A DNA stretch of 64,000 bases from Candidatus Berkelbacteria bacterium (GTDB lineage Bacteria; Patescibacteriota; UBA1384; XYA2-FULL-43-10; CAINNR01), in the NCBI GenBank assembly GCA_026397205.1, contig JAPLVH010000006.1, forward strand, positions 13,392 through 77,391, in the 5' to 3' direction. Shown here piece by piece: positions 1-64,000 of the stretch (position 1 is the first letter of the stretch; every line of letters begins with the position of its first letter). The notes under the pieces are model-generated. The model saw only the letters and a program-made list of their open reading frames with translations. It ran no database searches and was not told the DNA's origin. The translations under genes and the position numbers were made by a program.

Positions 1-1292
1 CTTTTGATGATATTCACCATTTCTTGAAAAAAAATGGCGTCTATTACTGGTTATCGGAAAATTCCGACGCCGTCGGTGGCGGCGGCGATTATTATTCTCG
101 AACCGGCTCGCAAACCGACAGCACTTTTGTCATCAAATCGCTCCAGCTCGACAAAACCTTTACCAAGGGCTCGACAAATATGATTCAACAGACAACCGAT
201 TCTCACAACGATACTTTTGTCGTGGATACGACTGTCGGGACGAAAGTTGACGAAACAAAGTGGGGCGATCTCTATCTCTGGCAAAGCACAGAGATTACCA
301 AGTCGGTCGGCAACGCCAAGGTTGCGCTTTACTACATTCTCCGCAATGACGGAATTAGAATGATTTATTGGCCCGATCCAAGCTTTCGCGGTGATGACGG
401 CTCGCTGAACGCCGATTGGACAAACTCCGCCGGCCAGAGCGACAAGTTTTCCCAAATTTCCGTTTCCGGTTGCGGCGCAGTTGGTGGCACTTTTCCCTTG
501 ATTATTGACAACGCTTCTTTGCAGAGCAAAATCCAAATCGGCACCGCTGGAAATACCGGAATTTACACCTTTCCCTCAACTTCGACGATGGTTGATTTTG
601 GTTATCAAGTTTATTTGATGGATTTAAACCCGACCAAAGTTTCAAAGGAGACATTTGCTGGAAATCTCGGCATCATCGCGATTCAGGATGGCTATGGCAA
701 CTGGGCGGCATTTTTGAATGAGAATTATCGGCCACAGGCCGAGTGCGGCAAACCAGTAATTTATCTTTATCCGACAAAAAGGGAAAATGTTTCGGTCAAA
801 GTTGGTGCCGACATTAGAAAATCCGATCCGATCTATAACGGTGGCTGGAATGTTTTGGCCGATCCGACCGGCTCTCTAAATATCGCTGGCAAAATTTACG
901 ATTCGCTTTTTTGGGAAGGCACCGGCTGGGGAAAATATCCGGAGATAACTTCCGGCACGGTTGTAAAATCATCGGAGGTTTCGGCAACAATTTCAAATCA
1001 ATTATCATCAATGGGATTAAACAACAAAGAAATTTCTGATTTCAAAGATTTCTGGTTACCGAAGATGCCGGCAACACCGTATGTCCGGCTGACTTGGCTG
1101 ACAAATAACCAGATGAATATTTTGGCACCGCTCGCCGTGTCGCCGAAACCGGATTCGGAAATTCGGGTTTTCCTTGATTTTGAAGGACTCTCATCGCCGA
1201 TAAATATCACCCAACAAATTTTGCCAAAATACCAGCGCAGTGGATTTACTTTGGTTGAGTGGGGCGGACTTTTAAGAATCAAAAATAATTAA
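1..1292 (+). CDS. Hypothetical protein, probably 5'-partial; the frame is open back to the window edge. No recognisable domain; Gly/Thr/Ser-rich.
   Basis: Long ORF (tool start 24, TTG) with no in-frame stop upstream. Followed closely by the next gene. Confidence 0.45.
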   Translation, partial: FDDIHHFLKKNGVYYWLSENSDAVGGGGDYYSRTGSQTDSTFVIKSLQLDKTFTKGSTNMIQQTTDSHNDTFVVDTTVGTKVDETKWGDLYLWQSTEITKSVGNAKVALYYILRNDGIRMIYWPDPSFRGDDGSLNADWTNSAGQSDKFSQISVSGCGAVGGTFPLIIDNASLQSKIQIGTAGNTGIYTFPSTSTMVDFGYQVYLMDLNPTKVSKETFAGNLGIIAIQDGYGNWAAFLNENYRPQAECGKPVIYLYPTKRENVSVKVGADIRKSDPIYNGGWNVLADPTGSLNIAGKIYDSLFWEGTGWGKYPEITSGTVVKSSEVSATISNQLSSMGLNNKEISDFKDFWLPKMPATPYVRLTWLTNNQMNILAPLAVSPKPDSEIRVFLDFEGLSSPINITQQILPKYQRSGFTLVEWGGLLRIKNN

Positions 1293-1306
1293 TCGCGGAG
1301 GGTTTT

Positions 1307-1876
1307 ATGAAAACTTGGCTGAAGATTTTGATTACGGTGATTCTGACGACAGCGATTGTTGGCGGTGGGACATACTATTATATGTCTCGAAAAGCGACGA
1401 GGGACAAGAATAACTTGCAGACACAAATTGATGATTTGAATAAGCAGGTCGCGACGCTAAAAACCGCGACAACGGCGGCAACACCGGCGACGGTTGCCGA
1501 TGCTTGGAAAAATTATGCAAACACGACTTACGGTTTTACTTTGACTTTTAATGATTTGTGGAAAGGCGCCACAATCATTTCCGGGACGAAAACTGATCCC
1601 AATGCTGTTGATGAACTTTATCTTTGGGTCCCGACAACCGATAAAACTTGGCAGACAACAAAAGCCGGCTATTGGTATCCAATAATAATTTCTGTCTACA
1701 CGCCGGACAATTGGAACACAGTTCAAAATCAGGCAATCGAAGGTGCACCGACTTTTCTCGGTCAGACCGCAAGTTATGTTTTTGGCTATAATCAGTCGCA
1801 AGCCGACCCGAAAGACGGTGCAGCCATTTTCGCCAACATCACAGCATTAATGAAAACCTTTGTCTTGACGAAGTAA
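1307..1876 (+). CDS. Hypothetical membrane-anchored protein (N-terminal TM helix, coiled-coil-like segment).
   Basis: 189-aa ORF. RBS-like GGAGGG 8 nt upstream of ATG. Hydrophobic N-terminus 'ILITVILTTAIVGGG'. Rho-independent terminator immediately downstream. Confidence 0.5.
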   Translation: MKTWLKILITVILTTAIVGGGTYYYMSRKATRDKNNLQTQIDDLNKQVATLKTATTAATPATVADAWKNYANTTYGFTLTFNDLWKGATIISGTKTDPNAVDELYLWVPTTDKTWQTTKAGYWYPIIISVYTPDNWNTVQNQAIEGAPTFLGQTASYVFGYNQSQADPKDGAAIFANITALMKTFVLTK

Positions 1877-1895
1877 AAACAGAGTGACGAAAAAA

Positions 1896-1929
1896 ATCAA
1901 TCCTATCAAAAGTGGGATTGATTTTTTTG
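1896..1929 (+). terminator. Rho-independent terminator
   Basis: Stem ATCAATCC / GGATTGAT with an 11-nt loop, followed by TTTTTTT. Confidence 0.6.
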
Positions 1930-2041
1930 ATGTCTTCGTTTATCGTTAAGAAGTAGGGAGGCGGCTCTCTGTTTTTCGTCTCATCCATTGTTTTATTTGT
2001 AATTTCGTTCTTGGTATTATTCGTAAATTTGTAGGGACTAA

Positions 2042-3100
2042 ATGAAATCACCGCTTTCTTTCATCTTCAACCGATTTTCCCACGACATTGGGATTGATTT
2101 GGGTACCGCCAACTCTTTGGTTTATGTCTCCGGCCGCGGCATTGTCATCTCCGAGCCGTCGGTTGTCGCCATCAATAAAAAAACCAAGGAGATTTTGGCG
2201 ATCGGCGAAGAAGCCAAGCGGATGGTCGGCCGAACACCGGCCCACATTGTCGCCGTCCGGCCGTTGGTTGACGGCGTCATCTCCAATTTTGAAGTCACTG
2301 AGCAGATGCTCCGATATTATTTTGATAAAGTTCAACGAGAAAAATTTTCCCTTTTTCCACATCCGCGAGTCATCATTGGAATTCCTTACGGCGTAACCGA
2401 AGTAGAAAAACGAGCGGTTGAAGAGGGCGCAATCGCCGCCGGCGCCCGGGAAATTTATCTGATTGAGGAGCCAATCGCCGCGGCGATTGGCGCCCGTCTA
2501 CCGGTTCAGGACCCGGCTGGCTCAATGATTGTTGATATCGGCGGTGGCACGACTGAGGTGGCAATTATGTCGCTCGGCGGAATTGTTTCATCAAGATCTT
2601 TGCGGATTGCTGGCGATGAGATGAATCAAGATATTATTCAATATGCCAGGGACGAATTTAATTTGCTCCTCGGCGAACGAACGGCGGAGGAGATCAAAAT
2701 TAAAGTCGGCGCAGCGATACCGATAAAGGAGAAATTGGAAACACCGATGCGCGGCCGTGATTTGGTCTCCGGTCTACCGAAAGAAATTATCGTTGACTCG
2801 GCGCAAATTAGCCAAGCAATTTCCAAGTCGGTTTCGGCAATAATTGATGCGGTCAAGGTGACAATGGAGGAGTCGCCACCCGAACTTTTGGCTGATATCA
2901 TGGACCGGGGTATCATGCTCGCTGGTGGTGGAGCGCTTTTGCGCGGTCTCGACATACTGATTGCCGCCGAAACCCGGACCATCGTCCACATTGCCGATGA
3001 TCCACTAACCTGCGTCGTTCGTGGCACCGGAATTGTTTTGGAGGATATTGATATGCTTTCTGGAGTGCTGGTGCCAAATAAGTTTAAAAAAAGAATGTGA
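2042..3100 (+). CDS. mreB: Rod shape-determining protein MreB (actin-like ATPase)
   Basis: N-terminal 'IGIDLGTANSLVYV', 'DIGGGTTEVAI', 'GGGALLRGLD' actin/MreB motifs. 352 aa. Followed by mreC/mreD/PBP2. Confidence 0.9.
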   Translation: MKSPLSFIFNRFSHDIGIDLGTANSLVYVSGRGIVISEPSVVAINKKTKEILAIGEEAKRMVGRTPAHIVAVRPLVDGVISNFEVTEQMLRYYFDKVQREKFSLFPHPRVIIGIPYGVTEVEKRAVEEGAIAAGAREIYLIEEPIAAAIGARLPVQDPAGSMIVDIGGGTTEVAIMSLGGIVSSRSLRIAGDEMNQDIIQYARDEFNLLLGERTAEEIKIKVGAAIPIKEKLETPMRGRDLVSGLPKEIIVDSAQISQAISKSVSAIIDAVKVTMEESPPELLADIMDRGIMLAGGGALLRGLDILIAAETRTIVHIADDPLTCVVRGTGIVLEDIDMLSGVLVPNKFKKRM

Positions 3101-3108
3101 AAAGGAAA

Positions 3109-3267
3109 GCTCTAAATTCTAAATCCTAAGCTCTAAACAAATAAAACCAATGTTAAAAATTTCAAATAAATCCAAAGCTAAAACCGGAAAATTTTTATTT
3201 GACATTATTTGATTTTCATTTGAGTTTTGCATTTATTTGTTTAGAATTTAGAGCTTAGAGTTTAGTG
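3109..3267. repeat. Inverted tandem-heptamer arrays with an ~85-nt central region in the mreB-mreC spacer. Same architecture as the heptamer-array mini-elements elsewhere in the window.
   Basis: Left arm 3109-3145: 'gctctaa attctaa atcctaa gctctaa acaaataaa', four tandem heptamers NYTCTAA. Right arm 3232-3267: 'tttatttg ttagaat ttagagc ttagagt ttagtg'. The central region contains 'atttgacattatttg...gcatttattt', a motif that also occurs at 25.66, 25.80 and 54.93 kb. Confidence 0.6.
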
Positions 3268-4077
3268 TTTTTCATTATGTCCCCAAAACCCAACTCCTCA
3301 ATTTGTATATTAATCATCCTCGTCCTGACGATCTTTTTTCTCATCCCCTCGACTTTGAATCGCAAAGTTTCCGCCGGCATTTCCAGTTTTTTTCGACCGG
3401 TTTCCCGTTCGCTAGTTCACGCTGGCAAAAAAATTGCCAGCGGATTTTCCTTTATTTCGGAAATTTCCGACCTCCGGTCAAAAAATAATCAGCTGACCGC
3501 CGACTTAATCGCCGCCAAAGTTTACAACTCGAAATTGCAGGAATCAGAGTCAGAAAATGCCGGCCTATTAAAACAGCTCGATTATAAAAACGATAATCAA
3601 AATCAAAATCTGGTTCTGGCCGAGGTTGTCGAGCTCGATCCGACAAATTTTTATGACACAATTTCGATTGATCGCGGTACTGCTGACGGAGTTAAGCCGG
3701 GAATGGCCGTCGTCTCTCTCGGGGTTCTCGTTGGTAAAATTGACCAGGTTTTCCCAACTTCGGCAAAGGTGATTTTGATTACCGGCAAAGATTCGATCGT
3801 TCAGGTGATGCTCGGCGAGTCGAGGACAACCGGAATTCTGCGTGGCGGGATCTCCGGCATGACGCTGGAGGACATTCCGATTGATACTCCGGTTGCCGAC
3901 AACGAAAATATTATTACCTCCGGCCTTGGCGGCTTTCTGCCGAAGGGAATTTTTGTCGGCAATGCCGACAAGGAGATTTCCGGCAAATCGGACATTTTCA
4001 AAACACTAAAAGTCATTTCACCGATTGATTTTTCCAAGTTGGAAAGGGTTTTTGTGGTCATAGAAGGAACGACATAA
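3265..4077 (+). CDS. mreC: Rod shape-determining protein MreC. The tool start is GTG at 3265; the ATG at 3277 is also possible.
   Basis: N-terminal TM helix, coiled-coil segment, C-terminal beta domains with 'GMAVVSLGVLVGKIDQV...VILITGKDS' typical of MreC. Position between mreB and mreD. Confidence 0.75.
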   Translation: MFFIMSPKPNSSICILIILVLTIFFLIPSTLNRKVSAGISSFFRPVSRSLVHAGKKIASGFSFISEISDLRSKNNQLTADLIAAKVYNSKLQESESENAGLLKQLDYKNDNQNQNLVLAEVVELDPTNFYDTISIDRGTADGVKPGMAVVSLGVLVGKIDQVFPTSAKVILITGKDSIVQVMLGESRTTGILRGGISGMTLEDIPIDTPVADNENIITSGLGGFLPKGIFVGNADKEISGKSDIFKTLKVISPIDFSKLERVFVVIEGTT

Positions 4078-4087
4078 CTACAAGTTT

Positions 4088-4109
4088 CTTAAGTGACTTA
4101 AGTGACTTA
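4088..4109. repeat. Operon-junction palindrome CTTAAGTGACTTAAG (two overlapping copies) 6 nt upstream of the mreD ATG.
   Basis: 'cttaagtgacttaagtgactta'. No Shine-Dalgarno between it and the ATG at 4115. The same palindrome recurs at 10.87, 13.90, 25.29 and 58.07 kb. Confidence 0.6.
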
Positions 4110-4114
4110 TAATT

Positions 4115-4618
4115 ATGTATCCATTTTTATTTTTCCTTGCCATCTTTTCCACACTACTCCAAACAACTTTGCTGCCATCGCTTTCAATTTACGGCGGAGT
4201 TTTTGAACTTTCACTGATCCTAGCATTGCTACTAATTTTCGGCGGCAATTTCCGCCAAGCGGCATTTTTTTCTTTGGCATCGGCACTTTTTTTGGCCCTT
4301 TTTTCCGGCGAAAGTTTCGGGATATTTTTACTGCCAATAATCGTTGTACTTGCCTGTCTCTATCTTTTTCACTACCGGCGAATCATCACCGGCCCAAGCA
4401 TTTATCTTTCAATCCCCTTTTTTTTCTTTGCTGTTGCCGTCGCCGAGATTGTTGAAATGCTCCTAGCAAAGCAATCGTCGCTGTCGTCGCTCCGACAAAT
4501 CGTCGCCTCCGGAGTTATTTCAACGGTTCTTGGCAGCATTCTCTATTACTTTCAGCGAAAAATCCAGCGATATTTGAATCCGCAAGTCGAACCGATTAGA
4601 GCAATTAATAGGAGCTAG
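4115..4618 (+). CDS. mreD: Rod shape-determining protein MreD (polytopic membrane protein)
   Basis: 167 aa, about five hydrophobic helices. Located between mreC and PBP2 as in the canonical mreBCD-mrdA arrangement. Confidence 0.55.
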   Translation: MYPFLFFLAIFSTLLQTTLLPSLSIYGGVFELSLILALLLIFGGNFRQAAFFSLASALFLALFSGESFGIFLLPIIVVLACLYLFHYRRIITGPSIYLSIPFFFFAVAVAEIVEMLLAKQSSLSSLRQIVASGVISTVLGSILYYFQRKIQRYLNPQVEPIRAINRS

Positions 4619-4620
4619 CA

Positions 4621-6552
4621 ATGGATTTTTTGGGCAACTTTTCCCGTCTTCCGGGCGACAGAAAAAAGCGCCAAGTCGAAGCAAGCGATGACGCTGATTT
4701 TCAATATCAAGATCTGACGCTTGAAGCCCAGGCAAAAATTTCTGATGAAGAAAATCAGCGAAGGCCGTTTCCGGTTTTGAAACTGATAATTTTCCTTCTT
4801 TTCGCTCTGCTTTTGACCCGGATTTTTTATCTTCAGGTTGTCGGCGCCGAAAAAAATCTCAATTTGGCCGTGGGAAACAGCGTTCGCCCGCGTGCGATAA
4901 TCTCCGGCCGTGGCGTCATCAGTGATGTAAACGGAGTTTGGCTGGCGCGCGATGTCCCGAGTTTTGTCCTTGGCGTTTATCCCTCCGACCTGCCGAAAAA
5001 AACTTCCGACCGCGAAGCCGAATACCAGAAGCTGGCGGCTTTGTCCGGCGTTTCCGCCGACGAGATTCGCCGTCGGGTTGATGCCTCCGGACTAACCTCA
5101 ATTCAATTGGAGATTATCAAGCCCGACCTTGGGCGCGAGGAGTCGCTGATTTTACAGGAGTCAACTTCCGGCATGCCGGGCGTTACCGTCTCCGCTCAAT
5201 CAATGCGCCAATATAAAAACGACTCCGGTTTGGCGGAAATTTTGGGCTACACCGGGCTGATTTCCACCGACGAACTTTCGACCGACCCCAATTATCTGAT
5301 GAACGAATACACCGGCAAGGCCGGACTGGAAAAAAGTTATCAGGGTGATTTGCGCGGGACACCGGGAATCGAAAAAGTCGAGGTTAATTCTCACGGCAAA
5401 GTTGCCCAAACTTTGAGCGATTCGTCAAACAAACTTCCAGTTGCCGGGAATAATTTGACTCTAAATATTGATTACAACTTGCAAAAAGTTATGTCCGACC
5501 AGCTGGCGGCCGGCATCGCCGGCTCGGGCACCGGCTCAACCGCCGGCACCGTTGTCGCGATGAATCCGCAAACCGGCGCTGTTTTGGGTATGGTGTCGCT
5601 CCCAAGTTATGACAATAATATCTTTGCTGGCAAAGTTGATTCAAGTGAATATCAGAAACTTTTAGCTGACCCAAACTTTCCGCTCCTAAATCGGGCAACA
5701 ATGGGAATTTATCCTTCGGGCTCAATAATTAAAATCGTTATGGCCGCCGCCGGCATTGACGCCGGCGTCATCACGCCATCAACAGCGATCGAAACGCCGG
5801 CGGAAATTGACATCGGCGATTACAAATTTCCCGACTGGAAATATCACACCGGCCTGACCGATGTCGAGCGGGCAATCGCCGAATCGAATGATATTTTTTT
5901 CTACGCCGTCGCCGGCGGTTATGACAAAATCAAAGGACTCGGCATTAGATTGATTGATAACTATCTCTCGCTTTTTGGTTTCGGCGAGAAAACCGGCATT
6001 GATCTGCCATCGGAGGCCGCCGGCTTGGTGCCGACGCCGGAGTGGAAGGAAAAAGTTCGCGGCGAACCGTGGTATCTCGGCGACAGCTACCACCTCGGCA
6101 TCGGCCAGGGCGACTTTTTGATCACGCCACTGCAAATGGTTCGGGCGGTTTGCGCCATCGCCAACGGCGGAAAATTAGTTGTGCCAGAGTTAGTAAAAAA
6201 TATCACCGACCAGAGCGAAAAAATTGTCCAAACGATGTCGCCAAAAACCCTGCGACAAAATTTTGTTTCGGCCGAAGCGATTGCAACATCGCAAGCCGGA
6301 ATGCGGCAAGCAGTGACTTCGGCATCCGGCTCCGGCCGACTTTTACAGAATTTACCGGTAACTTCGGCGGCAAAAACCGGCACTGCTCAATTTATGAACA
6401 ACCAAAAAGAGCACGCTTGGTTTGAGGCCTACGCGCCATACGAAAATCCGCAAATTGCCATTGTTGTGATGATTGAAGGCGGCGGCGAAGGTTATACCGC
6501 CGCCGGCCCTGTCGCTGATAATATTTTGCAGTACTATTTTTCCCAAAGGTAA
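4621..6552 (+). CDS. mrdA: Penicillin-binding protein 2 (peptidoglycan D,D-transpeptidase MrdA)
   Basis: N-terminal TM anchor; transpeptidase motifs SxxK ('SGSIIK'), SxN-like and 'KTGTAQ'. AGGAG RBS 7 nt before the ATG. Confidence 0.85.
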   Translation: MDFLGNFSRLPGDRKKRQVEASDDADFQYQDLTLEAQAKISDEENQRRPFPVLKLIIFLLFALLLTRIFYLQVVGAEKNLNLAVGNSVRPRAIISGRGVISDVNGVWLARDVPSFVLGVYPSDLPKKTSDREAEYQKLAALSGVSADEIRRRVDASGLTSIQLEIIKPDLGREESLILQESTSGMPGVTVSAQSMRQYKNDSGLAEILGYTGLISTDELSTDPNYLMNEYTGKAGLEKSYQGDLRGTPGIEKVEVNSHGKVAQTLSDSSNKLPVAGNNLTLNIDYNLQKVMSDQLAAGIAGSGTGSTAGTVVAMNPQTGAVLGMVSLPSYDNNIFAGKVDSSEYQKLLADPNFPLLNRATMGIYPSGSIIKIVMAAAGIDAGVITPSTAIETPAEIDIGDYKFPDWKYHTGLTDVERAIAESNDIFFYAVAGGYDKIKGLGIRLIDNYLSLFGFGEKTGIDLPSEAAGLVPTPEWKEKVRGEPWYLGDSYHLGIGQGDFLITPLQMVRAVCAIANGGKLVVPELVKNITDQSEKIVQTMSPKTLRQNFVSAEAIATSQAGMRQAVTSASGSGRLLQNLPVTSAAKTGTAQFMNNQKEHAWFEAYAPYENPQIAIVVMIEGGGEGYTAAGPVADNILQYYFSQR

Positions 6553-6558
6553 TTTTAT

Positions 6559-6601
6559 GTCATTGCGAGAAGTCAAGCAGTCGGCAAACGACGAAGCAAT
6601 C
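6559..6601. repeat. Partial copy of the GTCATTGCGAG...CGAAGCAATC palindromic repeat (left half only)
   Basis: 'gtcattgcgag-N22-cgaagcaatc'. Full copies are at 19084-19154 and 21602-21664. Confidence 0.5.
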
Positions 6602-6892
6602 TTGTTTTTGTCTGGCGGTTTTATTCCCTCCGACGCTCTGATCGGAATCCCAACATTCGCCGGCTGGCGAATCGTCGGGGCGTGTCAAAATCCATGTGCT
6701 TGCATTTTTTCCTTGACTTTTATTTCGCCATTTGATAAATTGATTTTGTTGTTCCAATCCGAAGGGAGCTGGTTGAAGATGCCGGCACGAAAAGTCAGAG
6801 TCAAAAAATAAAAGTCACCGGAGGATTCGACACCGAATTCGTTCAAGAACCGGCCAAAGGCCGAAGGTTCGTATCTTTGGCTAAAAATTCTA

Positions 6893-7087
6893 TTGGCGAT
6901 ATTGATTATTTCATTTGTTGTCGGAGTTTTGGCCGCGATTTATTATGCCGTGATTGCACCACAAAACGCGGCGAGAAATTTCCGTGAAAATCAAAAAACA
7001 ACTTCGAGTTTGTATACTCCCTCTCCGGCCGAAACTGGTCGGAATTTTTGTCTCAAATTTTGGCAAGAAAAACCGGGGAATTTTTAA
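6893..7087 (+). CDS. Possible small membrane protein (64 aa, TTG start). Weak call.
   Basis: One TM helix, 'ILIISFVVGVLAAIYYAVIA'. No ATG start. The stop lies inside a palindrome/terminator. Could be non-coding. Confidence 0.2.
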   Translation: MAILIISFVVGVLAAIYYAVIAPQNAARNFRENQKTTSSLYTPSPAETGRNFCLKFWQEKPGNF

Positions 7088-7180
7088 GCTCCAGCTTAAA
7101 AATTCCCCAAAATGCTTTTTATTTTCTGAATTTCGTGCTTATAATTCGGGAAAAATTAAGCTCCAGCTTATTTTTTCCCG
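7075..7180. repeat. Two tandem, near-identical 34-bp palindromes sharing the core TAAGCTCCAGCTTA. The first is followed by a T-rich tract and may act as a plus-strand terminator.
   Basis: 7075-7108 'ggggaatttttaagctCCagcttaaaaattcccc' is a perfect 16+2+16 palindrome. 7147-7180 'cgggaaaaattaagctCCagcttattttttcccg' has one mismatch. Confidence 0.6.
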
Positions 7181-7198
7181 AAAACAAATTCCAGAAAA

Positions 7199-7228
7199 AA
7201 AATCAAGCCCGGGATTTGGGCTTGTGGG
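7199..7228 (-). terminator. Rho-independent terminator of the minus-strand small-protein gene
   Basis: Minus-strand reading is 'caagcccaaatcccgggcttg' + TTTTTTTT. The stop codon lies at the stem base. Confidence 0.6.
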
Positions 7229-7394
7229 TTTGGGATTTTCGCGTTTTTGGTTTTGAATCCGGATCTGGATGCGTCATTGCGGAACGAATTTGAGTCATTC
7301 GAGCAATTGCTGATTCGTCAAGTTTCATTGCGTCTGAAGGAATTCTTCTGCCAAGGGGAATAACAATAACGGGACCGTCATTTTTCTTCCTCAT
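7203..7394 (-). CDS. Small basic protein (63 aa), unknown function. A complete mono-cistronic unit with promoter, strong RBS and terminator.
   Basis: GGAGGTG 8 nt upstream of the ATG. Divergent promoter TTGAAA-17-TATACT. Terminator at the stop. C-terminus is Lys/Arg/Pro-rich. Confidence 0.5.
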   Translation of the reverse strand: MRKKNDGPVIVIPLGRRIPSDAMKLDESAIARMTQIRSAMTHPDPDSKPKTRKSQTHKPKSRA

Positions 7395-7417
7395 TTCGGT
7401 GACACCTCCATAATTTC

Positions 7418-7446
7418 AGTATAACCTCTTGACAAGATTTTTTCAA
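7418..7446 (-). promoter_or_regulatory. Sigma70-type promoter for the small basic protein gene (minus strand)
   Basis: On the minus strand: TTGAAA (7441-7446), a 17-nt spacer, TATACT (7418-7423). Confidence 0.5.
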
Positions 7447-7457
7447 TCGGCTAAAAT
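7429..7457 (+). promoter_or_regulatory. Sigma70-type promoter for greA. Its -35 abuts the -35 of the divergent minus-strand promoter.
   Basis: TTGACA (7429-7434), a 17-nt spacer, TAAAAT (7452-7457). GGGAG RBS before the greA ATG at 7550. Confidence 0.6.
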
Positions 7458-7549
7458 TACAATATAGTTTAAAAATTAAAAACTGGGCTAGGACATATCC
7501 TCTAAAAAGGGATTTATTTTTTTAGAGCCCGATCAATTAGGGAGAAATT

Positions 7550-8011
7550 ATGATCGAGGAAATTATTCTGACGGCTAGTGGTCGAGCAAAACTTGAAGCC
7601 GAACTAACGAAACTCAAAAATGAGGATTTGAAGGAAGTTGCCGAGCAAATTAAATCCGCCCGGGAACTTGGTGATCTTTCGGAAAATGCCGATTATCATC
7701 AGGCGCGTGAAAAGCAGGCATTTGTTGCCGGCCGAATTGAGGAGATCGAGTGGAAACTTTCGCACGCCCGAATGGCAGAAAAATCAAACGGTTGTAATGT
7801 CGTCGCCATCGGTTGCCGAGCGGTTTTGAAGTCAAGTGACGGAAACGAAAATTATGAAATTGTTGGCGCCACTGAAGCCGATCCAGCAGTTGGAAAAATC
7901 TCCGTTTCCTCGCCGATTGCCAAAGCGATTCTGGGCCACAAAGTCGGCGACAAAGTTGCGGCCGAAACTCCGGTCGGCGAAATTAAATATGAAATTAAAT
8001 CAATAGAATAA
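7550..8011 (+). CDS. greA: Transcription elongation factor GreA
   Basis: 'DLSENADYHQAREKQAFVAGRIEEIE' matches the GreA coiled-coil consensus. 153 aa; C-terminal FKBP-like domain. Confidence 0.9.
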   Translation: MIEEIILTASGRAKLEAELTKLKNEDLKEVAEQIKSARELGDLSENADYHQAREKQAFVAGRIEEIEWKLSHARMAEKSNGCNVVAIGCRAVLKSSDGNENYEIVGATEADPAVGKISVSSPIAKAILGHKVGDKVAAETPVGEIKYEIKSIE

Positions 8012-8018
8012 GCCGATA

Positions 8019-8043
8019 AGTCGTAAGCTTGTAAGCTGTAAGC
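8019..8043. repeat. (TGTAAGC)n tandem heptamer tract just after the greA stop
   Basis: 'cgtaagcttgtaagctgtaagc'. The same heptamer occurs inside ksgA (21181-21203) and, reverse-complemented, in iscU (10701-10730). Confidence 0.5.
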
Positions 8044-8071
8044 AAAAAACCATCCGGAAAGGGTGGTTTTT
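8044..8071 (+). terminator. Rho-independent terminator of greA
   Basis: Stem AACCATCC / GGGTGGTT (one G-U pair), loop ggaaa, then TTTTT. Confidence 0.6.
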
Positions 8072-8296
8072 CGAAAGAAAAAAGACGCGAGTTACCGCGT
8101 CAAGGTTCGGGGTCTAGTTGTTGATAGTGGAGAAAGTAAATTGCGATTTTGGTTTCGAAACGCCGGCGGCAAATCCGGAAGCGAATTTCGTTTCATATTT
8201 CGGAAGTTATTGGTGTCTTTCAGCTTCATGTCAGCCCTCCGATAGTCAGAATCTATTTTTATCCTAGCAAAAAAATCCTTTTGGGGCAAGAGAAAA

Positions 8297-9550
8297 TCAG
8301 CTTTCGATTATTCCGCCGCCCAAAACTTCGTCCCACTTCGCCCGACCAAAGCGGGCTTCGCGGGACGGGCTTCGCCCGTAAATCACCGCCGACTGGCCGG
8401 GTGTAATTGCTCGTTGTGGCTCGGCGAATATGACTTTGATGTTGTCGCTAGATCCTTCGACAAGCTCAGGATGACTTGTGATTTTACAAGTCACTTCCGA
8501 ATGCCGGTATCTGATTTTAACTGAAAGATTTGAATTCTGAATTATGAATTCTGAATTGTGAATAAAATTTAAACTATTGACAATCATTTCTTTTTTGAAC
8601 ACTTCATTGTTGCCGCCAACAATCAACTGATTTTTTTCTTGATTAAATCCAACAACATAAAGCGGTTTTTTATCTTTGATTTTTGATTTGTCATTTTGAT
8701 TTTTGATTTTTGATTTTTGATCTATTAACTTTCTCTGTCCAATCGTATAATTTAGCAAACCTTGATGCTGACCGACAACATTGCCTTCGATATCGACAAT
8801 TTCGCCCGGCAGAAAAAACTTTTCTGGCAAATACCGGCGCAAAAAGTTGCGGTAATCTTTGTCGGCAAAAAAACAGATTTCCTGACTCTCCGGCTTCTCT
8901 TTGACTGGCAAATTATATTTGATCGCCAATTTTCGGACATCGATTTTTTTCATCTCGCCTAGCGGAAATAAAATTTTCGCCAACTGATTTTGATTCAGCC
9001 GGTAAAGCATATATGACTGGTCTTTGGTTTCGTCAACGCCTTTCAACAAATGATATTCCTTTTTACTTTTTGATTTATCATTTTGATCTTTGATTTTTGA
9101 TCTTTGATTTATTCTGGCATAGTGTCCCGTCGCCAATTTTTCGCAACCGATTGCCAATGCTTTTTTCAGAAGCAAATCAAATTTTATTTTTTCGTTACAG
9201 ATAATGCAGGGATTTGGCGTCCGCAAATTTTGATATTCGGTCAAAAAATAATCTACGACAGCTTTTTTGAACTCGCTTTTGGCGTTTATAACATAAAATG
9301 GAATGTTTAATTTCGCCGCTACCGCCCGGGCATCTTCCAGCGCCTGATAATCGCAACAGTGGTTGTCGCGCCGACAAGTTTTGCCATCCGGGAATAAGGG
9401 ACTTGTCCCGCGAAGTCCGCCTTGGGCAGACGAAGTGGGATCGCTCCACAATTTCAAAAACAGCCCGACCAAGTCGTGCCCGTAATCCTTTAGGATTTTT
9501 GCCGCCACGGCGGAATCAACACCACCGGACAGGGCAATTGCTAATTTCAT
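8297..9550 (-). CDS. mnmA: tRNA-specific 2-thiouridylase MnmA, carrying two in-frame heptamer-repeat insertions
   Basis: 'MKLAIALSGGVDSAVAA' PP-loop, catalytic Cys motifs, 417 aa. Inserted peptides 'KSKIKDQNDKSKSKKEY' and 'DQKSKIKNQNDKSKIKDKK' are encoded by (TGATTTT)n tracts. Confidence 0.85.
   Translation of the reverse strand: MKLAIALSGGVDSAVAAKILKDYGHDLVGLFLKLWSDPTSSAQGGLRGTSPLFPDGKTCRRDNHCCDYQALEDARAVAAKLNIPFYVINAKSEFKKAVVDYFLTEYQNLRTPNPCIICNEKIKFDLLLKKALAIGCEKLATGHYARINQRSKIKDQNDKSKSKKEYHLLKGVDETKDQSYMLYRLNQNQLAKILFPLGEMKKIDVRKLAIKYNLPVKEKPESQEICFFADKDYRNFLRRYLPEKFFLPGEIVDIEGNVVGQHQGLLNYTIGQRKLIDQKSKIKNQNDKSKIKDKKPLYVVGFNQEKNQLIVGGNNEVFKKEMIVNSLNFIHNSEFIIQNSNLSVKIRYRHSEVTCKITSHPELVEGSSDNIKVIFAEPQRAITPGQSAVIYGRSPSREARFGRAKWDEVLGGGIIES
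8670..8725. repeat. (TGATTTT)n heptamer tract, in frame inside mnmA
   Basis: 'tatctttgatttttgatttgtcattttgatttttgatttttgatttttgatc'. Confidence 0.7.
9061..9112. repeat. (TGATTTT)n heptamer tract, in frame inside mnmA
   Basis: 'ttttactttttgatttatcattttgatctttgatttttgatctttgattt'. Confidence 0.7.
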
Positions 9551-9651
9551 AATTGAGAGTTAAGAATTCAGAATGCAGAATGTAATTTAGAATTGAGAAT
9601 TTTTCAAAACAAAATCCCCTTCCGCAATTCTAAATTCTGAGATCTTAATTC

Positions 9652-10443
9652 TTAATTGTTTCTACTAAATAATTCATTCCTTCGGACCATCGCAACCAAA
9701 AGTTCGTGCAAAATCGGCGTTCGAAGCTGAGTTTTATACTCGGAAAGTGCTTGAAATTTTGTATCTTCCTCCGATTGACTTAAAGATAATTTCTGCCAGT
9801 TGTGGTTACCATTTGCTAATCGTTTTGGCGGCGTCAAAAATTTATCTTCATGCAAACCAATTGGTCGCGGGTAAAAAGTCGAATGAACCAAATATGAATA
9901 GCCGCTGGCATTTTGGTAATTTGGCAAAAGATTTTTGACTGTTTGACCGATAAATTTGTGATCAGGATTTTGATCCGACGAATCGGGGTAGATAATTATC
10001 GTTGGCGAAAAATTATCAATCTGATTTTTCAACATCGCCGATAAGTCAGCGGCGGAAACTTTTTTTGCCAGATAAAATTCCGGCTGATTCAAAAAAACCA
10101 GGTCGGATGATGATAATCCTAAAATTTCCGCTACTTTTTGAAACTCCGCCCGGCGCTCGGCACCTAAACCGCGACGATTACCATCGGTAACCAGAACGAC
10201 TTCGACTTTGGCGCCAAGATTTTTTGCTTTGACGATAGCTCCACCGGTGGCGATCGTTTCGTCATCCGGGTGTGGTGAAAAAACTAAAACTCGGTCGGAA
10301 CTTTTTATCTGAATCTCCGCCATATTTTCGATCGACGATTGCGGCAAAACCGAATAAAAATGACGATAAACTAGGTAACCGGCAAGTGCCAAAATAGCAA
10401 CGCTGAAAACAATCCAGAGAAATTTTTTAGAAAGAAATTTCAT
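9652..10443 (-). CDS. PIG-L/LmbE family N-acetylglucosaminyl deacetylase, with N-terminal TM anchor
   Basis: 'VFSPHPDDETIATGG' signature of the LmbE-like (PIG-L) family; 263 aa. Confidence 0.7.
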   Translation of the reverse strand: MKFLSKKFLWIVFSVAILALAGYLVYRHFYSVLPQSSIENMAEIQIKSSDRVLVFSPHPDDETIATGGAIVKAKNLGAKVEVVLVTDGNRRGLGAERRAEFQKVAEILGLSSSDLVFLNQPEFYLAKKVSAADLSAMLKNQIDNFSPTIIIYPDSSDQNPDHKFIGQTVKNLLPNYQNASGYSYLVHSTFYPRPIGLHEDKFLTPPKRLANGNHNWQKLSLSQSEEDTKFQALSEYKTQLRTPILHELLVAMVRRNELFSRNN

Positions 10444-10865
10444 TTTTTAAGTATCTTAAGTTGCTTAATTTTCTTCCGATAATCTTTTATCGCTTTCCTC
10501 ACCCCCTCTTCGGCCAAAATTGAGCAGTGGTATTTTGCCGGCGGGAATTTGCCCATCTCGGCGGCGATCTGTTTTGATGTTAGCTTTAACGCTTCTTCAA
10601 GTGATTTACCTTTCACTAGTTCGGTCGCAATAGACGACGAAGCAATCGCCGCCCCACAGCCCAAGGTTTGGAATTTGATGTCGGAAATGTATTCTTCTGG
10701 CTTACCGCTTACTAGCTTACGACTTACGACTTTTATAAAAATTCGCATAACATCCCCGCAATTCGGATTGCCGACAGTTCCGACGCCGTCGGCACCTTTA
10801 ATCTCACCGAGATTTCTCGGGTTTCGAAAATGCTCCATTATTTTTTCACTATATAAATTTTCCAT
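10440..10865 (-). CDS. iscU: Fe-S cluster assembly scaffold IscU/NifU-like, with an internal heptamer-derived insertion
   Basis: Three conserved Cys: 'NPNCGD', 'LGCGAA', 'YHCS'. Insert 'KVVSRKLVSGKP' is encoded by a (GCTTAC)-type tract at 10701-10730. Confidence 0.8.
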   Translation of the reverse strand: MENLYSEKIMEHFRNPRNLGEIKGADGVGTVGNPNCGDVMRIFIKVVSRKLVSGKPEEYISDIKFQTLGCGAAIASSSIATELVKGKSLEEALKLTSKQIAAEMGKFPPAKYHCSILAEEGVRKAIKDYRKKIKQLKILKK

Positions 10866-10871
10866 CTTTAT

Positions 10872-10903
10872 TCTTAAAAATCTTAAGTGGCTTAAGTTAC
10901 TTA
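10872..10903. repeat. Operon-junction palindrome (CTTAAGTGGCTTAAG variant) between the iscS stop and the iscU start
   Basis: 'tcttaaaaatcttaagtggcttaagttac'. No Shine-Dalgarno before the iscU ATG. Confidence 0.55.
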
Positions 10904-12142
10904 TTTCATCGGTGACATATTTCTAAGTTTTTCGACGATTTTTGGCATTACTTCCAATACCTTACCAATTTCCGCCTTGGTTGTCGAGCGGCCGAGGGTG
11001 AAACGAATCGAGCCGTGACACTGCTCTGGGTGCAAACCCATCGAAATCAGGACATGAGACGGCTCAAGCGAGCCGGAGGTGCAAGCCGAACCGGTCGAGG
11101 CGGCAATATTTTCCATATCAAGATTCAATAAAATTGATTCGCCTTCGGCATTCAAAAAAGAGATGTTGACATTCGCCGGCGACCGAAACTCCCGGCTACC
11201 GTTCAAAAATGAATTTGGAATTTTCAAAAGTCCATCGATTAATCCGTTTCTTAAATTTTCAATTCCATTTTTATTATTTATTATTTTTGATTTATTATTT
11301 AAAATTTCCACCGCTTTCCCAAACCCAACAATTCCCGCAACATTCTCCGTCCCGGCTCGCTTTTTATACTCCTGTCCGCCACCAACAATTTGCTGTTTGA
11401 TTTCGACCCCGTCGCGAAGATATAAAAGTCCGACACCTTTGGGTCCGTAAATTTTGTGTGCCGACAGCGTCAAAAGATCAACATGCAAATAGTCAACATT
11501 CATTTCAAAATACTCCGCCGCCTGCACCGCATCAGTGTGAAAAAAAATCCTACCGATATTTTGATCTTTGATCTTTGATTTTTGATTTTGTTTTTCAATC
11601 ATTTTCCCGATTTCCCGAATTGGCTGAACCGTTCCGATTTCGTTGTTGACATACATAATTGAAACCAATACTGTGTTTTTTTTGATTGCCGCCTCGACGT
11701 CGGCAACTTCGATAATTCCGTCGCGATTCGGCTTAACATATGTCGCTTCAATTTTCCCCTCTTCCTCCAACTCCTTGACCGACTGCAGCACCGCATGATG
11801 TTCAAACACACTGGTGATAATATGTGGTTTTTGGTTTTCTTTTTCTATTTTTACTCTGTCATTTTGCATTTTGATTTTTGATATTTGATTTTCTATAATT
11901 CCTCTTATCGCCAAATTGTCGGATTCCGATCCACCCGAAGTGAAAATAATTTCCTCCGTTTTGCAATTCAAAAACTCGGCAATTTTTCGCCGCGCTTCAT
12001 CAACGGCAAAACGCGCTTCCTGGCCGAGACCGTGAATCGAGGACGGATTTCCAAACTTATCGCTAAAATATGGCAGCATCTTTTTCAGCACATTATCATC
12101 CACCAAAGTCGTAGCCGCGTGATCTAAATATATTTTTTTCAT
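10901..12142 (-). CDS. iscS: Cysteine desulfurase IscS/NifS, with two in-frame heptamer insertions. The likely start is M at 12142; the tool ORF extends to 12166 through repeat sequence.
   Basis: 'MKKIYLDHAATT', PLP-Lys motif 'SAHKIYGPKGVGLLY', C-terminal catalytic Cys 'SACTSGS'. Inserts 'QNQKSKIKDQNIG' and 'ISKIKMQNDRVKIEKENQ'. Confidence 0.85.
   Translation of the reverse strand: MKKIYLDHAATTLVDDNVLKKMLPYFSDKFGNPSSIHGLGQEARFAVDEARRKIAEFLNCKTEEIIFTSGGSESDNLAIRGIIENQISKIKMQNDRVKIEKENQKPHIITSVFEHHAVLQSVKELEEEGKIEATYVKPNRDGIIEVADVEAAIKKNTVLVSIMYVNNEIGTVQPIREIGKMIEKQNQKSKIKDQNIGRIFFHTDAVQAAEYFEMNVDYLHVDLLTLSAHKIYGPKGVGLLYLRDGVEIKQQIVGGGQEYKKRAGTENVAGIVGFGKAVEILNNKSKIINNKNGIENLRNGLIDGLLKIPNSFLNGSREFRSPANVNISFLNAEGESILLNLDMENIAASTGSACTSGSLEPSHVLISMGLHPEQCHGSIRFTLGRSTTKAEIGKVLEVMPKIVEKLRNMSPMK
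11558..11598. repeat. (TGATYTT)n heptamer tract, in frame inside iscS
   Basis: 'ttttgatctttgatctttgatttttgattttg'. Confidence 0.7.
11848..11895. repeat. Heptamer tract (GTCATTTTGCATTTTGATTTTTGATATTTGATTTTC), in frame inside iscS
   Basis: Same arm sequence as in the complete elements at 12.2, 23.2 and 26.0 kb. Confidence 0.7.
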
Positions 12143-12300
12143 AAGAAATAAAAAATAAAAAATCAAATATTAAAATGATAAATCAAAATTCAAAAAGGAT
12201 TTCTGGAATCTTTTTCTTTTTTACTCCGTCATTTTGCATTTTGATTTTTTCTAGCTTCAGCTGACCCTGCGGGGATATTTGCATTTGCAATCCTTCGCAA
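12142..12300. repeat. Complete heptamer-array mini-element: left arm (AAAATCA-like)n, central unique segment, right arm (TGATTTT)n, plus a GATAGCTGACCCTGCGGGGA-type module. It overlaps the iscS 5' end and the 3' end of the Phd-like ORF.
   Basis: 'aaaaatcaaatattaaaatgataaatcaaaattcaaaaagg ... ccgtcattttgcattttgattttttctagcttcagctgaccctgcggggatatttgc'. Confidence 0.65.
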
Positions 12301-12480
12301 ATCCTCCATGCATTTTTTACAACCACTACCGGAAACCGCCGACTCAAATTCTTCTTTTGGCAACAAAAACGCCACCGGCTTTGAATAGCGACTGACTTGA
12401 TAAATTTCACCCGCCTCGACCTCTTTCATTACTTTCGAGATTTGATTTTGTAGCTGGTTGATATTAATTTGTTTCATCAT
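12229..12480 (-). CDS. Phd/YefM-family antitoxin-like protein. No cognate toxin gene is evident. The C-terminus is read through the repeat element.
   Basis: N-terminal 50 aa 'MMKQININQLQNQISKVMKEVEAGEIYQVSRYSKPVAFLLPKEEFE' fits the Phd/YefM pattern (sEar.nls.ll..v..ge.v.itr.gkpvAvLv). The ORF terminates inside the mini-element. Confidence 0.45.
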   Translation of the reverse strand: MMKQININQLQNQISKVMKEVEAGEIYQVSRYSKPVAFLLPKEEFESAVSGSGCKKCMEDLRRIANANIPAGSAEARKNQNAK

Positions 12481-12626
12481 TTTCCGAAATTAGTTATTCG
12501 TTATTTGGACCATTCGTCATCCATTTCTGTCATTTCTAATATAACATTTGACCTAACATTTTGTCAAGCATTGCTTTCTGTAAATTTAATTGCTATTATT
12601 GAGATAACCAAACGGAGGTGTTGGCG

Positions 12627-13004
12627 ATGGCACATGTCCGAACACATAGCATTTTCCCCCGGTTTTTGCGCCGTTATATTGAGAAATTCTATCGGCGACA
12701 AAATAACTTCAAAATCGGATTCTATCGGCTAGCGGGAAAAAAGATATTCTTAGACAGCTCTGTTCGAATGCAATTGTGGTCCGATCTAGTGGAAATACTG
12801 GAAAAAGCTGGTTGTCTGATTGTTGACAGCCAGCCAAATTCGGATATCCGTATCAGATTTCATGGCGGAATGTTGATAGCTAGCTTCAAAAACCGTCCGC
12901 ACAACGGAATGGCATCGCCGATTTACAGCAACATCGGATCCAGCGTAAAAATATTCTTTTTCAACTTGGCGGAAAAATTCGGTGGCTTCACCACGGCTGG
13001 CTAG
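12627..13004 (+). CDS. Hypothetical protein (about 126 aa), transcribed divergently from the Phd-like gene
   Basis: GGAGG 9 nt upstream of the ATG at 12627 (tool start 12618). The terminator hairpin overlaps the stop. No recognisable domain. Confidence 0.45.
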   Translation: MAHVRTHSIFPRFLRRYIEKFYRRQNNFKIGFYRLAGKKIFLDSSVRMQLWSDLVEILEKAGCLIVDSQPNSDIRIRFHGGMLIASFKNRPHNGMASPIYSNIGSSVKIFFFNLAEKFGGFTTAG

Positions 13005-13018
13005 CTGTGGTTTTTTTA
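12991..13018 (+). terminator. Rho-independent terminator
   Basis: 'ccacggctggctagctgtgg' hairpin + TTTTTTT. A second inverted repeat (tgtgtaatt...aattacaca) follows at 13024-13060. Confidence 0.5.
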
Positions 13019-13107
13019 TAATTTGTGTAATTAGCTCACGATCGGAAGTGAATTACACAAATCTGAGACCAAATAGTTCTCGCTTAGACACTCGAACGAT
13101 AAAAAAT

Positions 13108-13896
13108 TTAATTGAGTCCAAAAAGTGTCATCGCTTTTTTGGTTGTTGTTCGCTCGACTTCGGTCAAAGAAACTTTTTTAATTCTGGCGATCTCTTCAGC
13201 GACGCGAACGACAAAAGCCGGCTCATTTCTTTTGCCGCGGTACGGCTCCGGCGCCAAATACGGGCAATCGGTTTCGATCATCATCGCACCCAAGGGAATT
13301 GACTCAATCAAAACCTCTCGCGAGCTGTCGCGACCAAAAGTGATATTGCCGGTGAAAGAGATCGCCATTCCGAGCTCCAAAATCTTTTTGGCGAATTCGT
13401 TGTCGCCGGAAAAACAGTGTAGAACGCCACGGATATCTTTTTGGTAGCTTTTGAGGATGGCGTAAATATCGCTTTCGGCTTCGCGGCAGTGAATAATTAC
13501 CGGCTTTCGGAGCTCGATCGAAAGATCCAACATTTGCTCGAAACAAAAAATCTGTTTCTCTCTTGTCGGATATTTTGAAAATTGCGACGAGCGTTTTAAG
13601 TAATAATAATCAAGACCGATTTCACCGACAGCGACAACTTTCGGGTGGGCGGCCAGAGTAAAAAGTCGTTGTTTGGTTTCAATGTCTAGGTCGTTAGCCG
13701 AGTGTGGGTGGACGCCGACGGCGGCGAAGATCTCCGGATACTTTCGCGCCAGATCAACCGATTTTTTTGACGACTCAAAATCAACGCCGACATTGATAAT
13801 TCGACCGACATCATTTTCACCAGCCCGACCCAAAACCTCATGAACTTCGTTTTTGAAGTCGGGAAAATCAAGATGTGTGTGAGTATCGATAAGCAT
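13108..13896 (-). CDS. tatD: TatD-family metal-dependent DNase/hydrolase
   Basis: 'MLIDTHTHLDFPDF' start, conserved His/Glu/Asp positions ('HCFSG', 'ETDCPYLAP'). 262 aa. Confidence 0.85.
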   Translation of the reverse strand: MLIDTHTHLDFPDFKNEVHEVLGRAGENDVGRIINVGVDFESSKKSVDLARKYPEIFAAVGVHPHSANDLDIETKQRLFTLAAHPKVVAVGEIGLDYYYLKRSSQFSKYPTREKQIFCFEQMLDLSIELRKPVIIHCREAESDIYAILKSYQKDIRGVLHCFSGDNEFAKKILELGMAISFTGNITFGRDSSREVLIESIPLGAMMIETDCPYLAPEPYRGKRNEPAFVVRVAEEIARIKKVSLTEVERTTTKKAMTLFGLN

Positions 13897-13902
13897 TTTT
13901 TA

Positions 13903-13934
13903 CCTAAGTTGCTTAGGTGACTTAAGTGACTTAG
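13903..13934. repeat. Operon-junction palindrome (two copies, CCTAAGTTGCTTAGG + TGACTTAAGTGACTTAG) between the upstream gene stop and the tatD start
   Basis: 'cctaagttgcttaggtgacttaagtgacttag'. Confidence 0.6.
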
Positions 13935-13935
13935 A

Positions 13936-14775
13936 TTATCTAAAGAAGCTAACCCAAACCACCGTCGCGATTATGATTGCCGAGGCGATAATATCCCGTT
14001 TTTTCAGATTCTCCTTAAAGTAAAAGGCGGAAAAAAAGTAGACCAGGAGCGGACCCAAAACCAGAATGATCGTCGTTTCAACAACGCCAAGCCGGGCAAA
14101 GCCGTAAAATTTCAAAACCATTTGCACGACACCAAAAGCCGCCGACAAAATTATATAAGCAAAACAGCGTGCCGGCATTGCCAAAAGTTTCGGTCGCCAA
14201 AAGATTAGGAATATAATTGCCATCACCGAAGTTCGGGCAAAATAGAGCGACGCCGGTGAAAAAACGCCGAGAAGCATTTTAATAATGATTGATTCGAGCG
14301 ACATTAAAAGCATCGCTAGCACGATGACGCCGGTGTTACGGCTGATTTGCAGGTGATGATGGCGGAATCGTGAAGCGACCAAAACAATCGAAGCAATACC
14401 ACCGGCAATGAATAGCGGCAAATTCCGCTCATTTGGAAGAAAAATTTCGGAAAAAACGATGGTGAACAGCGGCGCCAAAAGCATTACCATTTCAAAATTG
14501 TGAATCTCCTCCGACTGAATTCCGCGATAATAAAACGAGTTCCAGGTGATGGCGACAATAATCATTGCCAAAAATAGCAAGATATATTTCGTCGTAAATA
14601 GTAACTGCCAGTTGACGACACCGAATTTCGGCAGAAGAAAGGCAGTGATAACTGCCAACCACAAAAAAAGTAGCGGCACAAATCGCTTGACCGGAATTTT
14701 ATAGCGGGAGAGGACAACCTTGTCAACAACCACCCCGCCGGCATAGCCAATTGCAGCGATGAATGATTCAATCAT
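13936..14775 (-). CDS. Polytopic membrane protein, possibly an EamA/DMT-type transporter
   Basis: 279 aa, about 9-10 hydrophobic helices in two halves. No diagnostic motif recognised. Confidence 0.35.
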   Translation of the reverse strand: MIESFIAAIGYAGGVVVDKVVLSRYKIPVKRFVPLLFLWLAVITAFLLPKFGVVNWQLLFTTKYILLFLAMIIVAITWNSFYYRGIQSEEIHNFEMVMLLAPLFTIVFSEIFLPNERNLPLFIAGGIASIVLVASRFRHHHLQISRNTGVIVLAMLLMSLESIIIKMLLGVFSPASLYFARTSVMAIIFLIFWRPKLLAMPARCFAYIILSAAFGVVQMVLKFYGFARLGVVETTIILVLGPLLVYFFSAFYFKENLKKRDIIASAIIIATVVWVSFFR

Positions 14776-14831
14776 AAAAGTTCAAAATTAAAAGTGAAAA
14801 GTGAAAAATTATAATTTAAAACTTGAAAATA

Positions 14832-15110
14832 TCATTTAACCCTCAGTCCCGAATACTCCGAAAGAGTTTTCAAAGTTTCTCGGACCGACGGGTTGCCCGT
14901 GTTTTCAACATTAACCGAATAATTTTCCGCCAACTTGGTAATTACTTCGTCAGCCCAAGAAGGAGTCAAAACTTTGATACCGGAGAAATCAACGACAATC
15001 GTTTCCTTTTTGTCTACATCTCTCAAATGAGATGACATAACCAAAAACGCTTCTCTACCAGCCGGACGAGAAACCAAAATGTCACCAAATTTTACCAATT
15101 CAATTTTCAT
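14832..15110 (-). CDS. STAS-domain / DUF4325-like anti-sigma-antagonist-type protein
   Basis: 92 aa, 'IVVDFSGIKVLTPSWADEVITKL' resembles SpoIIAA-like STAS folds. Immediately downstream of a GHKL ATPase gene. Confidence 0.45.
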   Translation of the reverse strand: MKIELVKFGDILVSRPAGREAFLVMSSHLRDVDKKETIVVDFSGIKVLTPSWADEVITKLAENYSVNVENTGNPSVRETLKTLSEYSGLRVK

Positions 15111-15116
15111 AATATT

Positions 15117-15683
15117 TTAGTTAGAAATAATTGCCAAACAGCCGTTAATTTTTCCTGACTGACTAATTTTCATTTCATTATTTAGCTCGGCTTTGGCCGA
15201 ACCGGAAATGAAAACCAGATGGCTTTCTGTTTGTTTCACACTTTCTTTGACAAATTTCAATCCGTTACCACGAGACTCCGGTGCCCGACCGGAAATTTTT
15301 TCGTTGAAAGCAGTGTCCAAAGCTTCTTGATCATTTTTCAACTCCGGTTTTACTCGTTTCAAAGTTTTTAAAATTCCCTGGCCACGATCGGCTAAAATTA
15401 TTGTCAGCTTTTTGCCGTCAATTTCATAAGCGAAGAAAATTCCAACAATATCCGGCCAGTTCCCCAAATTGTGGTCGAATGAATTATTCCCAATCTCACT
15501 AGCGATTGCTGACAAAATATAAACATCGTTTTCCGGAATCTCAGAATTGTTGAGAAGAAAATTCACCATCGAATCAAATCGAGGTTGAAAAATGTCTCTT
15601 GTGGCACAATAATACTTTTCTTCGATTTGAAAAGCCGTGTCGGATTCTGCCCATTTTTGAGCCAAATTAATAATTTTTTTCAT
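15117..15683 (-). CDS. GHKL-type ATP-binding protein (anti-sigma-factor/RsbW-like serine kinase)
   Basis: HATPase_c boxes: N-box 'EIGNNSFDH', G1 'ADRGQGI', G2 'RGNGLK'. 188 aa with no sensor or transmitter domain. Confidence 0.6.
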   Translation of the reverse strand: MKKIINLAQKWAESDTAFQIEEKYYCATRDIFQPRFDSMVNFLLNNSEIPENDVYILSAIASEIGNNSFDHNLGNWPDIVGIFFAYEIDGKKLTIILADRGQGILKTLKRVKPELKNDQEALDTAFNEKISGRAPESRGNGLKFVKESVKQTESHLVFISGSAKAELNNEMKISQSGKINGCLAIISN

Positions 15684-15703
15684 GTTTTGATTATATCAGA
15701 AAT

Positions 15704-17131
15704 TTATTTCTCAATTCGTGGGAAAAGCGGTTCGGGTTTTAAGGTTTCCAGTTGATGTTTCATTTTGTCCGCGGTTTCCGGCATAAAGTAGGAAATCGGC
15801 GTGACCAGATTCGACAGCGACCGATGGACTTCCGACAAAACCTCAACCAGTTTTCCACTGTCGGACTTCGCCAACTCCCAAGGTTTACTTTGGTCAATAA
15901 ATTGATTTAATTCGGCAATGACTTTCCAAATTTCCGTTAGCGCTTGATCGAATTTCAATTCCTCGATCAGATTTAATATTTTTATGTTTGTTTCTGGTTT
16001 TTCTTCATTTGTTTCGGATTTCGATATTCGGATTTTGTATTTATTTATCATACTTATCGTTCTCTGCAGCAAATTCCCCAACCCGTTCGCCAGGTCAGAT
16101 TGATAACGTGCCGCCAATTTTTCCTCCGAGACATCGCCGTCTTGACCAAAAGGAACTTCACGCAAAAGAAAATAGCGAACGGCATCAACGCAATATTTTT
16201 CCGCAAGCTCTACCGGATCAAGAACATTGCCGAGCGACTTACTCATCTTTGCGCCACCGGAAGTAAAAAATCCGTGAGCGAAAACTTTTCGCGGAATTTC
16301 CTCACCGATCGCCAACAAAAGTGCCGGCCAAATAACGCAATGGAATTTGATAATGTCTTTGCCGACGAGATGTAAATCAGCCGGCCAAAAACGATGAAAT
16401 TCCCGAACATCTTCGCCATAACAGATCGCCGAACAGTAATTAAAAAGTTCATCGAGCCAAACATAAATCGTTTGATTTTTATCCCATGGCAAAGGGAGGG
16501 CAAATTTGGCATTTTGGCGCGAAACGGCGATGTCTTCCAATCCTTGCGAGATAAACGACAAAACTTCGTTCTTGCGTTCATCTGGTGCAATGATTAATTC
16601 GTCACTCTTGATTTTTTTTGTTAAAATTTCGCCATATTCCGACAGTTTGAAAAACCAATTTTTTTCCTTGACGATTTCCGGCTTCGTTTTGTGTTCCGGA
16701 CAAACTCCGTCAACTAAATCTGACTGTTTGACAAACGCCTCGTGGCCGACACAATACAAACCTTCGTAATCCTTTTCATACAATTTCCCCGATTCTTTTA
16801 GTTTGATGAAGAATTTTTCGACCGCTTTTTCGTGGCGCGGTTCGGTTGTCCGAATAAAATCATCGTTGGAAATGTTTAATTTTTTCCAAGCCGACTTAAA
16901 TTTCGGTGCCATCTCGTCGACAAATTCCTCCGGCTCTTTGCCGGCTTTTTCAGCGCTGGCGGCGATTTTGCTACCATGCTCGGCGACACCGGTCAGGAAA
17001 AAAACCTCGTCGCCGCGGGCGCGATAAAACCTTGCCAAAACATCGGCGGCGATTGTCGTATAAGCCGAGCCGACATGCGGTTTATCATTGACATAATAAA
17101 TCGGAGTTGTGATGTAAAACTTTTTGTTCAT
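15704..17131 (-). CDS. metG: Methionyl-tRNA synthetase, short form lacking the C-terminal tRNA-binding extension
   Basis: 'PHVGSAY' HIGH-type motif, 'KMSKSLGNV' KMSKS motif, 475 aa. Confidence 0.85.
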   Translation of the reverse strand: MNKKFYITTPIYYVNDKPHVGSAYTTIAADVLARFYRARGDEVFFLTGVAEHGSKIAASAEKAGKEPEEFVDEMAPKFKSAWKKLNISNDDFIRTTEPRHEKAVEKFFIKLKESGKLYEKDYEGLYCVGHEAFVKQSDLVDGVCPEHKTKPEIVKEKNWFFKLSEYGEILTKKIKSDELIIAPDERKNEVLSFISQGLEDIAVSRQNAKFALPLPWDKNQTIYVWLDELFNYCSAICYGEDVREFHRFWPADLHLVGKDIIKFHCVIWPALLLAIGEEIPRKVFAHGFFTSGGAKMSKSLGNVLDPVELAEKYCVDAVRYFLLREVPFGQDGDVSEEKLAARYQSDLANGLGNLLQRTISMINKYKIRISKSETNEEKPETNIKILNLIEELKFDQALTEIWKVIAELNQFIDQSKPWELAKSDSGKLVEVLSEVHRSLSNLVTPISYFMPETADKMKHQLETLKPEPLFPRIEK

Positions 17132-17168
17132 AATCCAATCGTATCAAATCGAAGTTCTCTCGTAAAGC

Positions 17169-17204
17169 TTGACAAAGCCAAAATTTTTGTGTACTATATA
17201 TAGT
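17169..17204 (+). promoter_or_regulatory. Strong sigma70-type promoter (TTGACA-17-TACTAT) overlapping a 12-bp palindrome, ACTATATATAGT
   Basis: TTGACA 17169-17174; TACTAT 17192-17197; palindrome 17193-17204. The same palindrome plus 'CCACGCT' recurs at 29365-29395. Confidence 0.6.
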
Positions 17205-17234
17205 AAACGACCACGCTCCACAGGGGGCGAGACG

Positions 17235-17393
17235 ATGAGTAAGCTTCTCGAGGTTGCAATGGGAATAGGTTTGGTGTGTATAGCTGCCGGACTTTTGACG
17301 ATCTTCGCCTGTTTGTGTAATGGCAGAAAAACTCGAGAATTCGAAACCATAAATCACATTTCTCTTGACGGCCAACCGCTAGCCCCACACTAG
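17235..17393 (+). CDS. Small hydrophobic membrane peptide (52 aa), stand-alone transcription unit
   Basis: AGGGGG 6 nt upstream of the ATG. 'MSKLLEVAMGIGLVCIAAGLLTIFACLCNGRK...' has a single TM helix. Terminator overlaps the stop. Confidence 0.45.
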   Translation: MSKLLEVAMGIGLVCIAAGLLTIFACLCNGRKTREFETINHISLDGQPLAPH

Positions 17394-17411
17394 CGGCTTT
17401 TTTTTATTTTC
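17377..17411 (+). terminator. Rho-independent terminator
   Basis: 'ccgctagccccacactagcgg' + CTTTTTTTTATTTT. Confidence 0.65.
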
Positions 17412-17431
17412 GCCAAAGAAAAAAGCGACCA

Positions 17432-17899
17432 TTATTCGGCCGCTTCAATGTTTTGTTTTAATTCTTTTTCTTTTTGCCGTAAAATCCAGATTCCAAACAG
17501 AGTCGCGTACAAGGCCGACGCCGATTCCAATGCAAGAAACAACTGGAAATGTCGGCCATCAGCCAAAAAAACCAGTAGAATCGTCAGCGACGCAACTAAT
17601 CCGAGCAACCAAAGACATCGGAAAATAATTCGAGATGACTCGGAGTTTACCAGCTCTGGCAAAACACGCTTTTCTTCCAAAAGATATGCAATGCAGAAAA
17701 TACAGGCGGAAGAAATCCCAAGAAATGCGATCGCGGCTAAAATCAACCCAACAAGTTGCAACGCGTACAAATCAACTGATGGATGTCTGGCAGAAAAAGT
17801 CAGACCAGAACATGTGAGCGCCATTGGAGCCACTCCGAGCCACAAAACAAACATCATGATATTAAACAGCGTCTTGAAAAGATACTTCGCCGTCACCAT
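17432..17899 (-). CDS. Hypothetical membrane protein (four TM helices)
   Basis: 155-aa ORF. Hydrophobic segments with no recognised family. Confidence 0.4.
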   Translation of the reverse strand: MVTAKYLFKTLFNIMMFVLWLGVAPMALTCSGLTFSARHPSVDLYALQLVGLILAAIAFLGISSACIFCIAYLLEEKRVLPELVNSESSRIIFRCLWLLGLVASLTILLVFLADGRHFQLFLALESASALYATLFGIWILRQKEKELKQNIEAAE

Positions 17900-17971
17900 T
17901 TGTCTTCGCCTCCGGAACCTGGAATACCTATTTTATACCACAACGAGAAAAATTTTACAATGCAAAAATTC

Positions 17972-18748
17972 TTAATTCTCAATTACATTCTGAGATCTTA
18001 ATTTTGAATTCTTAATTATCACCACAAATTCGCCTTTTATTTTATGATTTTTTAGGCCAGAAATGATGTCGGCAATTTTGCCGCTCCAATATTCTTCAAA
18101 CTTTTTTGTCATTTCGCGGGCGATGAATATCTCTGTGTCGGCGGCAAAAAAAACTGATATATCTTTCAGTGTCCGCTCGATTCTCTGTGCCGATTCGTAG
18201 ATAACGACCGGACATTTTAGTGCCGATAATTCTTTCAGTTTTGTCTGCCGACCTTTTTTCTTCGGCAAAAAACCGGCAAAGTAAAATTCTTTGTCAACAA
18301 TTCCCGAAACACTAACCGCCGCCGTCAACGCCGACGGTCCGGGAATTGGAATGATTTGGATTTCATTTCCATCATTTTGACTTTTGATTTTTGATTTTTG
18401 AATTAATTTCTGTCCCGGATCAGAAATTCCCGGCGTGCCATTATCGCTGACATAAGCCGCATTTTCACCATCACTTATCCGCCGAATCACCATTTCAATT
18501 TTCTCCTCCGACGAATGCCGGTGAAGTGAGATCAACTCTTTTTTGATTCCCATGTGATGTAAAAGTCCACCGGCAACTCGAGTATCTTCGCAAACAACAA
18601 AATCAACGGCTGATAAAATCTCAATCGCTCGTTTCGTTATATCGCCCAAATTCCCAATCGGCGTCGCCACAATGTAGAGTATCCCCTGTTTCATCTTGAC
18701 AAAAGTGTAGCATTTTTTTTCAAAATATGATAGTATCTGGAAAGACAA
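17972..18748 (-). CDS. rsmI: 16S rRNA (cytidine1402-2'-O)-methyltransferase RsmI, with an in-frame heptamer insertion
   Basis: 'ILYIVATPIGNLGDIT...EDTR' tetrapyrrole-methylase-fold RsmI signature. Insert 'KSKIKSQNDGNE'. Confidence 0.8.
   Translation of the reverse strand: MSFQILSYFEKKCYTFVKMKQGILYIVATPIGNLGDITKRAIEILSAVDFVVCEDTRVAGGLLHHMGIKKELISLHRHSSEEKIEMVIRRISDGENAAYVSDNGTPGISDPGQKLIQKSKIKSQNDGNEIQIIPIPGPSALTAAVSVSGIVDKEFYFAGFLPKKKGRQTKLKELSALKCPVVIYESAQRIERTLKDISVFFAADTEIFIAREMTKKFEEYWSGKIADIISGLKNHKIKGEFVVIIKNSKLRSQNVIEN
18369..18404. repeat. (TGATTTT)n heptamer tract, in frame inside rsmI
   Basis: 'ccatcattttgacttttgatttttgatttttgaat'. Confidence 0.7.
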
Positions 18749-18774
18749 AACGCCACCGGAAAGGGGTAGCGATT

Positions 18775-19044
18775 ATGAAACTTCTGGTTTCAGCCGACAT
18801 CGACCCCTGCGATGGGGGCGAAATCTTGAGTTATGTTTTTCTCGAAGTTACGCTGAGAGACGAAGAAGTCGGAGTGATAACTGCGATTGAAAGTTGCATA
18901 AAAGAAAATAATCCGGACGAATTCTTTTCCAGATTTGATAGAGCTTTTTTAGATTTTGTATCGGGGAAAATAATGATCCGCCCACCATTCAATAATCCGT
19001 ATCCGAATGCTTTAATTCGTGGAATTGCAATCCTTTCGAAATAA
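18775..19044 (+). CDS. Hypothetical small protein (about 90 aa)
   Basis: AAAGGGG RBS before the ATG at 18775 (tool start 18727). Terminator follows. Confidence 0.4.
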   Translation: MKLLVSADIDPCDGGEILSYVFLEVTLRDEEVGVITAIESCIKENNPDEFFSRFDRAFLDFVSGKIMIRPPFNNPYPNALIRGIAILSK

Positions 19045-19047
19045 TCC

Positions 19048-19080
19048 AGCCCACCCGAACCATAGGTTCGGGCTTTTTAT
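19048..19080 (+). terminator. Rho-independent terminator
   Basis: 'agcccacccgaaccataggttcgggct' + TTTTTATTTT. Confidence 0.6.
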
Positions 19081-19083
19081 TTT

Positions 19084-19154
19084 GTCATTGCGAGCCATTG
19101 AGCAAAGCGAAAGGCGAAGCAATCCTTTAAGATTGCTTCGTTCCTCGCAATGAC
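19084..19154. repeat. Long nested palindromic repeat GTCATTGCGAG...GAAGCAATC-ctttaa-GATTGCTTC...CTCGCAATGAC (copy 1)
   Basis: 11-bp outer stem and 9-bp inner stem. Lies downstream of the Nramp-like gene. A second copy at 21602-21664 brackets a two-gene minus-strand unit. Confidence 0.65.
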
Positions 19155-19164
19155 AAAGGGAAAA

Positions 19165-20667
19165 CTATTTCAGCCACTGTAAAATCATCATCAAAATTAG
19201 TGCCATCATGACTACGAAAGCAAACCAACCGCCGGCGTTTGACCAAAATTTATTTTTGTGTTCGCCCATAATTTCTTTTGAATTGGCGATTTTTAAGGTG
19301 ATGACGAGCAAAATCGGAACTAAAATTCCGGCGATAACTTGCGAATAGAGTAGCATTCGCATCGGGTCAATGCCGAAAAGCGCCACCAGTCCGGAGGCGA
19401 GGACGGAGAAAATTATGACAATGTAAAAACCGCGGGCCTCGGAAAATTTTCTGTCGAGTCCTTCGCGCCAGTGAAAAACATCGGAGATAACATAAGCCGA
19501 TGTCGCCGCCATCACCGGCAGAGCAATTAGCCCGGCGCCCAAAATCCCGATCGAAAACAGGGCAAAGGAGAAATTTCCGGCTAATGGTTTTAGCGCCAGC
19601 GCTGCCGATTGTGGCGAGGAGATAAAAACATTTTTGCCGGCGAAAACCGTCGCTGTCGCGACGATGATAAAAAACGAGATCATATTCGACCAAATCATTC
19701 CGGCGGTGACGCCGGTTTGGGTCTTGCCCAGATCCTTGACCCGAACATTCTCCTCGACTTCCTCGGTCGTCTGCCAGAAAAAATTGTAAGCTGAAAGCGT
19801 ACCACCAACCAAGGCGACCGCTACCAGCCACCAGTCATGACCAAATGATATTGAAGGCAAAAAAGTGCCGTGAAGAATCTGCATCCACGGCGGGTGCATC
19901 ATAAATGTTGAAACGACATAAGCCAGAAGTGCCAAAGTGACAACAAAAAGATAACGGCTGATAACGGCATAACCTTTGGTGACGAGAAAAATCGCAATCA
20001 AAAGTCCGATCGGCAGAATCAACCAAAACCAGCTGATGCCGAGAATCGTGCCTAAAATATTGGACATCGCCGCAATGTCGGCGCCGATGATGATAAAATT
20101 TGTAATTAAAATTGCCAGCGCCACCGGCACACCGACACGCATTCCAAATCTTTCGCTGATAATTCGGCCAAGTCCCTTTTTTGTCACAACACCGATTCTG
20201 GCGGTCATCTCTTCGATGGCGATCAACATCGGCGTCGAAATCAACAAAAGCCAGAGTTGCGAGAAGCCGGCAATTGCGCCGGACTGGGCGTAGGTGACGA
20301 CCGAACTGGGATCGTCATCGGCCGAACCGGTGATAACGCCCTTGCGTGAATAAAGAAAAAAATCCCGAATATTTCGACGTTTTTTATAGGGCAGGGAGAC
20401 AATCCGCCCAAGTTCGCCAGCAACTAATTTTGCGCTCTCCGACTCAACTTTAGCGGTAATTTTTGCTCCGCTGGCAACTTCTCGGCCAGCAAATTCAACC
20501 ACCTCTTTGCCGGCATTAGCTCCGCCGGCAATGACATCGTAAAAACCCTCTCCGACTTTCTCGACACCACTGCCAACCTGGCCGACATCACTGACAGCTC
20601 GCCTAACCTCGGGGATTTTTTCTTTGGCTGATTTTTCTTTCCCTATTTTTGAATTTTGATCTGTCAT
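19165..20667 (-). CDS. Nramp-family-like divalent metal cation transporter with an N-terminal soluble extension
   Basis: 'GSADDDPSSVVTYAQSGAIAGFSQLWLLL' resembles the Nramp 'DPGN...QAGA.FGY.LLW' motif. About 11 TM helices; 500 aa. Confidence 0.5.
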   Translation of the reverse strand: MTDQNSKIGKEKSAKEKIPEVRRAVSDVGQVGSGVEKVGEGFYDVIAGGANAGKEVVEFAGREVASGAKITAKVESESAKLVAGELGRIVSLPYKKRRNIRDFFLYSRKGVITGSADDDPSSVVTYAQSGAIAGFSQLWLLLISTPMLIAIEEMTARIGVVTKKGLGRIISERFGMRVGVPVALAILITNFIIIGADIAAMSNILGTILGISWFWLILPIGLLIAIFLVTKGYAVISRYLFVVTLALLAYVVSTFMMHPPWMQILHGTFLPSISFGHDWWLVAVALVGGTLSAYNFFWQTTEEVEENVRVKDLGKTQTGVTAGMIWSNMISFFIIVATATVFAGKNVFISSPQSAALALKPLAGNFSFALFSIGILGAGLIALPVMAATSAYVISDVFHWREGLDRKFSEARGFYIVIIFSVLASGLVALFGIDPMRMLLYSQVIAGILVPILLVITLKIANSKEIMGEHKNKFWSNAGGWFAFVVMMALILMMILQWLK

Positions 20668-20695
20668 TTTGATTTTTAATTTTTGATTTTTGAAT
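20647..20695. repeat. (TGATTTT)n heptamer tract spanning the 5' end of the transporter gene and the gap to ksgA
   Basis: 'tttgaattttgatctgtcattttgatttttaatttttgatttttgaattt'. Confidence 0.65.
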
Positions 20696-21554
20696 TTACA
20701 ACATTATATAATTTTAGCCAGTCCTCAATTGTCAATTCTTGCGCTCTGATTTTTTCCGACAACCCCGCACTTTTAATTATATCAGATGCTTCGGTTTTAG
20801 AGATATGAAGTCCGGCGGCCAAATTATTTTCCAAGGTCTTTCTTCGGCTAGCAAAACCAAATTTGACAATTCGAAATAGATCCGCTTCCTTAACTTTACG
20901 CTTTTCGCTTTTAGTTTTGAGTTTGATAATCGCCGACTCAACTTTTGGCAGCGGGAAAAACGAAGTTGATTTTACAATGTCGACAATTTCCACATCGGCA
21001 TAAAACTGAACTGAAACCGACAAAAGCGACATCTCGCCAGGACGAGCAACAATTCGTTCGGCAACTTCTTTCTGCACCAACAAAACCATCAACTCCGGTT
21101 TGTTGTCCGCTTCCAAAAATTTTCTAATGATGGCAGAAGTAATATTGTAGGGAATATTTGCGACGACTTTGTAGTCATAAGCCGTAAGCTGTAAGCTGTA
21201 AGCCGATAAATCCAGATCCAGCGCGTCTTCATTTACTATTTTAATTTTTACTTTGTCATTTTTCTTGCGATAGCTGACCCTGCGGGGATTTTTGATATTT
21301 GATATTTGATTTAGAAGTTCGGCGAGAAAGTCGTCTTTTTCAATTGCCACGACCCGGCCGGCTCGGCTGACAAGTTCCTCGGTCAAAACTCCCAGCCCCG
21401 GCCCGATTTCGATGACGGTGTCGGTTGATTTTAAATCCGCTGCTTCGACGATTTTCGCCAACACCTCATCGTCAACCAAAAAATTCTGCCCCATATTCTT
21501 TTTCGCCCAAATTTTATTCGCCTGCAAGAATTGAATCAGTTCTTCTTTGTTCAT
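20676..21554 (-). CDS. rsmA: 16S rRNA (adenine1518/1519-N6)-dimethyltransferase RsmA/KsgA, with heptamer insertions
   Basis: 'MGQNFLVDDEVLAKIV...VIEIGPGLGVLTEEL' KsgA signature. Inserts 'SAYSLQLTAY' and 'KNPRRVSYRKKNDKVKIKI'. Confidence 0.85.
   Translation of the reverse strand: MNKEELIQFLQANKIWAKKNMGQNFLVDDEVLAKIVEAADLKSTDTVIEIGPGLGVLTEELVSRAGRVVAIEKDDFLAELLNQISNIKNPRRVSYRKKNDKVKIKIVNEDALDLDLSAYSLQLTAYDYKVVANIPYNITSAIIRKFLEADNKPELMVLLVQKEVAERIVARPGEMSLLSVSVQFYADVEIVDIVKSTSFFPLPKVESAIIKLKTKSEKRKVKEADLFRIVKFGFASRRKTLENNLAAGLHISKTEASDIIKSAGLSEKIRAQELTIEDWLKLYNVVNSKIKN
21181..21203. repeat. (TGTAAGC)n heptamer tract, in frame inside ksgA
   Basis: 'gccgtaagctgtaagctgtaagc'. Confidence 0.65.
21245..21318. 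repeat. Mini-element fragment (GATAGCTGACCCTGCGGGGA module + (TGATATT)n arm), in frame inside ksgA
   Basis: 'gtcatttttcttgcgatagctgaccctgcggggatttttgatatttgatatttgatttag'. Confidence 0.7.
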
Positions 21555-21601
21555 ATTCTTATCTTATCTTTTCTCTCCACTTTGAGCAAGAAAAATGATT
21601 T

Positions 21602-21664
21602 GTCATTGCGAGCCATCAGCGGAGGCGCGGCAAACTTTTTGGATTGCTTCGTTCCTCGCAATGA
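21602..21664. repeat. Copy 2 of the GTCATTGCGAG...CTCGCAATGAC palindromic repeat
   Basis: 'gtcattgcgagccatcagcggaggcgcggcaaactttttggattgcttcgttcctcgcaatgac'. Confidence 0.65.
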
Positions 21665-21673
21665 CGAAATTCC

Positions 21674-21702
21674 TTGACAAATTCAAACTTCTGCGCTAAG
21701 AT
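21674..21702 (+). promoter_or_regulatory. Sigma70-type promoter
   Basis: TTGACA (21674-21679), a 17-nt spacer, TAAGAT (21697-21702). GGAGG RBS before the ATG at 21741. Confidence 0.5.
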
Positions 21703-21740
21703 CTTTTTAGTCGCAACATCACCAACCGGAGGCGAGAACA

Positions 21741-22118
21741 ATGCCATTTGTGACCGTCAGGCATTCGAAATTCGTCGCAGTCCCAATATTCTTCACGAAT
21801 ATGCATCACGATTTGCCAAGAATTGTTGCCGATGCTTTGTCGTGTGGAGATGAAAACGGTTCCTTGTCTCCAAAAGACATAGAAATAAAGTTTGAAGCAC
21901 AGGGACCACACGATGTCGATAATTACGATGTTGAAATCCTTGTCACAGCAATGGATTTTCCGAGCCGGAAAGCAAACATACAAGAAAGAGCCGCGTTGAT
22001 TGCTGACAAACTATTGCCAAGAATTCCTCGTCTTGACGAAAAGTATCAGATTTGTGTATTCGTAACACTTTCACCGGCAGGTTTTGCCGAGCAAACTCGT
22101 ACTATACGAGAATCATAA
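21741..22118 (+). CDS. Hypothetical protein (125 aa). Begins Met-Pro; membership of the tautomerase superfamily is possible but unsupported.
   Basis: Promoter and RBS present. 'MPFVTVRH...'. No recognised motif. Confidence 0.4.
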   Translation: MPFVTVRHSKFVAVPIFFTNMHHDLPRIVADALSCGDENGSLSPKDIEIKFEAQGPHDVDNYDVEILVTAMDFPSRKANIQERAALIADKLLPRIPRLDEKYQICVFVTLSPAGFAEQTRTIRES

Positions 22119-22150
22119 ATCACATTGTGGTGCCAAACGCGCCACTTTTT

Positions 22151-23107
22151 TTATTGCTTGAGTTCTTCGACCAAAACGTTAGAACAACCGGCCGACGGAC
22201 AACCAAGTTGAGTGAGATAAGTTTGCGACAAATCGAGAACCACGCCATCCGGTGGCGAAGCGTTGCCCCAAGTGGCGTTGACGCTGACGATGATTGATTT
22301 GTTGCCTGACGAAATTCGGATTAAAGTTCCTTTTGGATATTTTGAAATGCCGGAAACAACATAGTTTGAAACCAGCGTCATCGTCGCCCGACCACGAACC
22401 GAGGAAAGTACCGTAACTTTCGTTCCGGTGTAATGAATTTCAGTTTTTGCTTCTTTGGTGATTTCAGTCGACAAAAGTGTCCGCTCAACCTCTTCGCCGT
22501 CTTCGCGACGAACGCGGTAGGTTAATTTTTTCTCGCCATTTATGCCAGCTTCAGTTCGTTTTTTGCCATAATCGAGATTTGGATCATCTTTATTTACAAT
22601 TTGGAAAGCGATCGGTTTCGTCTCAACAATATTTGTAATCGCAACTCTGGTGATGATAATTTTATCGCCATCGGCAATGGCCGAATCTAATTTGAAATTG
22701 GTTTTGTCATCGGTGCCGAGTTCGATATTTTTCTCGGTCAAAAGCTCACCGGCGGTTTTCAGCCAACTGCGAAAAATTATGGCTTTTTTGCCGTCAATAA
22801 TTGTGATCGCCGGCGCTTGATGAACAGTAATAACACTTCCAATTCTCGCCTCCGGATCAGGCAAAGTCGAGGCACGATCTTCGGGGTTGATCGTGATGCC
22901 GAGATCTTTGGCAATTACCTCGACCTTCAAACTACGGCTTGTACCGACGACTTCCGACGACTTTCCCGATGGCGCAATAACGATAAATTTGTAAGCAAAA
23001 CTTGGCGACGATTCGATGACTCCTGATGCCAGCGATTTTCGAGAAACAAAAAAGCCAGCGAAAATGATGGAAACCAAAACAATCGAGATGATAAAATTTC
23101 GACGCAT
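22151..23107 (-). CDS. Secreted/anchored cell-wall protein with G5-like and C-terminal 3D (MltA-like double-psi) domains
   Basis: N-terminal TM/signal. 'YTGTKVTV' G5-like segment. C-terminal 'GTLIRISSGNKSIIVSVNATWG...DGVVLDLSQTYLTQLG' resembles 3D-domain consensus. Confidence 0.45.
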   Translation of the reverse strand: MRRNFIISIVLVSIIFAGFFVSRKSLASGVIESSPSFAYKFIVIAPSGKSSEVVGTSRSLKVEVIAKDLGITINPEDRASTLPDPEARIGSVITVHQAPAITIIDGKKAIIFRSWLKTAGELLTEKNIELGTDDKTNFKLDSAIADGDKIIITRVAITNIVETKPIAFQIVNKDDPNLDYGKKRTEAGINGEKKLTYRVRREDGEEVERTLLSTEITKEAKTEIHYTGTKVTVLSSVRGRATMTLVSNYVVSGISKYPKGTLIRISSGNKSIIVSVNATWGNASPPDGVVLDLSQTYLTQLGCPSAGCSNVLVEELKQ

Positions 23108-23110
23108 AGG

Positions 23111-23236
23111 ATTATTATATCAAATATCAAATATCAAAGATCAAAATGTTGGTCGGCACTCCGTGCTGAGATTTTTATATTCTTTTTACCTTTTTCATCT
23201 ATCATTTTGATTTTTGATATTTTATTTTTGATTTTT
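23111..23236. repeat. Complete heptamer-array mini-element (intergenic): (ATCAAAT/ATCAAAG)n arm, core TTGGTCGGCACTCCGTGCTGAGATTT, unique segment, inverted (TGATTTT)n arm
   Basis: 'tatcaaatatcaaatatcaaagatcaaaatgttggtcggcactccgtgctgagattttta...catctatcattttgatttttgatattttatttttgatttttcc'. Fills the whole gap between two minus-strand genes. Confidence 0.7.
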
Positions 23237-23238
23237 CC

Positions 23239-25284
23239 TCAGATTTCCTCCTTCACTTCCTCCGGAATTTCCTCGAGGAAGCGCGACGGCAGATTCATTG
23301 TGAGCTTGCCAAAATAGGTTCGTTCGCCGGCATAAAGCAAATACAGCGTTTTTTGCGCCCGAGTCATTCCGACATAACACAGCCGGCGCTCCTCTTCGAC
23401 TTGATCCGGCTCAAATTCACTTCTGGAGTGCGGCAGAATCCCCTCCTCGAGACCGATAACGAAAACAATCGGAAATTCCAAACCCTTGGCCGAGTGGAGC
23501 GTCATTAATGTGACAACATTTTCATTTGATTTTATCTCGTCGGAGTCCTGATAGAGTGCGACCTTTTCTAAAAAATCATCGAGCGGACTTTCGCTGTCAG
23601 CCGTTTCGTTGTAAGTCGCAACCGTTTTTAATTCGAGAATATTTTCCCAACGACCCTCGCCCTCGGCCGTGCCGTCGAGAATAAAGTCCTTATAGCCGGA
23701 ACTCTCAGTGATGATGTCAATCATATCGGCAACCGACAAATTATCTTTACGCTCGCGAATTCCGTTGATCCAGGATAAGAATTTGGCGATTTTTTCTGGC
23801 AGCTCAACCGATAAATTTTCGGCGGCAAAATATTTTTCCAAGGTCTTAGCGCCTATTCCTCGCGGAGGGAGGTTTATCGCCCGCTCAAAGGAAACTCGAT
23901 CGTTCGGATTGGCGACCAAACGGAGATAGGCCAAAATGTCTTTGACTTCGCGCCGTTGGTAGAAGCGAATGCCGCCGACGACCCGATAGGGAATTTCGTA
24001 ACGCAAAAACGCTTCTTCGACCGCCCGGGATTGGGCGTTGGTGCGATACAAAACGGCAAATTGAGAAAAGCTTGTAGTTTGTAGTTTGTAGTTTGTAGAT
24101 AAATCCAAAAATCTAGCCACGGAGTGGCTACCATCATTTTGATTTTTGATTTTTGATTTTTGATTTTGCGCAAGAGATGTAATCTCTTGCGCAACAAACT
24201 CCGCTTCATCTTTTTCATTTAACGCTTCGTAAATCTGGATTTTCTGACCATCGGGATTATCGGTCCACAAAGTTTTCTCGGTTTTGTGCCGATTATATTT
24301 AATTAAAGCATCGGCGCCGACCAAAATATTTTTTGTCGAGCGATAATTTTGCTCAAGTTTTATCACCTTCGTTTGGGGAAAATCGCGCTCAAAATTTAAG
24401 ATATTTCGAAAGTTGGCGCCGCGAAAACCGTATATTGACTGCGAATCATCGCCGACGACACATAAATTTTTATGAATTTTCGACAGCTGGCGAATCCAGA
24501 GATACTGAACCTGGTTCGTATCCTGATATTCGTCAACCAAAATGTATTTGAAAATCCGCTGATATTTTTCCAGAGCCGTTGGGTTATCATCGAAAAGTTT
24601 GACGCAGTTCAAAAGCAAGTCATCGAAATCCATCGCCCCGATTGATTTTAGATATTTTTGATATTCCGCGTAGACATCGCGAACAATTTCATCAAAGTGT
24701 GAGTTGGCGTATTTGGAATACTCTTTTGGACCGAGAAATTCATTTTTCGCGCCAGAAATGTGAGAAAGAATGGCGTTTGGATTGTAATTTTTCGGATTGA
24801 TATTTTGATCGCGCATGATTTTCTTCACCACCGAAAGCTGGTCCTGCGAATCATAAATTGTAAAATTCGACGGGTAGCCGATATGCTGGGCCTCGCGTCG
24901 CAAAATCTTGACGCAAATTGAGTGGAAAGTGCCAAGCCATGGTAGTTTGTAGTTTGTAGAATTTTCTTCGTCATTCCAGTGAAGATGGGAATCTACTGAT
25001 AGTCCAGCCACGGAGTGGCTACCATCATTTTGATTTTTGATTTTTGATTTTTGATTTAGCAGAATTTCCATTCGCGCTTTCATCTCTCCCGCCGCTTTGT
25101 TGGTAAAAGTGACACAAAGGATATTGAAAGGTGAAACTTTTTTTTCTGATATCAAAAAAGCCAGTCGGTGCGTCAACGCCCGGGTTTTGCCGCTGCCGGC
25201 ACCAGCCAGGATTAACACCGGCCCTTCGGTTGTCCGAACCGCTTCCTGTTGTGGCGGGTTTAGTCCTTCGAAAATGTTTTTCAT
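23239..25284 (-). CDS. pcrA: UvrD/PcrA/Rep-family ATP-dependent DNA helicase, with two composite repeat insertions
   Basis: Walker A 'AGAGSGKTRALTHR', motifs Ia-VI ('TFHSICVKILR', 'VDEYQDTN', 'NYRS', 'TLHSAKGLEF'). Inserts '...NQKSKIKNQNDGSHSVAGLS...STNYKLP...' occur twice. Confidence 0.85.
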   Translation of the reverse strand: MKNIFEGLNPPQQEAVRTTEGPVLILAGAGSGKTRALTHRLAFLISEKKVSPFNILCVTFTNKAAGEMKARMEILLNQKSKIKNQNDGSHSVAGLSVDSHLHWNDEENSTNYKLPWLGTFHSICVKILRREAQHIGYPSNFTIYDSQDQLSVVKKIMRDQNINPKNYNPNAILSHISGAKNEFLGPKEYSKYANSHFDEIVRDVYAEYQKYLKSIGAMDFDDLLLNCVKLFDDNPTALEKYQRIFKYILVDEYQDTNQVQYLWIRQLSKIHKNLCVVGDDSQSIYGFRGANFRNILNFERDFPQTKVIKLEQNYRSTKNILVGADALIKYNRHKTEKTLWTDNPDGQKIQIYEALNEKDEAEFVAQEITSLAQNQKSKIKNQNDGSHSVARFLDLSTNYKLQTTSFSQFAVLYRTNAQSRAVEEAFLRYEIPYRVVGGIRFYQRREVKDILAYLRLVANPNDRVSFERAINLPPRGIGAKTLEKYFAAENLSVELPEKIAKFLSWINGIRERKDNLSVADMIDIITESSGYKDFILDGTAEGEGRWENILELKTVATYNETADSESPLDDFLEKVALYQDSDEIKSNENVVTLMTLHSAKGLEFPIVFVIGLEEGILPHSRSEFEPDQVEEERRLCYVGMTRAQKTLYLLYAGERTYFGKLTMNLPSRFLEEIPEEVKEEI
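24071..24169. repeat. Composite mini-element inside the helicase gene: (GTTTGTA)4, inverted core AGCCACGGAGTGGCT, (TGATTTT)5
   Basis: 'gcttgtagtttgtagtttgtagtttgtagataaatccaaaaatctagccacggagtggctaccatcattttgatttttgatttttgatttttgatttt'. The core is the reverse complement of the intergenic core motif CACTCCGTG. Confidence 0.75.
24941..25058. repeat. Second composite mini-element inside the helicase gene: (GTTTGTA)n, spacer, core, (TGATTTT)5
   Basis: 'ggtagtttgtagtttgtag...agtccagccacggagtggctaccatcattttgatttttgatttttgatttttgattt'. Confidence 0.75.
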
Positions 25285-25323
25285 AAGTTGCTTAAGTTTC
25301 TTAAGTGACGTAAGTCACTTATT
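25285..25323. repeat. Operon-junction palindromes immediately upstream of the helicase start codon
   Basis: 'taagttgcttaagtttcttaagtgacgtaagtcacttat' includes AAGTGACgtaaGTCACTT. Confidence 0.55.
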
Positions 25324-25659
25324 CATAATAGCCGAAAAAAATCCACTCGGCAATCAAAAAAGGCGCAGGATTTACTTGCTTATAGGGAACAAAAATTTTA
25401 ATTATTGCCCTGCAGTATCACTACGCCTTTGAGGGGTGTCGCGAAAACGACTTAGAATCGCTTCGTGGCATCCCTCAATTGATATTTTATCTATCAAGAG
25501 ACACCTTTCACGTTTCTTTTTTCCCCGTGTTCTTTGTCCTTACCAAATTTTTTTGATTTTCTGATTTACTTTTTCTTTTTGTTTTATTTGGTTTGGTTTT
25601 GGCAAGGAGATCAGAAAAAAAATTTCTAATGTCAAATTTCTAATTTCTAAAAAATATTT

Positions 25660-25838
25660 GACATTTGTAATTAGGAATTAGGCATTTATTTCTAACTTCC
25701 TTGCCAACGGTAAAATCAACGAAAAAACTCCTCGGAAGAGGAGCACATTAAAAATTTCAAATGACTAATTTCTAATGCCAAACAAAATCCATTTGACATT
25801 TGTAATTTGGAATTAGGCATTTATTTTATTCGCCCCTC
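25660..25838. repeat. Two direct copies (about 36 nt each) of ATTTGACATTTGTAATTNGGAATTAGGCATTTATTT, with (ATTTCTA)n tracts
   Basis: Copies at about 25663-25700 and 25800-25838. Related copies at 3206-3240 and 54930-54965. Confidence 0.5.
25720..25745 (-). terminator. Possible minus-strand rho-independent terminator in the long intergenic region
   Basis: Minus-strand reading 'ctcctcttccgaggag' + TTTTTTC. No annotated minus-strand gene upstream of it in the gap, so possibly a small RNA. Confidence 0.35.
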
Positions 25839-25968
25839 CAGACGAATGAGTGCTATTAAATTGTTAATGTTATATTTATTATAACGCACAATTCCCCAAT
25901 TTGTCAAGACATAAAGCGACTATTTTCGATCAGACAAAAAATTAGTCAGTGTGGAAATAGATAATTTA

Positions 25969-26073
25969 TATCAAAAATCAAAATGTTGGTCGGCACTCCG
26001 TACCGGGATTTTATTTCTTTAGATATATTTTATTTGTCATTTTGATTTTTGATATTTGCTTTTTGATTTTCTT
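25969..26073. repeat. Complete heptamer-array mini-element (intergenic). The right arm runs into the promoter of the downstream gene.
   Basis: 'tcaaaaatcaaaatgttggtcggcactccgtaccgggattttatttctttagatatattttatttgtcattttgatttttgatatttgctttttgattttc'. Confidence 0.7.
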
Positions 26074-26090
26074 TCCGATTTGACTTATTG

Positions 26091-26099
26091 TGCTATAAT
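26091..26099 (+). promoter_or_regulatory. Extended -10 promoter element (TGcTATAAT) for the TPR gene
   Basis: 'tgtgctataat' about 17 nt upstream of the ATG at 26116. It sits just downstream of the mini-element arm, in the 'ccgatttgacttattg' segment, so whether the element supplies it is unproven. Confidence 0.4.
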
Positions 26100-26115
26100 A
26101 TATCAAGAGGCAAAT

Positions 26116-26586
26116 ATGAACCGTGATCGGACAAAAAGCACAATACTCTATTTGCTGGTTTTGGTAGTTCTGGCGACGAGTTTCATCATTTTTGGTGTTT
26201 TTTATTTGAAAGACGCCAAAACTTCCGACAAAAATTCAACGACTTCGACCGCAACTGTGCCGACCGGCGATAATCAAAACCAGAATTTGGAGGAACTACC
26301 CCCCGACCAAAAACTTTACGCCGCGGCGATCGAGAGCATTGACGCTAAAAATTATAATCAGGCGATCAGTAATTTAACCGAGGCGATCAAGGAAAATCCC
26401 GACAATCCGAGTTACTATTCGGTAAAATCGGAGGCCGAGGTTTTGGCCGGCAAAAAAGATGATGCAATCGCAACGCTCGAAGCCGGATTGAAAATCAATC
26501 CGGACAATGAGGTCCTAAATTCCAAGCTGGATGTTCTTCAGAAGAATGATCTGGCGCCGGCGAATCAGGATACGCCGAGACAGTAA
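26116..26586 (+). CDS. TPR-repeat protein with N-terminal membrane anchor
   Basis: Likely start 'MNRDRTK' (tool start 26056). TM helix, then TPR-like 'YNQAISNLTEAIKENPDNPSYY...AGLKINPDN'. Confidence 0.5.
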   Translation: MNRDRTKSTILYLLVLVVLATSFIIFGVFYLKDAKTSDKNSTTSTATVPTGDNQNQNLEELPPDQKLYAAAIESIDAKNYNQAISNLTEAIKENPDNPSYYSVKSEAEVLAGKKDDAIATLEAGLKINPDNEVLNSKLDVLQKNDLAPANQDTPRQ

Positions 26587-26619
26587 AAAATTCCAAATTT
26601 CTAATTTCTAATTTCAAAA

Positions 26620-27573
26620 ATGGGATTGAAGCGAGGGGCAAAACTGGCAACGATTTTTGCGGCGGTGGTAATTGTTGCGCTGCCGGTTTTTGCTTTCGCT
26701 TCGCATGTCGAACTGCGAACCGTCAATGCTCGCCAGGCCTATCTCGACACTTTTTTCAATAAAACTGTTGCCCAACTGATTTATGACGAATCAACCCAAC
26801 ATAATGTTAACCCCCGGCTGATTTTGGATGTTCTGCAGCGGGAAAGTTCGGCGATTACCCAATCAACGCCGTCTTCGGACACTCGCCGCGCTTGGCCGAT
26901 GTTTTATAACTACGATGAAAGCATGGCGTCGTGCTTGACTTCGGGCATAAACTGCACCGACGCGAAATACAACAAACCGGATTACAGTTATCGGGCAGAA
27001 AATTACGGTGGTGTCGGCCAACAAATCGCCTACGCCACCGCTCAACTTCGAAATCTTCATGACTCTGCCGGCTATTGCGGCGGCGGACTGGCGGTTTCGG
27101 TTGATGGAAACACAATTACCACCGACAACGCCGGGTCGTGCGCGCTTTACAAATACACACCGCACATTGTCTCCTACAACACCGGTTCGGCATTTTACAC
27201 CAACTGGCAAAGCTGGTGGAGTGGAACGCCAAACGGCGGCAGTTACTCGGCGACAAATATTATTTCCGAGGATAATTTCGCTAATGACAGTCCGATGACA
27301 ACCGATCAAATCAACAGCTTCTTGACCGGAAAAGGCAGCTGGCTCGGTGGTCTTATGATTGCCGAATACATCTCTGTTCCCTATCCGGTTCTGGTTGCCG
27401 ACGCGCCGGCGCGGAAATCCGGTGACGCTAACGGCGACGGCAATATTGATCTGCTAGATCTGTCAATTCTCGCGACTTGGTGGGGCACTTCAAACACTGA
27501 TGCCGACTTCAATCACGACGGCACGGTTGATCTACTCGACTTATCAATCCTGGCAAGCCAGTGGGGACAATAA
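26620..27573 (+). CDS. Secreted protein with a C-terminal dockerin type I repeat pair
   Basis: Signal/TM 'LATIFAAVVIVALPVFAFA'. C-terminal 'DANGDGNIDLLDLSILATWWG...DFNHDGTVDLLDLSILASQWG' matches the dockerin calcium-binding repeat consensus. Confidence 0.55.
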   Translation: MGLKRGAKLATIFAAVVIVALPVFAFASHVELRTVNARQAYLDTFFNKTVAQLIYDESTQHNVNPRLILDVLQRESSAITQSTPSSDTRRAWPMFYNYDESMASCLTSGINCTDAKYNKPDYSYRAENYGGVGQQIAYATAQLRNLHDSAGYCGGGLAVSVDGNTITTDNAGSCALYKYTPHIVSYNTGSAFYTNWQSWWSGTPNGGSYSATNIISEDNFANDSPMTTDQINSFLTGKGSWLGGLMIAEYISVPYPVLVADAPARKSGDANGDGNIDLLDLSILATWWGTSNTDADFNHDGTVDLLDLSILASQWGQ

Positions 27574-27576
27574 AAT

Positions 27577-27615
27577 CAATTAACCTAATTGACCTAATTA
27601 TTCTAATTAACCTAA
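27577..27615. repeat. Tandem 9-mer array (TAATTRNYC)x4 upstream of the four-helix-bundle gene
   Basis: 'caattaacc taattgacc taattattc taattaacc taa'. Confidence 0.55.
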
Positions 27616-27618
27616 AAA

Positions 27619-27987
27619 ATGCCAGAAGCTCCAAGCCACAAAAGAAAATATGATCTCGAGGAAAGAACGGCGGCCTTTGGAGAAAATGTTATTCGACTTC
27701 TGAAGAAAATTGAAGATAACAGTATCACCAAGCCAATCAAAACCCAACTTACGAAATGCGCAACGAGTGTCGGAGCTAATTATTGTGAAGCTGATGACGC
27801 TGAAAATCCGCAAGATTTTAAACATAAAATCGGCATTTGCAAGAAAGAATCTAGGGAGTCGAAACACTTTCTTCGCATGCTGGCAGTCGCAACTCCCAAA
27901 CTGAAGGATGAGATTCCAATCCTCTGGCAAGAAGCCAAGGAATTAAACTTGATATTCAACACAATTTATCGCTCAGTGAAAAAATAG
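27619..27987 (+). CDS. Four-helix-bundle protein of the 23S rRNA intervening-sequence / DGR Avd-like family (TIGR02436-like)
   Basis: 'SVGANYCEADDAENPQDFKHKIGICKKESRESKHFLRMLA' fits the family pattern (S.GANiaEg...DFi.kl.ia.kE..ET.yWL). 122 aa. Confidence 0.5.
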   Translation: MPEAPSHKRKYDLEERTAAFGENVIRLLKKIEDNSITKPIKTQLTKCATSVGANYCEADDAENPQDFKHKIGICKKESRESKHFLRMLAVATPKLKDEIPILWQEAKELNLIFNTIYRSVKK

Positions 27988-28024
27988 ATTTCTTTTTGGG
28001 GCTTTGGTTATTGGTATTTGTTTA

Positions 28025-28060
28025 GAATAATTAGTATAATTAGAACAATTAGAATAATTT
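28025..28060. repeat. Inverted 9-mer array (GWAYAATTA)x4 downstream of the four-helix-bundle gene
   Basis: 'gaataatta gtataatta gaacaatta gaataattt' is the reverse-complement orientation of the upstream TAATTNNNC array. Confidence 0.55.
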
Positions 28061-28070
28061 GGAGGGTTCG

Positions 28071-29306
28071 GTGAAAAGGATTATTTCAATTCTTGTGATA
28101 TCGGCGATGCTCGTAATCTTTCTGCCAACCTCAACCCTGGCGGCTGGCGGCGTTTATGCAACAGGCGGCGGCGCGAAAACCGTCGGTGATTCTTTTACCG
28201 TCACGGTGGCGGCATCGGGCGCGACTTTTAACGCTCTCGAGGGCACGATCTCTGTTTCCGGACCAGTTTCGATTACCAGCTTTTCCGCCGGCGGCGCGAC
28301 CTGGACCTCGGTACCGGCGAACGGAACACATTTTGTCGGGATGATAATTCCGGCAACAACATCCCTAACAGTTGCAACAATTCGCCTGAAAGCGGCTGGA
28401 GTCGGCTCGGGCGCGGTTTCAATTTCTTCGGTTCGATTGGCAAATGCCGGCTCGGAGGTTGGCTCTGGCGCCGGATCTGCCAGTTTTTCAATCGCCAAAG
28501 CGCCACAACTGGCTAGTGTGACAGTGACTTCATCGTCTCACCCCGATCAAGCAACGGCCTATGACACAACAACGATCGCTCTCGCTTGGAACAAAGCTAG
28601 CGGCGTTGACGGTTTTTCCTATCTTTTAGACCAAGCGGCGGCGACAACACCGGCGGCAAAAATTATTGATGCCGCCACCAGTGCGACACACGCTAATAAA
28701 GCAATCGGAATTTACTACTTCCATATTCGCGCTCACAACACCGATGGCTGGGGGCCGACGACGCACTTCGAAATTCAGATCAAAGCGCCGGACGCTAAAG
28801 TTGACACAACACTTCCCCAACCAACAAATATCAAAATTGAAAAGTCGGATAATTTTGTCAATGATATTGAAAAAGGCACAATTTCCGGCCTGAAAATTTC
28901 CGGCGTCACCGTTCCGGCCTACACGGCAAAAATTACCTTGACTCCGGTGGTTACGATTCCCGACGGCAAAGTTTTAACCGCGGTTGCTGGTGATGATGGC
29001 AGTTTTGAAATTTTGATTGATTGGGCAATTCCCGCCGGCCGATATTCGCTGACTGTTCAAGGGCAGAAAGATCTGTCACTGACACCGGTTTCCGACCCGA
29101 CGATTTTTGAAATCTCGCAGGCCAAAGGCGGCGCCATCAACATTTTGACCGACGCCGACAGCAACCCGCCGACAATTTCCTCGGCGGTTAAATCAGCGAC
29201 ACGAAATTGGAAACTAATCAGCGAAATCGCCGGCGGTGTTTTAATCTTGTTTTTGATCGGACTTTTGATTTATCTCCGCCGCCGCAAATCCCGAAGAACT
29301 ATTTAA
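28071..29306 (+). CDS. Cell-surface protein, Ser/Thr/Ala/Gly-rich, with signal peptide and a C-terminal TM anchor + RRRKSRR stop-transfer. Possible glycoprotein.
   Basis: Likely GTG start at 28071 after GGAGGG. 'ILVISAMLVIFLPTSTLA' signal. C-terminal 'IAGGVLILFLIGLLIYLRRRKSRRTI'. Confidence 0.5.
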   Translation: MKRIISILVISAMLVIFLPTSTLAAGGVYATGGGAKTVGDSFTVTVAASGATFNALEGTISVSGPVSITSFSAGGATWTSVPANGTHFVGMIIPATTSLTVATIRLKAAGVGSGAVSISSVRLANAGSEVGSGAGSASFSIAKAPQLASVTVTSSSHPDQATAYDTTTIALAWNKASGVDGFSYLLDQAAATTPAAKIIDAATSATHANKAIGIYYFHIRAHNTDGWGPTTHFEIQIKAPDAKVDTTLPQPTNIKIEKSDNFVNDIEKGTISGLKISGVTVPAYTAKITLTPVVTIPDGKVLTAVAGDDGSFEILIDWAIPAGRYSLTVQGQKDLSLTPVSDPTIFEISQAKGGAINILTDADSNPPTISSAVKSATRNWKLISEIAGGVLILFLIGLLIYLRRRKSRRTI

Positions 29307-29364
29307 TTTATTGTTCGAGAAGGAACGATCTACGAAGTAAACCTGTGGTCGAGAACTCTTTGAC

Positions 29365-29395
29365 TACTATATATAGTATATACCGCCACGCTTGT
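29365..29395 (+). promoter_or_regulatory. Second copy of the ACTATATATAGT palindrome + CCACGCT motif, upstream of the glycosyltransferase gene
   Basis: 'ttgactactatatatagtatataccgccacgcttg' matches 17169-17215 ('ttgacaaa...gtgtactatatatagtaaacgaccacgctcc'). Confidence 0.35.
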
Positions 29396-29497
29396 CAAGC
29401 GCTGATGATTTTGCTAAAATCAGAGATATTAAATCTACTATCTCGGATCACCGACGGATTTTACCCTGTGGGCGGGGATGAAAGCTAAATTAAAAAA

Positions 29498-30337
29498 ATG
29501 AAAAACGCTCTGGCAGAAAAAACTTTTGTCGTTGTTGTCACCTTTAATCCGGAGGTTGATCTTTTGAAAAAAAACTTGCGGGCGATTTCCAGTCAGTTTG
29601 CTAATATTTTGATTGTTGACAACGATTCAAAAAACATCGCCGAGATCGAAAAGTTGGCGGCGCGGCTGAATGTCAAAATCGAAAAGTTGGCGGAAAATTT
29701 CGGTATCGCCAAAGCCCAAAATGTCGGGCTGGCGGTGGCAAGCCGGAAAAAATTTGGTTGGCTCCTGACGATGGACCAGGACAGCATAATTCCAAAAAAT
29801 TTGTCGGCAGAGTATCAAAAAGTTTTGGAGTCGCACGATAATGTCGGTTTGATCGGCTGGAATCAACAACCGAGAAAAAATGATCCAGAAGTGAAAGATA
29901 GTTGGTGGATTATTAGTTCCGGTTGCCTATACAAAATTTCAGTGCTGGAGGAGTGCGGCAAATTCGACACTAAATTGTTTATTGATCACGTTGATGATGA
30001 CATAAACATTAGAGTTAGAAATTTAGGATACAAAACTTTAATAACCAAAAAAGTTGATTTGCATCATCAGTTGGGGACAAGAACCCTACACAAAACAATC
30101 CGTGGCGCAGTATATTTTGCCCATAATCCTGTTAGGGTTTATTATATTGTCAGAAATGGAGTGGTAATTTTCAAGAGATACTTCTTTTCCCAACCTCTTT
30201 GGATGATGTATGAAATAAAAAATAATATTCGCGAAGGAATTTACTTGCTCTTATATCAACCGAACAAATTCAAAAACTTTTTTCTGTTGCTCCGCGCCTG
30301 GTTCGACGGACTAACAAATCGGCTGGGGAAATATTAG
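29498..30337 (+). CDS. GT2 family glycosyltransferase (rhamnosyltransferase-like)
   Basis: 'FVVVVTFNPEVDLLKKNLRAISSQ...ILIVDNDS' and a DxD-like 'DQDS' motif. 279 aa. Confidence 0.7.
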   Translation: MKNALAEKTFVVVVTFNPEVDLLKKNLRAISSQFANILIVDNDSKNIAEIEKLAARLNVKIEKLAENFGIAKAQNVGLAVASRKKFGWLLTMDQDSIIPKNLSAEYQKVLESHDNVGLIGWNQQPRKNDPEVKDSWWIISSGCLYKISVLEECGKFDTKLFIDHVDDDINIRVRNLGYKTLITKKVDLHHQLGTRTLHKTIRGAVYFAHNPVRVYYIVRNGVVIFKRYFFSQPLWMMYEIKNNIREGIYLLLYQPNKFKNFFLLLRAWFDGLTNRLGKY

Positions 30338-30390
30338 GTCTAAAATTTTGAGTTTAGCGCTTTATTAGCGCAACATCGGCGATGGCATTT

Positions 30391-31095
30391 TCACCGGAGA
30401 GACCACTCTTCTTGAAGTGTTAAGATCACATAACTTTCTACCCTACCACTAACCACATCACAGTCAAAACCCAGAGATCGAAAATATTCCTGATATTCCA
30501 CTTCCGTTGCCTTCTCAATTTCTTTGACAGTTGACGATGGAATTCTTGGATTTTTGTGGCCGAAATCGATGATGATTTTCCCATCCTTTTTTAAAATTCT
30601 TTTGTACTCCCGAATTATTCGCTCAATCTGGTTTCCTCCAACTTCCGAGATATGAAATAACGCACCCATTCTCTCATGAATTATGTCTGCACTTCCGTCA
30701 GCAACTGGCATATTACGCGAATCGCAAGCAATTGCAAAGTAAGAGACATGTTTTAACTCGATTTTTGAATTCTCAACAACAGCATTTTTAGTATCTCCAA
30801 CTGTTTTCAAGGCAAAATCAGTCGCAATAATAGTTTGACTCGGCGGATTTTCTTCGGCGTCAAGAATTTCGTCGATCTTTTCTGCGACGCCAACCGCTTT
30901 TTCTCCCCTGCTGACGGATGACATAATAAAAACCAAACTTTCGTTTTTCATTCGCTCGACTATCCCCGACGATAAAAGCACAAGTATGACATCACTTACC
31001 GTGTCCTCAATCGAAGTTTCGATCCCATTTTCAGTATCCGAATACGGCGACTCGCCGTAATATTCTTGCCAGTCCTGAATTAATTTTTCCGACAT
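30391..31095 (-). CDS. Hypothetical protein with a C-terminal class I SAM-methyltransferase-like fold (degenerate)
   Basis: 'IIATDFA...ADIIHERMG...ILKKDGKIIIDF' resembles MTase motifs I, II and III. Weak. Confidence 0.35.
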   Translation of the reverse strand: MSEKLIQDWQEYYGESPYSDTENGIETSIEDTVSDVILVLLSSGIVERMKNESLVFIMSSVSRGEKAVGVAEKIDEILDAEENPPSQTIIATDFALKTVGDTKNAVVENSKIELKHVSYFAIACDSRNMPVADGSADIIHERMGALFHISEVGGNQIERIIREYKRILKKDGKIIIDFGHKNPRIPSSTVKEIEKATEVEYQEYFRSLGFDCDVVSGRVESYVILTLQEEWSLR

Positions 31096-31097
31096 GA

Positions 31098-33293
31098 TTA
31101 TCTCCTTGTTAAAACAACATCAGCAATGGCATTTTCACCGGAGACATTGGTGATTGTGACGCTATCGCCTTTTTTAATGCTGATTTTTCCCAGATCTTTC
31201 CGGGCAAACTTTTCCTCGCCCAAATTTTTTTGGATTTCATATTTGGAATTAGAAATTTGTAATTTGAAATTACCTGCTGTTCCGCCGTCCCCGTCCAAAT
31301 ATCTCACCTGCAAGTCATAGTCGCCCGTCTCGGTGATTTTTCCGCCCAATGTTGAGCCAGCTGCATCGGTGTAAATAAAATCCTGCCCGAGGTTGGCAAA
31401 GAGCAATTTCCGCCAGAAAAAATATCTGCCACGAGTCCAACCATCTTTGTAATTCGAAAATTCCGTCGCCCAGTCAGACAACGGTAGAAATGTCATCGAC
31501 GAATCATCCTTGAATTTTTGGATATTTGGATTTTCTCCTGTTTCATTTGAAATTTGTAATTTGTCATTTGAAATTTTATAGATGAATATTCTATTCCCAA
31601 ATTGACGATCGAGATACAATCCTTTTTTATTTTCCGCCAATGTTTTCATGTCGTCGTTCATCCACTTGTCACGAATCGTCAAATTTTTTTCACCAAGAAT
31701 TCCGCTGACTTGGTAGTATTTCGATCCCATGTCAGCGCGAACAATGGCACAATCAACACCGGCTGATTGCAAAAGTGCCGCGGTTTCTCCGTTATCATTC
31801 GGCTCTAAAAAATGCGAGGTAATTTTGTTTCTTTCGTACATCTGACTCGACGGCAAAACTAGTTGCGACGAATCCTCGGTTAAGTACGGAATGCCAAGAG
31901 CCAAGGCAATCAAATCAGAGTTGGCGGCGGCTGGCGAATTGTCATTTAAAAAATAATTGAAATCCAAACTCGGCGGATAGTAAACTTTCTGGCAATAATT
32001 CTTGTTCGATTGGAAAAAATTCGCTGCTTGATTGTATTCCTCCGGAATTTGCTGAAGCGGCAAAAAACCGGCGTAGTTGAAGCTGAAATAGGGCCAAATT
32101 ATCGCCAGCGTCAAGAAAAAAGTGATGGCGATGACCGCGACTCGACCGATTTTGCCGGAAATTTTTGAGACGATGGTATTAGCGCCAAAAACAAATAATG
32201 AGATCAGCGAAAACGCCAGCAGAAATTCGAAGTGATAGGTTTCCCGAAACACCGCCAGCAGTGAAAAGTGATTGAAAACAAAGGTGTAAAAACCAGTGAA
32301 AAATTTTGTCGGCCCGATGGTGAAAGGTAAAATCAATAGTGATGAGACAATGAGCGCCAAAACCAAATGGCGATTTTTGTGGTCAAAAATCGCCAAGAAA
32401 GCAATCAGATAAATCAAACCGAAAGCCAAAAGTATAACCGGCAATTTCGACAAGGGATAAAAATAATCTATCGTAATGTGGTGGTCGGAAAGCATCAAGA
32501 CATTTCGAAGTGAATGCGGCAGGTCAGCAATAAATTTAAGCGTTACCGCCTGGCCGGCTGAGCCGGTGGTCGTTGCCGTCCGGCTTGCGAGACCGATAAT
32601 AACCCAGGGTGAATTGGCAACGATCATCGCCAGCGCAAGTTTTGAGAGATTGATGATTTTGCCGACGATGATTTTTCGTTTCGGCCAAACGAAAACTTCG
32701 ACGATCAGGAAAAAAATCGTCAGAACTCCAGCCTGAATTTGAGAAATTATCAGAGAAAGTAAAAAAGCCAAATATAAATATCGGCAAAATGATTTTTTCC
32801 GTTCGTTAAAATAGCCGTCGAGAAAAAACGGCAAAGCGGCAGCAGCAATAAGCGAAAATTCAAAACCGACGATCGTCCGAATGAAAATGTATGGCGAAAG
32901 TCCGTAGGCCAGCCCAACAAAAAATGCTATTAATTTGGAACCTGATCGGCGCGAAGTGAAAAGATAAAAACCGTAAGCGGCAAAAACCGAGGTCAAAGGA
33001 ATGAAAATTTTGAAAGCAATTCCCGGTGTGATATGTAAAAGTCCAAAAAAACCGAGCAAAACTGTCGCATATTTGCCGAAAGCCGAGACGACGCCGAAAT
33101 TGGTTTGGCTAAAAAGTTGTCTCCAGACCTCGCTCGAATTGAAAATCGGCCAACTCCAATCGTATTTGAAGGGAATTCCCGGTTGGCGAATCGCCGGTAA
33201 TATTATTGCCACGATGATTGGGGCACAAAGAAAAAACAACCGGTGCCGGCCTAAAAACTGCCAGAAAATTGTCGAGAACTTTTTTTTTGTCAT
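31098..33293 (-). CDS. Large polytopic membrane protein with a C-terminal extracytoplasmic domain (GT-C-like / YfhO-like glycosyltransferase candidate)
   Basis: 731 aa; about 12 N-terminal TM helices followed by a soluble domain of about 300 aa. Lies within the glycan island. Confidence 0.45.
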   Translation of the reverse strand: MTKKKFSTIFWQFLGRHRLFFLCAPIIVAIILPAIRQPGIPFKYDWSWPIFNSSEVWRQLFSQTNFGVVSAFGKYATVLLGFFGLLHITPGIAFKIFIPLTSVFAAYGFYLFTSRRSGSKLIAFFVGLAYGLSPYIFIRTIVGFEFSLIAAAALPFFLDGYFNERKKSFCRYLYLAFLLSLIISQIQAGVLTIFFLIVEVFVWPKRKIIVGKIINLSKLALAMIVANSPWVIIGLASRTATTTGSAGQAVTLKFIADLPHSLRNVLMLSDHHITIDYFYPLSKLPVILLAFGLIYLIAFLAIFDHKNRHLVLALIVSSLLILPFTIGPTKFFTGFYTFVFNHFSLLAVFRETYHFEFLLAFSLISLFVFGANTIVSKISGKIGRVAVIAITFFLTLAIIWPYFSFNYAGFLPLQQIPEEYNQAANFFQSNKNYCQKVYYPPSLDFNYFLNDNSPAAANSDLIALALGIPYLTEDSSQLVLPSSQMYERNKITSHFLEPNDNGETAALLQSAGVDCAIVRADMGSKYYQVSGILGEKNLTIRDKWMNDDMKTLAENKKGLYLDRQFGNRIFIYKISNDKLQISNETGENPNIQKFKDDSSMTFLPLSDWATEFSNYKDGWTRGRYFFWRKLLFANLGQDFIYTDAAGSTLGGKITETGDYDLQVRYLDGDGGTAGNFKLQISNSKYEIQKNLGEEKFARKDLGKISIKKGDSVTITNVSGENAIADVVLTRR

Positions 33294-33558
33294 CTTGAGC
33301 GAAGTCGAAAGATCTTATCCAGAATAGTCTTATTGTTCGAGCAATCTAGTGAGAACTATTTTCCCTCGACTATCAACTGCCGACTGTCAACTATTTACTA
33401 TTTTTATTCTATCAATTCCTCCGCATAAAAAAAAGCCCCGGCAGAAGCCAGGCATATTAGATTAATCGCAAAAAGCAAAAATTTTTTATCAATTTCATTC
33501 GATCGAATTTTTTCGATTATTGATTAATTTTAGCCCGAGATTACAGCTTTGTCAAACC

Positions 33559-34608
33559 TCAAAAAAACTTTTTCACAAAAGCCAAAATTCCCTGTTTCCA
33601 GGGCGCCCGGTGAGAAACACCGCTCTTGCCTTCAATATTATTCAAATTCGCCAAATACCATTTGTAATTCCGAAGTAGTGCGTTTTTGTTGGAAAATTGT
33701 GGCCGAAACCCGAGAACTTTTTTTGCTTTGTTAATTGAAACCGATGAATCGGTGGCCGCGGTTTCGTAAACCCATTTATAAAGCGGGGAAAGGTGAAGTT
33801 TTTCCAAAAAACGCAATATCAAAATCATCGGTCTGGCGGGAAAGGTTTTAATTTTTTTGCCGAAACCGGCGGCGTCAAGAACGGATTGATAATCTTCGCG
33901 CATTGTGGTAAATTCTTCGGCGGCGATGTTGAAAGTGTCGTCAACTTTTTTTGATGATAGAGTCAGACAAAGAAAGATCGCTTGGCACAAATCTTCGACA
34001 TCTAATAATTGATAGCGATTTTTGCCATTGCCGATCAGCGGAAAGCCGTGTCCGGATCTCGCCCAGTCGTAAAACATGGCAAAAACTCCGAGTCGCTCCG
34101 GGCCGATGAAAGATTTCGGTCGGATTATTGGGATAACCAAATCACGACGACGAAATTTTAGGCACTCCTTTTCGGCGGCGATTTTTGCTTCGCCATATGG
34201 GCCGACGCCGACTAATTTGTCGTTTTCGACCAAAGGATGATGATCAGGAATACCGTAAACCGCGGTTGACGATATCATAACTACCCGCTTGATTTTATTC
34301 TTCACCGCCGCGCTTAAAACATTTCTGGTACCAAGGACATCGGTCGAAAAAATATCTTTCTTACTATATAAAGGCAAAGCCGCTGCTGTGTGGACAATCA
34401 GGTCGCAACCAGCCATCGCCCGTTCCAGCTCCTTGTGATTGCGGATATCGCCGTAAATTGCCCGAACCTGAAACTTCTCCGGATAATCAAACGGCGCCAA
34501 ATCGTAAGTGATGATTTCATAACCCGAAGCCAAAAGATAGCGGACCAAATTGATGCCCAGGAATCCGCTTCCGCCGGTGATAAAAATTTTTCGCTTTACT
34601 TTGGACAT
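33559..34608 (-). CDS. NAD-dependent epimerase/dehydratase (extended SDR, sugar nucleotide-modifying)
   Basis: 'KIFITGGSGFLGINLVRYLL' Rossmann GxxGxxG. YxxxK-type catalytic region 'YGEAKIAAE'. Confidence 0.75.
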   Translation of the reverse strand: MSKVKRKIFITGGSGFLGINLVRYLLASGYEIITYDLAPFDYPEKFQVRAIYGDIRNHKELERAMAGCDLIVHTAAALPLYSKKDIFSTDVLGTRNVLSAAVKNKIKRVVMISSTAVYGIPDHHPLVENDKLVGVGPYGEAKIAAEKECLKFRRRDLVIPIIRPKSFIGPERLGVFAMFYDWARSGHGFPLIGNGKNRYQLLDVEDLCQAIFLCLTLSSKKVDDTFNIAAEEFTTMREDYQSVLDAAGFGKKIKTFPARPMILILRFLEKLHLSPLYKWVYETAATDSSVSINKAKKVLGFRPQFSNKNALLRNYKWYLANLNNIEGKSGVSHRAPWKQGILAFVKKFF

Positions 34609-36245
34609 AATTTTCTTTTGATTTTTAGAATTTTAGACCATGTTTGAATCAAAATTCCCGATTTTTGACCGAAAATTTCGACCGATTTGAGCGACTTCTT
34701 CAACTCCGATTTAGTTTTGAAATCGTCCAGAATATTCAGCGATCTTGGCAATTCGATTTTTAGGTGCGCATCGCCAGCGACAATTTTTGGTTTGTGGTAT
34801 TTTTCCGCCAGATTTTCGGCGAAATTATTGGCTGACTGAAAAAGATTCCGCGAGTTAAAAATCTCGACAATGTCAATTTGGTTGATGATCTTTTCCGACA
34901 ACTCCCGATTGATCGCCGACCTACGAACTGTGTCGCCCGGGTGCGGCAGGCAAACCAGTCCACCCTGGCGCTTGATCTCCTCAATCGCCTCCGCCAGTAG
35001 TGTAAATTTAGCAATTTTCTTCTCTAAAAACAAACCGATAATTTCGCCCTCCGGCGTTCGAATCTCCTCGCCGATTATCACCAGCGGATTTCCGGCGGCA
35101 ATTTTTTTGACTGCCAACGCGCCGGCAATTTCGTTGTGGTCGCAAATTGCGACGATGGTAATTTTATTTTCCCGACAATATCCGACGATATCTTCCGGCG
35201 TCAATCGGCCATCAGATGAAAAATTAGTATGAACATGAAACAGCATTTTGACTTTTCCGACTGCCGACTGCCGACTGCCTCTTGCGCTAGCTGACTCTGT
35301 GGGGACTGCCGACTTTTTGCCAAATCTCCTTTCGGCAACCAATAAAAAAAATGTTCCGACAATGACGGCAAACCAGAGCGTCACCGCCCGAATCAGAATC
35401 GTTGCAAAAGCCGCCGTGCCTGAGTTGATTGACAAAAATTTCAGTAAACCGGCGATTGAACCATCGGTGACTCCAAGACCGGCCGGAAGCATCATAACCG
35501 CACCGATAATCGTCGAGAAACAGTAAACGAAAAAACCGGCGAAAACGCTGATATTTAATTTTAGAAGAACGAGAATTAAATAAAAATCTAGCGCCTCAAA
35601 TGACCAGGCGATAATCGAAACAAAAAAGGGAAAAATAATCCTTTTGGGCAGAAGCAAATTGTAAGAGGTTTCATAGAGATCCATAATTCGATTTGCGTGT
35701 TTCGAAACAAATTTTATTTTGGTTAAAAACCTAAAAAACGTTAACCCGACCGGCCTGATCAAAATCACTAAAATAACTGCCACGATCAAGAAAAATATTA
35801 TCCAGATGACATTTTTTCCATATGAAAAACCGTAGGCGCCGATTGCAGAAATTGTCAGAAAAGCCATCAGGTCCGCCAACCGGTCGGCAAAAACAATCGG
35901 CGCGGTTCGCGACACCGGAACATTAAATCCGGTCTTCAAAAAATAGGATTTAACCACTTCGCCGAGTTTTCCCGGCGTGATAGTTAACGATAGGCCGGAG
36001 ATAAAAATGATAAACGAGTCAATCGGCGGAATTTTTATCCTTAAAATTTTCAGATAGTATTGCCATTTGATAAACCGAACAAGATAATTTGAAAAAGCAA
36101 TGACAAGTAGCAGTGGCAAATACCTCCAATTAAAACCGGTAAATGCCTGCAGAAGACCGTTCTTGACTCCCCAAGCCGCCAAAATCAGGTAGACGACAAC
36201 CGCAAGCGCCAAACTGTAAATAATCTTTCTGGAAATATTTTTCAT
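34596..36245 (-). CDS. Fusion protein: N-terminal UPF0104 (lysylphosphatidylglycerol-synthase-TM-like flippase) domain + C-terminal PHP-domain phosphoesterase. The linker is encoded by a heptamer mini-element.
   Basis: TM region about 300 aa. 'MLFHVHTNFSSDGRLTPEDIV...ICDHNEIAGA' is PHP. The linker 'SAVPTESASARGSRQSAVGKVKM' is encoded by the 35247-35322 repeat. Confidence 0.55.
   Translation of the reverse strand: MKNISRKIIYSLALAVVVYLILAAWGVKNGLLQAFTGFNWRYLPLLLVIAFSNYLVRFIKWQYYLKILRIKIPPIDSFIIFISGLSLTITPGKLGEVVKSYFLKTGFNVPVSRTAPIVFADRLADLMAFLTISAIGAYGFSYGKNVIWIIFFLIVAVILVILIRPVGLTFFRFLTKIKFVSKHANRIMDLYETSYNLLLPKRIIFPFFVSIIAWSFEALDFYLILVLLKLNISVFAGFFVYCFSTIIGAVMMLPAGLGVTDGSIAGLLKFLSINSGTAAFATILIRAVTLWFAVIVGTFFLLVAERRFGKKSAVPTESASARGSRQSAVGKVKMLFHVHTNFSSDGRLTPEDIVGYCRENKITIVAICDHNEIAGALAVKKIAAGNPLVIIGEEIRTPEGEIIGLFLEKKIAKFTLLAEAIEEIKRQGGLVCLPHPGDTVRRSAINRELSEKIINQIDIVEIFNSRNLFQSANNFAENLAEKYHKPKIVAGDAHLKIELPRSLNILDDFKTKSELKKSLKSVEIFGQKSGILIQTWSKILKIKRKLCPK
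35247..35322. repeat. Mini-element variant: (CCGACTG)3, GCTAGCTGACTCTGTGGGGA module, CTGCCGACT. Forms the inter-domain linker of the UPF0104-PHP fusion.
   Basis: 'ttttgacttttccgactgccgactgccgactgcctcttgcgctagctgactctgtggggactgccgactttttgcc'. A related 'caactgccgactgtcaact' is at 33378-33400. Confidence 0.65.
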
Positions 36246-36246
36246 C

Positions 36247-37116
36247 TTAGTGGTATGAATATATTAAAGCTATGGCGCCGAGCCAGAAAACAAAGGTCAT
36301 TATCAGCTGTTTGTCTCCGAGAATAACTTGAACCGGATCGCCACCATCACTGCGATTATAAATCAAATGAAAATAGCGAAAGATGCCGAAAACCACCAGC
36401 GGAGTGGTATAAATCAAGCGATCGGTTTGAAAATGAGCGACGGTTGCCGGATCAATAGTATAAAGAGCGTAAAAAACAACCGAAATTCCGGCGGTCAGCG
36501 CCAGCATTTGGTCAATAAAACTCTCGGTGTATTCACTGATTGATCGGCGGTGAGCTTTATTTTCCTCCGACAGAATCAGCATTTCGTTCTTTCGTTTGCC
36601 GAAAGCCAAGAATAGTGAAATAAAAAAGGTGCAAAGAAGAAGCCAGTGCGACGCCGAAACATTGATCGCCAGGGCACCGGCGATCACCCGAAGAACATAA
36701 CCGAGAGAGATAATCATTACATCAACTATCGGCAAATGTTTCAGACCGAAAGTATAAAACAAATTGATGATTAAGTAGAACAAGCAGATGTAGTACACTT
36801 TGACACCGACAAAAGTTGCCAGCGCTGTGCCGGCGACGAGTAATAGAGCAAAAAAGATGAATGCCTGCCAAACTTTGATTTTTTTGGCGGCAATCGGCCG
36901 AAACTTTTTTGTCGGATGAAACCGGTCACGACGAAAATCAAAAATATCGTTTAGAACATAAATCGCCGAAGCAAAAAGGGAGAAAGCCAGAAAAGCGGAC
37001 ACCGCCTGCCAGACGCTTGCCGACTCGAACTTGAAGGCGAACAAGAGCGGAGCAAAAATCAAGAGATTTTTGACCAACTGTTTCGGCCGAAGAAGTCGGA
37101 GAAAATCAATCATCAC
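36247..37116 (-). CDS. UbiA-family prenyltransferase (decaprenyl-phosphate phosphoribosyltransferase-like)
   Basis: 289 aa, about 8 TM helices. 'KNLLIFAPLLFA' N-terminal motif and Asp-rich 'NDIFDFRRD' prenyl-diphosphate motif. Confidence 0.55.
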   Translation of the reverse strand: MMIDFLRLLRPKQLVKNLLIFAPLLFAFKFESASVWQAVSAFLAFSLFASAIYVLNDIFDFRRDRFHPTKKFRPIAAKKIKVWQAFIFFALLLVAGTALATFVGVKVYYICLFYLIINLFYTFGLKHLPIVDVMIISLGYVLRVIAGALAINVSASHWLLLCTFFISLFLAFGKRKNEMLILSEENKAHRRSISEYTESFIDQMLALTAGISVVFYALYTIDPATVAHFQTDRLIYTTPLVVFGIFRYFHLIYNRSDGGDPVQVILGDKQLIMTFVFWLGAIALIYSYH

Positions 37117-40100
37117 TTTTCCTCCGTTTCAGTTATTAGGTCAATTTGGACGCCGTTATCCAGAAATCTTCGCTCCTGCCCGGAAAAAATGTTGTAAGTG
37201 GCCGAGGTGCCGAATGAATAATTATTTTTTATGCCGACAGCGATAACGGATTCGGCCAAATTTTTGAAAGCCAGATTAAACTTTGTCCGATCGGACGAAG
37301 AGTAGTTGTCAAAAGTAATTTTTTCACTGCCGATGGTAATAATAATTTCCGAAGTCGGTTCAAGTTCGCAGACAAAAAGATCTTCAAAGTTCGCTTTGGC
37401 GCGAAATTGATTGACGACTCGAATCTGCTCCGGCCAATCGGAAGTTTTCGGCTGGTCCCGGATTACTGCCGATGCCAGCGGCAACGACTCCTCGCCGACA
37501 ATTTGCAAAATCGGCTTGCCAAGATTTTTTACATAAATAAAATTATTCTTATCAACTAATCTTGGATAGGTTTCGGGATTGATGTCAATAAAAACCGAGG
37601 TCAGATCGGTATAAAGTTGTCTCTTATTGATCAGATTTATTAACTCGCTCTCACCGATAATTTGATCCTGGTTGCGATAAAAAATTTGCTTTTTGCTATC
37701 ACCTAGCGGCGCTTTCTTGTAAATAATTTGCTCCGAATCGCTTTTAATTAAGCCGTCAGTGATAAAATAATTACCTTTATCTTCGGCCATTATTTTTAGA
37801 TCTTTGGAGCTTCTATAATATTCCCGAGCTAAAATAATCTCCTTTTCCAGCACCGGATAAAAAAAGCTAAACTGACAAATAAAAATCAATAAAATCAGCG
37901 TCGGATACGACCAGTTTCTGAAAAGTTGGCGAAAATTTGCCACTGCCAGAGCTACAAGCAGTGACATCGGAGCAAAAAGTGGCGCAACAAATCGGCTGTC
38001 GGCGAAAGTCGCGATGATCATCAAAAAATAGGGCAAAAACCAGAGCAGAAGTTTTTTCTTTTTGACAAAATAAACTCCAAGCAAACTGAAAAACAGCATC
38101 AGTGAAAATGTCAGCATTTTTAAAACTTTGAAGAGTTCTGCCGGCAGTTGATTCATACTTATCTCGTTACCGGAAAGGTCACCGTCGAGGGCAAAAAGAT
38201 ATTGAATTTTGCTTAGCGCCAATTTGGAAAACACAAGCGGATTTCTGACAATCCACTTCGCTGCGACTCTGGTAGATTTATGATCCAACTGGCTTTCGCT
38301 CAAAGTCGCACCACCGGTAATTCCGTTTTCCGTCAGATAATCCCTGCTCGGCCAAAAAGCCGCCCGGCCGTTAATATTATATGGATTATTTCCAAGCAAA
38401 TAGTTGATGCCGCCGTTGGTCGAAATCAAAACCGCTGATTTGGCGACAATAGTTGACCTCGCCGACCAGCCAATGACCGGGATCAGCGCCCAAATTAGAA
38501 AAACCAGAACCGTTTTGTTTAGCTTTCGTTTCCAAATCCAAGAGAAAAAAAATAAAAGGCCAAAAACCAAAAGATAAATCAGGAAAGTCGGTCGGACCAA
38601 AATCAACCAACCGAAAGCCAAACCGGAAACGATTAGCGTCAGATAGCGATAACGGTTTTTTTGACCGAGAAAATAATAGTAGAAAAAAGCCGAAATGATT
38701 AGCAGTGACAGCGTCAGTGATTCAGTCCAAAAGCTGTTGTTGATGAGATAAATCGTGAAATTTCCGCCGTAAATGGCGGCAGTGATTGTGGCGATTTTCC
38801 GGCCGAAATATTTTTTTGCCAGCAAAAAAAGCAGAACGATGCTGATTAAAAATAACATCACCTGAGCGACTATTACCAATCTCCAGGAATTAAATTTGAT
38901 CAGATAAATCAAAGCAATAAACAGTGGGTAGCCCGGTGGACGATAAGTGCTGGCACCGTGACCGACGATATTCGGCAAAAAATTTTCCGCGTAAATATGC
39001 GACTGGGCCAAACTTTTTGCCAGCCGGTTATAATCGTAGGAATCAGCGAGAAGCAGGTTCGGATTGTTCGGGTAATGGAAAAAAAATAGGACTGAAACCG
39101 CCGTCGCCAGCAACAAAATCAGAAAAAGCCATTTATTTTCTAAAAATATTTTCCAAAAATTTTTTATCATCGTATTTAACTTTGGGGTTAAGATGAATTT
39201 TTTAGAATATATTCGATCATTAAAGGTGATAAAACAGAGATAAACAAATAGCGCTAGACTGATTAATGACATTATATCAGTCACGGGTCCCAGTAATTGA
39301 TGATTGGTCAAAATAGTTTGCATCAGATTAAAATCTCGGCCGAAACCGTAAAAAAGAAAGTCCTGGGCGAAGAAAAAAATACTGACAAAAAGATAGATTA
39401 AAAAATAGCGCTTATTAAGAACGGCTATGAGCGCCAGTAGCGGAATCATTAAAAAATAGTGGTTAATTAATATCCCGGTCTCCAACATAAAATAGCCGTA
39501 AACTCCCAGAGCGGCAGCAAAAATAATTATTTCTCTCTTTTTACTTTTGCTCCGCAATAGATAGCGAACATTGAAAAAAGTAAAGATCAGAAAAATAAGA
39601 TGGCCGATATAAGATATCCTAACACCAAAAAGCTTGCTGTTCAGGTTGCCGGAGACAATTTTGGGTCCGAGGTGGTATTGGAAAAACCACCAGGCGTTAA
39701 GCGCCTCACTGGTTAGCTGTGAAGTATTAAAATTTTTTACCGATAGCACATTTGTTGCCATACTTAGGGCATGATGGCTAACAATAAACGGCAGAGAGAT
39801 AATCAGGGCGGTGATAATGGTTACGGTACTGGCCAATAAATTTTTCCTCCAGCCGATATCTTTTAATCCGGCGAAGAAAATAATCGGAGCAATCAAAATT
39901 CCCTGGGGTTTGGTCATAAACGAAAAGGCAAGGAGAATATAGGAGTAGAGGGTTTTTTTGTTGTAAGCAAAAATCACCGACATCACGACAAAAAAAGCGC
40001 AAAGCATATCTTGATATCCCTGAATCGGCGAATTCAGCAGGACTAATGGGCTTAGCCAAAAGAGTAGCGCCGCCCACCTGGCTTCATTTGGTGATCTTAT

Positions 40101-40550
40101 TTTTTTGACAAACAGATAGACCGCCGCCGCAATTAAGATTGAGGCGACAAGTGGAATCAGATTATTAAAAAAATTATAAAGCCGGGCGTTTGGCATCTCC
40201 GGACGAATCATTTTATACAGATGACCAGTTGTAAATAAGGCATAAATCAACACCGGCGGTTGGGTGCACTGAAAGACATTGCGAAGATATTTATAAGAGT
40301 CGTAGGGAATCATTCTCCGTGTTTGCTGATTAATTTCCACCAGCGACGCATGGCCGATTAGAGGCAAGACTTTTTTGTCCTCCTCCCCGTAAATATTTAA
40401 GAGGCTTTCTTTGGAAGCATATTCCGACCAGGCCTTCCACCACTCAACATCCTGCGTGCCAAGAAAAAAACTTCCAGTGATCCTGATCACCAGTCCTATG
40501 ACCAGCAAGATAATAAATATACTATTTTTGATCTTAATTTTTTTGAACAT
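37113..40550 (-). CDS. Giant (1145 aa) polytopic membrane glycosyltransferase with two PMT/ArnT-like GT-C modules
   Basis: Two separate blocks of about 12 TM helices (residues about 1-440 and 470-880), each with ArnT/PMT-like loops (e.g. 'YRPPGYPLFIALIY'). C-terminal soluble domain. Confidence 0.55.
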   Translation of the reverse strand: MFKKIKIKNSIFIILLVIGLVIRITGSFFLGTQDVEWWKAWSEYASKESLLNIYGEEDKKVLPLIGHASLVEINQQTRRMIPYDSYKYLRNVFQCTQPPVLIYALFTTGHLYKMIRPEMPNARLYNFFNNLIPLVASILIAAAVYLFVKKIRSPNEARWAALLFWLSPLVLLNSPIQGYQDMLCAFFVVMSVIFAYNKKTLYSYILLAFSFMTKPQGILIAPIIFFAGLKDIGWRKNLLASTVTIITALIISLPFIVSHHALSMATNVLSVKNFNTSQLTSEALNAWWFFQYHLGPKIVSGNLNSKLFGVRISYIGHLIFLIFTFFNVRYLLRSKSKKREIIIFAAALGVYGYFMLETGILINHYFLMIPLLALIAVLNKRYFLIYLFVSIFFFAQDFLFYGFGRDFNLMQTILTNHQLLGPVTDIMSLISLALFVYLCFITFNDRIYSKKFILTPKLNTMIKNFWKIFLENKWLFLILLLATAVSVLFFFHYPNNPNLLLADSYDYNRLAKSLAQSHIYAENFLPNIVGHGASTYRPPGYPLFIALIYLIKFNSWRLVIVAQVMLFLISIVLLFLLAKKYFGRKIATITAAIYGGNFTIYLINNSFWTESLTLSLLIISAFFYYYFLGQKNRYRYLTLIVSGLAFGWLILVRPTFLIYLLVFGLLFFFSWIWKRKLNKTVLVFLIWALIPVIGWSARSTIVAKSAVLISTNGGINYLLGNNPYNINGRAAFWPSRDYLTENGITGGATLSESQLDHKSTRVAAKWIVRNPLVFSKLALSKIQYLFALDGDLSGNEISMNQLPAELFKVLKMLTFSLMLFFSLLGVYFVKKKKLLLWFLPYFLMIIATFADSRFVAPLFAPMSLLVALAVANFRQLFRNWSYPTLILLIFICQFSFFYPVLEKEIILAREYYRSSKDLKIMAEDKGNYFITDGLIKSDSEQIIYKKAPLGDSKKQIFYRNQDQIIGESELINLINKRQLYTDLTSVFIDINPETYPRLVDKNNFIYVKNLGKPILQIVGEESLPLASAVIRDQPKTSDWPEQIRVVNQFRAKANFEDLFVCELEPTSEIIITIGSEKITFDNYSSSDRTKFNLAFKNLAESVIAVGIKNNYSFGTSATYNIFSGQERRFLDNGVQIDLITETEEK

Positions 40551-40566
40551 AGTTAGAAATTGAAAT

Positions 40567-41445
40567 TCAGTGCTTGATTAAAATTGTAAACAACTTCGTG
40601 GTTGCAAGATCGGCTTTAGAGTATCTCTGAAAATCTTTTGAAATTGCTGGGGCGGGCGCTAGCGCCTTTTTTTCGACTTCGGACCGGCAAAATATCTCTT
40701 GCAAGTCGTTAATCATAAATTCTTTTTTGTAGTCCGATGCTCTTAACCGATTAGTGTAAAAAATTGTGCCACGAGTTAATTTATTCCAACGATCTTCGCC
40801 ATAACGATAAAAATTGAGAGGGCAGATAACATTGATATGATCGCGCAAATCAATCTCATGAATCATTATTCCGCCTTTTTTTATATATCTTGAAAGATTT
40901 TTTATTGCCGCCGGCAACTTTTTTCTGTCAATATGTTCAAAAACAGCTTGGGAAATTACAACATCAAAGGTGTTTTCGAAAGATTTATTGAAATGGGTAA
41001 TATCTAATTTTCTAAATTTGAATGGGGGTTTAATTTTAATTTTGTCACCATTAAATTTAATAAATGATTTGACCTCGGACCAATATTTTTTGCTGATTTC
41101 TCCGACAATTTTCTTCTCGTTCCTTATCCAGTTCGCGTCCGTGAGTAAATTGGAGTATAAATCCGTTGCCAGCCAGGACTTGCAACCTGCGGCGACAAAA
41201 AAGTAGCCCATACCAACCGAGCCGCCCGAACCGACTTCAAGCACCGAGAGACCGGAAAGTGACAGACCGGCTTTGTCCAGATACTTTTTCAGCAATAAAT
41301 ACTCTCGGCGATAATCATCCAGCGATCGCTTTTCCCAAAAAGAGAAAAACGAATTTACCGCCGGCAAATGAACAATCTTTAAAAGAATTGGCGTGGCGCC
41401 AATTTTTTGGATAAAATTAAGTCCTTTTCTGGTTATTGATTTCAT
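40567..41445 (-). CDS. Class I SAM-dependent methyltransferase
   Basis: Motif I 'VLEVGSGGSVGMGYF', motif post-I 'ATDLY'. Confidence 0.6.
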   Translation of the reverse strand: MKSITRKGLNFIQKIGATPILLKIVHLPAVNSFFSFWEKRSLDDYRREYLLLKKYLDKAGLSLSGLSVLEVGSGGSVGMGYFFVAAGCKSWLATDLYSNLLTDANWIRNEKKIVGEISKKYWSEVKSFIKFNGDKIKIKPPFKFRKLDITHFNKSFENTFDVVISQAVFEHIDRKKLPAAIKNLSRYIKKGGIMIHEIDLRDHINVICPLNFYRYGEDRWNKLTRGTIFYTNRLRASDYKKEFMINDLQEIFCRSEVEKKALAPAPAISKDFQRYSKADLATTKLFTILIKH

Positions 41446-42128
41446 CGGCGATGAGAGTTCGGATCAAAGATTATAATAATGACCAAAAATCCAATCAAAA
41501 CGGCCAAAAGTATTTCATAGCAAAGGGAAAATTTCCGGTCTTGACTAAATTTATTCCACGATTCTCTGGCGATGTGTTTGATATTTTCATGATAAATAAT
41601 TCTCGGCGAAGTGTTGATAAATTCGTCAGGATTCATATCGCGGTTAAAAAACTTTAAGCTGTTTTGGGAGTCAAGATCGGACAAGAGGACAAATTTTACT
41701 GCCACCGGTTGAGTATTATCAACTTTAAGCGGCAAAAATTTAATTTGGTTCAGGCCCTTTTTTATCTCGCTGATTTTAATCAGTTTTTGAAAAGTCAGCG
41801 GCTGGTTATTTAATGATTTGTAATTTATCGTTAATTCCAAACTCTTCTGATTTTCTCCGGCGATTAAATAATCTCGATGAAAATAAACTTCCAGGCCAGA
41901 AATTTGGTTGCGAATCGGTGTAAAAGTGAAGGCCGAACTGTCACCGGCTACGTCTAAATTTTGATTTAATCCCTCTGGCTCGGTGTGATAATGATATTCG
42001 GAAAAATCAAAGACTCCGAACCAAAAAATCGTTGCCAGCGCTGCCAGAGACAAAAGAGCGATTGATGTTTTAAGTGGGTTTAGTTTCATTTCTGGATTTG
42101 TAAAGAATAAAAGCCAAAAGGCCAGCAA
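41442..42128 (-). CDS. Hypothetical membrane-anchored extracytoplasmic protein
   Basis: N-terminal TM helix; 228 aa; no recognised domain. Confidence 0.4.
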   Translation of the reverse strand: MLAFWLLFFTNPEMKLNPLKTSIALLSLAALATIFWFGVFDFSEYHYHTEPEGLNQNLDVAGDSSAFTFTPIRNQISGLEVYFHRDYLIAGENQKSLELTINYKSLNNQPLTFQKLIKISEIKKGLNQIKFLPLKVDNTQPVAVKFVLLSDLDSQNSLKFFNRDMNPDEFINTSPRIIYHENIKHIARESWNKFSQDRKFSLCYEILLAVLIGFLVIIIIFDPNSHRR

Positions 42129-43332
42129 AAATTACCAACAGTGTGTGGAAAATTGAGACCACCAGATAGCGGTCAATATTTAGAAGATGATTTGCCGCCA
42201 AACTACTCATGTTCGGAAAAAGTGATGGGTCAAGCGGCGAGAACAGTGTCCAGCTAACCGCAGCCCCATAATAAATTTCAATAAAAAGAAAATAGCTGAC
42301 GAACAAACCAAGCATTGGTAGAAGGGTTTTCCTGTTCTGGGCAAAAATTATGATTAAAAATGGCATAATCCAAACCGGATAGTGCGGATTGAAATAGCCG
42401 AAACTTAAATAAGTCAGAAAAGCGATGGCGGAATAATTTGAGAATTTAAAGAACGACCGTTTTTTATCGTAGTAAAACAAAATCAAAACCAGCAGGTAGA
42501 GAACTGGGAAAATCGAGGTTGTGGTAAAACCGGAACCGATCTGGCCGGAGAAAAACAGTTTGTAACTGTCGCCAAGGGTCAAGTCGGGCAACAAACTGCC
42601 GCCGCCAAGAAAGGAGATTAACTGGCTTATCAGCAACACCGGCAGAAGCCCAGAAATTGAATATTTTATCGCCTCTTTCCAATTTTTGGAGAAATAAATC
42701 ACTAGAAATGGAAGTATTAACAGATAGCTAGTCCGACAAGCCAGCGCTAGGCCAATAAAGATCAAAGACCAAAAGCTTTTATTGCGATAAGCGAAATATA
42801 AAGCCAGAAAGGTAAAAAGCAGGCCGAAAATTTCGTAGCGGCCCCAAATATAAACCGAGTAAAGCGTGAGTGGACACAGGGCCCAAAAGGCGACCATCCG
42901 AAGTTTTCTGGTCCAATCGGGGAAGAGTTTCCAGGCGAAAAACAGCAGAAGCAAGTCGGTGAGTAAAAATGGAAATTTCAGGACGAAAAGCAGCCGAGCC
43001 GAGTGGACGGAATTAACAAAAAGATTGTAGCCATTGGGATTAATACTACCGGTGGTAAAAAACTCCGGCTTAAAGAGCCCGGGCAACTCTCTGGTCAGAG
43101 GTGAAACGGCTTTAAGGTAAAAACAGAGCAGAAATTCCGGGACCGCGCCGCTGATTCGGAAATTGCCACCAAAGGCGTAAAGTGATTCTCTCCAGGTCGC
43201 GGAAAGCAGATCGGCATGAGTAGTTAAAGGCATTAGCAACATTCGGATAAGAAGTCCAACCAAAATCCAAATCAAAACAAGCCGTAACTTTGGTTCAAAT
43301 ATTTTAGCGATAACTTTTTTTAAAGCGATCAT
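42070..43332 (-). CDS. Polytopic membrane protein (GT-C/DUF2029-like mannosyltransferase candidate)
   Basis: 420 aa, about 11 TM helices. Translationally coupled to neighbours. Confidence 0.4.
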   Translation of the reverse strand: MIALKKVIAKIFEPKLRLVLIWILVGLLIRMLLMPLTTHADLLSATWRESLYAFGGNFRISGAVPEFLLCFYLKAVSPLTRELPGLFKPEFFTTGSINPNGYNLFVNSVHSARLLFVLKFPFLLTDLLLLFFAWKLFPDWTRKLRMVAFWALCPLTLYSVYIWGRYEIFGLLFTFLALYFAYRNKSFWSLIFIGLALACRTSYLLILPFLVIYFSKNWKEAIKYSISGLLPVLLISQLISFLGGGSLLPDLTLGDSYKLFFSGQIGSGFTTTSIFPVLYLLVLILFYYDKKRSFFKFSNYSAIAFLTYLSFGYFNPHYPVWIMPFLIIIFAQNRKTLLPMLGLFVSYFLFIEIYYGAAVSWTLFSPLDPSLFPNMSSLAANHLLNIDRYLVVSIFHTLLVIFAGLLAFILYKSRNETKPT

Positions 43333-44255
43333 TGTTTTTTCCCTGATCTGTAAATTATTAAGCCAAAAACTCCTTCAATCAGAGCAAAAATCCAAAGCAT
43401 CAGCGAAACTGACACCGCACCTTCCTTTGTCAATCCAAGACAGGAAGCGAAGAAAATATATAGCCATTCGCGGACTCCCAAACCGCCAATCGAAATCGGC
43501 AACATTGCGCCAAAACAAATAATTGGGACAGCGACAAAAAACCAGCCGATATTTACCTTGGGGTTTATCGCCAAGCCAATTAAAATGGTAATCGCGACGA
43601 CAAAAAAAACATAAACTAGCGACAATAAAAGACAGCGCAGGAAAACCAAAGCTGTTTTTTTGTTTTTGCCAAAAATAGAAACGAAAGCCGAGACCAAAAA
43701 TAGCAAAAAACTGATTGCAAGCCAAACCATCCATTGGTGAATGAATGATGAATAGTGGAAGCTGGTAAAAATAATCGAGGTAGCCAAAATTGTCAAAAGT
43801 CCGCAGAAACCGATCAGCCGGTCCCAAATCAAACTTATGACGCTGGTTTTTAGCCGAACATGGCTACGGGTTTTAAGCAGAATAAATTTGGAAATGTCGG
43901 CACCGACCGGCAGAAATAGTGAAGCAAAAAGGCCAAAAAAATAAAACCGGGTCATTTGCCAGAGAGTCAGATCGGATTTTAACAGGCGCAAAATCAGCTG
44001 ATGGCGTTTTATCGAAAAAAATTCGCTGATAAAAGTCAAAACCAGAGCGAGAAAAATGATTGAAAAATTGAGAGTTGAAAAAACTTTCCCAACGGCCGAC
44101 CAGTTGACTCTAAAAATCAGATAAATTATTAATCCGGCACTGACAATTATCCGCAAAAACTTTCCGGAAGTGCTTTTATCTTGCCAATCAAAAACCTTTT
44201 TACCAAAAACAATTAAAAGTCGAGTTTTTCTTCCTGTTTTCTCCGGCTGGCTCAT
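43329..44255 (-). CDS. UPF0104 family membrane protein (lysylphosphatidylglycerol synthase TM region-like / putative flippase)
   Basis: 308 aa, about 8 TM helices. Charged N-terminus then 'FLRIIVSAGLIIYLIFRVNW', typical of UPF0104. Confidence 0.5.
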   Translation of the reverse strand: MSQPEKTGRKTRLLIVFGKKVFDWQDKSTSGKFLRIIVSAGLIIYLIFRVNWSAVGKVFSTLNFSIIFLALVLTFISEFFSIKRHQLILRLLKSDLTLWQMTRFYFFGLFASLFLPVGADISKFILLKTRSHVRLKTSVISLIWDRLIGFCGLLTILATSIIFTSFHYSSFIHQWMVWLAISFLLFLVSAFVSIFGKNKKTALVFLRCLLLSLVYVFFVVAITILIGLAINPKVNIGWFFVAVPIICFGAMLPISIGGLGVREWLYIFFASCLGLTKEGAVSVSLMLWIFALIEGVFGLIIYRSGKKQ

Positions 44256-44258
44256 TTA

Positions 44259-45407
44259 TTACCACCCCGACTTTATTACTTTGCAAATTCTTTTGACATC
44301 GGCTTCGGAAACTTTCATATGAAGCGGCAAGACAAGGTATTTGTCCTCTATCGCATCCATATTTGGAAGATCGTCGCGCCTGGAGCCAAAAATTGAATAA
44401 CGATCATTTCGATAATGGGTTTGGTTTGATTCGATGTGATTTTCCCGCAACTTTTTCTGCAAATCCCAGCGCTTTTCGGCGATAACAGTGCAAAGCCAAG
44501 CGGCGTGTTCGCGATCGCGATAATTGGCGCCGACAACTTTGATGCCGGAAACACCGGCCAACTCCTGTTCATAAATTGCCAAAATTTTTCGCCGATGGGA
44601 AATTATTTTATCAAACTCTTCCAGACCAGCCAATCCCATCGAAGCGGCAATGTCGGTCATCTGGTATTTATAGCCGACTTCTTTGATGTCGTTCTCCCAA
44701 GTTCCCTTCTGTTTCGACGATCGGTCAATACCAAACCAGCGAATCCTCTTTGCTTGATCGAGCAGAGATTCATCTTTTATTGTCAGCATTCCGCCATCGC
44801 CGGTGGTAATGTGTTTTATCGCCTGAAAAGAGAAAGTAGTGAATTCGGAAATCGCACCGATGCTTTTGTTCAAATAAGTCGCGCCGAGTGCTTGAGCGGC
44901 ATCTTCAATAATTGGGATTCCCCAATAATCAGCAATCCGGCGAAGCTCGGTCATGTCGCAAGGCAAACCGCCATAATGGACACAAACAATTGCTTTGGTT
45001 TTGTAATCAACCAATTTTTTGACATGGACGGGATCAATATTCATTGTATCCGGTTGGATATCGGCAAACTTGACTTTCGCCCCCATATAATGAAACGGAA
45101 TGTTGGTTGCGGTGCAAGTGAAAACCGGAACGACGACTTCGTCATCCTTTTTGATGTCGGCCAAAATGTAAGCCAAATGCAAAGCATCAGTGCAGGAGCC
45201 AACGGCCAATGGCGAAAAACCCTTGGCGAATCGAGCAGCGAACTGCTGTTCAAAAAGATCAACTTTCGGCCCCTGACCGATCCATCTGGTTGACAAGGTC
45301 TGACTGACATTTTCAATCGCCTTTTTCGGAATGTAGGGGTGAAAAAGGACAATATTATCATCAACCGGATCAAGAAGTCCCATATCTTTGGTTTTTGTCT
45401 CCGCCAT
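44259..45407 (-). CDS. DegT/DnrJ/EryC1/StrS-family PLP-dependent sugar aminotransferase (ArnB-like)
   Basis: 'GIPIIEDAAQALGA' and PLP-Lys region 'FSFQAIKHITTGDGG'. 382 aa. Confidence 0.8.
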   Translation of the reverse strand: MAETKTKDMGLLDPVDDNIVLFHPYIPKKAIENVSQTLSTRWIGQGPKVDLFEQQFAARFAKGFSPLAVGSCTDALHLAYILADIKKDDEVVVPVFTCTATNIPFHYMGAKVKFADIQPDTMNIDPVHVKKLVDYKTKAIVCVHYGGLPCDMTELRRIADYWGIPIIEDAAQALGATYLNKSIGAISEFTTFSFQAIKHITTGDGGMLTIKDESLLDQAKRIRWFGIDRSSKQKGTWENDIKEVGYKYQMTDIAASMGLAGLEEFDKIISHRRKILAIYEQELAGVSGIKVVGANYRDREHAAWLCTVIAEKRWDLQKKLRENHIESNQTHYRNDRYSIFGSRRDDLPNMDAIEDKYLVLPLHMKVSEADVKRICKVIKSGW

Positions 45408-45419
45408 TTCGTCTCCCGA

Positions 45420-47270
45420 TTATTTTTTAAACACTATGATAAATTTATTACCAATGACTATTTTTTGCAAGAAAAAGTCAAGTGATGAGACAAACACTGC
45501 TAGCGGGTAGAAAAAACGAAGTAAAAAAATCTGCTTCGGATTGACGGCTTTTGTGTTTGTCAACTCGATACTTTTCTTGCCGCGATTATTTATTTTGATC
45601 TGAGAGATATCAATCAGGAGCAGAATTATTTCAGTGAAAAAGTTGGAAAAGGTTTTATAATAATCGGCGGAAAATCCGGCCTGATGGAATCTTTTTTTAA
45701 CCGTATCTGCCGATTCCTCAAACTGGAAACCGCGAATTTTTTTGCCCAGACTGATTTTTTCCCGGATTTTATTTATCAGCCGTCGCCGGTTCCCATCATT
45801 CAAAGTCAGAAGAATCTTGCCCTTCGGTTTTAAAATTTTGCTCAAGCGACGAATTTCAAGATCGGGATTTTTGAAGTAGAAAAAAGTGTCAACAACCGTT
45901 ATCAAATCGAATTTCTGATTTTTAATTTGGCGAAGGTCGGTAAAAAATTTTGGCACCGTTCCTAAAACTTTTTTTGCCTCGACGATTATTTCTTTCTCCG
46001 GCTCAAGGTAAGACCAGCGGTCGCCGTATTTTTGGTATTTCCCGGCAATCGCGCCGGTGCCGGTGCCGATATCCAAACAGTTTGGAAACGTTTTCTCGCC
46101 GGCGAAAAAACGCTTAATTTCCTGAAGTTTCTGCCGTTTGCCAAGATGGTAACGCAAAATCGAATTTTGCCACGGCTCTCCTGTTCGACTATTTGCTTCC
46201 GCGACATTGTAAATTAATCTTATATACTTTTCGGCGCAAAGATCAAGAGCGTAAATACTCTCGGCTGCCGTTCTTCCGCTCCTGCCGATACTTTTTCTTA
46301 ATTTTTCGCTTTCGATTAATTTCTTCAAAACCAAAATCCACTCTTTTTCATCCTTAACCAGAAAACCGTTTTCGCCGTTTTTTATTGCCGTTTTGTTCAG
46401 CCCGACATTGCTGGCGACGGTCGGAATTCCCATGGCGAAATAGACAATCATTTTATAACCCAGCCGCCCCCGGTTAAACGGCGAATTGTCAAGTGGCATT
46501 AGGCCGATGTCAAATTTTCGAAGATTTCCGACTTCGCTTTTTTCTGTCCAAGCGATATTTTCAACCTTTATTTTGTCAAATTTGACCTCATTGCCACCGA
46601 TGTTGTGTAAAACGACATCATTTTTTTCGGCAATTTTATCAAGAACGCTCTTCAAAGACAAAAGGAGATAAGTTGTTGTCGGGCTTCCAAGCCAGCCGAT
46701 AACGATCTGTTTTTTGCTCGGTTTTTTTGCCGGTTGATATTTTTTTGTGTCAATCGGCGCCGAAATAATTTCAAGATTTTTATTAAATTGTTTTGCGTAG
46801 CGCAAAAGATAGGAATTTTCGGCTAAAACATAGGCCGATTTTTTCAGAATTCGGCTCAATAATTTTTTTCGATAGCTGAACAACCAAGCAGAAATCCGGT
46901 TTTTTTTCACTCCCGGATTCGGTTGCCAAATCGCATCATCGAATTCATAAATGATTTTCCGATTAAAAAGTCGCAAAATACTGAACTGCAAAAACGGCAG
47001 GGTGTCCTTTTGGACAACAACGACATCATAACCGAGAGCAGAAATGACATCAATGTAGCGGCGAAAAAAATTTCCAATTAAAACGGCGCCAGTCCTGATT
47101 TTTAAAAAAAAGGGGCTGTCGTTTTGAGAGATAATTTTCAGCTCTTTGGTCAGGAGCGGCTTGACGGAAAATTTCAAACCGGCCTTTTTAAAATTCGGCA
47201 AAAATTGGTAAACCCTGACTCGGCTTGACGGTCCGGTTTCGTCGTATTGGGTCAAAAACAGAACTTTCAT
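45420..47270 (-). CDS. Bifunctional fusion: N-terminal GT4 (GT-B) glycosyltransferase + C-terminal class I SAM methyltransferase
   Basis: GT4 'EGFPLSxxEAxAxGxP'-like region 'GIPTVASNVGLNKTAIKNGENGFLV'. MTase motif I 'CLDIGTGTGAIAG'. Confidence 0.6.
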   Translation of the reverse strand: MKVLFLTQYDETGPSSRVRVYQFLPNFKKAGLKFSVKPLLTKELKIISQNDSPFFLKIRTGAVLIGNFFRRYIDVISALGYDVVVVQKDTLPFLQFSILRLFNRKIIYEFDDAIWQPNPGVKKNRISAWLFSYRKKLLSRILKKSAYVLAENSYLLRYAKQFNKNLEIISAPIDTKKYQPAKKPSKKQIVIGWLGSPTTTYLLLSLKSVLDKIAEKNDVVLHNIGGNEVKFDKIKVENIAWTEKSEVGNLRKFDIGLMPLDNSPFNRGRLGYKMIVYFAMGIPTVASNVGLNKTAIKNGENGFLVKDEKEWILVLKKLIESEKLRKSIGRSGRTAAESIYALDLCAEKYIRLIYNVAEANSRTGEPWQNSILRYHLGKRQKLQEIKRFFAGEKTFPNCLDIGTGTGAIAGKYQKYGDRWSYLEPEKEIIVEAKKVLGTVPKFFTDLRQIKNQKFDLITVVDTFFYFKNPDLEIRRLSKILKPKGKILLTLNDGNRRRLINKIREKISLGKKIRGFQFEESADTVKKRFHQAGFSADYYKTFSNFFTEIILLLIDISQIKINNRGKKSIELTNTKAVNPKQIFLLRFFYPLAVFVSSLDFFLQKIVIGNKFIIVFKK

Positions 47271-48244
47271 TTCTTTTTGATTATTTTTTTGATGACATAG
47301 GGTTTTTTATTTTGCGATTCGTAGTAGGTCCGCATCATAAGCTCGGCTAAAATTCCGGTTAGAATTAATTGGATGCCGACGATTAAAAACATCATCGAAA
47401 TTGTCGGTAGCGGCGTTCGGCTGATGGAGATATCGGAGATGATTTTTAAAAGTAGCGACCAAATTGCGAAGCCAATGCTTAAAGCGATGGCATAAAATCC
47501 GTACTTGCCGAAAAAATGCATCGGCCGGCTCATATATTTATGGAGAAATTTCAAAACCTGCAAATCAAGAATTACCTTAAAAATTCTCGAAAATCCGTAT
47601 TTGCTTTTGCCGGCAACTCTAGACCGGTGATTGACGACAACTTCGGTGACCCGACCACCGGACCAAAGGGCATAGACGGAAATGAAGCGGTGCATTTCGC
47701 CGTAAAGTTGAACGCCGGCGATAACATCGCGACGATATGCTTTTAATGAGCAGCCGTTGTCGTGGATTTCGACGCCGGAGGACCAGCGGATAATCCAGTT
47801 GGCGATTTTTGACAGCAGAACGCGGATGAATGCGTCACGGCGATTTTTTCGCCAGCCGGAAACGACAGAATAGCCCTCTTCGATTTTTTCGACTAATTTC
47901 GGAATGTCAGCTGGATCATTTTGCCGGTCGCCATCCATCGGAATAATAATTTCGCCACGCGACTCAACGATGCCGGCCGACAGCGCCGCCGTCTGGCCAA
48001 AATTACGCTCGAAATCAATGACAGTAACTCTTTTGTCTTTACTGGCAAGTTGATTTAAAATCCGAAGCGAATTATCAGTCGAGAAATCATTAACGAAAAT
48101 GATTTCATAACTCCGATCGGTTAATAAAAAAACTTGTCGAATTTCGTCATAAAGTTCTTCGATATTTTCCGCTTCGTTATAAACAGGAATAATAATTGAA
48201 ATGTCAATTTTTGCCATTTCTTCTTCGCTTTTCTTTATTTTCAC
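47267..48244 (-). CDS. GT2 polyprenyl-phosphate sugar transferase (DPM1/ArnC-like) with C-terminal TM helices
   Basis: 'ISIIIPVYNEAENI...IIFVNDFSTDNS...IPMDGDRQNDP' DXD motif. Two C-terminal TM segments. Confidence 0.7.
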   Translation of the reverse strand: MKIKKSEEEMAKIDISIIIPVYNEAENIEELYDEIRQVFLLTDRSYEIIFVNDFSTDNSLRILNQLASKDKRVTVIDFERNFGQTAALSAGIVESRGEIIIPMDGDRQNDPADIPKLVEKIEEGYSVVSGWRKNRRDAFIRVLLSKIANWIIRWSSGVEIHDNGCSLKAYRRDVIAGVQLYGEMHRFISVYALWSGGRVTEVVVNHRSRVAGKSKYGFSRIFKVILDLQVLKFLHKYMSRPMHFFGKYGFYAIALSIGFAIWSLLLKIISDISISRTPLPTISMMFLIVGIQLILTGILAELMMRTYYESQNKKPYVIKKIIKKK

Positions 48245-49616
48245 TCTTCCAGGGACCGATCAAAACAATTGTTGCAATTAAAAGGAGAATGAAAATTATG
48301 TTTTCTAGGTTTCTTTGGACCACAACATAATCGGTCTGGCTAAGAATCGCAATGGCAAAAACTAAAATTGCGATCAGTGTTGCAATAAAACGAATTGAAA
48401 AACGGCGATAAACCACAAAGAAAAGGAAAATTGTTGTTGCCAGAAAAGGAAAATCAATTATCGAAGAAAAATAATTATTAGTTCGAATAACCAAAAGTCC
48501 ACTGACAATCGAGAAGTAGATTACAATTTCTGCCGGAACTTGGCGAACAAAAAGTCGAAACCATTGCCAAAGATTAAAAATTTCTGCCGGCAAATTGATA
48601 ATGAACGGCCTAATTTTCGACCAAAAATATATTGCAACTCCCAAACCAATTAAAACCAATGAAACTAAACTGTATTTCGAACTTCTGGCGCTATTGCCAG
48701 GGTCGGTTGAATCATAAGCCCCGGAGTGACTAACAACATTAAAATAATGCGGCAGATTAAGATTTACTGTTGGCGTCACACTTGACGACCAACTTTCGCC
48801 ATCATAAAAGACACCACTGGTGACAATTTCTTTTTTTGATTGATTACTGCCGAGAGCTAAATTCCGTTCCGAGCGAATAAAAGCAAAGCTGTTTTCCGGC
48901 AAACCAATCTCCACCTGGCTGCCCTTGACTGACATTTTTACATCAGAATCAGAAATCACTCTTGAAAATTGATTTAGAGAGCTAATATTTTTAGTGACAA
49001 AAACAGCACGATCAATTTTATAGTTTGTATCAAGCGGCTTGATTCCGGCAAACTGGTTCGAATCACTATGAAAATTTTTCAGGCGATAAAACTGGCCGAA
49101 GCTCTGATCGGTATCATATTCTCCGCCGTTAATTACCAGTCGGTGGTTGATCGGAGCCGAACCGTCGAAGGAGACATAAAGATCATAATTTTGATCTGTT
49201 GCGTAACGGACAAATTTCTGATAATCGGGATCGGAGAAAAGATTGGAAAAATCGGCCGCCAGCGGATCTTTGGTGTCAATTGTGCCGACACCGGCAAGAA
49301 AGTGATCCGGATCGGAAGACCAGAAAAGGTTGCAGTCGGCAAAGTTCTGTGGCCAAATCGTCGAGGAGATGTAAAAATTTCGGACACCGGGTTGATAGTC
49401 GGCAACAATTTTTGCCGAATTGGCAATCACATTGTCATTTTCAGCATCTGCCGCCTCCGGAGAGTCGTCAGTTGTTGGCGAATAGTTAACGGCAATTATT
49501 TCACTTGAACCTAAATTTAATACCGCCGGTGAAGTTTTTAAATAATAACGAAGCCAGAGCCCGATAATAGTCAGAACCAAAACTGCCAAAAATATTATTC
49601 TGGTTTTAATCCTCAT
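48204..49616 (-). CDS. Hypothetical membrane protein (N-terminal TM, large extracytoplasmic domain, C-terminal TM bundle)
   Basis: 470 aa; no recognised domain. Confidence 0.4.
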   Translation of the reverse strand: MRIKTRIIFLAVLVLTIIGLWLRYYLKTSPAVLNLGSSEIIAVNYSPTTDDSPEAADAENDNVIANSAKIVADYQPGVRNFYISSTIWPQNFADCNLFWSSDPDHFLAGVGTIDTKDPLAADFSNLFSDPDYQKFVRYATDQNYDLYVSFDGSAPINHRLVINGGEYDTDQSFGQFYRLKNFHSDSNQFAGIKPLDTNYKIDRAVFVTKNISSLNQFSRVISDSDVKMSVKGSQVEIGLPENSFAFIRSERNLALGSNQSKKEIVTSGVFYDGESWSSSVTPTVNLNLPHYFNVVSHSGAYDSTDPGNSARSSKYSLVSLVLIGLGVAIYFWSKIRPFIINLPAEIFNLWQWFRLFVRQVPAEIVIYFSIVSGLLVIRTNNYFSSIIDFPFLATTIFLFFVVYRRFSIRFIATLIAILVFAIAILSQTDYVVVQRNLENIIFILLLIATIVLIGPWKSENKEKRRRNGKN

Positions 49617-52315
49617 TTTTTCCTCCGACGAAAAGATACGATAAATGGTATCACAAGAAGAAAAGCCAAGGACAAAACCTCGCCGATTGTTTCGAATTTT
49701 TGCGGCTCAAATTCAAGATAGAACACGGCTGATTTTTTGCCGCTGGAATCAATTTTGATCAAGCCAGCTTTTTGTAAATCGCTGACTTTAATCGAAAAAC
49801 CGTTGGCATAGCCGTCGGAAACGAAATGCTGGTCGTCAGCAACAATTGGCTTTGAAAACAAGCCGCCAGAATTTCTCAGTTGCCAGTAGTAATTAAAACC
49901 GTCGAGAAAGTTTAGGACAAAGTCGTCGCTGATGTTGTCGGCAGTAATTCGAAAACCGGTTTCAGATAGCTTATCAAAGGTGATTTTCGGCGGTTGATTT
50001 TTCGGCAACTCCTCATCAACCTGAACAAACAGCGGAACAAGACCGCTCTCGACTTGAAAAATGCTAACGCCGTTATCTAATTTTATTCCGCCGATCTTCT
50101 TCAGAGAGTTGGAGCTTGCAGACAGTGTGTAATTTGAATCGTTTATCTTAAAATTTTCACTGCTTCCGGGCGAGGAACTTTGGAACCAGACAGTCATGTT
50201 TTCACCGCCATTTTCGGCGTAGACCAAATAGCGACCGGCGTTACTCTCAAGGAAACTGGCTTTTTTAAGCTGGGTTAGTGCTTTGTCATTTTCTTCGCGC
50301 AAACCGTTGTCAAGCATTTTATTTTTATTCTGCTCATTCAGCCACCAAATTGTCATTGGAATTTTTTCGCTCAAATCCTTAAGAGAAAAAAATTGATAAA
50401 TCCTGGGATTAGTTGAAACATATTTCGAGAAGGATGTGTCCTGATAGTTAAATGTGAGGGCGGTTTTGTCGCCGAATAAATTATTTAAATTGATCAAATT
50501 ACCGATCTGATAAAAATCATTAACGGAAATTATTTGGTCGGAAATGAAATTGGCCAATATTTTTTGAAAATTTGATTTAATTTCGACCGGTCCGGACATC
50601 GAATCAATTAAATTTGTCTGCGGCAAAAATTTGACGGCAAAAATATCGCCGCTGTCATAGTAGACCTCCACTTTGCCACTTGCCACTAGAGCTTTTAATT
50701 TCGACTCAAAGTCGGTTTCTTGCTTTGTGTCCCAATCATAAATCTGCATATCGCGACGGATGACGATAAGATCGCTACCGGTAATTTTCATCAACGACAG
50801 CAAACTCCCGACATCCTGATTCTTTACCGCTTCAGTTAATTGATAGATTATTTCCGACGGCACCGCTTGACCACGGCTGGAGATGCTGATAACGCCGGGA
50901 ACGGAAGAAAAACTCGGATAAACATCAGCAATTTCATTAAAGGCGCCAGAGAATTTTTGATCGTCGGTTAAAGAAAGTTTGCCGCCAATCGGCAAATAAA
51001 GTGCCCGACTGATCTCTTTATCGTTTGAAACTTTAGCGTCAAATTGATCATAATCGCTCGGCCAGACTTTAGTTCGAAAACGAAAATCGTAATCTTGAGT
51101 ATTGCCGGAAAAAAGCTTTCCAGTCCAAAACGGTATAATATTCAAAAACAGAATAAGAAAAATAATGGCGATATAAATTTTTTTGCCCCGCCAGAGAAAA
51201 ATATTATCCAAAGTAATTCCGATCATTGCTACCAGGGAGAATGTTGATAATGTGGTAAACCGAGCGACATCGCGAATCAAATTCGAAAACGGCAATTTGG
51301 CAACAGTATTTCTATCAACAGAGAAAAGTAAAACCAAGGTCAAGAAAAGCAAAATCAAGTAACCAAGGTGACGACGAAATTTCCGCCAATAAAAAAGAGC
51401 GGAAAAACCGAGTAGTGGAGTGATATAGGCCAGTGGCCAAAGGACATTGGGATAACTATCCTCAAACTGGTAGTTAAATAAACTGCCCCAAAGTTTGATG
51501 ATGTTTGATGAGTAAAGCCGATAGGAAGTGCCGACGCTATCGGCTCCCCAAACCAGAGCGCTACCGGTCACTGCCTTGTCCGGCATAAGCAGAAGCGACG
51601 GCAACCAATACAAATTTAGGAGAAAAAAGGTAGTGAAGGTCACAAATCCGTATTTTAAACCAAGAAAGAAAAGCTCCTTGCCCCGACAATATCCGATAAT
51701 GACAAAGAAAAGTGTCAGCGGATACCAGATCAAGGTTTGTGATTGGATCATCGCTAGAGCAAAAATCAGGCCGGCCAGAACTGCCTGACGGGAGTTTCTT
51801 TGATCAACTGCCTGAATAAAAAAGTAGATAAACAGTGGTAAAAGGGCCAAAGCAAAGAGAACATAAATCCAGCCCATCAAGGCATAATCAAAAAAAATCG
51901 GGCTGAAAATAAAGACCAAGCCGGCTATCATTGCCGGAATCGGTCGAAGACCGATTTTGCCAAGAAAAAGTCGCATGTTGGCGGCGGCGGCGGCAAAAAT
52001 TACCAGTAAAAATAATTTCACTGTCAGTGAGATCGAAACGCCGAGGAGTGCCAAAAGATATGCCGGACCAAAAAAGATAATTGATGTTGGCGCTAACTGG
52101 CGAGTACCAAAAAGCTGACCGGCATGAGTCCAAGACGACAAAAGAGAAGTGAAAGAAACCTTAAGTTGAGAAAAATTCGCCGGCATTCCCCAATCGCCGC
52201 CAGAGATCGAACCGGGCATAATAAACAATTTGAAAAGCACGGCAAAAGATACCAGCAAATAAAATAAAAAATACCAGCGATAATTTGTCAGGAATTTTTC
52301 TTTGAAATTTTCCAT
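49613..52315 (-). CDS. Large (about 900 aa) polytopic membrane protein with an extracytoplasmic C-terminal domain and a terminal TM anchor (GT-C-like candidate). Likely start M at 52315; the tool start is 52399.
   Basis: About 13 TM helices at the N-terminus, a long soluble domain, final TM 'LSLAFLLVIPFIVSFRRRKK'. Confidence 0.45.
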   Translation of the reverse strand: MENFKEKFLTNYRWYFLFYLLVSFAVLFKLFIMPGSISGGDWGMPANFSQLKVSFTSLLSSWTHAGQLFGTRQLAPTSIIFFGPAYLLALLGVSISLTVKLFLLVIFAAAAANMRLFLGKIGLRPIPAMIAGLVFIFSPIFFDYALMGWIYVLFALALLPLFIYFFIQAVDQRNSRQAVLAGLIFALAMIQSQTLIWYPLTLFFVIIGYCRGKELFFLGLKYGFVTFTTFFLLNLYWLPSLLLMPDKAVTGSALVWGADSVGTSYRLYSSNIIKLWGSLFNYQFEDSYPNVLWPLAYITPLLGFSALFYWRKFRRHLGYLILLFLTLVLLFSVDRNTVAKLPFSNLIRDVARFTTLSTFSLVAMIGITLDNIFLWRGKKIYIAIIFLILFLNIIPFWTGKLFSGNTQDYDFRFRTKVWPSDYDQFDAKVSNDKEISRALYLPIGGKLSLTDDQKFSGAFNEIADVYPSFSSVPGVISISSRGQAVPSEIIYQLTEAVKNQDVGSLLSLMKITGSDLIVIRRDMQIYDWDTKQETDFESKLKALVASGKVEVYYDSGDIFAVKFLPQTNLIDSMSGPVEIKSNFQKILANFISDQIISVNDFYQIGNLINLNNLFGDKTALTFNYQDTSFSKYVSTNPRIYQFFSLKDLSEKIPMTIWWLNEQNKNKMLDNGLREENDKALTQLKKASFLESNAGRYLVYAENGGENMTVWFQSSSPGSSENFKINDSNYTLSASSNSLKKIGGIKLDNGVSIFQVESGLVPLFVQVDEELPKNQPPKITFDKLSETGFRITADNISDDFVLNFLDGFNYYWQLRNSGGLFSKPIVADDQHFVSDGYANGFSIKVSDLQKAGLIKIDSSGKKSAVFYLEFEPQKFETIGEVLSLAFLLVIPFIVSFRRRKK

Positions 52316-52328
52316 CGTTTGCCAAAAT

Positions 52329-53282
52329 TTATACTCTCTGATAGCCAAAGATAAATCCACGAATTGAAAACAGCAAACTGATAAAAAGCAAATAGACATT
52401 TAGAAACGGCAAAAGCAAAATTCGCCAGTTTTTATATTCAGCCAGGAACATCAGCTTGGTGTAATAAAAAGCATATACTATTATGAGCGCAATTCCAAGA
52501 GGACGCAAATACGGCACCAACAGCGAGATCAAAAGAAGCTCGCGGAAAAAAGCACTAACGATTTGTTTTGGGGACTGAATGACTCCAAGTCGCAGCATTA
52601 CTCCTTGGGCCTCGGAATACTGGCACTGTTTTTTGATGATGTCACTAAGTGAAAATTTTTTGTCATCGCGGTGAAGATGGATAATCTCCGCCTCAGACGG
52701 AACGATTCTGCCGATTTTTTTCAAGCGGTTGATAATCTCGCCATCTTCGCCGGCGGTCCGAAAATTTTTCTGATCGAAACCGCCGATTTTCAGCAGTGAC
52801 GACTTTCGGAAACAATCAAATTTGCCGTCGAGTCCGGAGTATTTTTTTCCGACTAGTCGCGAGAAAAAAACTTTCTGCCAGAAATTATATTTTTGCCAAA
52901 CTTCTTTTGGATGCAAAACATTGTGGTAAGCGGCGACGATTTCCGGCTGATCTTTTTCGAATGGCTCGATCAATTTTGATAGCGAATTTTTTTTGAATAT
53001 CACATCTTGGTGGAGTGTCACAATCAACTCCGACTTTGATTTTTTGATTCCCTCGTTATAACTCGCCGCCAGCCCAATCGGTTTTTTGTGATTGATAATC
53101 GTCGCATTTTTAAGTTTTTTCGACTTAACAAAACCAGAAATAATTTTAAATGAGTCATCGCGAGAGCCGTCGTTGATTAAAAAAATTTCATCAATTTTGA
53201 TGCTTTGTTTAACCAAACTGTCTAAAGTTTTCTCAATTGTCGAAGCGCCGTTATAAATCGGCACGAGGATGCTGATCGTCAT
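52329..53282 (-). CDS. GT2 family glycosyltransferase. Likely start M at 53282; the tool start is 53318.
   Basis: 'MTISILVPIYNGASTIEKTLDSLVKQS...IFLINDGSRDDS', DxD 'HQD'-region. Confidence 0.7.
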   Translation of the reverse strand: MTISILVPIYNGASTIEKTLDSLVKQSIKIDEIFLINDGSRDDSFKIISGFVKSKKLKNATIINHKKPIGLAASYNEGIKKSKSELIVTLHQDVIFKKNSLSKLIEPFEKDQPEIVAAYHNVLHPKEVWQKYNFWQKVFFSRLVGKKYSGLDGKFDCFRKSSLLKIGGFDQKNFRTAGEDGEIINRLKKIGRIVPSEAEIIHLHRDDKKFSLSDIIKKQCQYSEAQGVMLRLGVIQSPKQIVSAFFRELLLISLLVPYLRPLGIALIIVYAFYYTKLMFLAEYKNWRILLLPFLNVYLLFISLLFSIRGFIFGYQRV

Positions 53283-53283
53283 A

Positions 53284-53955
53284 TTACTTTTTTTTGACGC
53301 TGAAAAGTTCGAAAGCACCGGCAGGAAAACGATAAGTGAAAAATTGCGACAATGATGCGATAATAAACCAGAATGTCCGTGGTTTCAAGCGAATTGATGA
53401 AGTCAGATCATCGCCCATCGTATCATTTTCGACTTCCTGACGGAGAAATTTAACACCGGCGAGTCCGTGACTTTTGAACCCAAGCGATTTCATTTTAGCA
53501 AAATCCCAACCGGAAAGATGTTTTTGCCAAGGATTGTTATCAACCGCTTTCTGTTTAATAAAACCGTTTGGCGAGGTGATAATGACTTTTTTCTTCGCCC
53601 ATTTCTCCGCCAGTTTGATGATTTTTCGGCCGACCGGGGACGGCAAATGTTCCAAAACCTCGATCATAATCACGGCATCAAAGGAATTTTCCGGAAAATC
53701 CAAATCCTCAATCTTTTTTTTCAAATATCGGCTGTGAATTTTTTTCGCCTTCGATTCCGCCAAATAGCGGTCGAAAATTTCAACGCCGACGCTCTCCTTT
53801 ACATTTTGGCAAAACTGAAGCGGTGACGACGGACCGCAACCCAAATCCAGAACACTCCGGCAATCCTTTAGTTCGCGTCGCAAGCAATAGACGACGGTCG
53901 GAAAAAAGGAGTTGATTATTCGGTTATGATAAAGTTTGGCAATTAGTTTTTTCAT
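53284..53955 (-). CDS. Class I SAM-dependent methyltransferase
   Basis: Motif I 'VLDLGCGPSSP', motif II 'FDAVIMIEVLEHL'. Confidence 0.6.
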   Translation of the reverse strand: MKKLIAKLYHNRIINSFFPTVVYCLRRELKDCRSVLDLGCGPSSPLQFCQNVKESVGVEIFDRYLAESKAKKIHSRYLKKKIEDLDFPENSFDAVIMIEVLEHLPSPVGRKIIKLAEKWAKKKVIITSPNGFIKQKAVDNNPWQKHLSGWDFAKMKSLGFKSHGLAGVKFLRQEVENDTMGDDLTSSIRLKPRTFWFIIASLSQFFTYRFPAGAFELFSVKKK

Positions 53956-54012
53956 CCGGTAAATAAATTAATTCGAGTCAATTTCCTTGAATTCAATCTA
54001 TCTTTGTACCAA

Positions 54013-54915
54013 TCAACCAGCGGAATTAGAATTGGCCGCGGTGTGATCGCCAATCCGAGAAAGTAAAACCAAAATCGAGCTGACAAAAGATTTTTCGGCC
54101 GATACTTCAAAAGCGTCCGGGCTTCGCGCAAAAAGATCCGATACTTGGTTTTGATAACGTTTGCCGGCAAAAACCGTCTTGAACATCCTGACCCAAGTAA
54201 ATGTTGGCGACGGCTGATAAATTGATGACAGAGATCGGGTTTGCGACGACAAAATTCGGACGGCTAAAATATAATCTTTAAGAAATACCGCTTTGTGTTT
54301 TTTGAAAATCGACATAAAAGGATAAATGTGAGCCGGAAAGATGTCCGGATGAATCGGCAAGTCCATCCAATCGCGCCGGTAACAGAGGCCAGAGAGTTGG
54401 CCGACCGATTCGATGACTTTTTCAAAAACCTGCCGACCGTCGCTGGCGGAGATTAAACGGTCGGCCGATTCGTCGAGCGGCCGGACAACCCGAACGGCAG
54501 AGTTGACATCATTCTGCTCAAACCAATAATACGGTCGAGTGACGACACCGACATCTTTGTCCATTTTAAAAGCGACAAGAGTTTTTTCCAGCGCTTGCGA
54601 TGACAAAATGTCGTCGTTGCCCATCAAATAAATATATTTCCCTGACGCCAGCTGCCGGCAACGCTCCAAATTACCCGAATAGCCGAGGTTTTTTTCGTTC
54701 CGGAAATATTTAATTCGCCGATCTTTTTTTTGCCAGTTTTTGATCACTTTCTCCGTGTCATCCGGCGAACAATCATCAACGATAATGAGTTCAAAATCGC
54801 TGAAAGTTTGATCCAAAATACTTTTGATCGTCGCGCCAATTATTCCGGCTGACTTATATGCCGGAATCAAAACGGAAAAAGTTGGTTTCGATATTTTCTT
54901 TTTGACATTCGTCAT
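54013..54915 (-). CDS. GT2 family glycosyltransferase
   Basis: 'FSVLIPAYKSAGIIGATIKSILDQTFSDFELIIVDDCSPDDT', 'YLMGNDDIL'. Confidence 0.7.
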   Translation of the reverse strand: MTNVKKKISKPTFSVLIPAYKSAGIIGATIKSILDQTFSDFELIIVDDCSPDDTEKVIKNWQKKDRRIKYFRNEKNLGYSGNLERCRQLASGKYIYLMGNDDILSSQALEKTLVAFKMDKDVGVVTRPYYWFEQNDVNSAVRVVRPLDESADRLISASDGRQVFEKVIESVGQLSGLCYRRDWMDLPIHPDIFPAHIYPFMSIFKKHKAVFLKDYILAVRILSSQTRSLSSIYQPSPTFTWVRMFKTVFAGKRYQNQVSDLFARSPDAFEVSAEKSFVSSILVLLSRIGDHTAANSNSAG

Positions 54916-56096
54916 TTGGATTTTATCCTTTCATTTGACATTTGTAATTTGGCATTTGAAATTATTTTCATTTCCTCGGCGGCGATTGCCTGCCAGCTAT
55001 ATTTTTTTACCACACTTCTACCCCGAGATGCAAGTTTAGCCAAAGATTTTTGATTTTTTAAGAGCGAGGAGATTTTTTCGGCAAAATTTTTCCTCTCGCC
55101 GATTCCCGCCGTCACAACCGCACCGGCAAAAACTTCGGCGTAAACCGGCAAATTCCAAGCGACGACCGGAACGCCGGCGGCAAACGCTTCAGCGATCGCA
55201 ATGCCAAAACCCTCTTCGTGGCTGGGAAAAATAAACAGCTCCGATGATTTTAGAATTTTGTAGGCCACTTCATCCGGCAAAAAACCGAGAATTTCGATGT
55301 TTTTTTTAAGGCCGAGATTCTCGAATTCTTTTCGCAGTTGATCTTTTATCGCCTGACTCCCGCCGCCGATAATTTTTAGTTTGGCGTCAGAATTTTTGGC
55401 AACGACTTCCCGCCAAATCTCCGGCAGATCAAATATTCCTTTTGACGGAACCAGCCGAGCCAAAAAACAAGCTTGGTTTTTATTTTTTTTCGCTTTGATC
55501 TTTTCAAAATATTTCATATCAATGCCGCACGGATTTACGCCAATTTTATTTTTTTCGAGATGATACTTGTGAATTAGTTCTTCTCGAACTTGATAATTGA
55601 TGTTAACGATTTTGTCGGCCCGGCGCTGAATCAATTTTAGACAACGGTTTTGGGAAACGCCGGCAAAGAAATTGATAATTTTATTGCCCGGTCGTTTTCG
55701 CCAGTTTGGATACAGATGGAAAATGCACTGAACCCAAATCGCCGACGGATTTTTACTTTTATATTTCGTCGCCGGCAAAACCTCGGTGATAAAATCCGAA
55801 CCGCAATAAATAATATCGTAATTTTTTTTGACAATTTCTCGCTTCACCCAACGGCTACGCCAAAAATAGGCCGGAAAAATTCCAAAGCGATCAAATTTTT
55901 TCGGCGCAACAATAAAGTTAGCACTCGGAAGACCGCTGGCCATTGACTTCTTTCCGTCAGTCGAAGTCCAGACATCAACTTGAAAATTTTTGCCGATTCG
56001 ATTGAAAATCTTAATCAGCCGCTGGTCACCGCCGCTCATGCCGGCACCAGAAACCCAAAAAGAATTAAGTAATAAAGCAATTTTTGGTTTTTCCAT
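54912..56096 (-). CDS. GT4 family (GT-B) glycosyltransferase
   Basis: 'ELFIFPSHEEGFGIAIAEAFAAGVPVVAWN' is the canonical GT4 EX7E region. Confidence 0.75.
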   Translation of the reverse strand: MEKPKIALLLNSFWVSGAGMSGGDQRLIKIFNRIGKNFQVDVWTSTDGKKSMASGLPSANFIVAPKKFDRFGIFPAYFWRSRWVKREIVKKNYDIIYCGSDFITEVLPATKYKSKNPSAIWVQCIFHLYPNWRKRPGNKIINFFAGVSQNRCLKLIQRRADKIVNINYQVREELIHKYHLEKNKIGVNPCGIDMKYFEKIKAKKNKNQACFLARLVPSKGIFDLPEIWREVVAKNSDAKLKIIGGGSQAIKDQLRKEFENLGLKKNIEILGFLPDEVAYKILKSSELFIFPSHEEGFGIAIAEAFAAGVPVVAWNLPVYAEVFAGAVVTAGIGERKNFAEKISSLLKNQKSLAKLASRGRSVVKKYSWQAIAAEEMKIISNAKLQMSNERIKSK

Positions 56097-56106
56097 TTCT
56101 CAATAA

Positions 56107-56736
56107 TTATTTTTTAGCTGAAACAAAAAGATATTGCGCCAATGATTTAATCACTGGGCTGTTCAAACCACGATTTGCCCTCCCTCTAAGACCAAACCAA
56201 AATGACTCAACACCGACTTCTCTAAAGTTGATTTTTTGGAATAAAATTTTTAGTTCTCCCGAAATGTACTCTCGCAAATGTATAACTTCCCCCAACCGAC
56301 TATCTTCGGACAAAACATACGGATATCTAACTGGTTTTCCAGCAATTTTCATCAACATATTGGAAAAACGAGTTCTGTTTGGGGTTGCCAAAAAAACTTC
56401 ACCATTTTTTTTAAGGACACGATGAATTTCATTCAAAAAAAATAAATCATTTTCGACGTGTTCAATCACATCAAAACTCACAACGACATCAAATTCTTGA
56501 TTCGTGAATGGCAATTTTTTGCCGTCATATTTTATAAAATCGAACTTCTTAACAAATTTTTTCTGCCGAAAATCGTTAATGTCAACTCCAATAACCTCAT
56601 TTCGATCATGAGAAAACATCGAAGTATAATCTCCAGTTCCGCAACCAACATCTAAAATTCTTCTGCCCTTGACTTGATCGGCAAATCTTTTGATTTTATT
56701 TTCGTAGGCAACCATACATTTATCTTTTTTGATCAT
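56107..56736 (-). CDS. Class I SAM-dependent methyltransferase. Likely start M at 56736; the tool ORF extends to 56859 and overlaps the upstream GT2.
   Basis: Motif I 'ILDVGCGTGDYTSMF', motif II 'FDVVVSFDVIEHV'. Confidence 0.6.
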   Translation of the reverse strand: MIKKDKCMVAYENKIKRFADQVKGRRILDVGCGTGDYTSMFSHDRNEVIGVDINDFRQKKFVKKFDFIKYDGKKLPFTNQEFDVVVSFDVIEHVENDLFFLNEIHRVLKKNGEVFLATPNRTRFSNMLMKIAGKPVRYPYVLSEDSRLGEVIHLREYISGELKILFQKINFREVGVESFWFGLRGRANRGLNSPVIKSLAQYLFVSAKK

Positions 56737-56749
56737 CAGGGTGCTTTTC

Positions 56750-57646
56750 TTAATTTCTTTTTCGCATAATAAATTTGACGCCGACCGAAAATCGCAGATA
56801 AAACATTCCAGCGGATAAAATCGGATGAGCCAGAAGTTTTTTCCACTTTCCATTTTCAATAAAAACGGCGAAGTAGCGGTATTTCAAACCGAGTTGACGA
56901 CAGATGTCCGGATCATTTTTTCCCCACTTTTTAATATAAGTATCAAAACTTCCGGCGTAATAACTTTTTTTTGCCAGATATTTTTTTAAATTGAATTCTG
57001 CTTCGTTGTGGTAAATAACTGGGCCAAAATTCTCCGGATAAACTCCGCGTAAACTAATAAATTTTGACATTTTCCATTTTGATATTTTGTCACCAGCATA
57101 TAATAAACCGATTTTGCCGATCTTTTTCATTTTTTTGTCAATGTCCCAATCCTCCGGGCCAGACATTGATTCATCAAACCCGCCGGCTTTAACGAATTTT
57201 TCTTTGCCAAAAAATCTGGCGCCATCAATCACCGTTCCATTATAAAAAGTCCGCTCAAATCGTCGAACTCGGCTCCAAAAGTTTTTTCCAAGAACAATCT
57301 CTGGGATGTGAAGTGCGACAAAAATTTTTTTTGACATTAATTCGACGCAATTGGCGATCAAATTCGGCGCTAAAATCATGTCGCAATCAATAAACATTAC
57401 ATATTTGCCAGCCGACTTTTCGATCATACCGTAATTTCTCTGCGCCGATCGCTCCGGTCCTTTATTATAAACTTTTCTGGTATATTTCATGGCGATCTCT
57501 TTTGTTCGATCGGTCGAGCCGTTGTCAACCAAAATAATTTCGATCGGCTCGTATGTCTGGGCCAAAATTGACTTCATGACATTATCAACATTTTTTGCCT
57601 CGTTTTTGGTCGTGATGACTAAACTGACGAGCGGGTTATTTTTCAT
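56750..57646 (-). CDS. GT2 family glycosyltransferase
   Basis: 'LVSLVITTKNEAKNV...IEIILVDNGSTDRT', 'FIDCDMIL'. Confidence 0.7.
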   Translation of the reverse strand: MKNNPLVSLVITTKNEAKNVDNVMKSILAQTYEPIEIILVDNGSTDRTKEIAMKYTRKVYNKGPERSAQRNYGMIEKSAGKYVMFIDCDMILAPNLIANCVELMSKKIFVALHIPEIVLGKNFWSRVRRFERTFYNGTVIDGARFFGKEKFVKAGGFDESMSGPEDWDIDKKMKKIGKIGLLYAGDKISKWKMSKFISLRGVYPENFGPVIYHNEAEFNLKKYLAKKSYYAGSFDTYIKKWGKNDPDICRQLGLKYRYFAVFIENGKWKKLLAHPILSAGMFYLRFSVGVKFIMRKRN

Positions 57647-58073
57647 TTTTTATCCAAAGTTTTTTATGGTCGAAGTTTTTGGCGATGCGAAAAGTTAAAA
57701 AATATGTCGGCCAGACGGCGCCATTGCAGAAAGTATCATAGAAAAGATGAAATAAATTGGCAAAACCAAGCGAGAAAAACAGCCAACCAAGATTCGGAAA
57801 GATCAAACTGAGCACAATCAGAATTATCGCAAATTCGAAACCGTGAAAAAAAACATAAACTTTTCCCGAATCGTCAAAATGTTTACCGGAAAAAAAATCG
57901 TTTATGTTGAATTTCCAGCCACGATGAATAAAATAGTCAATCAGGTGGTCAGCGTCGAGAAAAAAACCGGAGGCTATGGCCAGCGGAACCGCCCAAAAAT
58001 TGCCAGTTAATTTTCCAACAACCAAACCGATTGCAACTGACAAAACGAAATGAATAAATTCGTCAATAAACAT
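57636..58073 (-). CDS. Small polytopic membrane protein (DUF457/YdjM-like membrane-bound metal-dependent hydrolase candidate)
   Basis: 145 aa, 4 TM helices, conserved His/Asp 'DADHLIDYFIH'. Weak. Confidence 0.3.
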   Translation of the reverse strand: MFIDEFIHFVLSVAIGLVVGKLTGNFWAVPLAIASGFFLDADHLIDYFIHRGWKFNINDFFSGKHFDDSGKVYVFFHGFEFAIILIVLSLIFPNLGWLFFSLGFANLFHLFYDTFCNGAVWPTYFLTFRIAKNFDHKKLWIKNEK

Positions 58074-58095
58074 CTTAAGCTTCTTAAGCGACTTA
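58074..58095. repeat. Operon-junction palindrome (CTTAAGCTTCTTAAG variant) between the rSAM stop and the downstream start
   Basis: 'cttaagcttcttaagcgactta'. Confidence 0.55.
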
Positions 58096-59706
58096 TGTCT
58101 TTTTTTTCGAAAAATCGGTCAGGTGGCCAAGCAATTTCCCGCCGGCACGCCAGAGAAATTTTAAATCATCAGCACTTCGGATGCCACCGATTTTTCGAAA
58201 AATGAATTTCGGTGTCATAAATGACTTATAAAGTCCTTGTGTCAACTCTTTTATGTCCGACTCCGACAACTCCGATTTCATTATGATTTTCCGCTGGTCG
58301 TAATCGTCCCAATTTTTCGTTGTCAGCCAGCCGTTTTTTTGGCACTCTTTAAATAGTGGCGTGCCGGGATAAGGAATAACGATTGTCGCCTGCAAAGTAT
58401 CAACAAAACCCGAGTCAAATAATTTCTTCGACAAAGCGATCGTTCGTTTCGCGTCTTCCAAACTCTCCCACGGATAGCCCATCATTGTCGTAATGTGCGG
58501 CTCGAGTCCAGCCTTTTTCGCCATCCGAACCCCTTTTTCAATTTCGGCGACGCGCAAATTTTTATTAATATGATCGAGAGTTTTCTGATTTGCCGACTCT
58601 AGCCCATACAAAATAAAGCGAAAACCGGCTTTGCCCATTAAATTATATTCTTCTTGCGACAGGGCTTTCAACCGCATATTGCAATCAATTTTGATCTTTT
58701 TGTTGTAGCCGCGAGAAATCATCCCGTCGCAAAATTCTTCAAGCCACGGCCCAATCGGAAACGAGCCGGCGTCGTCCATAACTTCTTTAACTTTATATTT
58801 GTGGATCAGAATTCCGATTTCGTCCAACATTCGCTTGGCCGAATGTTTGCGGTAATCCTTGCCGGGGTAAAGCGTCGTCCAGGAGCAAAATGTGCACTTT
58901 CCCCACCAACAGTCGCGAGCGGAAAAAGTGTAAGTTCCCGGCGTTCGTTTGTAGTTGCCGTTTTTATAGGCGTATAGTTTCCACTTGGTTAAATCCCGAT
59001 CAATCATCGGCAGCTCGTCCAAAATATGATTTAATTCGAAATGTCCGGTATTTTCGAACAGATCCCCTTCCTTCATTTTTCTTGCGATAGCTGACCCTGT
59101 GGGGATCTTTGATTTTTGATCTTTGATTTTTCTAAACCAGATTCCTGCCTCCAATTTTTCTCCGTGATTGATATGGTTCGCAATATTCAGTGCCAAAAAA
59201 TCCCAATCGCCACCGGTGGCGATAAAATCAACCTTTGAATTTTTCATTGACTCCTCCGGCATCGCCGTCACATGATCGCCAACCAAAACGACTTTTACCG
59301 CCGGCATTTCCTTTTTTATCACATCGATGACTTTCCAGTGGCGCTTGACAACCGGTGTTTTGGTTTCAAAGATGATGAGATCGGGACGAAATTTTTTGAT
59401 GCGATCGAGCCAAATTTCCGGCAACAATTCTTCGGCAATGCCATCATCCCACAAGACATCAAATCCTTGCAACTGTAAAAGCGTCGCGACGTAAGCCGGC
59501 ACCATCGGATAAATGTAGGTCGGATTCTTAAACCATTGAAACTGGCGATTCTGCCCAAGACACGGCGTTCCCTTTTTACTCGGCATCGGCGGATAGGAAA
59601 TTGCGATTTTGAATTTTTTATTTTTCTCCAAATGTTCTTTTGTCGGTTTTGAAATGTGTTTAATCGCCATAAGATTTTCATAAAAATAAATATTGAGTTT
59701 CATCAC
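58093..59706 (-). CDS. B12-binding-domain radical SAM protein (class B rSAM), with an in-frame mini-element insertion
   Basis: N-terminal cobalamin-binding-like domain. Cys cluster 'CWWGKCTFC' (CX4CX2C spacing). Insert 'KIKDQKSKIPTGSAIARKMKEG'. Confidence 0.55.
   Translation of the reverse strand: MMKLNIYFYENLMAIKHISKPTKEHLEKNKKFKIAISYPPMPSKKGTPCLGQNRQFQWFKNPTYIYPMVPAYVATLLQLQGFDVLWDDGIAEELLPEIWLDRIKKFRPDLIIFETKTPVVKRHWKVIDVIKKEMPAVKVVLVGDHVTAMPEESMKNSKVDFIATGGDWDFLALNIANHINHGEKLEAGIWFRKIKDQKSKIPTGSAIARKMKEGDLFENTGHFELNHILDELPMIDRDLTKWKLYAYKNGNYKRTPGTYTFSARDCWWGKCTFCSWTTLYPGKDYRKHSAKRMLDEIGILIHKYKVKEVMDDAGSFPIGPWLEEFCDGMISRGYNKKIKIDCNMRLKALSQEEYNLMGKAGFRFILYGLESANQKTLDHINKNLRVAEIEKGVRMAKKAGLEPHITTMMGYPWESLEDAKRTIALSKKLFDSGFVDTLQATIVIPYPGTPLFKECQKNGWLTTKNWDDYDQRKIIMKSELSESDIKELTQGLYKSFMTPKFIFRKIGGIRSADDLKFLWRAGGKLLGHLTDFSKKKT
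59083..59131. repeat. Mini-element fragment (GATAGCTGACCCTGTGGGGA + (TGATYTT)n), in frame inside the rSAM gene
   Basis: 'cttgcgatagctgaccctgtggggatctttgatttttgatctttgattttt'. Confidence 0.7.
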
Positions 59707-59770
59707 AATCGTAATTTCACGATATCAAATTACGGCAACCGGTGCAACATAAAAAATCTGGAAGGTTATT

Positions 59771-59998
59771 TTATTTGATTTTATCGAGATCTTTTTTGTC
59801 GAGTTCGGCGAATTTCAAAATATTATTAAGAGTTCCAGGCTTGATAAACTTGTGATTCGGAACAATCAAAACTTTCTTCCGGCCGTTAGTTTTTTCAAGT
59901 TTGATGTGGCTGCCTTTTTGCCCAACAATTTTGAAACCAAAACCAACCAAAACTTTGAGCAATGTTTTGGCCGAAATTTGTGAGTACTTGGCGATCAT
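59771..59998 (-). CDS. hicA: HicA-family mRNA interferase toxin
   Basis: 75 aa. 'LLKVLVGFGFKIVGQKGSHIKLEK...VLIVPNHKFIKPGTLNNILKFAEL' fits the HicA/YcfA pattern (GSH, P.H). Confidence 0.7.
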   Translation of the reverse strand: MIAKYSQISAKTLLKVLVGFGFKIVGQKGSHIKLEKTNGRKKVLIVPNHKFIKPGTLNNILKFAELDKKDLDKIK

Positions 59999-60208
59999 TT
60001 AACAAACTTTCAATTTTAGTGGCACGACAAATTCTCTTTTGCTTTTTGGCAAGGGATTTTTTCCCAAATACAAATTCACCGCTTCGGAAATGTTGCACAT
60101 CGCTTCTTCAAAAGTTTCTCCTTGGGAAAAACAACCAGGAAGCGACGGAACCGAAACGGAAAAACCGCCGTCATTCTCTTCTTGCATTAGAACAAAGATT
60201 TCTTTCAT
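59999..60208 (-). CDS. hicB: HicB-family antitoxin (UPF0150, RNase-H-like fold without a DNA-binding extension)
   Basis: 69 aa. 'GGFSVSVPSLPGCFSQGETFEEAMCNISEAVNLYL' matches the HicB N-domain pattern. Its stop abuts the hicA start. Confidence 0.6.
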   Translation of the reverse strand: MKEIFVLMQEENDGGFSVSVPSLPGCFSQGETFEEAMCNISEAVNLYLGKNPLPKSKREFVVPLKLKVC

Positions 60209-60246
60209 GATTTTATTTTACCACCAGATTTTTTGATTGTAAATAC

Positions 60247-61224
60247 TTATCGTTCCAATTTCCGAACCGTCAGTCCTTGGACAAAACGAATTCCATACCA
60301 AATGTGAGTTAGAAAGATCATTGGAATTGTTAGAATACCAATAAGCGGATTTTTGTGACGGAGGGAAATGATGACGGCATCAAATAAAAGTCCTAATCCG
60401 TAAGCAATAAGCGGTAAGAAAAACAAAATTCGAAATTCGAAATTCGAAATTCGAAACAATATCGAAAATAAGAAAATTAAATACAAAACAAATAAAGTCG
60501 GGATAAAGTAGCCGATTTTCAAAGATGTCTGCGGATATTTTTTGGCAAAAAAGCCGCGGTGGAGTGCATAGTTTCCGATTTGTTTGAAATGCTTTAAGAG
60601 ATTGGCGCGACGATGGTGGTAGACAATACCGGCCGGGTCATAAATAATTTTGTAGCCGGCACTTACAATGTCGAGACAAAGTTTTGTGTCCTCGCCCGGC
60701 CAATACTGGCAATCAAATCCGCCGACTTCCTTAAAAACATCGCGCCAGATCAGCAAACTGACCGTCGGCCAGTCGTCGCAAGTTCGACGATTTCCGATTG
60801 GTAGATAACGGTTGCGGGTGAAACCGCCACCGAGATACGACTCGAAAATCGCGCCGGAAACTTTTTGCAAAACGCCGTTTGATGACGGCGTCACTGCTGG
60901 ACAACCGACGGCGCCAACTTCAGATTTGCGAAAATTGGGAATCATCTTTTTTAGCCAGTCGCGGCGCGGATAGGCATCATCATCTAAAAAAGCCAGGACT
61001 TTCCCACGGGCAAATTTCAGCGCCAAATCACGCTTTTCTGCCGGTCCGATCTTGCCAGAAGCGATGATTTTTGTTTTTGGCCAGCGGTGAATTTCATCCG
61101 GTCGGTCGGGAAATATTAAAACCTCAAACTCCGGCCAATCGAGTTTCAGAATATGCTCCATTGATTCGTAAATGTAGTCGTTGATCTTTTTAACCGGAAT
61201 GATAATTGAAACTTTGGGTTTCAT
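60247..61224 (-). CDS. GT2 family glycosyltransferase with a C-terminal TM region
   Basis: 'KVSIIIPVKKINDYI...LAFLDDDAYP' DXD motif. Three C-terminal hydrophobic helices. Confidence 0.65.
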   Translation of the reverse strand: MKPKVSIIIPVKKINDYIYESMEHILKLDWPEFEVLIFPDRPDEIHRWPKTKIIASGKIGPAEKRDLALKFARGKVLAFLDDDAYPRRDWLKKMIPNFRKSEVGAVGCPAVTPSSNGVLQKVSGAIFESYLGGGFTRNRYLPIGNRRTCDDWPTVSLLIWRDVFKEVGGFDCQYWPGEDTKLCLDIVSAGYKIIYDPAGIVYHHRRANLLKHFKQIGNYALHRGFFAKKYPQTSLKIGYFIPTLFVLYLIFLFSILFRISNFEFRILFFLPLIAYGLGLLFDAVIISLRHKNPLIGILTIPMIFLTHIWYGIRFVQGLTVRKLER

Positions 61225-61338
61225 AAATCAAAAATTAAATATCAAAGATCAAAATGTTGGTCGGCACTCCGTGCCGGGATTTATTCTTTTTCATCTTTTT
61301 TATTTATCATTTTAATTTTTGATATTTGATTTTTGCTT
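61225..61338. repeat. Complete heptamer-array mini-element filling the intergenic gap: (ATCAAAA)n arm, core TTGGTCGGCACTCCGTGCCGGGATTT, inverted (TGATTTT)n arm
   Basis: 'aaatcaaaaattaaatatcaaagatcaaaatgttggtcggcactccgtgccgggatttattctttttcatcttttttatttatcattttaatttttgatatttgatttttgc'. Confidence 0.7.
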
Positions 61339-63132
61339 TTAGTATCCCATCTCTCGCAAATATTTTATCGTTTTTGTCAGTCCGGCTTCGAGCGAAATTT
61401 TCGGCGACCAGCCGAGAAGTTTTTTTGCTCGGCTGATATCCGGCTTTCGGCGAGTCGGATCGGAAATCGCCGGCGCAACATGAATAATTTTTGACGACGA
61501 CTTCGTCAACTTGATAACTTTTTCCGCCAACTCTAGCATCGTGCACTCCTGCGGATTGCCAATATTGATCGGACCCTCCAGATCCGAGTGGATGAATTTC
61601 ATCTGGGCCTCGATTTGGTCATCAACAAAGCAAAAACTTCTGGTTTGATTTCCACTGCCCTGAATCGTGATTTCTTCGCCAGACAGCGCTTGCTTGATAA
61701 AGTTGGTGACAACCCGACCATCATCCGGATCCATCATTGGGCCGTAGGTGTTGAAAATTCGGACAATGCCACTGTTGAGACTTTTTTGCCGGCGGGCTTG
61801 GTAAATCAGGGCTTCGGCAAATCGTTTGCCTTCATCATAACATGATCGCATTGAATATGACCAAACATTGCCGGAATAACTCTCCTTTTGCGGATGCTCA
61901 AGTGGGTCGCCGTAAATTTCCGAGGTTGACGATTGAAAAAACCGGGCGCTGTTTTTGTGGGCAAACTTTAAAAGATTTTCGACACCGATAGAATTTGTCT
62001 CCAAAGTTTTAATCGGATCGAGATAATACTTCGGTGGCGACGCCGGGCAGGCGTAGTTCAAAACAAAATCAAACTGACCGCGGGATTTTATCGGCTGACA
62101 AATATCGTGTTTGACGAATGTGAATCTGGGAAACCTCTTTAATTGATCGAGATTGCGCCGATTTCCGGTTTGCAAATTATCAATGACGACAACTTCGCCA
62201 CCGGCAGTCAAAATTCTTTTTGCCATATTGGCGCCTAAAAATCCGGCGCCGCCGGCAATTAAATATTTTTTGCCAGCCGGTTTGAGTTTTTTTGTCGTTG
62301 TTTTTTTCGGCGATGACGGCAAATCCAAGGACAATTTCTGGTGGCGATAATAGTTCAAAATCCGAGCGCGGTAAAAAATCGCCAGTGTGTCGGTAATCAT
62401 TTTTATGATCGTTTTCGGACTGATACCGGAAGCGATAGCGTTAAAATCCAGCTCAACCGGTGCCTCAAAAATCCGCCGATAACCAAGCTGATGGGCGATA
62501 ACCAGCATTTCCAAATCGAAAGCGTACTGTTTAACTAATGCTCGCGGCAAAATATCGTTGGCAACATTACGACGCAAAAATTTCAGGCCAGCTTGAGTGT
62601 CGGTGACATTCAGGCCGAAAAGAATTTTGATCAGCCGCGAATAAATCCAGGAGTAAATTTTTCGCCGCGTCGGATAGTTGACCCGGCTGGCCGGATGCCG
62701 TTTTGAGCCAATGACAAAATCGGCATCAAAGATTTCCAGAAGGCGGACGAATTTGTCGAACTGCTTAGGATCAAAATCACCACCGGCATCAGTGAAAGTA
62801 ATAATTTCGCCGGAAGCTTTTTCGGCGCCGAATTTCAGGGCATAACCTTTGCCGTGATTCGGGAAATATTCAAAAACCTTGACATTTTTTGATTTCGCTC
62901 GCCTCGCCTCTTTCGCCGTTTTGTCCGGTGAGCCATCAACGACGACGATAACTTCAAAATCATATGATAATTGATCGTGAGTTCTGACGATTTTCTGAAT
63001 CGTCCGATAGATATTTTTTTCCTCGTTGTAGGCCGGAATGACGATCGAAAGTTTTGGGCGCTGATTTTTCGTCAACTTCAAAACCCTCCCCCGTTTTGCC
63101 CCTCCGGAAGATTTTTGATTTGATTCTGGCAT
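61339..63132 (-). CDS. Bifunctional fusion: N-terminal GT2 polyprenyl-phosphate glycosyltransferase (ArnC/DPM1-like) + C-terminal UDP-glucuronate decarboxylase/UXS-like SDR
   Basis: GT2 'LSIVIPAYNEEKNI...VIVVVDGSPDKT...FTDAGGDFDP'. SDR 'YLIAGGAGFLGANMAKRIL', 'YDEGKRFAEAL'. Confidence 0.7.
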   Translation of the reverse strand: MPESNQKSSGGAKRGRVLKLTKNQRPKLSIVIPAYNEEKNIYRTIQKIVRTHDQLSYDFEVIVVVDGSPDKTAKEARRAKSKNVKVFEYFPNHGKGYALKFGAEKASGEIITFTDAGGDFDPKQFDKFVRLLEIFDADFVIGSKRHPASRVNYPTRRKIYSWIYSRLIKILFGLNVTDTQAGLKFLRRNVANDILPRALVKQYAFDLEMLVIAHQLGYRRIFEAPVELDFNAIASGISPKTIIKMITDTLAIFYRARILNYYRHQKLSLDLPSSPKKTTTKKLKPAGKKYLIAGGAGFLGANMAKRILTAGGEVVVIDNLQTGNRRNLDQLKRFPRFTFVKHDICQPIKSRGQFDFVLNYACPASPPKYYLDPIKTLETNSIGVENLLKFAHKNSARFFQSSTSEIYGDPLEHPQKESYSGNVWSYSMRSCYDEGKRFAEALIYQARRQKSLNSGIVRIFNTYGPMMDPDDGRVVTNFIKQALSGEEITIQGSGNQTRSFCFVDDQIEAQMKFIHSDLEGPINIGNPQECTMLELAEKVIKLTKSSSKIIHVAPAISDPTRRKPDISRAKKLLGWSPKISLEAGLTKTIKYLREMGY

Positions 63133-63139
63133 TTTTAGT

Positions 63140-64000
63140 TCAAAAAGTTTCCCGCCGGAAAAAGGACTTTAACTGCTGGCGCTTTCCAAAAAGATAATAT
63201 ATCATCATTGCGGCAAAAAGCAAAGCAAACGACAAAATTATTATCCGGACGACCAACTCTAGCGACGAATGAAATTTGGCGATCGCTAGAATTTGCAAGA
63301 TTTCCGCCAAAGCGAAAAACCAGATAAAACGAAAATTTCTGACCACCAAGAAGTAATTGACCAAAAGATTTATCAGCGAATAAAGCAGAATTGCCAGACC
63401 GATCTCCGGTAGAAGATAAAATAAATTGATATACTGCGCGCCGTACAAAACGCCGATGATTTTCGCCGGCGCCACGGTGTAAGCGCCAAGAATCAAAAAC
63501 GATCCAACCAAAACCATGAGCAAAGAGTAAAAAAAGAGTGGATAGTGTTTGTCGCCACGGGTTTTTTTCTCGGAGATCATTGGAAACATCACCGAGACGA
63601 CCGGCGAGGTTATATATAGTATGATCTTGCCAACAGTCGAAACGGCGGCGTAGATGCCAGCGATGTCCGGTGGAAAATAGTGCTTGACCAAAATGATGTC
63701 AAGATTGATGGCGATCGCCAGAAGAAGCATCGAGCCGAGCGCCGGCCAGGAGTAATTCAAAATTTCTTTTTTATCGAAAGTGAAATTTTTTTCTGTTCGA
63801 TCCTTCTTGATTTTTTTGAAAATCCCCGATATCGGCCAGAAAGTCAAAGCGTATGTTGCCGCTGTGGCTAGGACAATTCCCAAAAGCGCGCCGGAAACCG
63901 CAAGGCCGATTTTTACCAAGATGATACCGAGCGCCAAACGAGCAGCCATTTCAAAAATCCCAACCGCTGATAGGGCGTAAAATTTCTGGGCGCCCTGCAA
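63140..64000 (-). CDS. Polysaccharide biosynthesis flippase (Wzx/MOP-superfamily-like), C-terminal part only; the gene continues beyond the window end
   Basis: Continuous hydrophobic helices, open frame to the window edge, typical O-unit flippase C-terminal half. Confidence 0.45.
   Translation of the reverse strand: MQGAQKFYALSAVGIFEMAARLALGIILVKIGLAVSGALLGIVLATAATYALTFWPISGIFKKIKKDRTEKNFTFDKKEILNYSWPALGSMLLLAIAINLDIILVKHYFPPDIAGIYAAVSTVGKIILYITSPVVSVMFPMISEKKTRGDKHYPLFFYSLLMVLVGSFLILGAYTVAPAKIIGVLYGAQYINLFYLLPEIGLAILLYSLINLLVNYFLVVRNFRFIWFFALAEILQILAIAKFHSSLELVVRIIILSFALLFAAMMIYYLFGKRQQLKSFFRRETF

What the first reader, a model, noticed from the sequence alone, without database searches (positions are those of the whole stretch)
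3109..3267. Inverted heptamer arrays bracket an ~85-nt insert between mreB and mreC
The mreB-mreC spacer is 165 nt, far longer than the tight spacing usual for mreBCD operons. It is organised as (NYTCTAA)4, about 85 nt of unique sequence, then (TTAGARN)4. That gives 35-nt inverted arms able to form a long hairpin, with the right arm running into the mreC start codon.

The central segment carries the ATTTGACATT...GCATTTATTT motif. That motif is also present twice in the 25.3-26.0 kb intergenic region and at 54.93 kb. The same heptamer, (ATTTCTA)n, flanks those copies at 25.63 and 26.59 kb.

This looks like a second mini-element family of the same design (heptamer-array inverted termini plus a cargo motif). 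It is inserted into an essential cell-shape operon and could attenuate or regulate mreC/mreD expression.
Basis: seen in the sequence. Interest (0 to 1): 0.65.

Follow-up and report, generated by a model that had tools for sequence, protein, structure and literature searches.

The report
Heptamer-built palindromic insert between mreB and mreC
The long mreB-mreC spacer is one copy of a genome-wide class of small palindromic inserts built from 7-base repeats in a Candidatus Berkelbacteria genome; it is missing from close relatives, and looks like selfish or mutational DNA that folds out of the way, not a dedicated cell-shape regulator.

Summary
The 176-nt mreB-mreC spacer (3101-3276) carries two inverted heptamer arrays. 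The whole spacer folds into one imperfect 63-pair hairpin (z = -4.9). The hairpin base lies 3 nt from the mreB stop and 3 nt from the mreC ATG.

The "unique cargo" is not cargo. It is stem sequence, itself period-7-like, and its motif belongs to a CATTTGN-type heptamer array.

The organism is a Candidatus Berkelbacteria (CPR) MAG. Close relatives have 3-6 nt at this junction (empty sites). Others carry hairpins of the same design with different heptamers, and one (L006) carries a homologous element.

The window holds 40 period-7 arrays against about 3 expected. Three other gene junctions carry stop-to-start hairpins. A separate dispersed family has three intergenic copies at 74-82% identity. 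In-frame heptamer inserts sit inside UvrD, MnmA, IscS-like, KsgA and RsmI genes.

Best reading: a MITE/RPE-like, heptamer-built palindromic insert, tolerated because folding keeps stop and start adjacent. Any effect on mreC expression is inferred, not shown.

No paper in the held library describes this class in CPR. The closest described relatives are TAACTGA/TTTTGAA heptamer arrays near start codons and Rickettsia palindromic elements.

The parts
2042..3100 (+). mreB, ending in TGA at 3098-3100
   Evidence: Pfam MreB_Mbl 4.3e-139. 85-89% aa identity to Berkelbacteria MAGs.
3101..3276 (+). The whole mreB-mreC spacer: one heptamer-built palindromic insert that folds into a single long imperfect hairpin
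   Evidence: 63 pairs, outer pair 3104:3273, inner pair 3183:3192, -45.6 kcal/mol, z = -4.9. Absent from L001, L004 and L007. Identical in L081 and L082.
3111..3137 (+). Left (A-rich strand) heptamer array, TCTAAAT x3.9
   Evidence: TRF. Pairs with 3239-3270.
3138..3183 (+). Inner 5' arm. Holds two 21-nt direct repeats (3138-3158 and 3163-3183, 86% identical). Block 3163-3186 is conserved in the L006 spacer.
   Evidence: the repeat finder family D1. Pairwise alignment with L006.
3184..3191 (+). Apical loop, CCGGAAAA
   Evidence: MFE structure.
3192..3238 (+). Inner 3' arm.
   Evidence: The same motif occurs inside CATTTGN arrays in metagenome hairpins.
3239..3270 (+). Right (T-rich strand) heptamer array, GTTTAGA x4.6. 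TAG recurs every 7 nt, so all three frames are stopped. The array ends 6 nt before the mreC ATG.
   Evidence: TRF. Sequence.
3277..4077 (+). mreC. There is no AGGA/GGAG/GAGG in the 25 nt upstream.
   Evidence: Pfam MreC 2.5e-34. Upstream sequence.
25621..25700 (+). Shorter relative of the focal element: (AATTTCT)n followed by ATTTGACATT...GCATTTATTT
   Evidence: Weak hairpin, z = -1.4.
25750..25830 (+). Second shorter relative. Shares three collinear blocks with the focal element: TTAAAAATTTCAAAT, ATTTGACATT and GCATTTATTT.
   Evidence: Hairpin z = -1.7.
9551..9651 (-). Same design at another junction (PIG-L-like gene to MnmA): inverted AGAATTN / AATTCTN arrays. The hairpin base is 1 nt from the stop and 0 nt from the start.
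   Evidence: (z = -4.7).
23108..23238 (-). Same design, the other family: (ATATCAA)n - GGTCGGCACTCCGTGC core - (TTTTGAT)n, between UvrD and the G5-domain gene
61225..61338 (-). Same design, second copy of that family. The hairpin base is 3 nt from the stop and 4 nt from the start.
   Evidence: z = -6.1; 82% identical to the 23.1-kb copy.

Best explanation
The spacer is one copy of a lineage-wide class of small, non-coding palindromic inserts. Their arms are tandem arrays of 7-nt units: an A-rich array, then a T-rich array that is its reverse complement.

**Origin (shown unless marked).** The element was added to an ancestrally tight mreB-mreC junction of 0-13 nt. In this Berkelbacteria clade such elements are gained, lost and replaced quickly. 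They survive only where they do little harm:
- exactly between a stop and the next start codon;
- inside ORFs, in frame, when the strand read as codons has heptamers without stop codons.

How they spread is inferred. The likeliest route is copy-and-paste of existing copies, combined with slippage inside the arrays and homogenisation of the two arms by template switching.

**Effect in the mre operon (inferred).**
- The element is transcribed as part of the mreBCD mRNA.
- It folds into a hairpin about 80 bp long.
- The hairpin base brings the mreB stop and the mreC start within a few nucleotides of each other.
- The region upstream of the mreC ATG is therefore sequestered. It would be opened mainly when a ribosome terminating on mreB unwinds the 5' arm.
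- mreC translation would stay coupled to mreB translation.

I read the element as tolerated selfish or mutational DNA with a side effect on expression, not as a dedicated regulator of cell shape.
For: **Insert status**
- L001, L004 and L007 are empty (3-6 nt). Most distant relatives have 0-13 nt.
- Presence is patchy on the MreB+MreC tree. L003 (113 nt) is sister to L007 (6 nt). L002, L005 and L006 have 110, 25 and 153 nt.

**Class membership**
- 40 period-7 arrays against 3.0 +/- 1.9 in block shuffles.
- Four long junction hairpins in the window have helix bases 0-4 nt from both the stop and the start codon.
- The other family has three copies at 74-82% identity over about 130 aligned positions (element plus flanks), inserted in both orientations relative to genes.
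- Two in-frame UvrD inserts share 52 identical nt.
- The focal element shares three collinear blocks with the copies at 25.6-25.8 kb.
- The L006 spacer is homologous (z = 6.5-8) although 4-fold sites are saturated.

**Same behaviour at a second orthologous junction.** The UvrD-to-G5 spacer is 159 nt with a hairpin in L203, 31 nt without one in L204, and 142 nt with a -54.7 kcal/mol hairpin in L205.

**Inside an ORF.** The L205 UvrD insert is a hairpin (z = -4.6) translated in frame.

**No alternative annotation.** There is no Rfam family, tRNA or terminator match.

**Real sequence.** The spacer is identical in two independent assemblies.
Against: - No target-site duplication can be read at any copy, because the ends are low-complexity arrays.
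- No transposase was linked to the elements.
- Arm sequences differ from locus to locus, so one transposase that recognises a fixed terminal repeat is unlikely.
- The focal family has only three loosely similar copies in 64 kb.
- Six of the 14 genomes in the clade (the window plus L001-L013) carry a hairpin of 107-176 nt at this one junction. That could mean selection for it, not just tolerance.
- The coupling mechanism rests on a predicted fold only.
- Sense and antisense folds show no consistent asymmetry, so nothing shows selection at the RNA level.
- Shine-Dalgarno sequences are rare genome-wide (9 of 59 genes). Their absence before mreC is therefore uninformative.
Confidence: 0.6

Rival explanations
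1. The element grew in place and was never inserted. Slippage expanded a short heptamer at the junction, and intrastrand template switching (quasi-palindrome correction) copied one arm onto the other. The result is a self-lengthening palindrome. No mobile copy was involved.
For: - More than 20 different heptamer units occur in the window.
- Relatives have different units at the same junction.
- The arms contain 21-nt higher-order repeats and can pair in several registers.
- Heptameric simple repeats are reported to be over-represented in many bacteria, with polymerase slippage proposed as the cause (PMC4692102).
- Template switching is reported to create hairpins de novo (bioRxiv 10.1101/2023.04.19.537475, title and abstract seen).
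Against: - Dispersed copies share long non-array cores. These include the GGTCGGCACTCCGTGCCGG core of the other family, the 52 nt shared by the two UvrD inserts, and the three collinear blocks shared by the focal element and the 25.7-kb copy. That requires copying between loci.
- The window and L006 elements share a non-array block.
Confidence: 0.2
2. It is a dedicated cis-regulatory RNA of the mre operon. It would act as a partial terminator, an RNase III processing site or a translational gate, kept by selection to set the MreB:MreC/MreD ratio.
For: - A hairpin of 107-176 nt is present at this junction in 6 of the 14 genomes in the clade (the window plus L001-L013), and in some outside it.
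- The window and L006 elements are similar despite saturated synonymous sites.
- The hairpin base abuts the stop and start codons.
- A GUUUUUC run follows the array part of the stem.
Against: - Sister genomes lack it entirely (L001, L004, L007).
- Sequence is not conserved across most occupied sites (z about 0 for L002, L011 and L012).
- Identical architecture occurs at unrelated junctions and inside ORFs.
- The scan finds no terminator-like site in the spacer.
- There is no Rfam match.
- The sense strand has no folding advantage overall.
Confidence: 0.1
3. The T-rich right half supplies an internal promoter for mreCD, as some MITEs do. mreC transcripts would then start inside the element, lack the left arm and never form the hairpin.
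For: - TTGAGT-16-TAGAAT lies at 3220-3247 with 9 of 12 matches.
- TAGAAT is also present in the right arm of L006.
- In another element the T-rich arm ends in TGATATAAT, 6 nt before the G5-gene ATG. TGnTATAAT is conserved at that gene in L203 and L205.
Against: - Promoter-like hits are not above chance (8 against 4.3 +/- 1.8).
- The TTGACA at 3199-3204 has no -10 box.
- No promoter-like box is conserved before mreC among the occupied relatives.
Confidence: 0.07
4. The heptamer arrays are operator or centromere-like binding sites for a protein that reads contiguous heptads in direct and inverted orientation. The omega repressor of plasmid pSM19035 does this (from my own knowledge). Alternatively they bind an RNA-binding protein that acts near start codons.
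For: - Contiguous heptads occur in direct and inverted orientation.
- Arrays lie next to start codons, as proposed for TAACTGA repeats (PMC4679880) and for TTTTGAA repeats in Nostoc (bioRxiv 10.1101/2022.06.06.494920).
Against: - There are too many different units for one binding protein.
- Arrays also lie inside ORFs.
- No candidate protein was identified.
Confidence: 0.03

Closest known systems
Bacterial MITEs that sit inside operons and are co-transcribed as hairpins (Correia, ERIC, RUP and BOX types; review PMC10969869)
   Same: - Short (176 nt), non-coding and AT-rich.
- Terminal inverted repeats.
- Dispersed related copies.
- Presence/absence polymorphism between relatives.
- Located between co-directional genes.
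- Predicted long RNA hairpin.
   Different: - The arms are tandem arrays of heptamers whose sequence differs between loci, not one conserved terminal repeat.
- No target-site duplication is visible.
- No partner insertion sequence was found.
Rickettsia palindromic elements (RPEs; described in PMC10969869)
   Same: Palindromic repeats found both between genes and in frame inside housekeeping genes. Here these are UvrD, MnmA, IscS-like, KsgA and RsmI. The L205 UvrD insert is a translated hairpin.
   Different: - RPEs are families with a conserved consensus of about 150 bp and a conserved peptide.
- These elements are built from variable 7-nt units.
- The lineage is different (CPR, not Rickettsia).
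- No sequence relationship was tested.
Intergenic heptamer direct repeats next to start codons: TAACTGA in Beggiatoaceae, Cyanobacteria and Bacteroidetes (PMC4679880); TTTTGAA/TTCAAAA in Nostoc PCC 7120 (bioRxiv 10.1101/2022.06.06.494920); STRR heptamers in Calothrix (cited in PMC4692102)
   Same: - 7-nt tandem units that end within a few nt of a start codon.
- The orientation that carries stop codons in all three frames faces the gene. The stop-free orientation is the one found inside ORFs.
- Shine-Dalgarno sequences are scarce.
- TTTTGAA itself occurs here (20647-20697).
   Different: - Those are direct arrays of one favoured heptamer and are not reported as paired inverted arrays.
- Here two complementary arrays bracket a core and form a hairpin that spans the whole gap from stop to start.
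Hairpins between the ribosome-binding region and the start codon, or between cistrons, that keep translation coupled (phage T4 genes 38 and 25; MS2 coat-replicase; from my own knowledge)
   Same: A stable stem-loop whose base juxtaposes upstream and downstream translation signals. The geometry here is stop, 3 nt, hairpin, 3 nt, start.
   Different: This is a functional analogy only. Those hairpins are short and specific to one gene. No translation data exist here.

Membership tests
MITE | Short (about 50-500 bp), non-coding, AT-rich | tested here: met
   176 nt, GC 0.24, no ORF of 50 aa or more within it.
MITE | Terminal inverted repeats | tested here: met
   50-nt arms at 76% complementarity, with a 17-nt perfect block. 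63 pairs in all.
MITE | Target-site duplication flanking the element | tested here: inconclusive
   No direct repeat is visible at the ends of the focal copy or of the 23.1, 25.9 and 61.2 kb copies. The ends are low-complexity arrays, so a short duplication could be hidden.
MITE | Multiple dispersed copies of one family in a genome | tested here: inconclusive
   The focal family has two shorter copies with three collinear shared blocks. The sister family has three clear copies at 74-82% identity. Only 64 kb of the genome was available.
MITE | Empty orthologous sites in relatives | tested here: met
   L001, L004 and L007 have 3-6 nt.
MITE | A parent insertion sequence or transposase with matching terminal repeats | not tested
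   Only 18 of about 59 window ORFs were scanned against Pfam, and none is a transposase. The rest of the genome was not available.
Rickettsia palindromic elements | Palindromic repeat inserted in frame in protein-coding genes as well as between genes | tested here: met
   The class does this: the UvrD alignment and the L205 in-ORF hairpin. The focal copy itself is intergenic.
Rickettsia palindromic elements | Sequence membership in one of the RPE consensus families | not tested
   No RPE consensus was available to compare. The host lineage is different.
TAACTGA / STRR-type heptamer direct repeats | Tandem heptamers (2 or more copies) ending within a few nt of a start codon, in the stop-containing orientation | tested here: met
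   GTTTAGA x4.6 at 3239-3270, with TAG in every unit, 6 nt before the ATG.
TAACTGA / STRR-type heptamer direct repeats | One specific heptamer used throughout the genome | tested here: not met
   24 canonical units occur among the window's 40 arrays.
Intrinsic (Rho-independent) terminator | Short G+C-rich stem followed by a U tract | tested here: not met
   The scan reports no terminator-like site in 3101-3276. The stem has 48 A-U, 10 G-C and 5 G-U pairs.
REP/BIME | G+C-rich imperfect palindromes of 20-40 nt associated with a RAYT transposase | tested here: not met
   The element is AT-rich and 176 nt. A RAYT gene was not searched for.
Known structured RNA (Rfam 15) | Match at a family's gathering score | tested here: not met
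   No match in the window. Only sub-threshold matches to plant miRNA-precursor hairpins (25 bits against a gathering score of 90).
Omega-type heptad operators | Contiguous heptads with the WATCACW consensus bound by a ribbon-helix-helix protein | tested here: not met
   The heptad architecture is present, but the units are TCTAAAT/GTTTAGA and vary by locus. The protein partner cannot be tested here.

The most novel reading that the evidence does not exclude
Inverted heptamer-array palindromes may be an undescribed class of self-propagating DNA in Berkelbacteria and perhaps other small-genome uncultivated lineages. They would spread or grow without a classical transposase that recognises terminal repeats, through slippage plus hairpin templating.

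Two design rules would let them persist:
- At gene junctions the palindrome spans exactly from stop to start. Folding then restores stop-start adjacency and translational coupling.
- Inside genes the strand read as codons uses stop-free heptamers. Because 7 is coprime to 3, all three reading frames encode the same 7-residue repeat.

These elements would then be a major, overlooked source of intergenic length and protein-insert variation in CPR genomes.
Probability: 0.25. Interest if true: 0.75.

Novelty: new variant of a known kind. Interest (0 to 1): 0.55.

Why it matters
CPR genomes are small and tightly packed, so DNA that lengthens operon junctions and housekeeping proteins is unexpected.

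If this class is as general as the window and five relatives suggest, three things follow:
- It explains many "long spacers" and low-complexity protein inserts in CPR MAGs.
- It is a likely cause of assembly breaks. Contig L082 ends inside the right arm.
- It gives a concrete system for two open questions: how palindromic DNA is tolerated inside essential operons, and why 7-nt repeats are favoured in bacteria.

For the mre operon specifically, it predicts that mreC translation depends on termination at mreB. That can be tested with simple reporters.

Tried and rejected
- **Known RNA families.** Rfam at gathering score on the whole window gave nothing. A permissive search on the spacer gave only sub-threshold plant miRNA-precursor hairpins. 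No tRNA or tmRNA was found.
- **Promoter from the embedded TTGACA.** It has no -10 partner, and promoter-like hits are not above chance.
- **Intrinsic terminator.** No site lies in the spacer.
- **RNA-level selection, tested by sense/antisense asymmetry.** Sense folds better in 7 of 12 hairpins, and two favour antisense by 3.8 and 11.3 kcal/mol. This is uninformative.
- **Missing Shine-Dalgarno as evidence for coupling.** Only 9 of 59 genes have one by a crude call, so its absence before mreC means little.
- **Different heptamers at one site as proof of independent insertions.** Rejected because 4-fold sites between these genomes are saturated (0.23-0.48 identity).
- **Metagenome scan for the 'cargo motif'.** It returned more than 120 hits. 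Most are chance or a conserved coding sequence. About a dozen are CAAATGN/CATTTGN hairpins. An attempt to read the gene junctions around them automatically was too noisy to use.
- **Target-site duplications.** None can be read because of the low-complexity ends.
- **Literature.** Nine searches found no description of heptamer-array hairpins in CPR/Patescibacteria. Elhai et al. 2008 on small dispersed repeats in Nostoc could not be retrieved.
- **Small ORF in the spacer** (ATG 3151, 20 codons). The peptide is not conserved in L006, so I did not pursue it.

Full report
**1. What is at the coordinates**

ORF 2042-3100 is MreB (Pfam MreB_Mbl, 4.3e-139). The ORF starting at ATG 3277 is MreC (2.5e-34). 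A small unassigned ORF, probably mreD, and a PBP2-type transpeptidase follow.

The spacer is 176 nt (3101-3276), or 164 nt if the in-frame GTG at 3265 is used.

- TRF reports TCTAAAT x3.9 at 3111-3137 and GTTTAGA x4.6 at 3239-3270.
- The arms are complementary over 50 nt (76%), with a perfect 17-nt block.
- The + strand RNA folds at -45.6 kcal/mol against -26.2 +/- 4.0 for dinucleotide shuffles (z = -4.9). The - strand gives z = -3.3.

The whole spacer is one imperfect hairpin. It has 63 pairs, from 3104:3273 down to 3183:3192, with an 8-nt loop. Autocorrelation inside the spacer peaks at lags 7 and 14.

The central ~85 nt is therefore not unique cargo. ATTTGACATT and GCATTTATTT both lie in the stem.

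The spacer is identical in two contigs assembled independently from different sequencing runs. One of them breaks inside the right arm. It is not an assembly artefact.

**2. The organism and the orthologous site**

The closest MreB loci are Candidatus Berkelbacteria / Patescibacteria MAGs at 85-89% aa identity.

| Group | Locus | mreB-mreC spacer |
|---|---|---|
| Near clade, empty | L001, L004, L007 | 3, 3 and 6 nt |
| Near clade, short | L005, L008 | 25 and 54 nt |
| Near clade, hairpin, CACAGAA/TCTGTG units | L002 | 110 nt |
| Near clade, hairpin, CAAATGN/CATTTGA units | L003 | 113 nt |
| Near clade, hairpin, CTAAAT/TTTAGA units | L006 | 153 nt |
| Near clade, hairpin, AAAGTTN units | L011 | 107 nt |
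| Near clade, hairpin, AATACAA/TTGTATT units | L012 | 119 nt |
| More distant relatives | most | 0-13 nt |

- All the occupied sites read A-rich arm, then T-rich arm.
- On a MreB+MreC tree the occupied and empty sites are interleaved.
- Four-fold degenerate sites between these genomes are saturated (identity 0.23-0.48). Different heptamers at one site therefore cannot by themselves separate repeated insertion from divergence in place.
- Against that background the window and L006 spacers are clearly similar (z = 6.5-8). The similarity includes a non-array block, AAATAAATCCAAA.G.CTAAAA.CC.

Empty sites exist.

**3. The element is one instance of a genome-wide class**

The window has 40 non-overlapping period-7 arrays against 3.0 +/- 1.9 in block-wise dinucleotide shuffles. 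Period 14 gives 12 against 0.7. No other period between 4 and 12 exceeds 10. The arrays use 24 different canonical units.

*Gene junctions.* Four long junctions between co-directional genes are filled end to end by a hairpin.

| Junction | Spacer | Stop to hairpin base | Hairpin base to start |
|---|---|---|---|
| mreB to mreC | 176 nt | 3 nt | 3 nt |
| 9654 to 9550 | 101 nt | 1 nt | 0 nt |
| 23241 to 23107 | 131 nt | hairpin overlaps the stop by 1 nt | 0 nt |
| 61341 to 61224 | 114 nt | 3 nt | 4 nt |

Fold z-scores for these elements run from -2.6 to -6.1.

*A dispersed family.* A second family has the layout (ATATCAA)n - GGTCGGCACTCCGTGC core - (TTTTGAT)n. It has three intergenic copies at 74-82% identity over about 130 aligned positions, element plus flanks. 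The copies lie in both orientations relative to the neighbouring genes.

*Inside genes.* Heptamer arrays also lie in frame inside housekeeping genes: MnmA, an IscS-like aminotransferase, RsmI, KsgA and UvrD. They are nearly always oriented so that the coding strand carries the stop-free version. The two UvrD inserts share 52 identical nt. In an alignment of 20 Berkelbacteria UvrD orthologues, the same two positions carry variable-length low-complexity inserts in some genomes and nothing in others. In L205 the insert is a full hairpin (-49.5 kcal/mol, z = -4.6). It is translated in frame as ...NSKSEYRNPKQIRNSNN...SNFEFRYSDL....

*Relatives.* Three syntenic relatives show the same dominance of period-7 arrays (0.27-0.82 per kb). 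They show the same variable occupancy at a second orthologous junction, UvrD to the G5-domain gene: 159 nt with a hairpin, 31 nt without, and 142 nt with a -54.7 kcal/mol hairpin.

**4. The focal family**

The composite motif occurs three times in the window against 0 expected. The copy at about 25.75 kb shares three collinear blocks with the focal element: TTAAAAATTTCAAAT, ATTTGACATT and GCATTTATTT. TTCTAA-type arrays recur at 9.6, 25.6 and 26.6 kb.

A scan of public metagenomes for the motif returned mostly chance or coding hits. About a dozen were (CAAATGN)n...(CATTTGN)n inverted-array hairpins on unrelated contigs. The motif is best read as a piece of a recurrent heptamer type, not as cargo.

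**5. How it most likely works**

Shown:
- It is an insert relative to close relatives.
- It is a complete palindrome built of 7-nt units.
- It exactly fills the gap between stop and start.
- Elements of the same design are dispersed, turn over quickly, and also occur in frame inside genes.

Inferred:
- It is co-transcribed with mreBCD. No convincing promoter or terminator lies in it.
- It folds. The fold hides the region upstream of the mreC ATG, and a ribosome terminating at the mreB stop would open the base of the stem. mreC translation would stay coupled to mreB.
- This explains why only fully self-complementary inserts persist at such junctions. It also explains why stop-containing arrays face the downstream start codon, while the stop-free orientation is the one that survives inside ORFs.

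The mode of spread is unresolved. Shared non-array cores argue for copying between loci. The diversity of arm units, the 21-nt higher-order repeats and the known excess of heptameric repeats in bacteria (PMC4692102) argue for slippage and arm homogenisation after, or instead of, insertion.

**6. Rivals**

- *Dedicated mre regulator.* Disfavoured by empty sister genomes, by lack of sequence conservation at most occupied sites, and by the same architecture at unrelated places.
- *Internal promoter.* TTGAGT-16-TAGAAT at 3220-3247 cannot be excluded, but it is not above chance.
- *Protein-binding heptads.* Unlikely given the diversity of units.
- *Strand asymmetry test.* It gave no evidence for selection on the sense RNA.
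- *Shine-Dalgarno argument.* These sequences are rare genome-wide, so I do not use their absence as evidence.

**7. Comparison with what is known**

By design the element sits closest to operon-internal MITEs and to Rickettsia palindromic elements (PMC10969869). In its building blocks it is closest to heptamer arrays next to start codons: TAACTGA in Beggiatoaceae, Cyanobacteria and Bacteroidetes (PMC4679880) and TTTTGAA in Nostoc (bioRxiv 10.1101/2022.06.06.494920).

It fails the single-heptamer criterion of the latter group. It lacks a demonstrable target-site duplication or a partner transposase for the former.

Nine full-text searches found no description of inverted heptamer-array hairpins in CPR. 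The library is incomplete, so this is absence of evidence only.

**8. Verdict**

| Question | Verdict |
|---|---|
| Observation | Confirmed |
| "Inserted mini-element of a family" | Supported |
| "Cargo motif" and "embedded promoter" | Not supported |
| Regulatory effect on mreC/mreD | Untested |
| Novelty | New variant of a known kind |
| Interest | Moderate for this locus, higher for the class |

Noticed in passing
window 4088-4109, 10447-10468, 10882-10903, 13912-13933, 25284-25306, 58074-58095: Arrays of a 9-nt unit containing CTTAAG (CTTAAGTGA and variants) lie immediately upstream of at least six start codons on both strands: mreD, the UvrD gene and four others. Period-9 arrays are also enriched (10 against 2.7 expected). 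This could be a translation-initiation or regulator-binding signal. It is distinct from the heptamer elements.
   Followed up: partly
window about 6556-6600, 19095-19160, 21596-21690: A third repeat type: GTCATTGCGAG...GCTTCGTTCCTCGCAATGAC palindromes, G+C-richer and REP-like, in three intergenic regions.
   Followed up: no
window 23108-23238, 25950-26075, 61225-61338; also 24072-24167 and 24942-25057 inside UvrD: A dispersed family with the layout (ATATCAA)n - GGTCGGCACTCCGTGCCGG - (TTTTGAT)n. The two in-frame UvrD inserts carry a related core, AGCCACGGAGTGGCT. Its stem differs from the intergenic core by compensatory changes (GCCAC/GTGGC against GGCAC/GTGCC). In the UvrD copies the second array is TTGTAGT, so the coding strand stays free of stop codons.
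   Followed up: partly
window 8297-9550 (MnmA), 10901-12166 (IscS-like), 17972-18748 (RsmI), 20676-21554 (KsgA), 23239-25284 (UvrD): Housekeeping genes carry one to three in-frame heptamer arrays each. Matches to Pfam domains are 13-28 residues longer than the models in MnmA and 21 in the IscS-like protein. UvrD orthologues range from 616 to 779 aa because of variable inserts at the same positions.
   Followed up: partly
window 23107-23125 (- strand); L203 about 12065-12086; L205 about 8435-8456: The G5-domain gene downstream of UvrD has an extended -10 box (TGATATAAT, TGTTATAAT or TGCTATAAT) ending only 6-7 nt before its ATG in three diverged genomes. This suggests a nearly leaderless transcript. 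In the window the box is part of the T-rich arm of the element.
   Followed up: no
whole window: Only 9 of 59 crudely called genes have AGGA/GGAG/GAGG 3-14 nt upstream of the start codon. Most starts are preceded by AT-rich or repeat sequence. Translation initiation in this organism may be largely independent of Shine-Dalgarno pairing.
   Followed up: partly
L056 4130-4163; L047 124-576; L027 and L021 mreB-mreC spacers: Heptamer arrays also occur in or near the mreB-mreC spacer of non-Berkelbacteria MAGs. Examples are AATGCTG x4.9 in an unclassified bacterium and three arrays in an Omnitrophota contig. The phenomenon is not confined to this clade.
   Followed up: no
window 20647-20697: (TTTTGAA) x7.4 spans the KsgA stop and the next gene's start. 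This is the same heptamer reported in contiguous repeats upstream of start codons in Nostoc PCC 7120. Here it is one-armed, with the A-rich strand on the coding side.
   Followed up: no
window 52400-53283: My crude gene caller left an 884-nt gap here. The - strand appears to start a glycosyltransferase-like ORF at about 53283. It may be a missed or disrupted gene.
   Followed up: no

What the first reader, a model, noticed from the sequence alone, without database searches (positions are those of the whole stretch)
4088..58095. 15-bp palindrome CTTAAGTGACTTAAG recurs immediately upstream of start codons at gene junctions lacking a Shine-Dalgarno
Five intergenic junctions carry one to three copies of the perfect or near-perfect palindrome CTTAAG-T-G-ACTTAAG. 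Each lies within 1-40 nt of the downstream gene's ATG. None of these five junctions has a recognisable SD. Other genes in the window do use GGAGG-type SDs, for example mrdA, greA and the ORF at 21741.

- 4088-4109, before mreD.
- 10872-10903, before iscU.
- 13903-13934, before tatD.
- 25285-25323, before the helicase.
- 58074-58095, before the 145-aa membrane protein.

This position and orientation-independent palindromy suggests a site for a protein or RNase, such as RNase III-type processing of polycistronic mRNA. Alternatively it could be an SD-independent translation-initiation enhancer. A third possibility is yet another small palindromic repeat family that targets gene boundaries.
Basis: seen in the sequence. 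Interest (0 to 1): 0.7.

Follow-up and report, generated by a model that had tools for sequence, protein, structure and literature searches.

The report
Palindromic 9-base repeat arrays between genes
The recurring CTTAAG motif is real, but it is a short selfish tandem-repeat element that fills the gaps between genes in this candidate-phyla-radiation bacterium, not a signal for starting translation.

Summary
The motif is real: 13 hits with at most 2 mismatches against 0.05 expected. It is a 9-nt tandem repeat (unit ACTTAAGT+N, 2-4 copies), not a 15-bp site. It sits at six gene junctions, not five. It abuts the downstream ATG (0-7 nt) and, at the four plain co-directional junctions, spans the whole stop-to-start gap.

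The window comes from a Candidatus Berkelbacteria MAG (CPR).

The link to start codons and missing SDs does not hold:
- About 80% of the window's genes lack an SD anyway.
- Of 84 such arrays from other CPR-type genomes, 42% lie in frame inside genes. Some lie between convergent stop codons, and one sits in a 16S rRNA gene. There is no orientation bias.
- At the orthologous IscS-IscU and EamA-TatD junctions, relatives carry a plain SD spacer, other 7/9-nt arrays, or an inserted four-helix-bundle (S23p/PF05635) gene.

Arrays of this kind form the inverted arms of an S23p cassette in the window (27578-28059) and of ORF-less hairpin elements at other junctions. One third of the CPR CTTAAG arrays touch an S23p-type gene.

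Best reading: a compact, palindromic-unit member of an IVS-like, short-tandem-repeat selfish element class that colonises gene boundaries. RNase III cleavage is plausible only for its long-armed relatives.

The parts
4088..4111 (+). CTTAAG nonamer array (CTTAAGTGA x2 + CTTATA) between the mreC stop (4075-4077) and the mreD ATG (4115). It is the core of an extended imperfect palindrome, ACATAA...TTATGT, at about 4072-4118.
   Evidence: The RNA fold is -13.4 kcal/mol with z = -3.35. The array is identical in 3 other assemblies.
10446..10469 (-). It encodes the C-terminal tail KIKQLKILKK* of IscU.
   Evidence: Relatives' IscU proteins end without this tail or with heptamer-coded tails.
10873..10904 (-). 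Array filling the iscS-iscU spacer. The iscS stop (10901-10903) lies in the terminal half-unit ACTTAT. The iscU ATG is at 10865-10863.
   Evidence: The orthologous junction in relatives is 'TAAGGAGTTTT ATG' or holds other repeat units.
13903..13935 (-). Array of 3-4 units filling the EamA-tatD spacer. The EamA stop is at 13936-13938 and the tatD ATG at 13896-13894.
   Evidence: The orthologous junction is an 11-nt plain spacer in L203 and holds an inserted PF05635 gene in L205.
25285..25323 (-). Array of 4 units abutting the uvrD-type helicase start. The ATG at 25284-25282 replaces the AAG of the last core (ACTT|ATG).
   Evidence: A weak sigma-70-like match just upstream would place the array in the 5' UTR.
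58074..58097 (-). Array of 2-3 units forming the whole 19-nt spacer between the radical-SAM gene stop (58093-58095, inside ACTTAT) and the ATG (58073-58071) of the 145-aa ORF.
27578..28059 (+). Context, same element class: an IVS-like cassette. A 122-aa four-helix-bundle/S23p ORF (27619-27987, PF05635) is bracketed by 42-nt inverted arms (27578-27619 and 28018-28059). Each arm is made of four nonamers with core CTAATT.
   Evidence: PF05635, E = 1e-9, 39 bits against a cutoff of 33.8. (arms 81% complementary). (the arms pair in the MFE fold; duplex -23.8 kcal/mol).
3101..3276 (+). Context, same element class: an ORF-less hairpin element at the mreB-mreC junction. It consists of inverted heptamer arrays, (TCTAAAT)n - loop - (GTTTAGA)n.
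   Evidence: The fold is -45.6 kcal/mol with z = -5.6. Similar elements lie at 9560-9655, 12157-12250, 23119-23232 and 61215-61349.

Best explanation
The CTTAAG arrays are compact copies of a selfish, palindromic short-tandem-repeat element class that has invaded this Berkelbacteria genome and many other CPR genomes.

**What the element is**
- The unit is an 8-bp palindrome plus one free base (ACTTAAGT-N), usually 3-4 units (27-36 nt).
- Modules of this kind, with genome- or copy-specific 7- or 9-nt units, form two other structures: the terminal inverted arms of IVS-like cassettes that carry a four-helix-bundle (S23p, PF05635/TIGR02436) gene, and ORF-less hairpin elements.
- Because the CTTAAG unit is itself palindromic, a single array is its own inverted repeat. 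The element therefore shrinks to one short block.

**Shown**
- Such blocks sit wherever they are tolerated: in intercistronic spacers, at convergent gene ends, in frame inside proteins (9 nt = 3 codons), and even in a 16S rRNA gene.
- In the compact operons of this window, a block inserted into a spacer necessarily touches both the upstream stop and the downstream ATG. Its own TAA and a mutated core (CTTAAG to CTTATG) often supply those codons.

**Inferred**
- They arrive by insertion, or by recombination or collapse between the two arms of a cassette, leaving a solo arm.
- They replaced ancestral SD-bearing spacers such as TAAGGAGTTTT.
- The downstream genes are then translated by the SD-independent route that about 80% of this genome's genes already use: A/U-rich, weakly structured leaders and/or re-initiation after the adjacent stop.
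- The array has no sequence-specific role in initiation.
For: **Repeat nature and significance**

**The same unit is widespread in CPR MAGs**
- It is frequent in Gottesman-, Davies-, Levy-, Chisholm-, Amesbacteria, Berkelbacteria and other CPR MAGs.

**Distribution of 84 arrays in 63 CPR-type loci**
- 35 (42%) lie inside long ORFs as in-frame LKx/LSx repeats. Hosts include a P-type ATPase, GT2, GH1 and argininosuccinate lyase.
- Clean convergent stop/stop cases occur at L009 458-490, L056 2549-2581 and L020 3156-3188.
- Junction arrays lie as close to the upstream stop (typically -5, 0 or +4 nt) as to the downstream start.
- Spacer orientation relative to the gene is 15 forward, 11 reverse and 32 symmetric.
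- One array lies inside a 16S rRNA gene and is predicted to form a hairpin on its own.

**Not conserved at orthologous junctions**
- The IscS-IscU junction carries an SD spacer in 6 relatives, heptamer arrays in 3 and AATTAG nonamers in 1.
- There are no CTTAAG arrays in 325 kb of IscU loci.
- The EamA-TatD junction is an 11-nt spacer in L203, a PF05635 gene flanked by inverted heptamer arrays in L205, and the CTTAAG array in the window.

**Link to S23p cassettes**
- 28 of 84 arrays lie in or within 60 nt of a four-helix-bundle gene, against 2.5% of bases (p about 6e-24).
- The array unit co-varies between the interior and the flanks of each gene copy.
- The window's own cassette is at 27578-28059.
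- Other cassettes are bracketed in the same way.
- ORF-less hairpin versions exist.

**Published precedent**
- The Coxiella IVS has an S23p ORF, a 28-bp terminal inverted stem, and tandem heptamers of strain-variable copy number just before the ATG (PMC4990558).

**SD background**
- Only 10 of 51 genes in the window have an SD.
Against: - Within the window, all six arrays are upstream of a start and none lies at one of the roughly 7 convergent junctions. With 0.7 expected, this is not significant.
- The array at uvrD sits exactly at the ATG, although about 770 nt of non-coding DNA was available.
- In roughly 40% of start-adjacent CPR arrays, the ATG falls in the same phase of the unit (ACTT|ATG). 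This could reflect selection at the start codon.
- No transposase, target-site duplication or other mobility mechanism was identified.
- The derivation of solo arrays from cassettes is inferred from association and shared architecture. It was not observed as a presence/absence pair with the same unit.
- The taxonomic labels of 17 'uncultured Gammaproteobacteria' loci were not verified.
Confidence: 0.6

Rival explanations
1. SD-independent translation signal or post-transcriptional operator. The array RNA recruits ribosomes (via S1 or standby binding) or binds an RNA-binding regulator (Csp/CsrA-like), as proposed for TAACTGA repeats in Beggiatoaceae.
For: - All six window arrays end 0-7 nt before an ATG and lack an SD.
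- Leaders are 67-80% A+T.
- The ATG is embedded in the last unit in many CPR cases.
- Essential genes (iscU, mreD) lost an ancestral SD yet keep the array, so the arrays are at least compatible with initiation.
- There is precedent in PMC4679880.
Against: - 42% of CPR arrays lie inside ORFs; some lie between convergent stops and one inside a 16S rRNA gene.
- There is no orientation bias.
- The arrays are not conserved at orthologous starts and are interchangeable with unrelated units or with a plain SD.
- SD absence is the genome background.
- The mreD array is predicted to sequester its own ATG in a -13.4 kcal/mol hairpin.
- Anti-SD duplexes are only -1.5 to -3.8 kcal/mol.
- The 16S tail of an array-bearing organism is canonical.
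Confidence: 0.15
2. RNase III (or another dsRNA endonuclease) processing site that cuts polycistronic mRNAs at gene boundaries.
For: - The units are self-complementary.
- The mreD site forms a 19-pair imperfect hairpin spanning stop to start.
- The two arrays flanking iscU could pair over 22 bp in four segments, at -15.7 kcal/mol.
- Long-armed relatives in the window form 40-50 nt stems, like the IVS stems that RNase III is shown to cut (PMC4990558).
Against: - The longest uninterrupted helices in the six leaders are 4-8 bp, and two leaders fold no better than shuffles. RNase III substrates normally need about two helical turns (established knowledge).
- There is no conserved structure and no covariation.
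- Arrays also occur in DNA that is coding or lies between convergent genes.
Confidence: 0.1
3. Ordinary slippage-generated microsatellites (LSSR/STRR type) that arise locally and independently, unrelated to S23p cassettes.
For: - The window and its relatives carry 3-4 period-7 arrays per 10 kb, with many different units.
- Self-complementary tandem units favour slipped-strand mispairing (inference).
- Arrays in relatives differ in unit from locus to locus.
Against: - The same 9-nt unit recurs at six unlinked loci here and in many CPR lineages. Independent slippage does not predict this.
- Array length peaks at 4 units rather than decaying geometrically.
- There is strong enrichment at four-helix-bundle genes, with unit co-variation.
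- The arrays are organised as paired inverted arms.
Confidence: 0.12
4. DNA-level binding or modification sites. The tandem ACTTAAGT palindromes are operators for a dimeric DNA-binding protein, or clustered targets of a CTTAAG (AflII-type) methyltransferase or restriction system.
For: - The core is a perfect 6-8 bp palindrome and is orientation-independent.
- Only 2 CTTAAG hexamers lie outside arrays, against about 7 expected for the whole window.
Against: - The 9-bp spacing is out of helical phase.
- Arrays occur inside ORFs and in rRNA.
- Sister arrays with non-palindromic units occupy the same kinds of sites.
- No candidate protein was identified in the window.
Confidence: 0.03

Closest known systems
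TAACTGA heptamer direct repeats of marine Beggiatoaceae, some Cyanobacteria and Bacteroidetes (MacGregor 2015, PMC4679880)
   Same: - Short tandem direct repeats, 2-6 copies, dispersed at many loci.
- In BOGUAY they mostly lie within a few nt upstream of start codons that lack an RBS. Some overlap upstream stop codons and some lie inside ORFs.
- The genome background of SD use is about 25%.
- The function is unproven.
   Different: - The unit here is 9 nt with a palindromic core, so no forward or reverse orientation exists and in-frame coding insertion is easy.
- The host is CPR.
- Cross-genome data here show no start-codon specificity.
- Here the arrays are tied to inverted-arm cassettes carrying S23p genes. 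That paper does not mention this (no occurrence of 'four helix' or 'intervening sequence').
23S rRNA intervening sequences (IVS) carrying an S23p/PF05635 ORF (Coxiella, Leptospira, Salmonella; PMC4990558)
   Same: - A selfish element with terminal inverted repeats forming a long stem.
- A four-helix-bundle S23p ORF in the loop.
- Tandem heptamers of strain-variable copy number immediately upstream of the ORF's ATG.
- The window cassette 27578-28059 has exactly this layout.
   Different: - The elements lie between, or inside, protein-coding genes, not in 23S helix 25/45.
- The arms are built entirely of 7- or 9-nt tandem units.
- The six CTTAAG arrays carry no ORF and form only 4-8 bp uninterrupted helices.
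- RNase III excision is untested here.
Cyanobacterial STRR heptamers and 'long simple sequence repeats' with 5-11-nt units (Mazel 1990; Mrazek 2007, as summarised in PMC4679880). The G-rich heptamer repeats of Xanthomonas/Nostoc (PMC4692102) belong to the same kind.
   Same: - Dispersed tandem repeats of 7-9-nt units, mostly non-coding, with a sporadic phylogenetic distribution.
- Units whose length is a multiple of three are tolerated in coding regions.
   Different: - The arrays here are short (about 30-36 nt, mode 4 units).
- They are self-complementary.
- They fill whole intercistronic spacers.
- They are associated with S23p cassettes.
Miniature palindromic elements at gene boundaries (REP/REPIN, Correia/NEMIS) — recalled from general knowledge. 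REPINs also appeared (PMC3116915).
   Same: Small, ORF-less, hairpin-forming, intergenic, and lineage-specific in presence or absence. Correia elements are reported to be RNase III substrates (own knowledge, not checked here).
   Different: - Those elements have a fixed unique sequence of 35-150 nt and a known or suspected transposase (RAYT, IS-derived).
- The present elements are made of tandem 7/9-nt units, and no transposase was found.
Tandem repeats of Borg elements (PMC9879509; abstract only)
   Same: Rapidly evolving tandem direct repeats that occur both between genes and in frame within genes, where they create low-complexity protein segments.
   Different: Borg repeats arise independently with locus-specific units in an archaeal extrachromosomal element. 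Here one unit recurs across loci and across phyla of CPR bacteria.

Membership tests
Dispersed short tandem repeats (LSSR / STRR / TAACTGA type) | Head-to-tail direct repeats of a 5-11-nt unit | tested here: met
   TRF reports period 9 and 2.4-2.6 copies at 4088, 10447, 10882, 13912, 25284 and 58074. Chains of cores at 9-nt spacing are confirmed.
Dispersed short tandem repeats (LSSR / STRR / TAACTGA type) | The same unit at many unlinked loci, far above chance | tested here: met
   Six arrays in 64 kb against 0.175 in shuffles.
Dispersed short tandem repeats (LSSR / STRR / TAACTGA type) | BOGUAY-type behaviour: oriented toward, and specific to, nearby start codons | tested here: not met
   The window sites are start-proximal. 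Across CPR loci, however, 42% of arrays are in ORFs, convergent cases exist, and orientation is 15 forward against 11 reverse.
IVS-like S23p elements | Element-borne ORF of the S23p / four-helix-bundle family (PF05635, TIGR02436) | tested here: not met
   None of the six CTTAAG arrays contains an ORF. The feature is met for the neighbouring cassette 27619-27987 and for 16 genes next to CTTAAG arrays in CPR loci.
IVS-like S23p elements | Terminal inverted repeats able to form a long stem (28 bp in Coxiella) | tested here: inconclusive
   The CTTAAG arrays are self-complementary, but their uninterrupted helices are only 4-8 bp. The mreD site reaches 19 pairs with bulges. The cassette at 27578/28018 and the ORF-less elements have 42-50-nt arms.
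IVS-like S23p elements | Located in 23S rRNA helix 25 or 45 | tested here: not met
   All sites lie between or within protein-coding genes. There is no rRNA in the window. One CTTAAG array does lie in a 16S rRNA gene, in L006.
IVS-like S23p elements | Excision from the transcript by RNase III | not testable with these tools
   This needs end-mapping or an in-vitro cleavage assay.
Shine-Dalgarno or rRNA-complementary initiation element | Base-pairing with the 3' tail of 16S rRNA | tested here: not met
   Duplex with GAUCACCUCCUUUCU is -1.5 to -3.8 kcal/mol for array leaders, against -6.5 to -11.8 for SD genes. The 16S 3' end of an array-bearing genome is canonical (L006). The organism's own 16S was not available.
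Shine-Dalgarno or rRNA-complementary initiation element | Conserved presence at orthologous start codons | tested here: not met
   The IscS-IscU and EamA-TatD junctions of relatives lack the array.
RNase III processing site | About 20 bp or more of largely continuous dsRNA | tested here: not met
   Two of the six leaders fold no better than shuffled sequence.
Phase-variation (contingency) SSR | Copy-number polymorphism between strains, with an association with surface or virulence genes | tested here: inconclusive
   Three independent contigs are identical but appear to be the same strain. The downstream genes are housekeeping (mreD, iscU, tatD, uvrD), which argues against this family.
MITE / REP-type miniature elements | Conserved unique sequence with terminal inverted repeats and target-site duplication, plus a cognate transposase | tested here: not met
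   Flanks of the six arrays share no similarity beyond chance. No transposase was seen near the arrays. Target-site duplications were not examined systematically.

The most novel reading that the evidence does not exclude
All the 7- and 9-nt arrays, including the CTTAAG ones, may be the arm modules of one still-active class of IVS-like mobile elements. The four-helix-bundle (S23p/Avd-like) protein would be the element-encoded factor.
- The elements would colonise gene junctions, protein loops and rRNA helices across the CPR.
- They would be tolerated because the paired arms are removed or neutralised at the RNA level (RNase III excision, as in 23S IVS) or read through in frame.
- Solo CTTAAG arrays would be collapsed cassettes.
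- Because the palindromic ends read ATAAG...CTTATG, each copy could supply a stop codon for the upstream gene and a start codon for the downstream gene, in either orientation.
Probability: 0.2. Interest if true: 0.8.

Novelty: new variant of a known kind. Interest (0 to 1): 0.55.

Why it matters
- **For annotation.** In CPR genomes, tandem 7/9-nt blocks before start codons should not be read as ribosome-binding or regulatory motifs. The LKx/LSx low-complexity stretches and odd C-terminal tails in conserved proteins, and extra hairpins in rRNA, can come from the same repeat invasion.
- **For biology.** The data tie two long-standing orphans together: dispersed heptamer/nonamer repeats (STRR, TAACTGA, LSSR) and the functionless S23p 'four-helix-bundle' genes of rRNA intervening sequences. 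They suggest both belong to one element type that also lives outside rRNA. That makes both problems testable, by presence/absence polymorphism, RNase III mapping, and binding of S23p to the arrays.
- **For translation.** Essential genes in these reduced genomes tolerate wholesale replacement of an SD spacer. This bears on how CPR bacteria initiate translation.

Tried and rejected
- **Known RNA families and tRNAs in the window:** none found.
- **AT-rich tail of a larger repeat:** rejected. The 80-nt flanks of the six arrays are no more similar than random window pairs.
- **Anti-SD complementarity (UAAG against the CUUA tail):** only 3-4 bp and weak duplexes. The array-bearing L006 has a canonical tail...CCUCCUUUCU.
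- **SD contrast:** rejected as evidence, because only 10 of 51 genes have an SD.
- **First positional test:** asking whether any ORF of at least 80 aa starts within 30 nt of an array was uninformative. The random control scored 0.35-0.43 because of in-frame internal starts. It was replaced by the flank-ORF classification.
- **Source genome in genome contigs:** not among the returned loci. MreD has no homologue other than itself among 5.8 billion proteins, so MreD could not be used for synteny. IscU and TatD were used instead.
- **Strain-level copy-number variation:** the three contigs found are 100% identical over 2 kb, so they give no information.
- **Literature:** no paper in the searchable library links CPR/Patescibacteria to such repeats, or S23p genes to dispersed tandem repeats.
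- **First search for a four-helix-bundle gene in the window:** a tblastn with the 190-aa 'suffix-domain' form found nothing. The shorter classical form at 27619-27987 was found only by Pfam.

Full report
**1. Observation**

- The pattern CTTAAGTGACTTAAG with up to two mismatches occurs 13 times (both strands), at the five places named. Shuffled sequence gives 0.05.
- Reading the sites and running Tandem Repeats Finder shows that the '15-bp palindrome' is two units of a 9-nt head-to-tail repeat, with 2-4 units per site.
- The conserved part is (A)CTTAAG(T). The remaining bases vary.
- A search for chains of CTTAAG-like cores spaced 9 nt apart finds six arrays, against 0.175 in shuffles.
- The sixth array, 10446-10469, lies directly before the PIG-L-family ORF and inside the last ten codons of iscU.
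- Ten of the twelve exact CTTAAG hexamers in the window are in these arrays.
- The neighbouring ORFs are real genes: MreC, NifU_N/IscU, class-V aminotransferase/IscS, TatD, EamA, UvrD helicase and radical SAM.
- At the four plain co-directional junctions the array spans the whole gap.
  - The TAA stops of iscS and of the radical-SAM gene lie inside the terminal half-unit ACTTAT.
  - The EamA stop abuts the array.
  - At uvrD the ATG replaces the AAG of the last core.
- The mreD array is identical in three independent assemblies, so it is not an assembly artefact.

**2. Source organism**

- MreD and TatD match NCBI MAG proteins labelled Candidatus Berkelbacteria.
- The window is therefore from a CPR/Patescibacteria genome.

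**3. The SD argument**

- I scored the 20 nt before each start against a canonical anti-SD tail.
- Only 10 of 51 genes reach -6.5 kcal/mol or better. The array leaders score -1.5 to -3.8.

**4. The CTTAAG arrays are one family among many**

- TRF lists dozens of 7-nt and some 9-nt arrays.
- The 70 nt upstream of about twenty genes consist of such arrays, with units such as TTTTGAT, AATTTCT, TTAGAGN, AATTAACCT and TTAGAATAA, in either orientation.
- Period-7 arrays occur at 3-4 per 10 kb in the window and in close relatives, against 0.8 per 10 kb in more distant IscU loci.
- Heptamer arrays also sit in frame inside housekeeping proteins, giving insertions such as NQKSKIKNQND.

**5. Cross-genome distribution**

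- The hits are dominated by CPR lineages (Gottesman-, Davies-, Levy-, Shapiro-, Chisholm-, Roizman-, Amesbacteria, Berkelbacteria, Saccharibacteria, Parcubacteria). There were a few long arrays in soda-lake Bacteroidales, Nostocales and others.
- Many arrays abut an ATG. An unbiased classification of the 84 arrays in the 63 CPR-type loci shows more:
  - 35 (42%) lie inside long ORFs.
  - Junction arrays lie as close to the upstream stop (typically -5, 0 or +4 nt, the TAA often being the array's own) as to the downstream start.
  - There are clean convergent stop/stop cases at L009 458-490, L056 2549-2581 and L020 3156-3188.
- The in-ORF arrays sit in genuine genes: a P-type ATPase, three orthologous GT2 enzymes at the same position, GH1, argininosuccinate lyase and membrane proteins. 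There they encode LKx/LSx repeats.
- The three spacer bases are mostly T-N-A, so the unit is the palindrome ACTTAAGT plus one base.
- Where the spacer is asymmetric, its orientation relative to the adjacent gene is 15 forward against 11 reverse.
- One array lies inside a 16S rRNA gene and is predicted to form a hairpin on its own (L006). That gene's 3' end is the canonical GGATCACCTCCTTTCT.
- Array length peaks at four units.

**6. Orthologous junctions**

IscS-IscU junction, from IscU relatives fetched from metagenomes:
- Five close relatives (75-81% identity), and later L203, have 'TAAGGAGTTTT ATG', that is, an SD in a minimal spacer.
- Others have heptamer arrays of unrelated units (L125, L133, L137) or AATTAG nonamers (L135).
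- Several IscU C-termini carry heptamer-coded tails.
- No CTTAAG array occurs in 325 kb of these loci.

EamA-TatD junction, from syntenic contigs found through TatD homologues:
- L203 has an 11-nt plain spacer.
- The window has the 39-nt CTTAAG array.
- L205 has an inserted 120-aa PF05635 gene flanked by inverted heptamer arrays.
- L202 has the same upstream array plus another ORF.

The arrays are therefore lineage-specific insertions that replaced an SD-bearing spacer. They are not conserved signals.

**7. Link to S23p / four-helix-bundle cassettes**

- Sixteen genes of a roughly 190-aa family (TIGR02436 + TIGR04258; weak PF05635) lie at CTTAAG arrays in the CPR loci. Arrays sit upstream, at one or two fixed internal positions, and at the C-terminus.
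- 28 of 84 arrays are in or within 60 nt of such a gene, which covers 2.5% of the bases (binomial p about 6e-24).
- In two copies with other units (L045 1460-2059; L062 2612-3175), the internal repeat and the flanks share that other unit.
- Prompted by this, I scanned small ORFs of the window. ORF 27619-27987 is a PF05635 protein.
  - It is bracketed by 42-nt inverted arms, 81% complementary.
  - Each arm is four nonamers with core CTAATT.
  - The arms pair in the MFE fold.
- Further PF05635 genes in L136, L022 and L205 are bracketed in the same way.
- ORF-less versions, made of an array, a loop and an inverted array, occupy other junctions:
  - In the window: 3101-3276, 9560-9655, 12157-12250, 23119-23232 and 61215-61349. 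The element spanning 3095-3282 folds at -45.6 kcal/mol with z = -5.6.
  - In L204.
- This is the published architecture of the 23S rRNA intervening sequence of Coxiella:
  - an S23p ORF;
  - 28-bp terminal inverted repeats cut by RNase III;
  - tandem heptamers of strain-variable number just before the ATG (PMC4990558).

**8. Structure tests on the CTTAAG leaders**

- MFE values range from -2.3 to -13.4 kcal/mol and z-scores from +0.13 to -3.35. The longest uninterrupted helices are 4-8 bp.
- Only the mreD site forms a sizeable (19-pair, bulged) hairpin. It would bury its own start codon.
- The two arrays flanking iscU could pair at -15.7 kcal/mol, against -23.8 for the S23p arms.
- RNase III cleavage of these short arrays is therefore not supported. 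It remains a reasonable analogy for the long-armed elements.

**9. Interpretation**

- The CTTAAG arrays are best explained as the compact form of this element class. The form is compact because the unit is itself palindromic.
- Their position 'immediately upstream of start codons' follows from insertion into, or collapse within, very short intercistronic spacers.
- Translation of the downstream genes then relies on the SD-independent mode that most genes of this genome already use.

Steps shown:
- the repeat nature of the motif;
- its distribution;
- its non-conservation at orthologous junctions;
- its association with, and shared architecture with, S23p cassettes.

Steps inferred:
- derivation of solo arrays from cassettes;
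- the mode of spread;
- neutrality for initiation.

Caveats:
- The comparison loci were selected by the motif and the scan was truncated.
- Taxonomy labels of some MAGs are unverified.
- No mobility enzyme was found.
- The recurrent ACTT|ATG phase at starts is unexplained.

**10. Comparison with the literature**

- The closest analogue for the architecture is the S23p IVS (PMC4990558).
- I found no paper linking the two, or describing such arrays in CPR bacteria. This does not prove that none exists.

Noticed in passing
window 27578-28059: An IVS-like cassette lies between two protein-coding genes. A 122-aa PF05635 (S23p/four-helix-bundle) ORF is bracketed by 42-nt inverted arms, each made of four nonamers (core CTAATT). 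The downstream gene keeps a GGAGG right after the 3' arm.
   Followed up: yes
window 3101-3276; 9560-9655; 12157-12250; 23119-23232; 61215-61349: ORF-less hairpin elements at gene junctions, built from a heptamer array, a 10-80-nt loop and the inverted array. The element at the mreB-mreC junction folds at -45.6 kcal/mol (z = -5.6) and its 3' arm contains the mreC start.
   Followed up: partly
window 8666-8721 and 9068-9110 (MnmA); 11270-11301, 11560-11590 and 11860-11892 (IscS); 18375-18401 (RsmI-like); 24137-24167 and 25028-25057 (UvrD); 59104-59131 (radical SAM): (AAAATCA)n heptamer arrays are inserted in frame in conserved housekeeping proteins. They give low-complexity insertions such as NQKSKIKNQND. 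In UvrD, two insertions share the longer string NQKSKIKNQNDGSHSVA.
   Followed up: partly
window 23148-23168, 25985-26005, 61256-61276 (minus strand): Three copies of a 21-nt GC-rich hairpin motif, CGGCACGGAGTGCCGACCAAC, against 0 expected. Each is followed by TTTTGAT-type heptamers and lies in the loop or at the edge of the heptamer hairpin elements. This is possibly a terminator-like module or a separate small repeat.
   Followed up: partly
window 25907-25878 (-) and 25744-25727 (-): A perfect sigma-70 consensus promoter (TTGACA-18-TATAAT, 12/12) is followed about 130 nt downstream by a terminator-like hairpin. Both lie in the 770-nt non-coding stretch upstream of uvrD. This is a possible small RNA. 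It has no Rfam match.
   Followed up: no
L006 1412-1444 (16S rRNA gene at 721-2247, minus strand): A four-unit CTTAAG array lies inside a full-length bacterial 16S rRNA gene. Folded on its own, the stretch containing it forms a hairpin of -25.7 kcal/mol. The repeat has therefore also invaded rRNA.
   Followed up: partly
L023 2443-5820 (LeuRS) and L023 5873-6445: The Chisholmbacteria LeuRS carries several other in-frame 9-nt repeats (EVQKVQKVQEVQ, GTRGTRGTR, GDKGNKGDK, SEYSEDSED). The adjacent four-helix-bundle gene has CTTAAG arrays before it, twice inside it, and at its C-terminus.
   Followed up: partly
L031 3213-3245, L035 2159-2191, L058 5154-5177: Three orthologous GT2 glycosyltransferases from different Gottesmanbacteria carry a CTTAAG array at the same position (…LT-LLSHLSNLSYLS-G…). 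Some in-ORF arrays therefore persist across species or recur at the same site.
   Followed up: no
window 10440-10470 compared with L202, L203 and L205: folD lies directly downstream of iscU in three syntenic relatives (before PIG-L in L202 and L205, before mnmA in L203). It is absent in the window and in L204. The window's sixth CTTAAG array sits exactly at this breakpoint, and L204 has an inverted-heptamer hairpin element there.
   Followed up: partly
L204 about 5950-5997 and window 14776-14830: The same heptamer unit (CTTTTCA/ACTTTTC) precedes tatD in L204 but precedes the EamA gene in the window. The same unit thus sits at different junctions in related genomes, which is consistent with mobility.
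   Followed up: no
window, whole: Outside the six arrays, CTTAAG occurs only twice (50378 and 52160). A second-order Markov model expects about 7 occurrences for the whole window. This possible avoidance of the free hexamer was not tested further.
   Followed up: no
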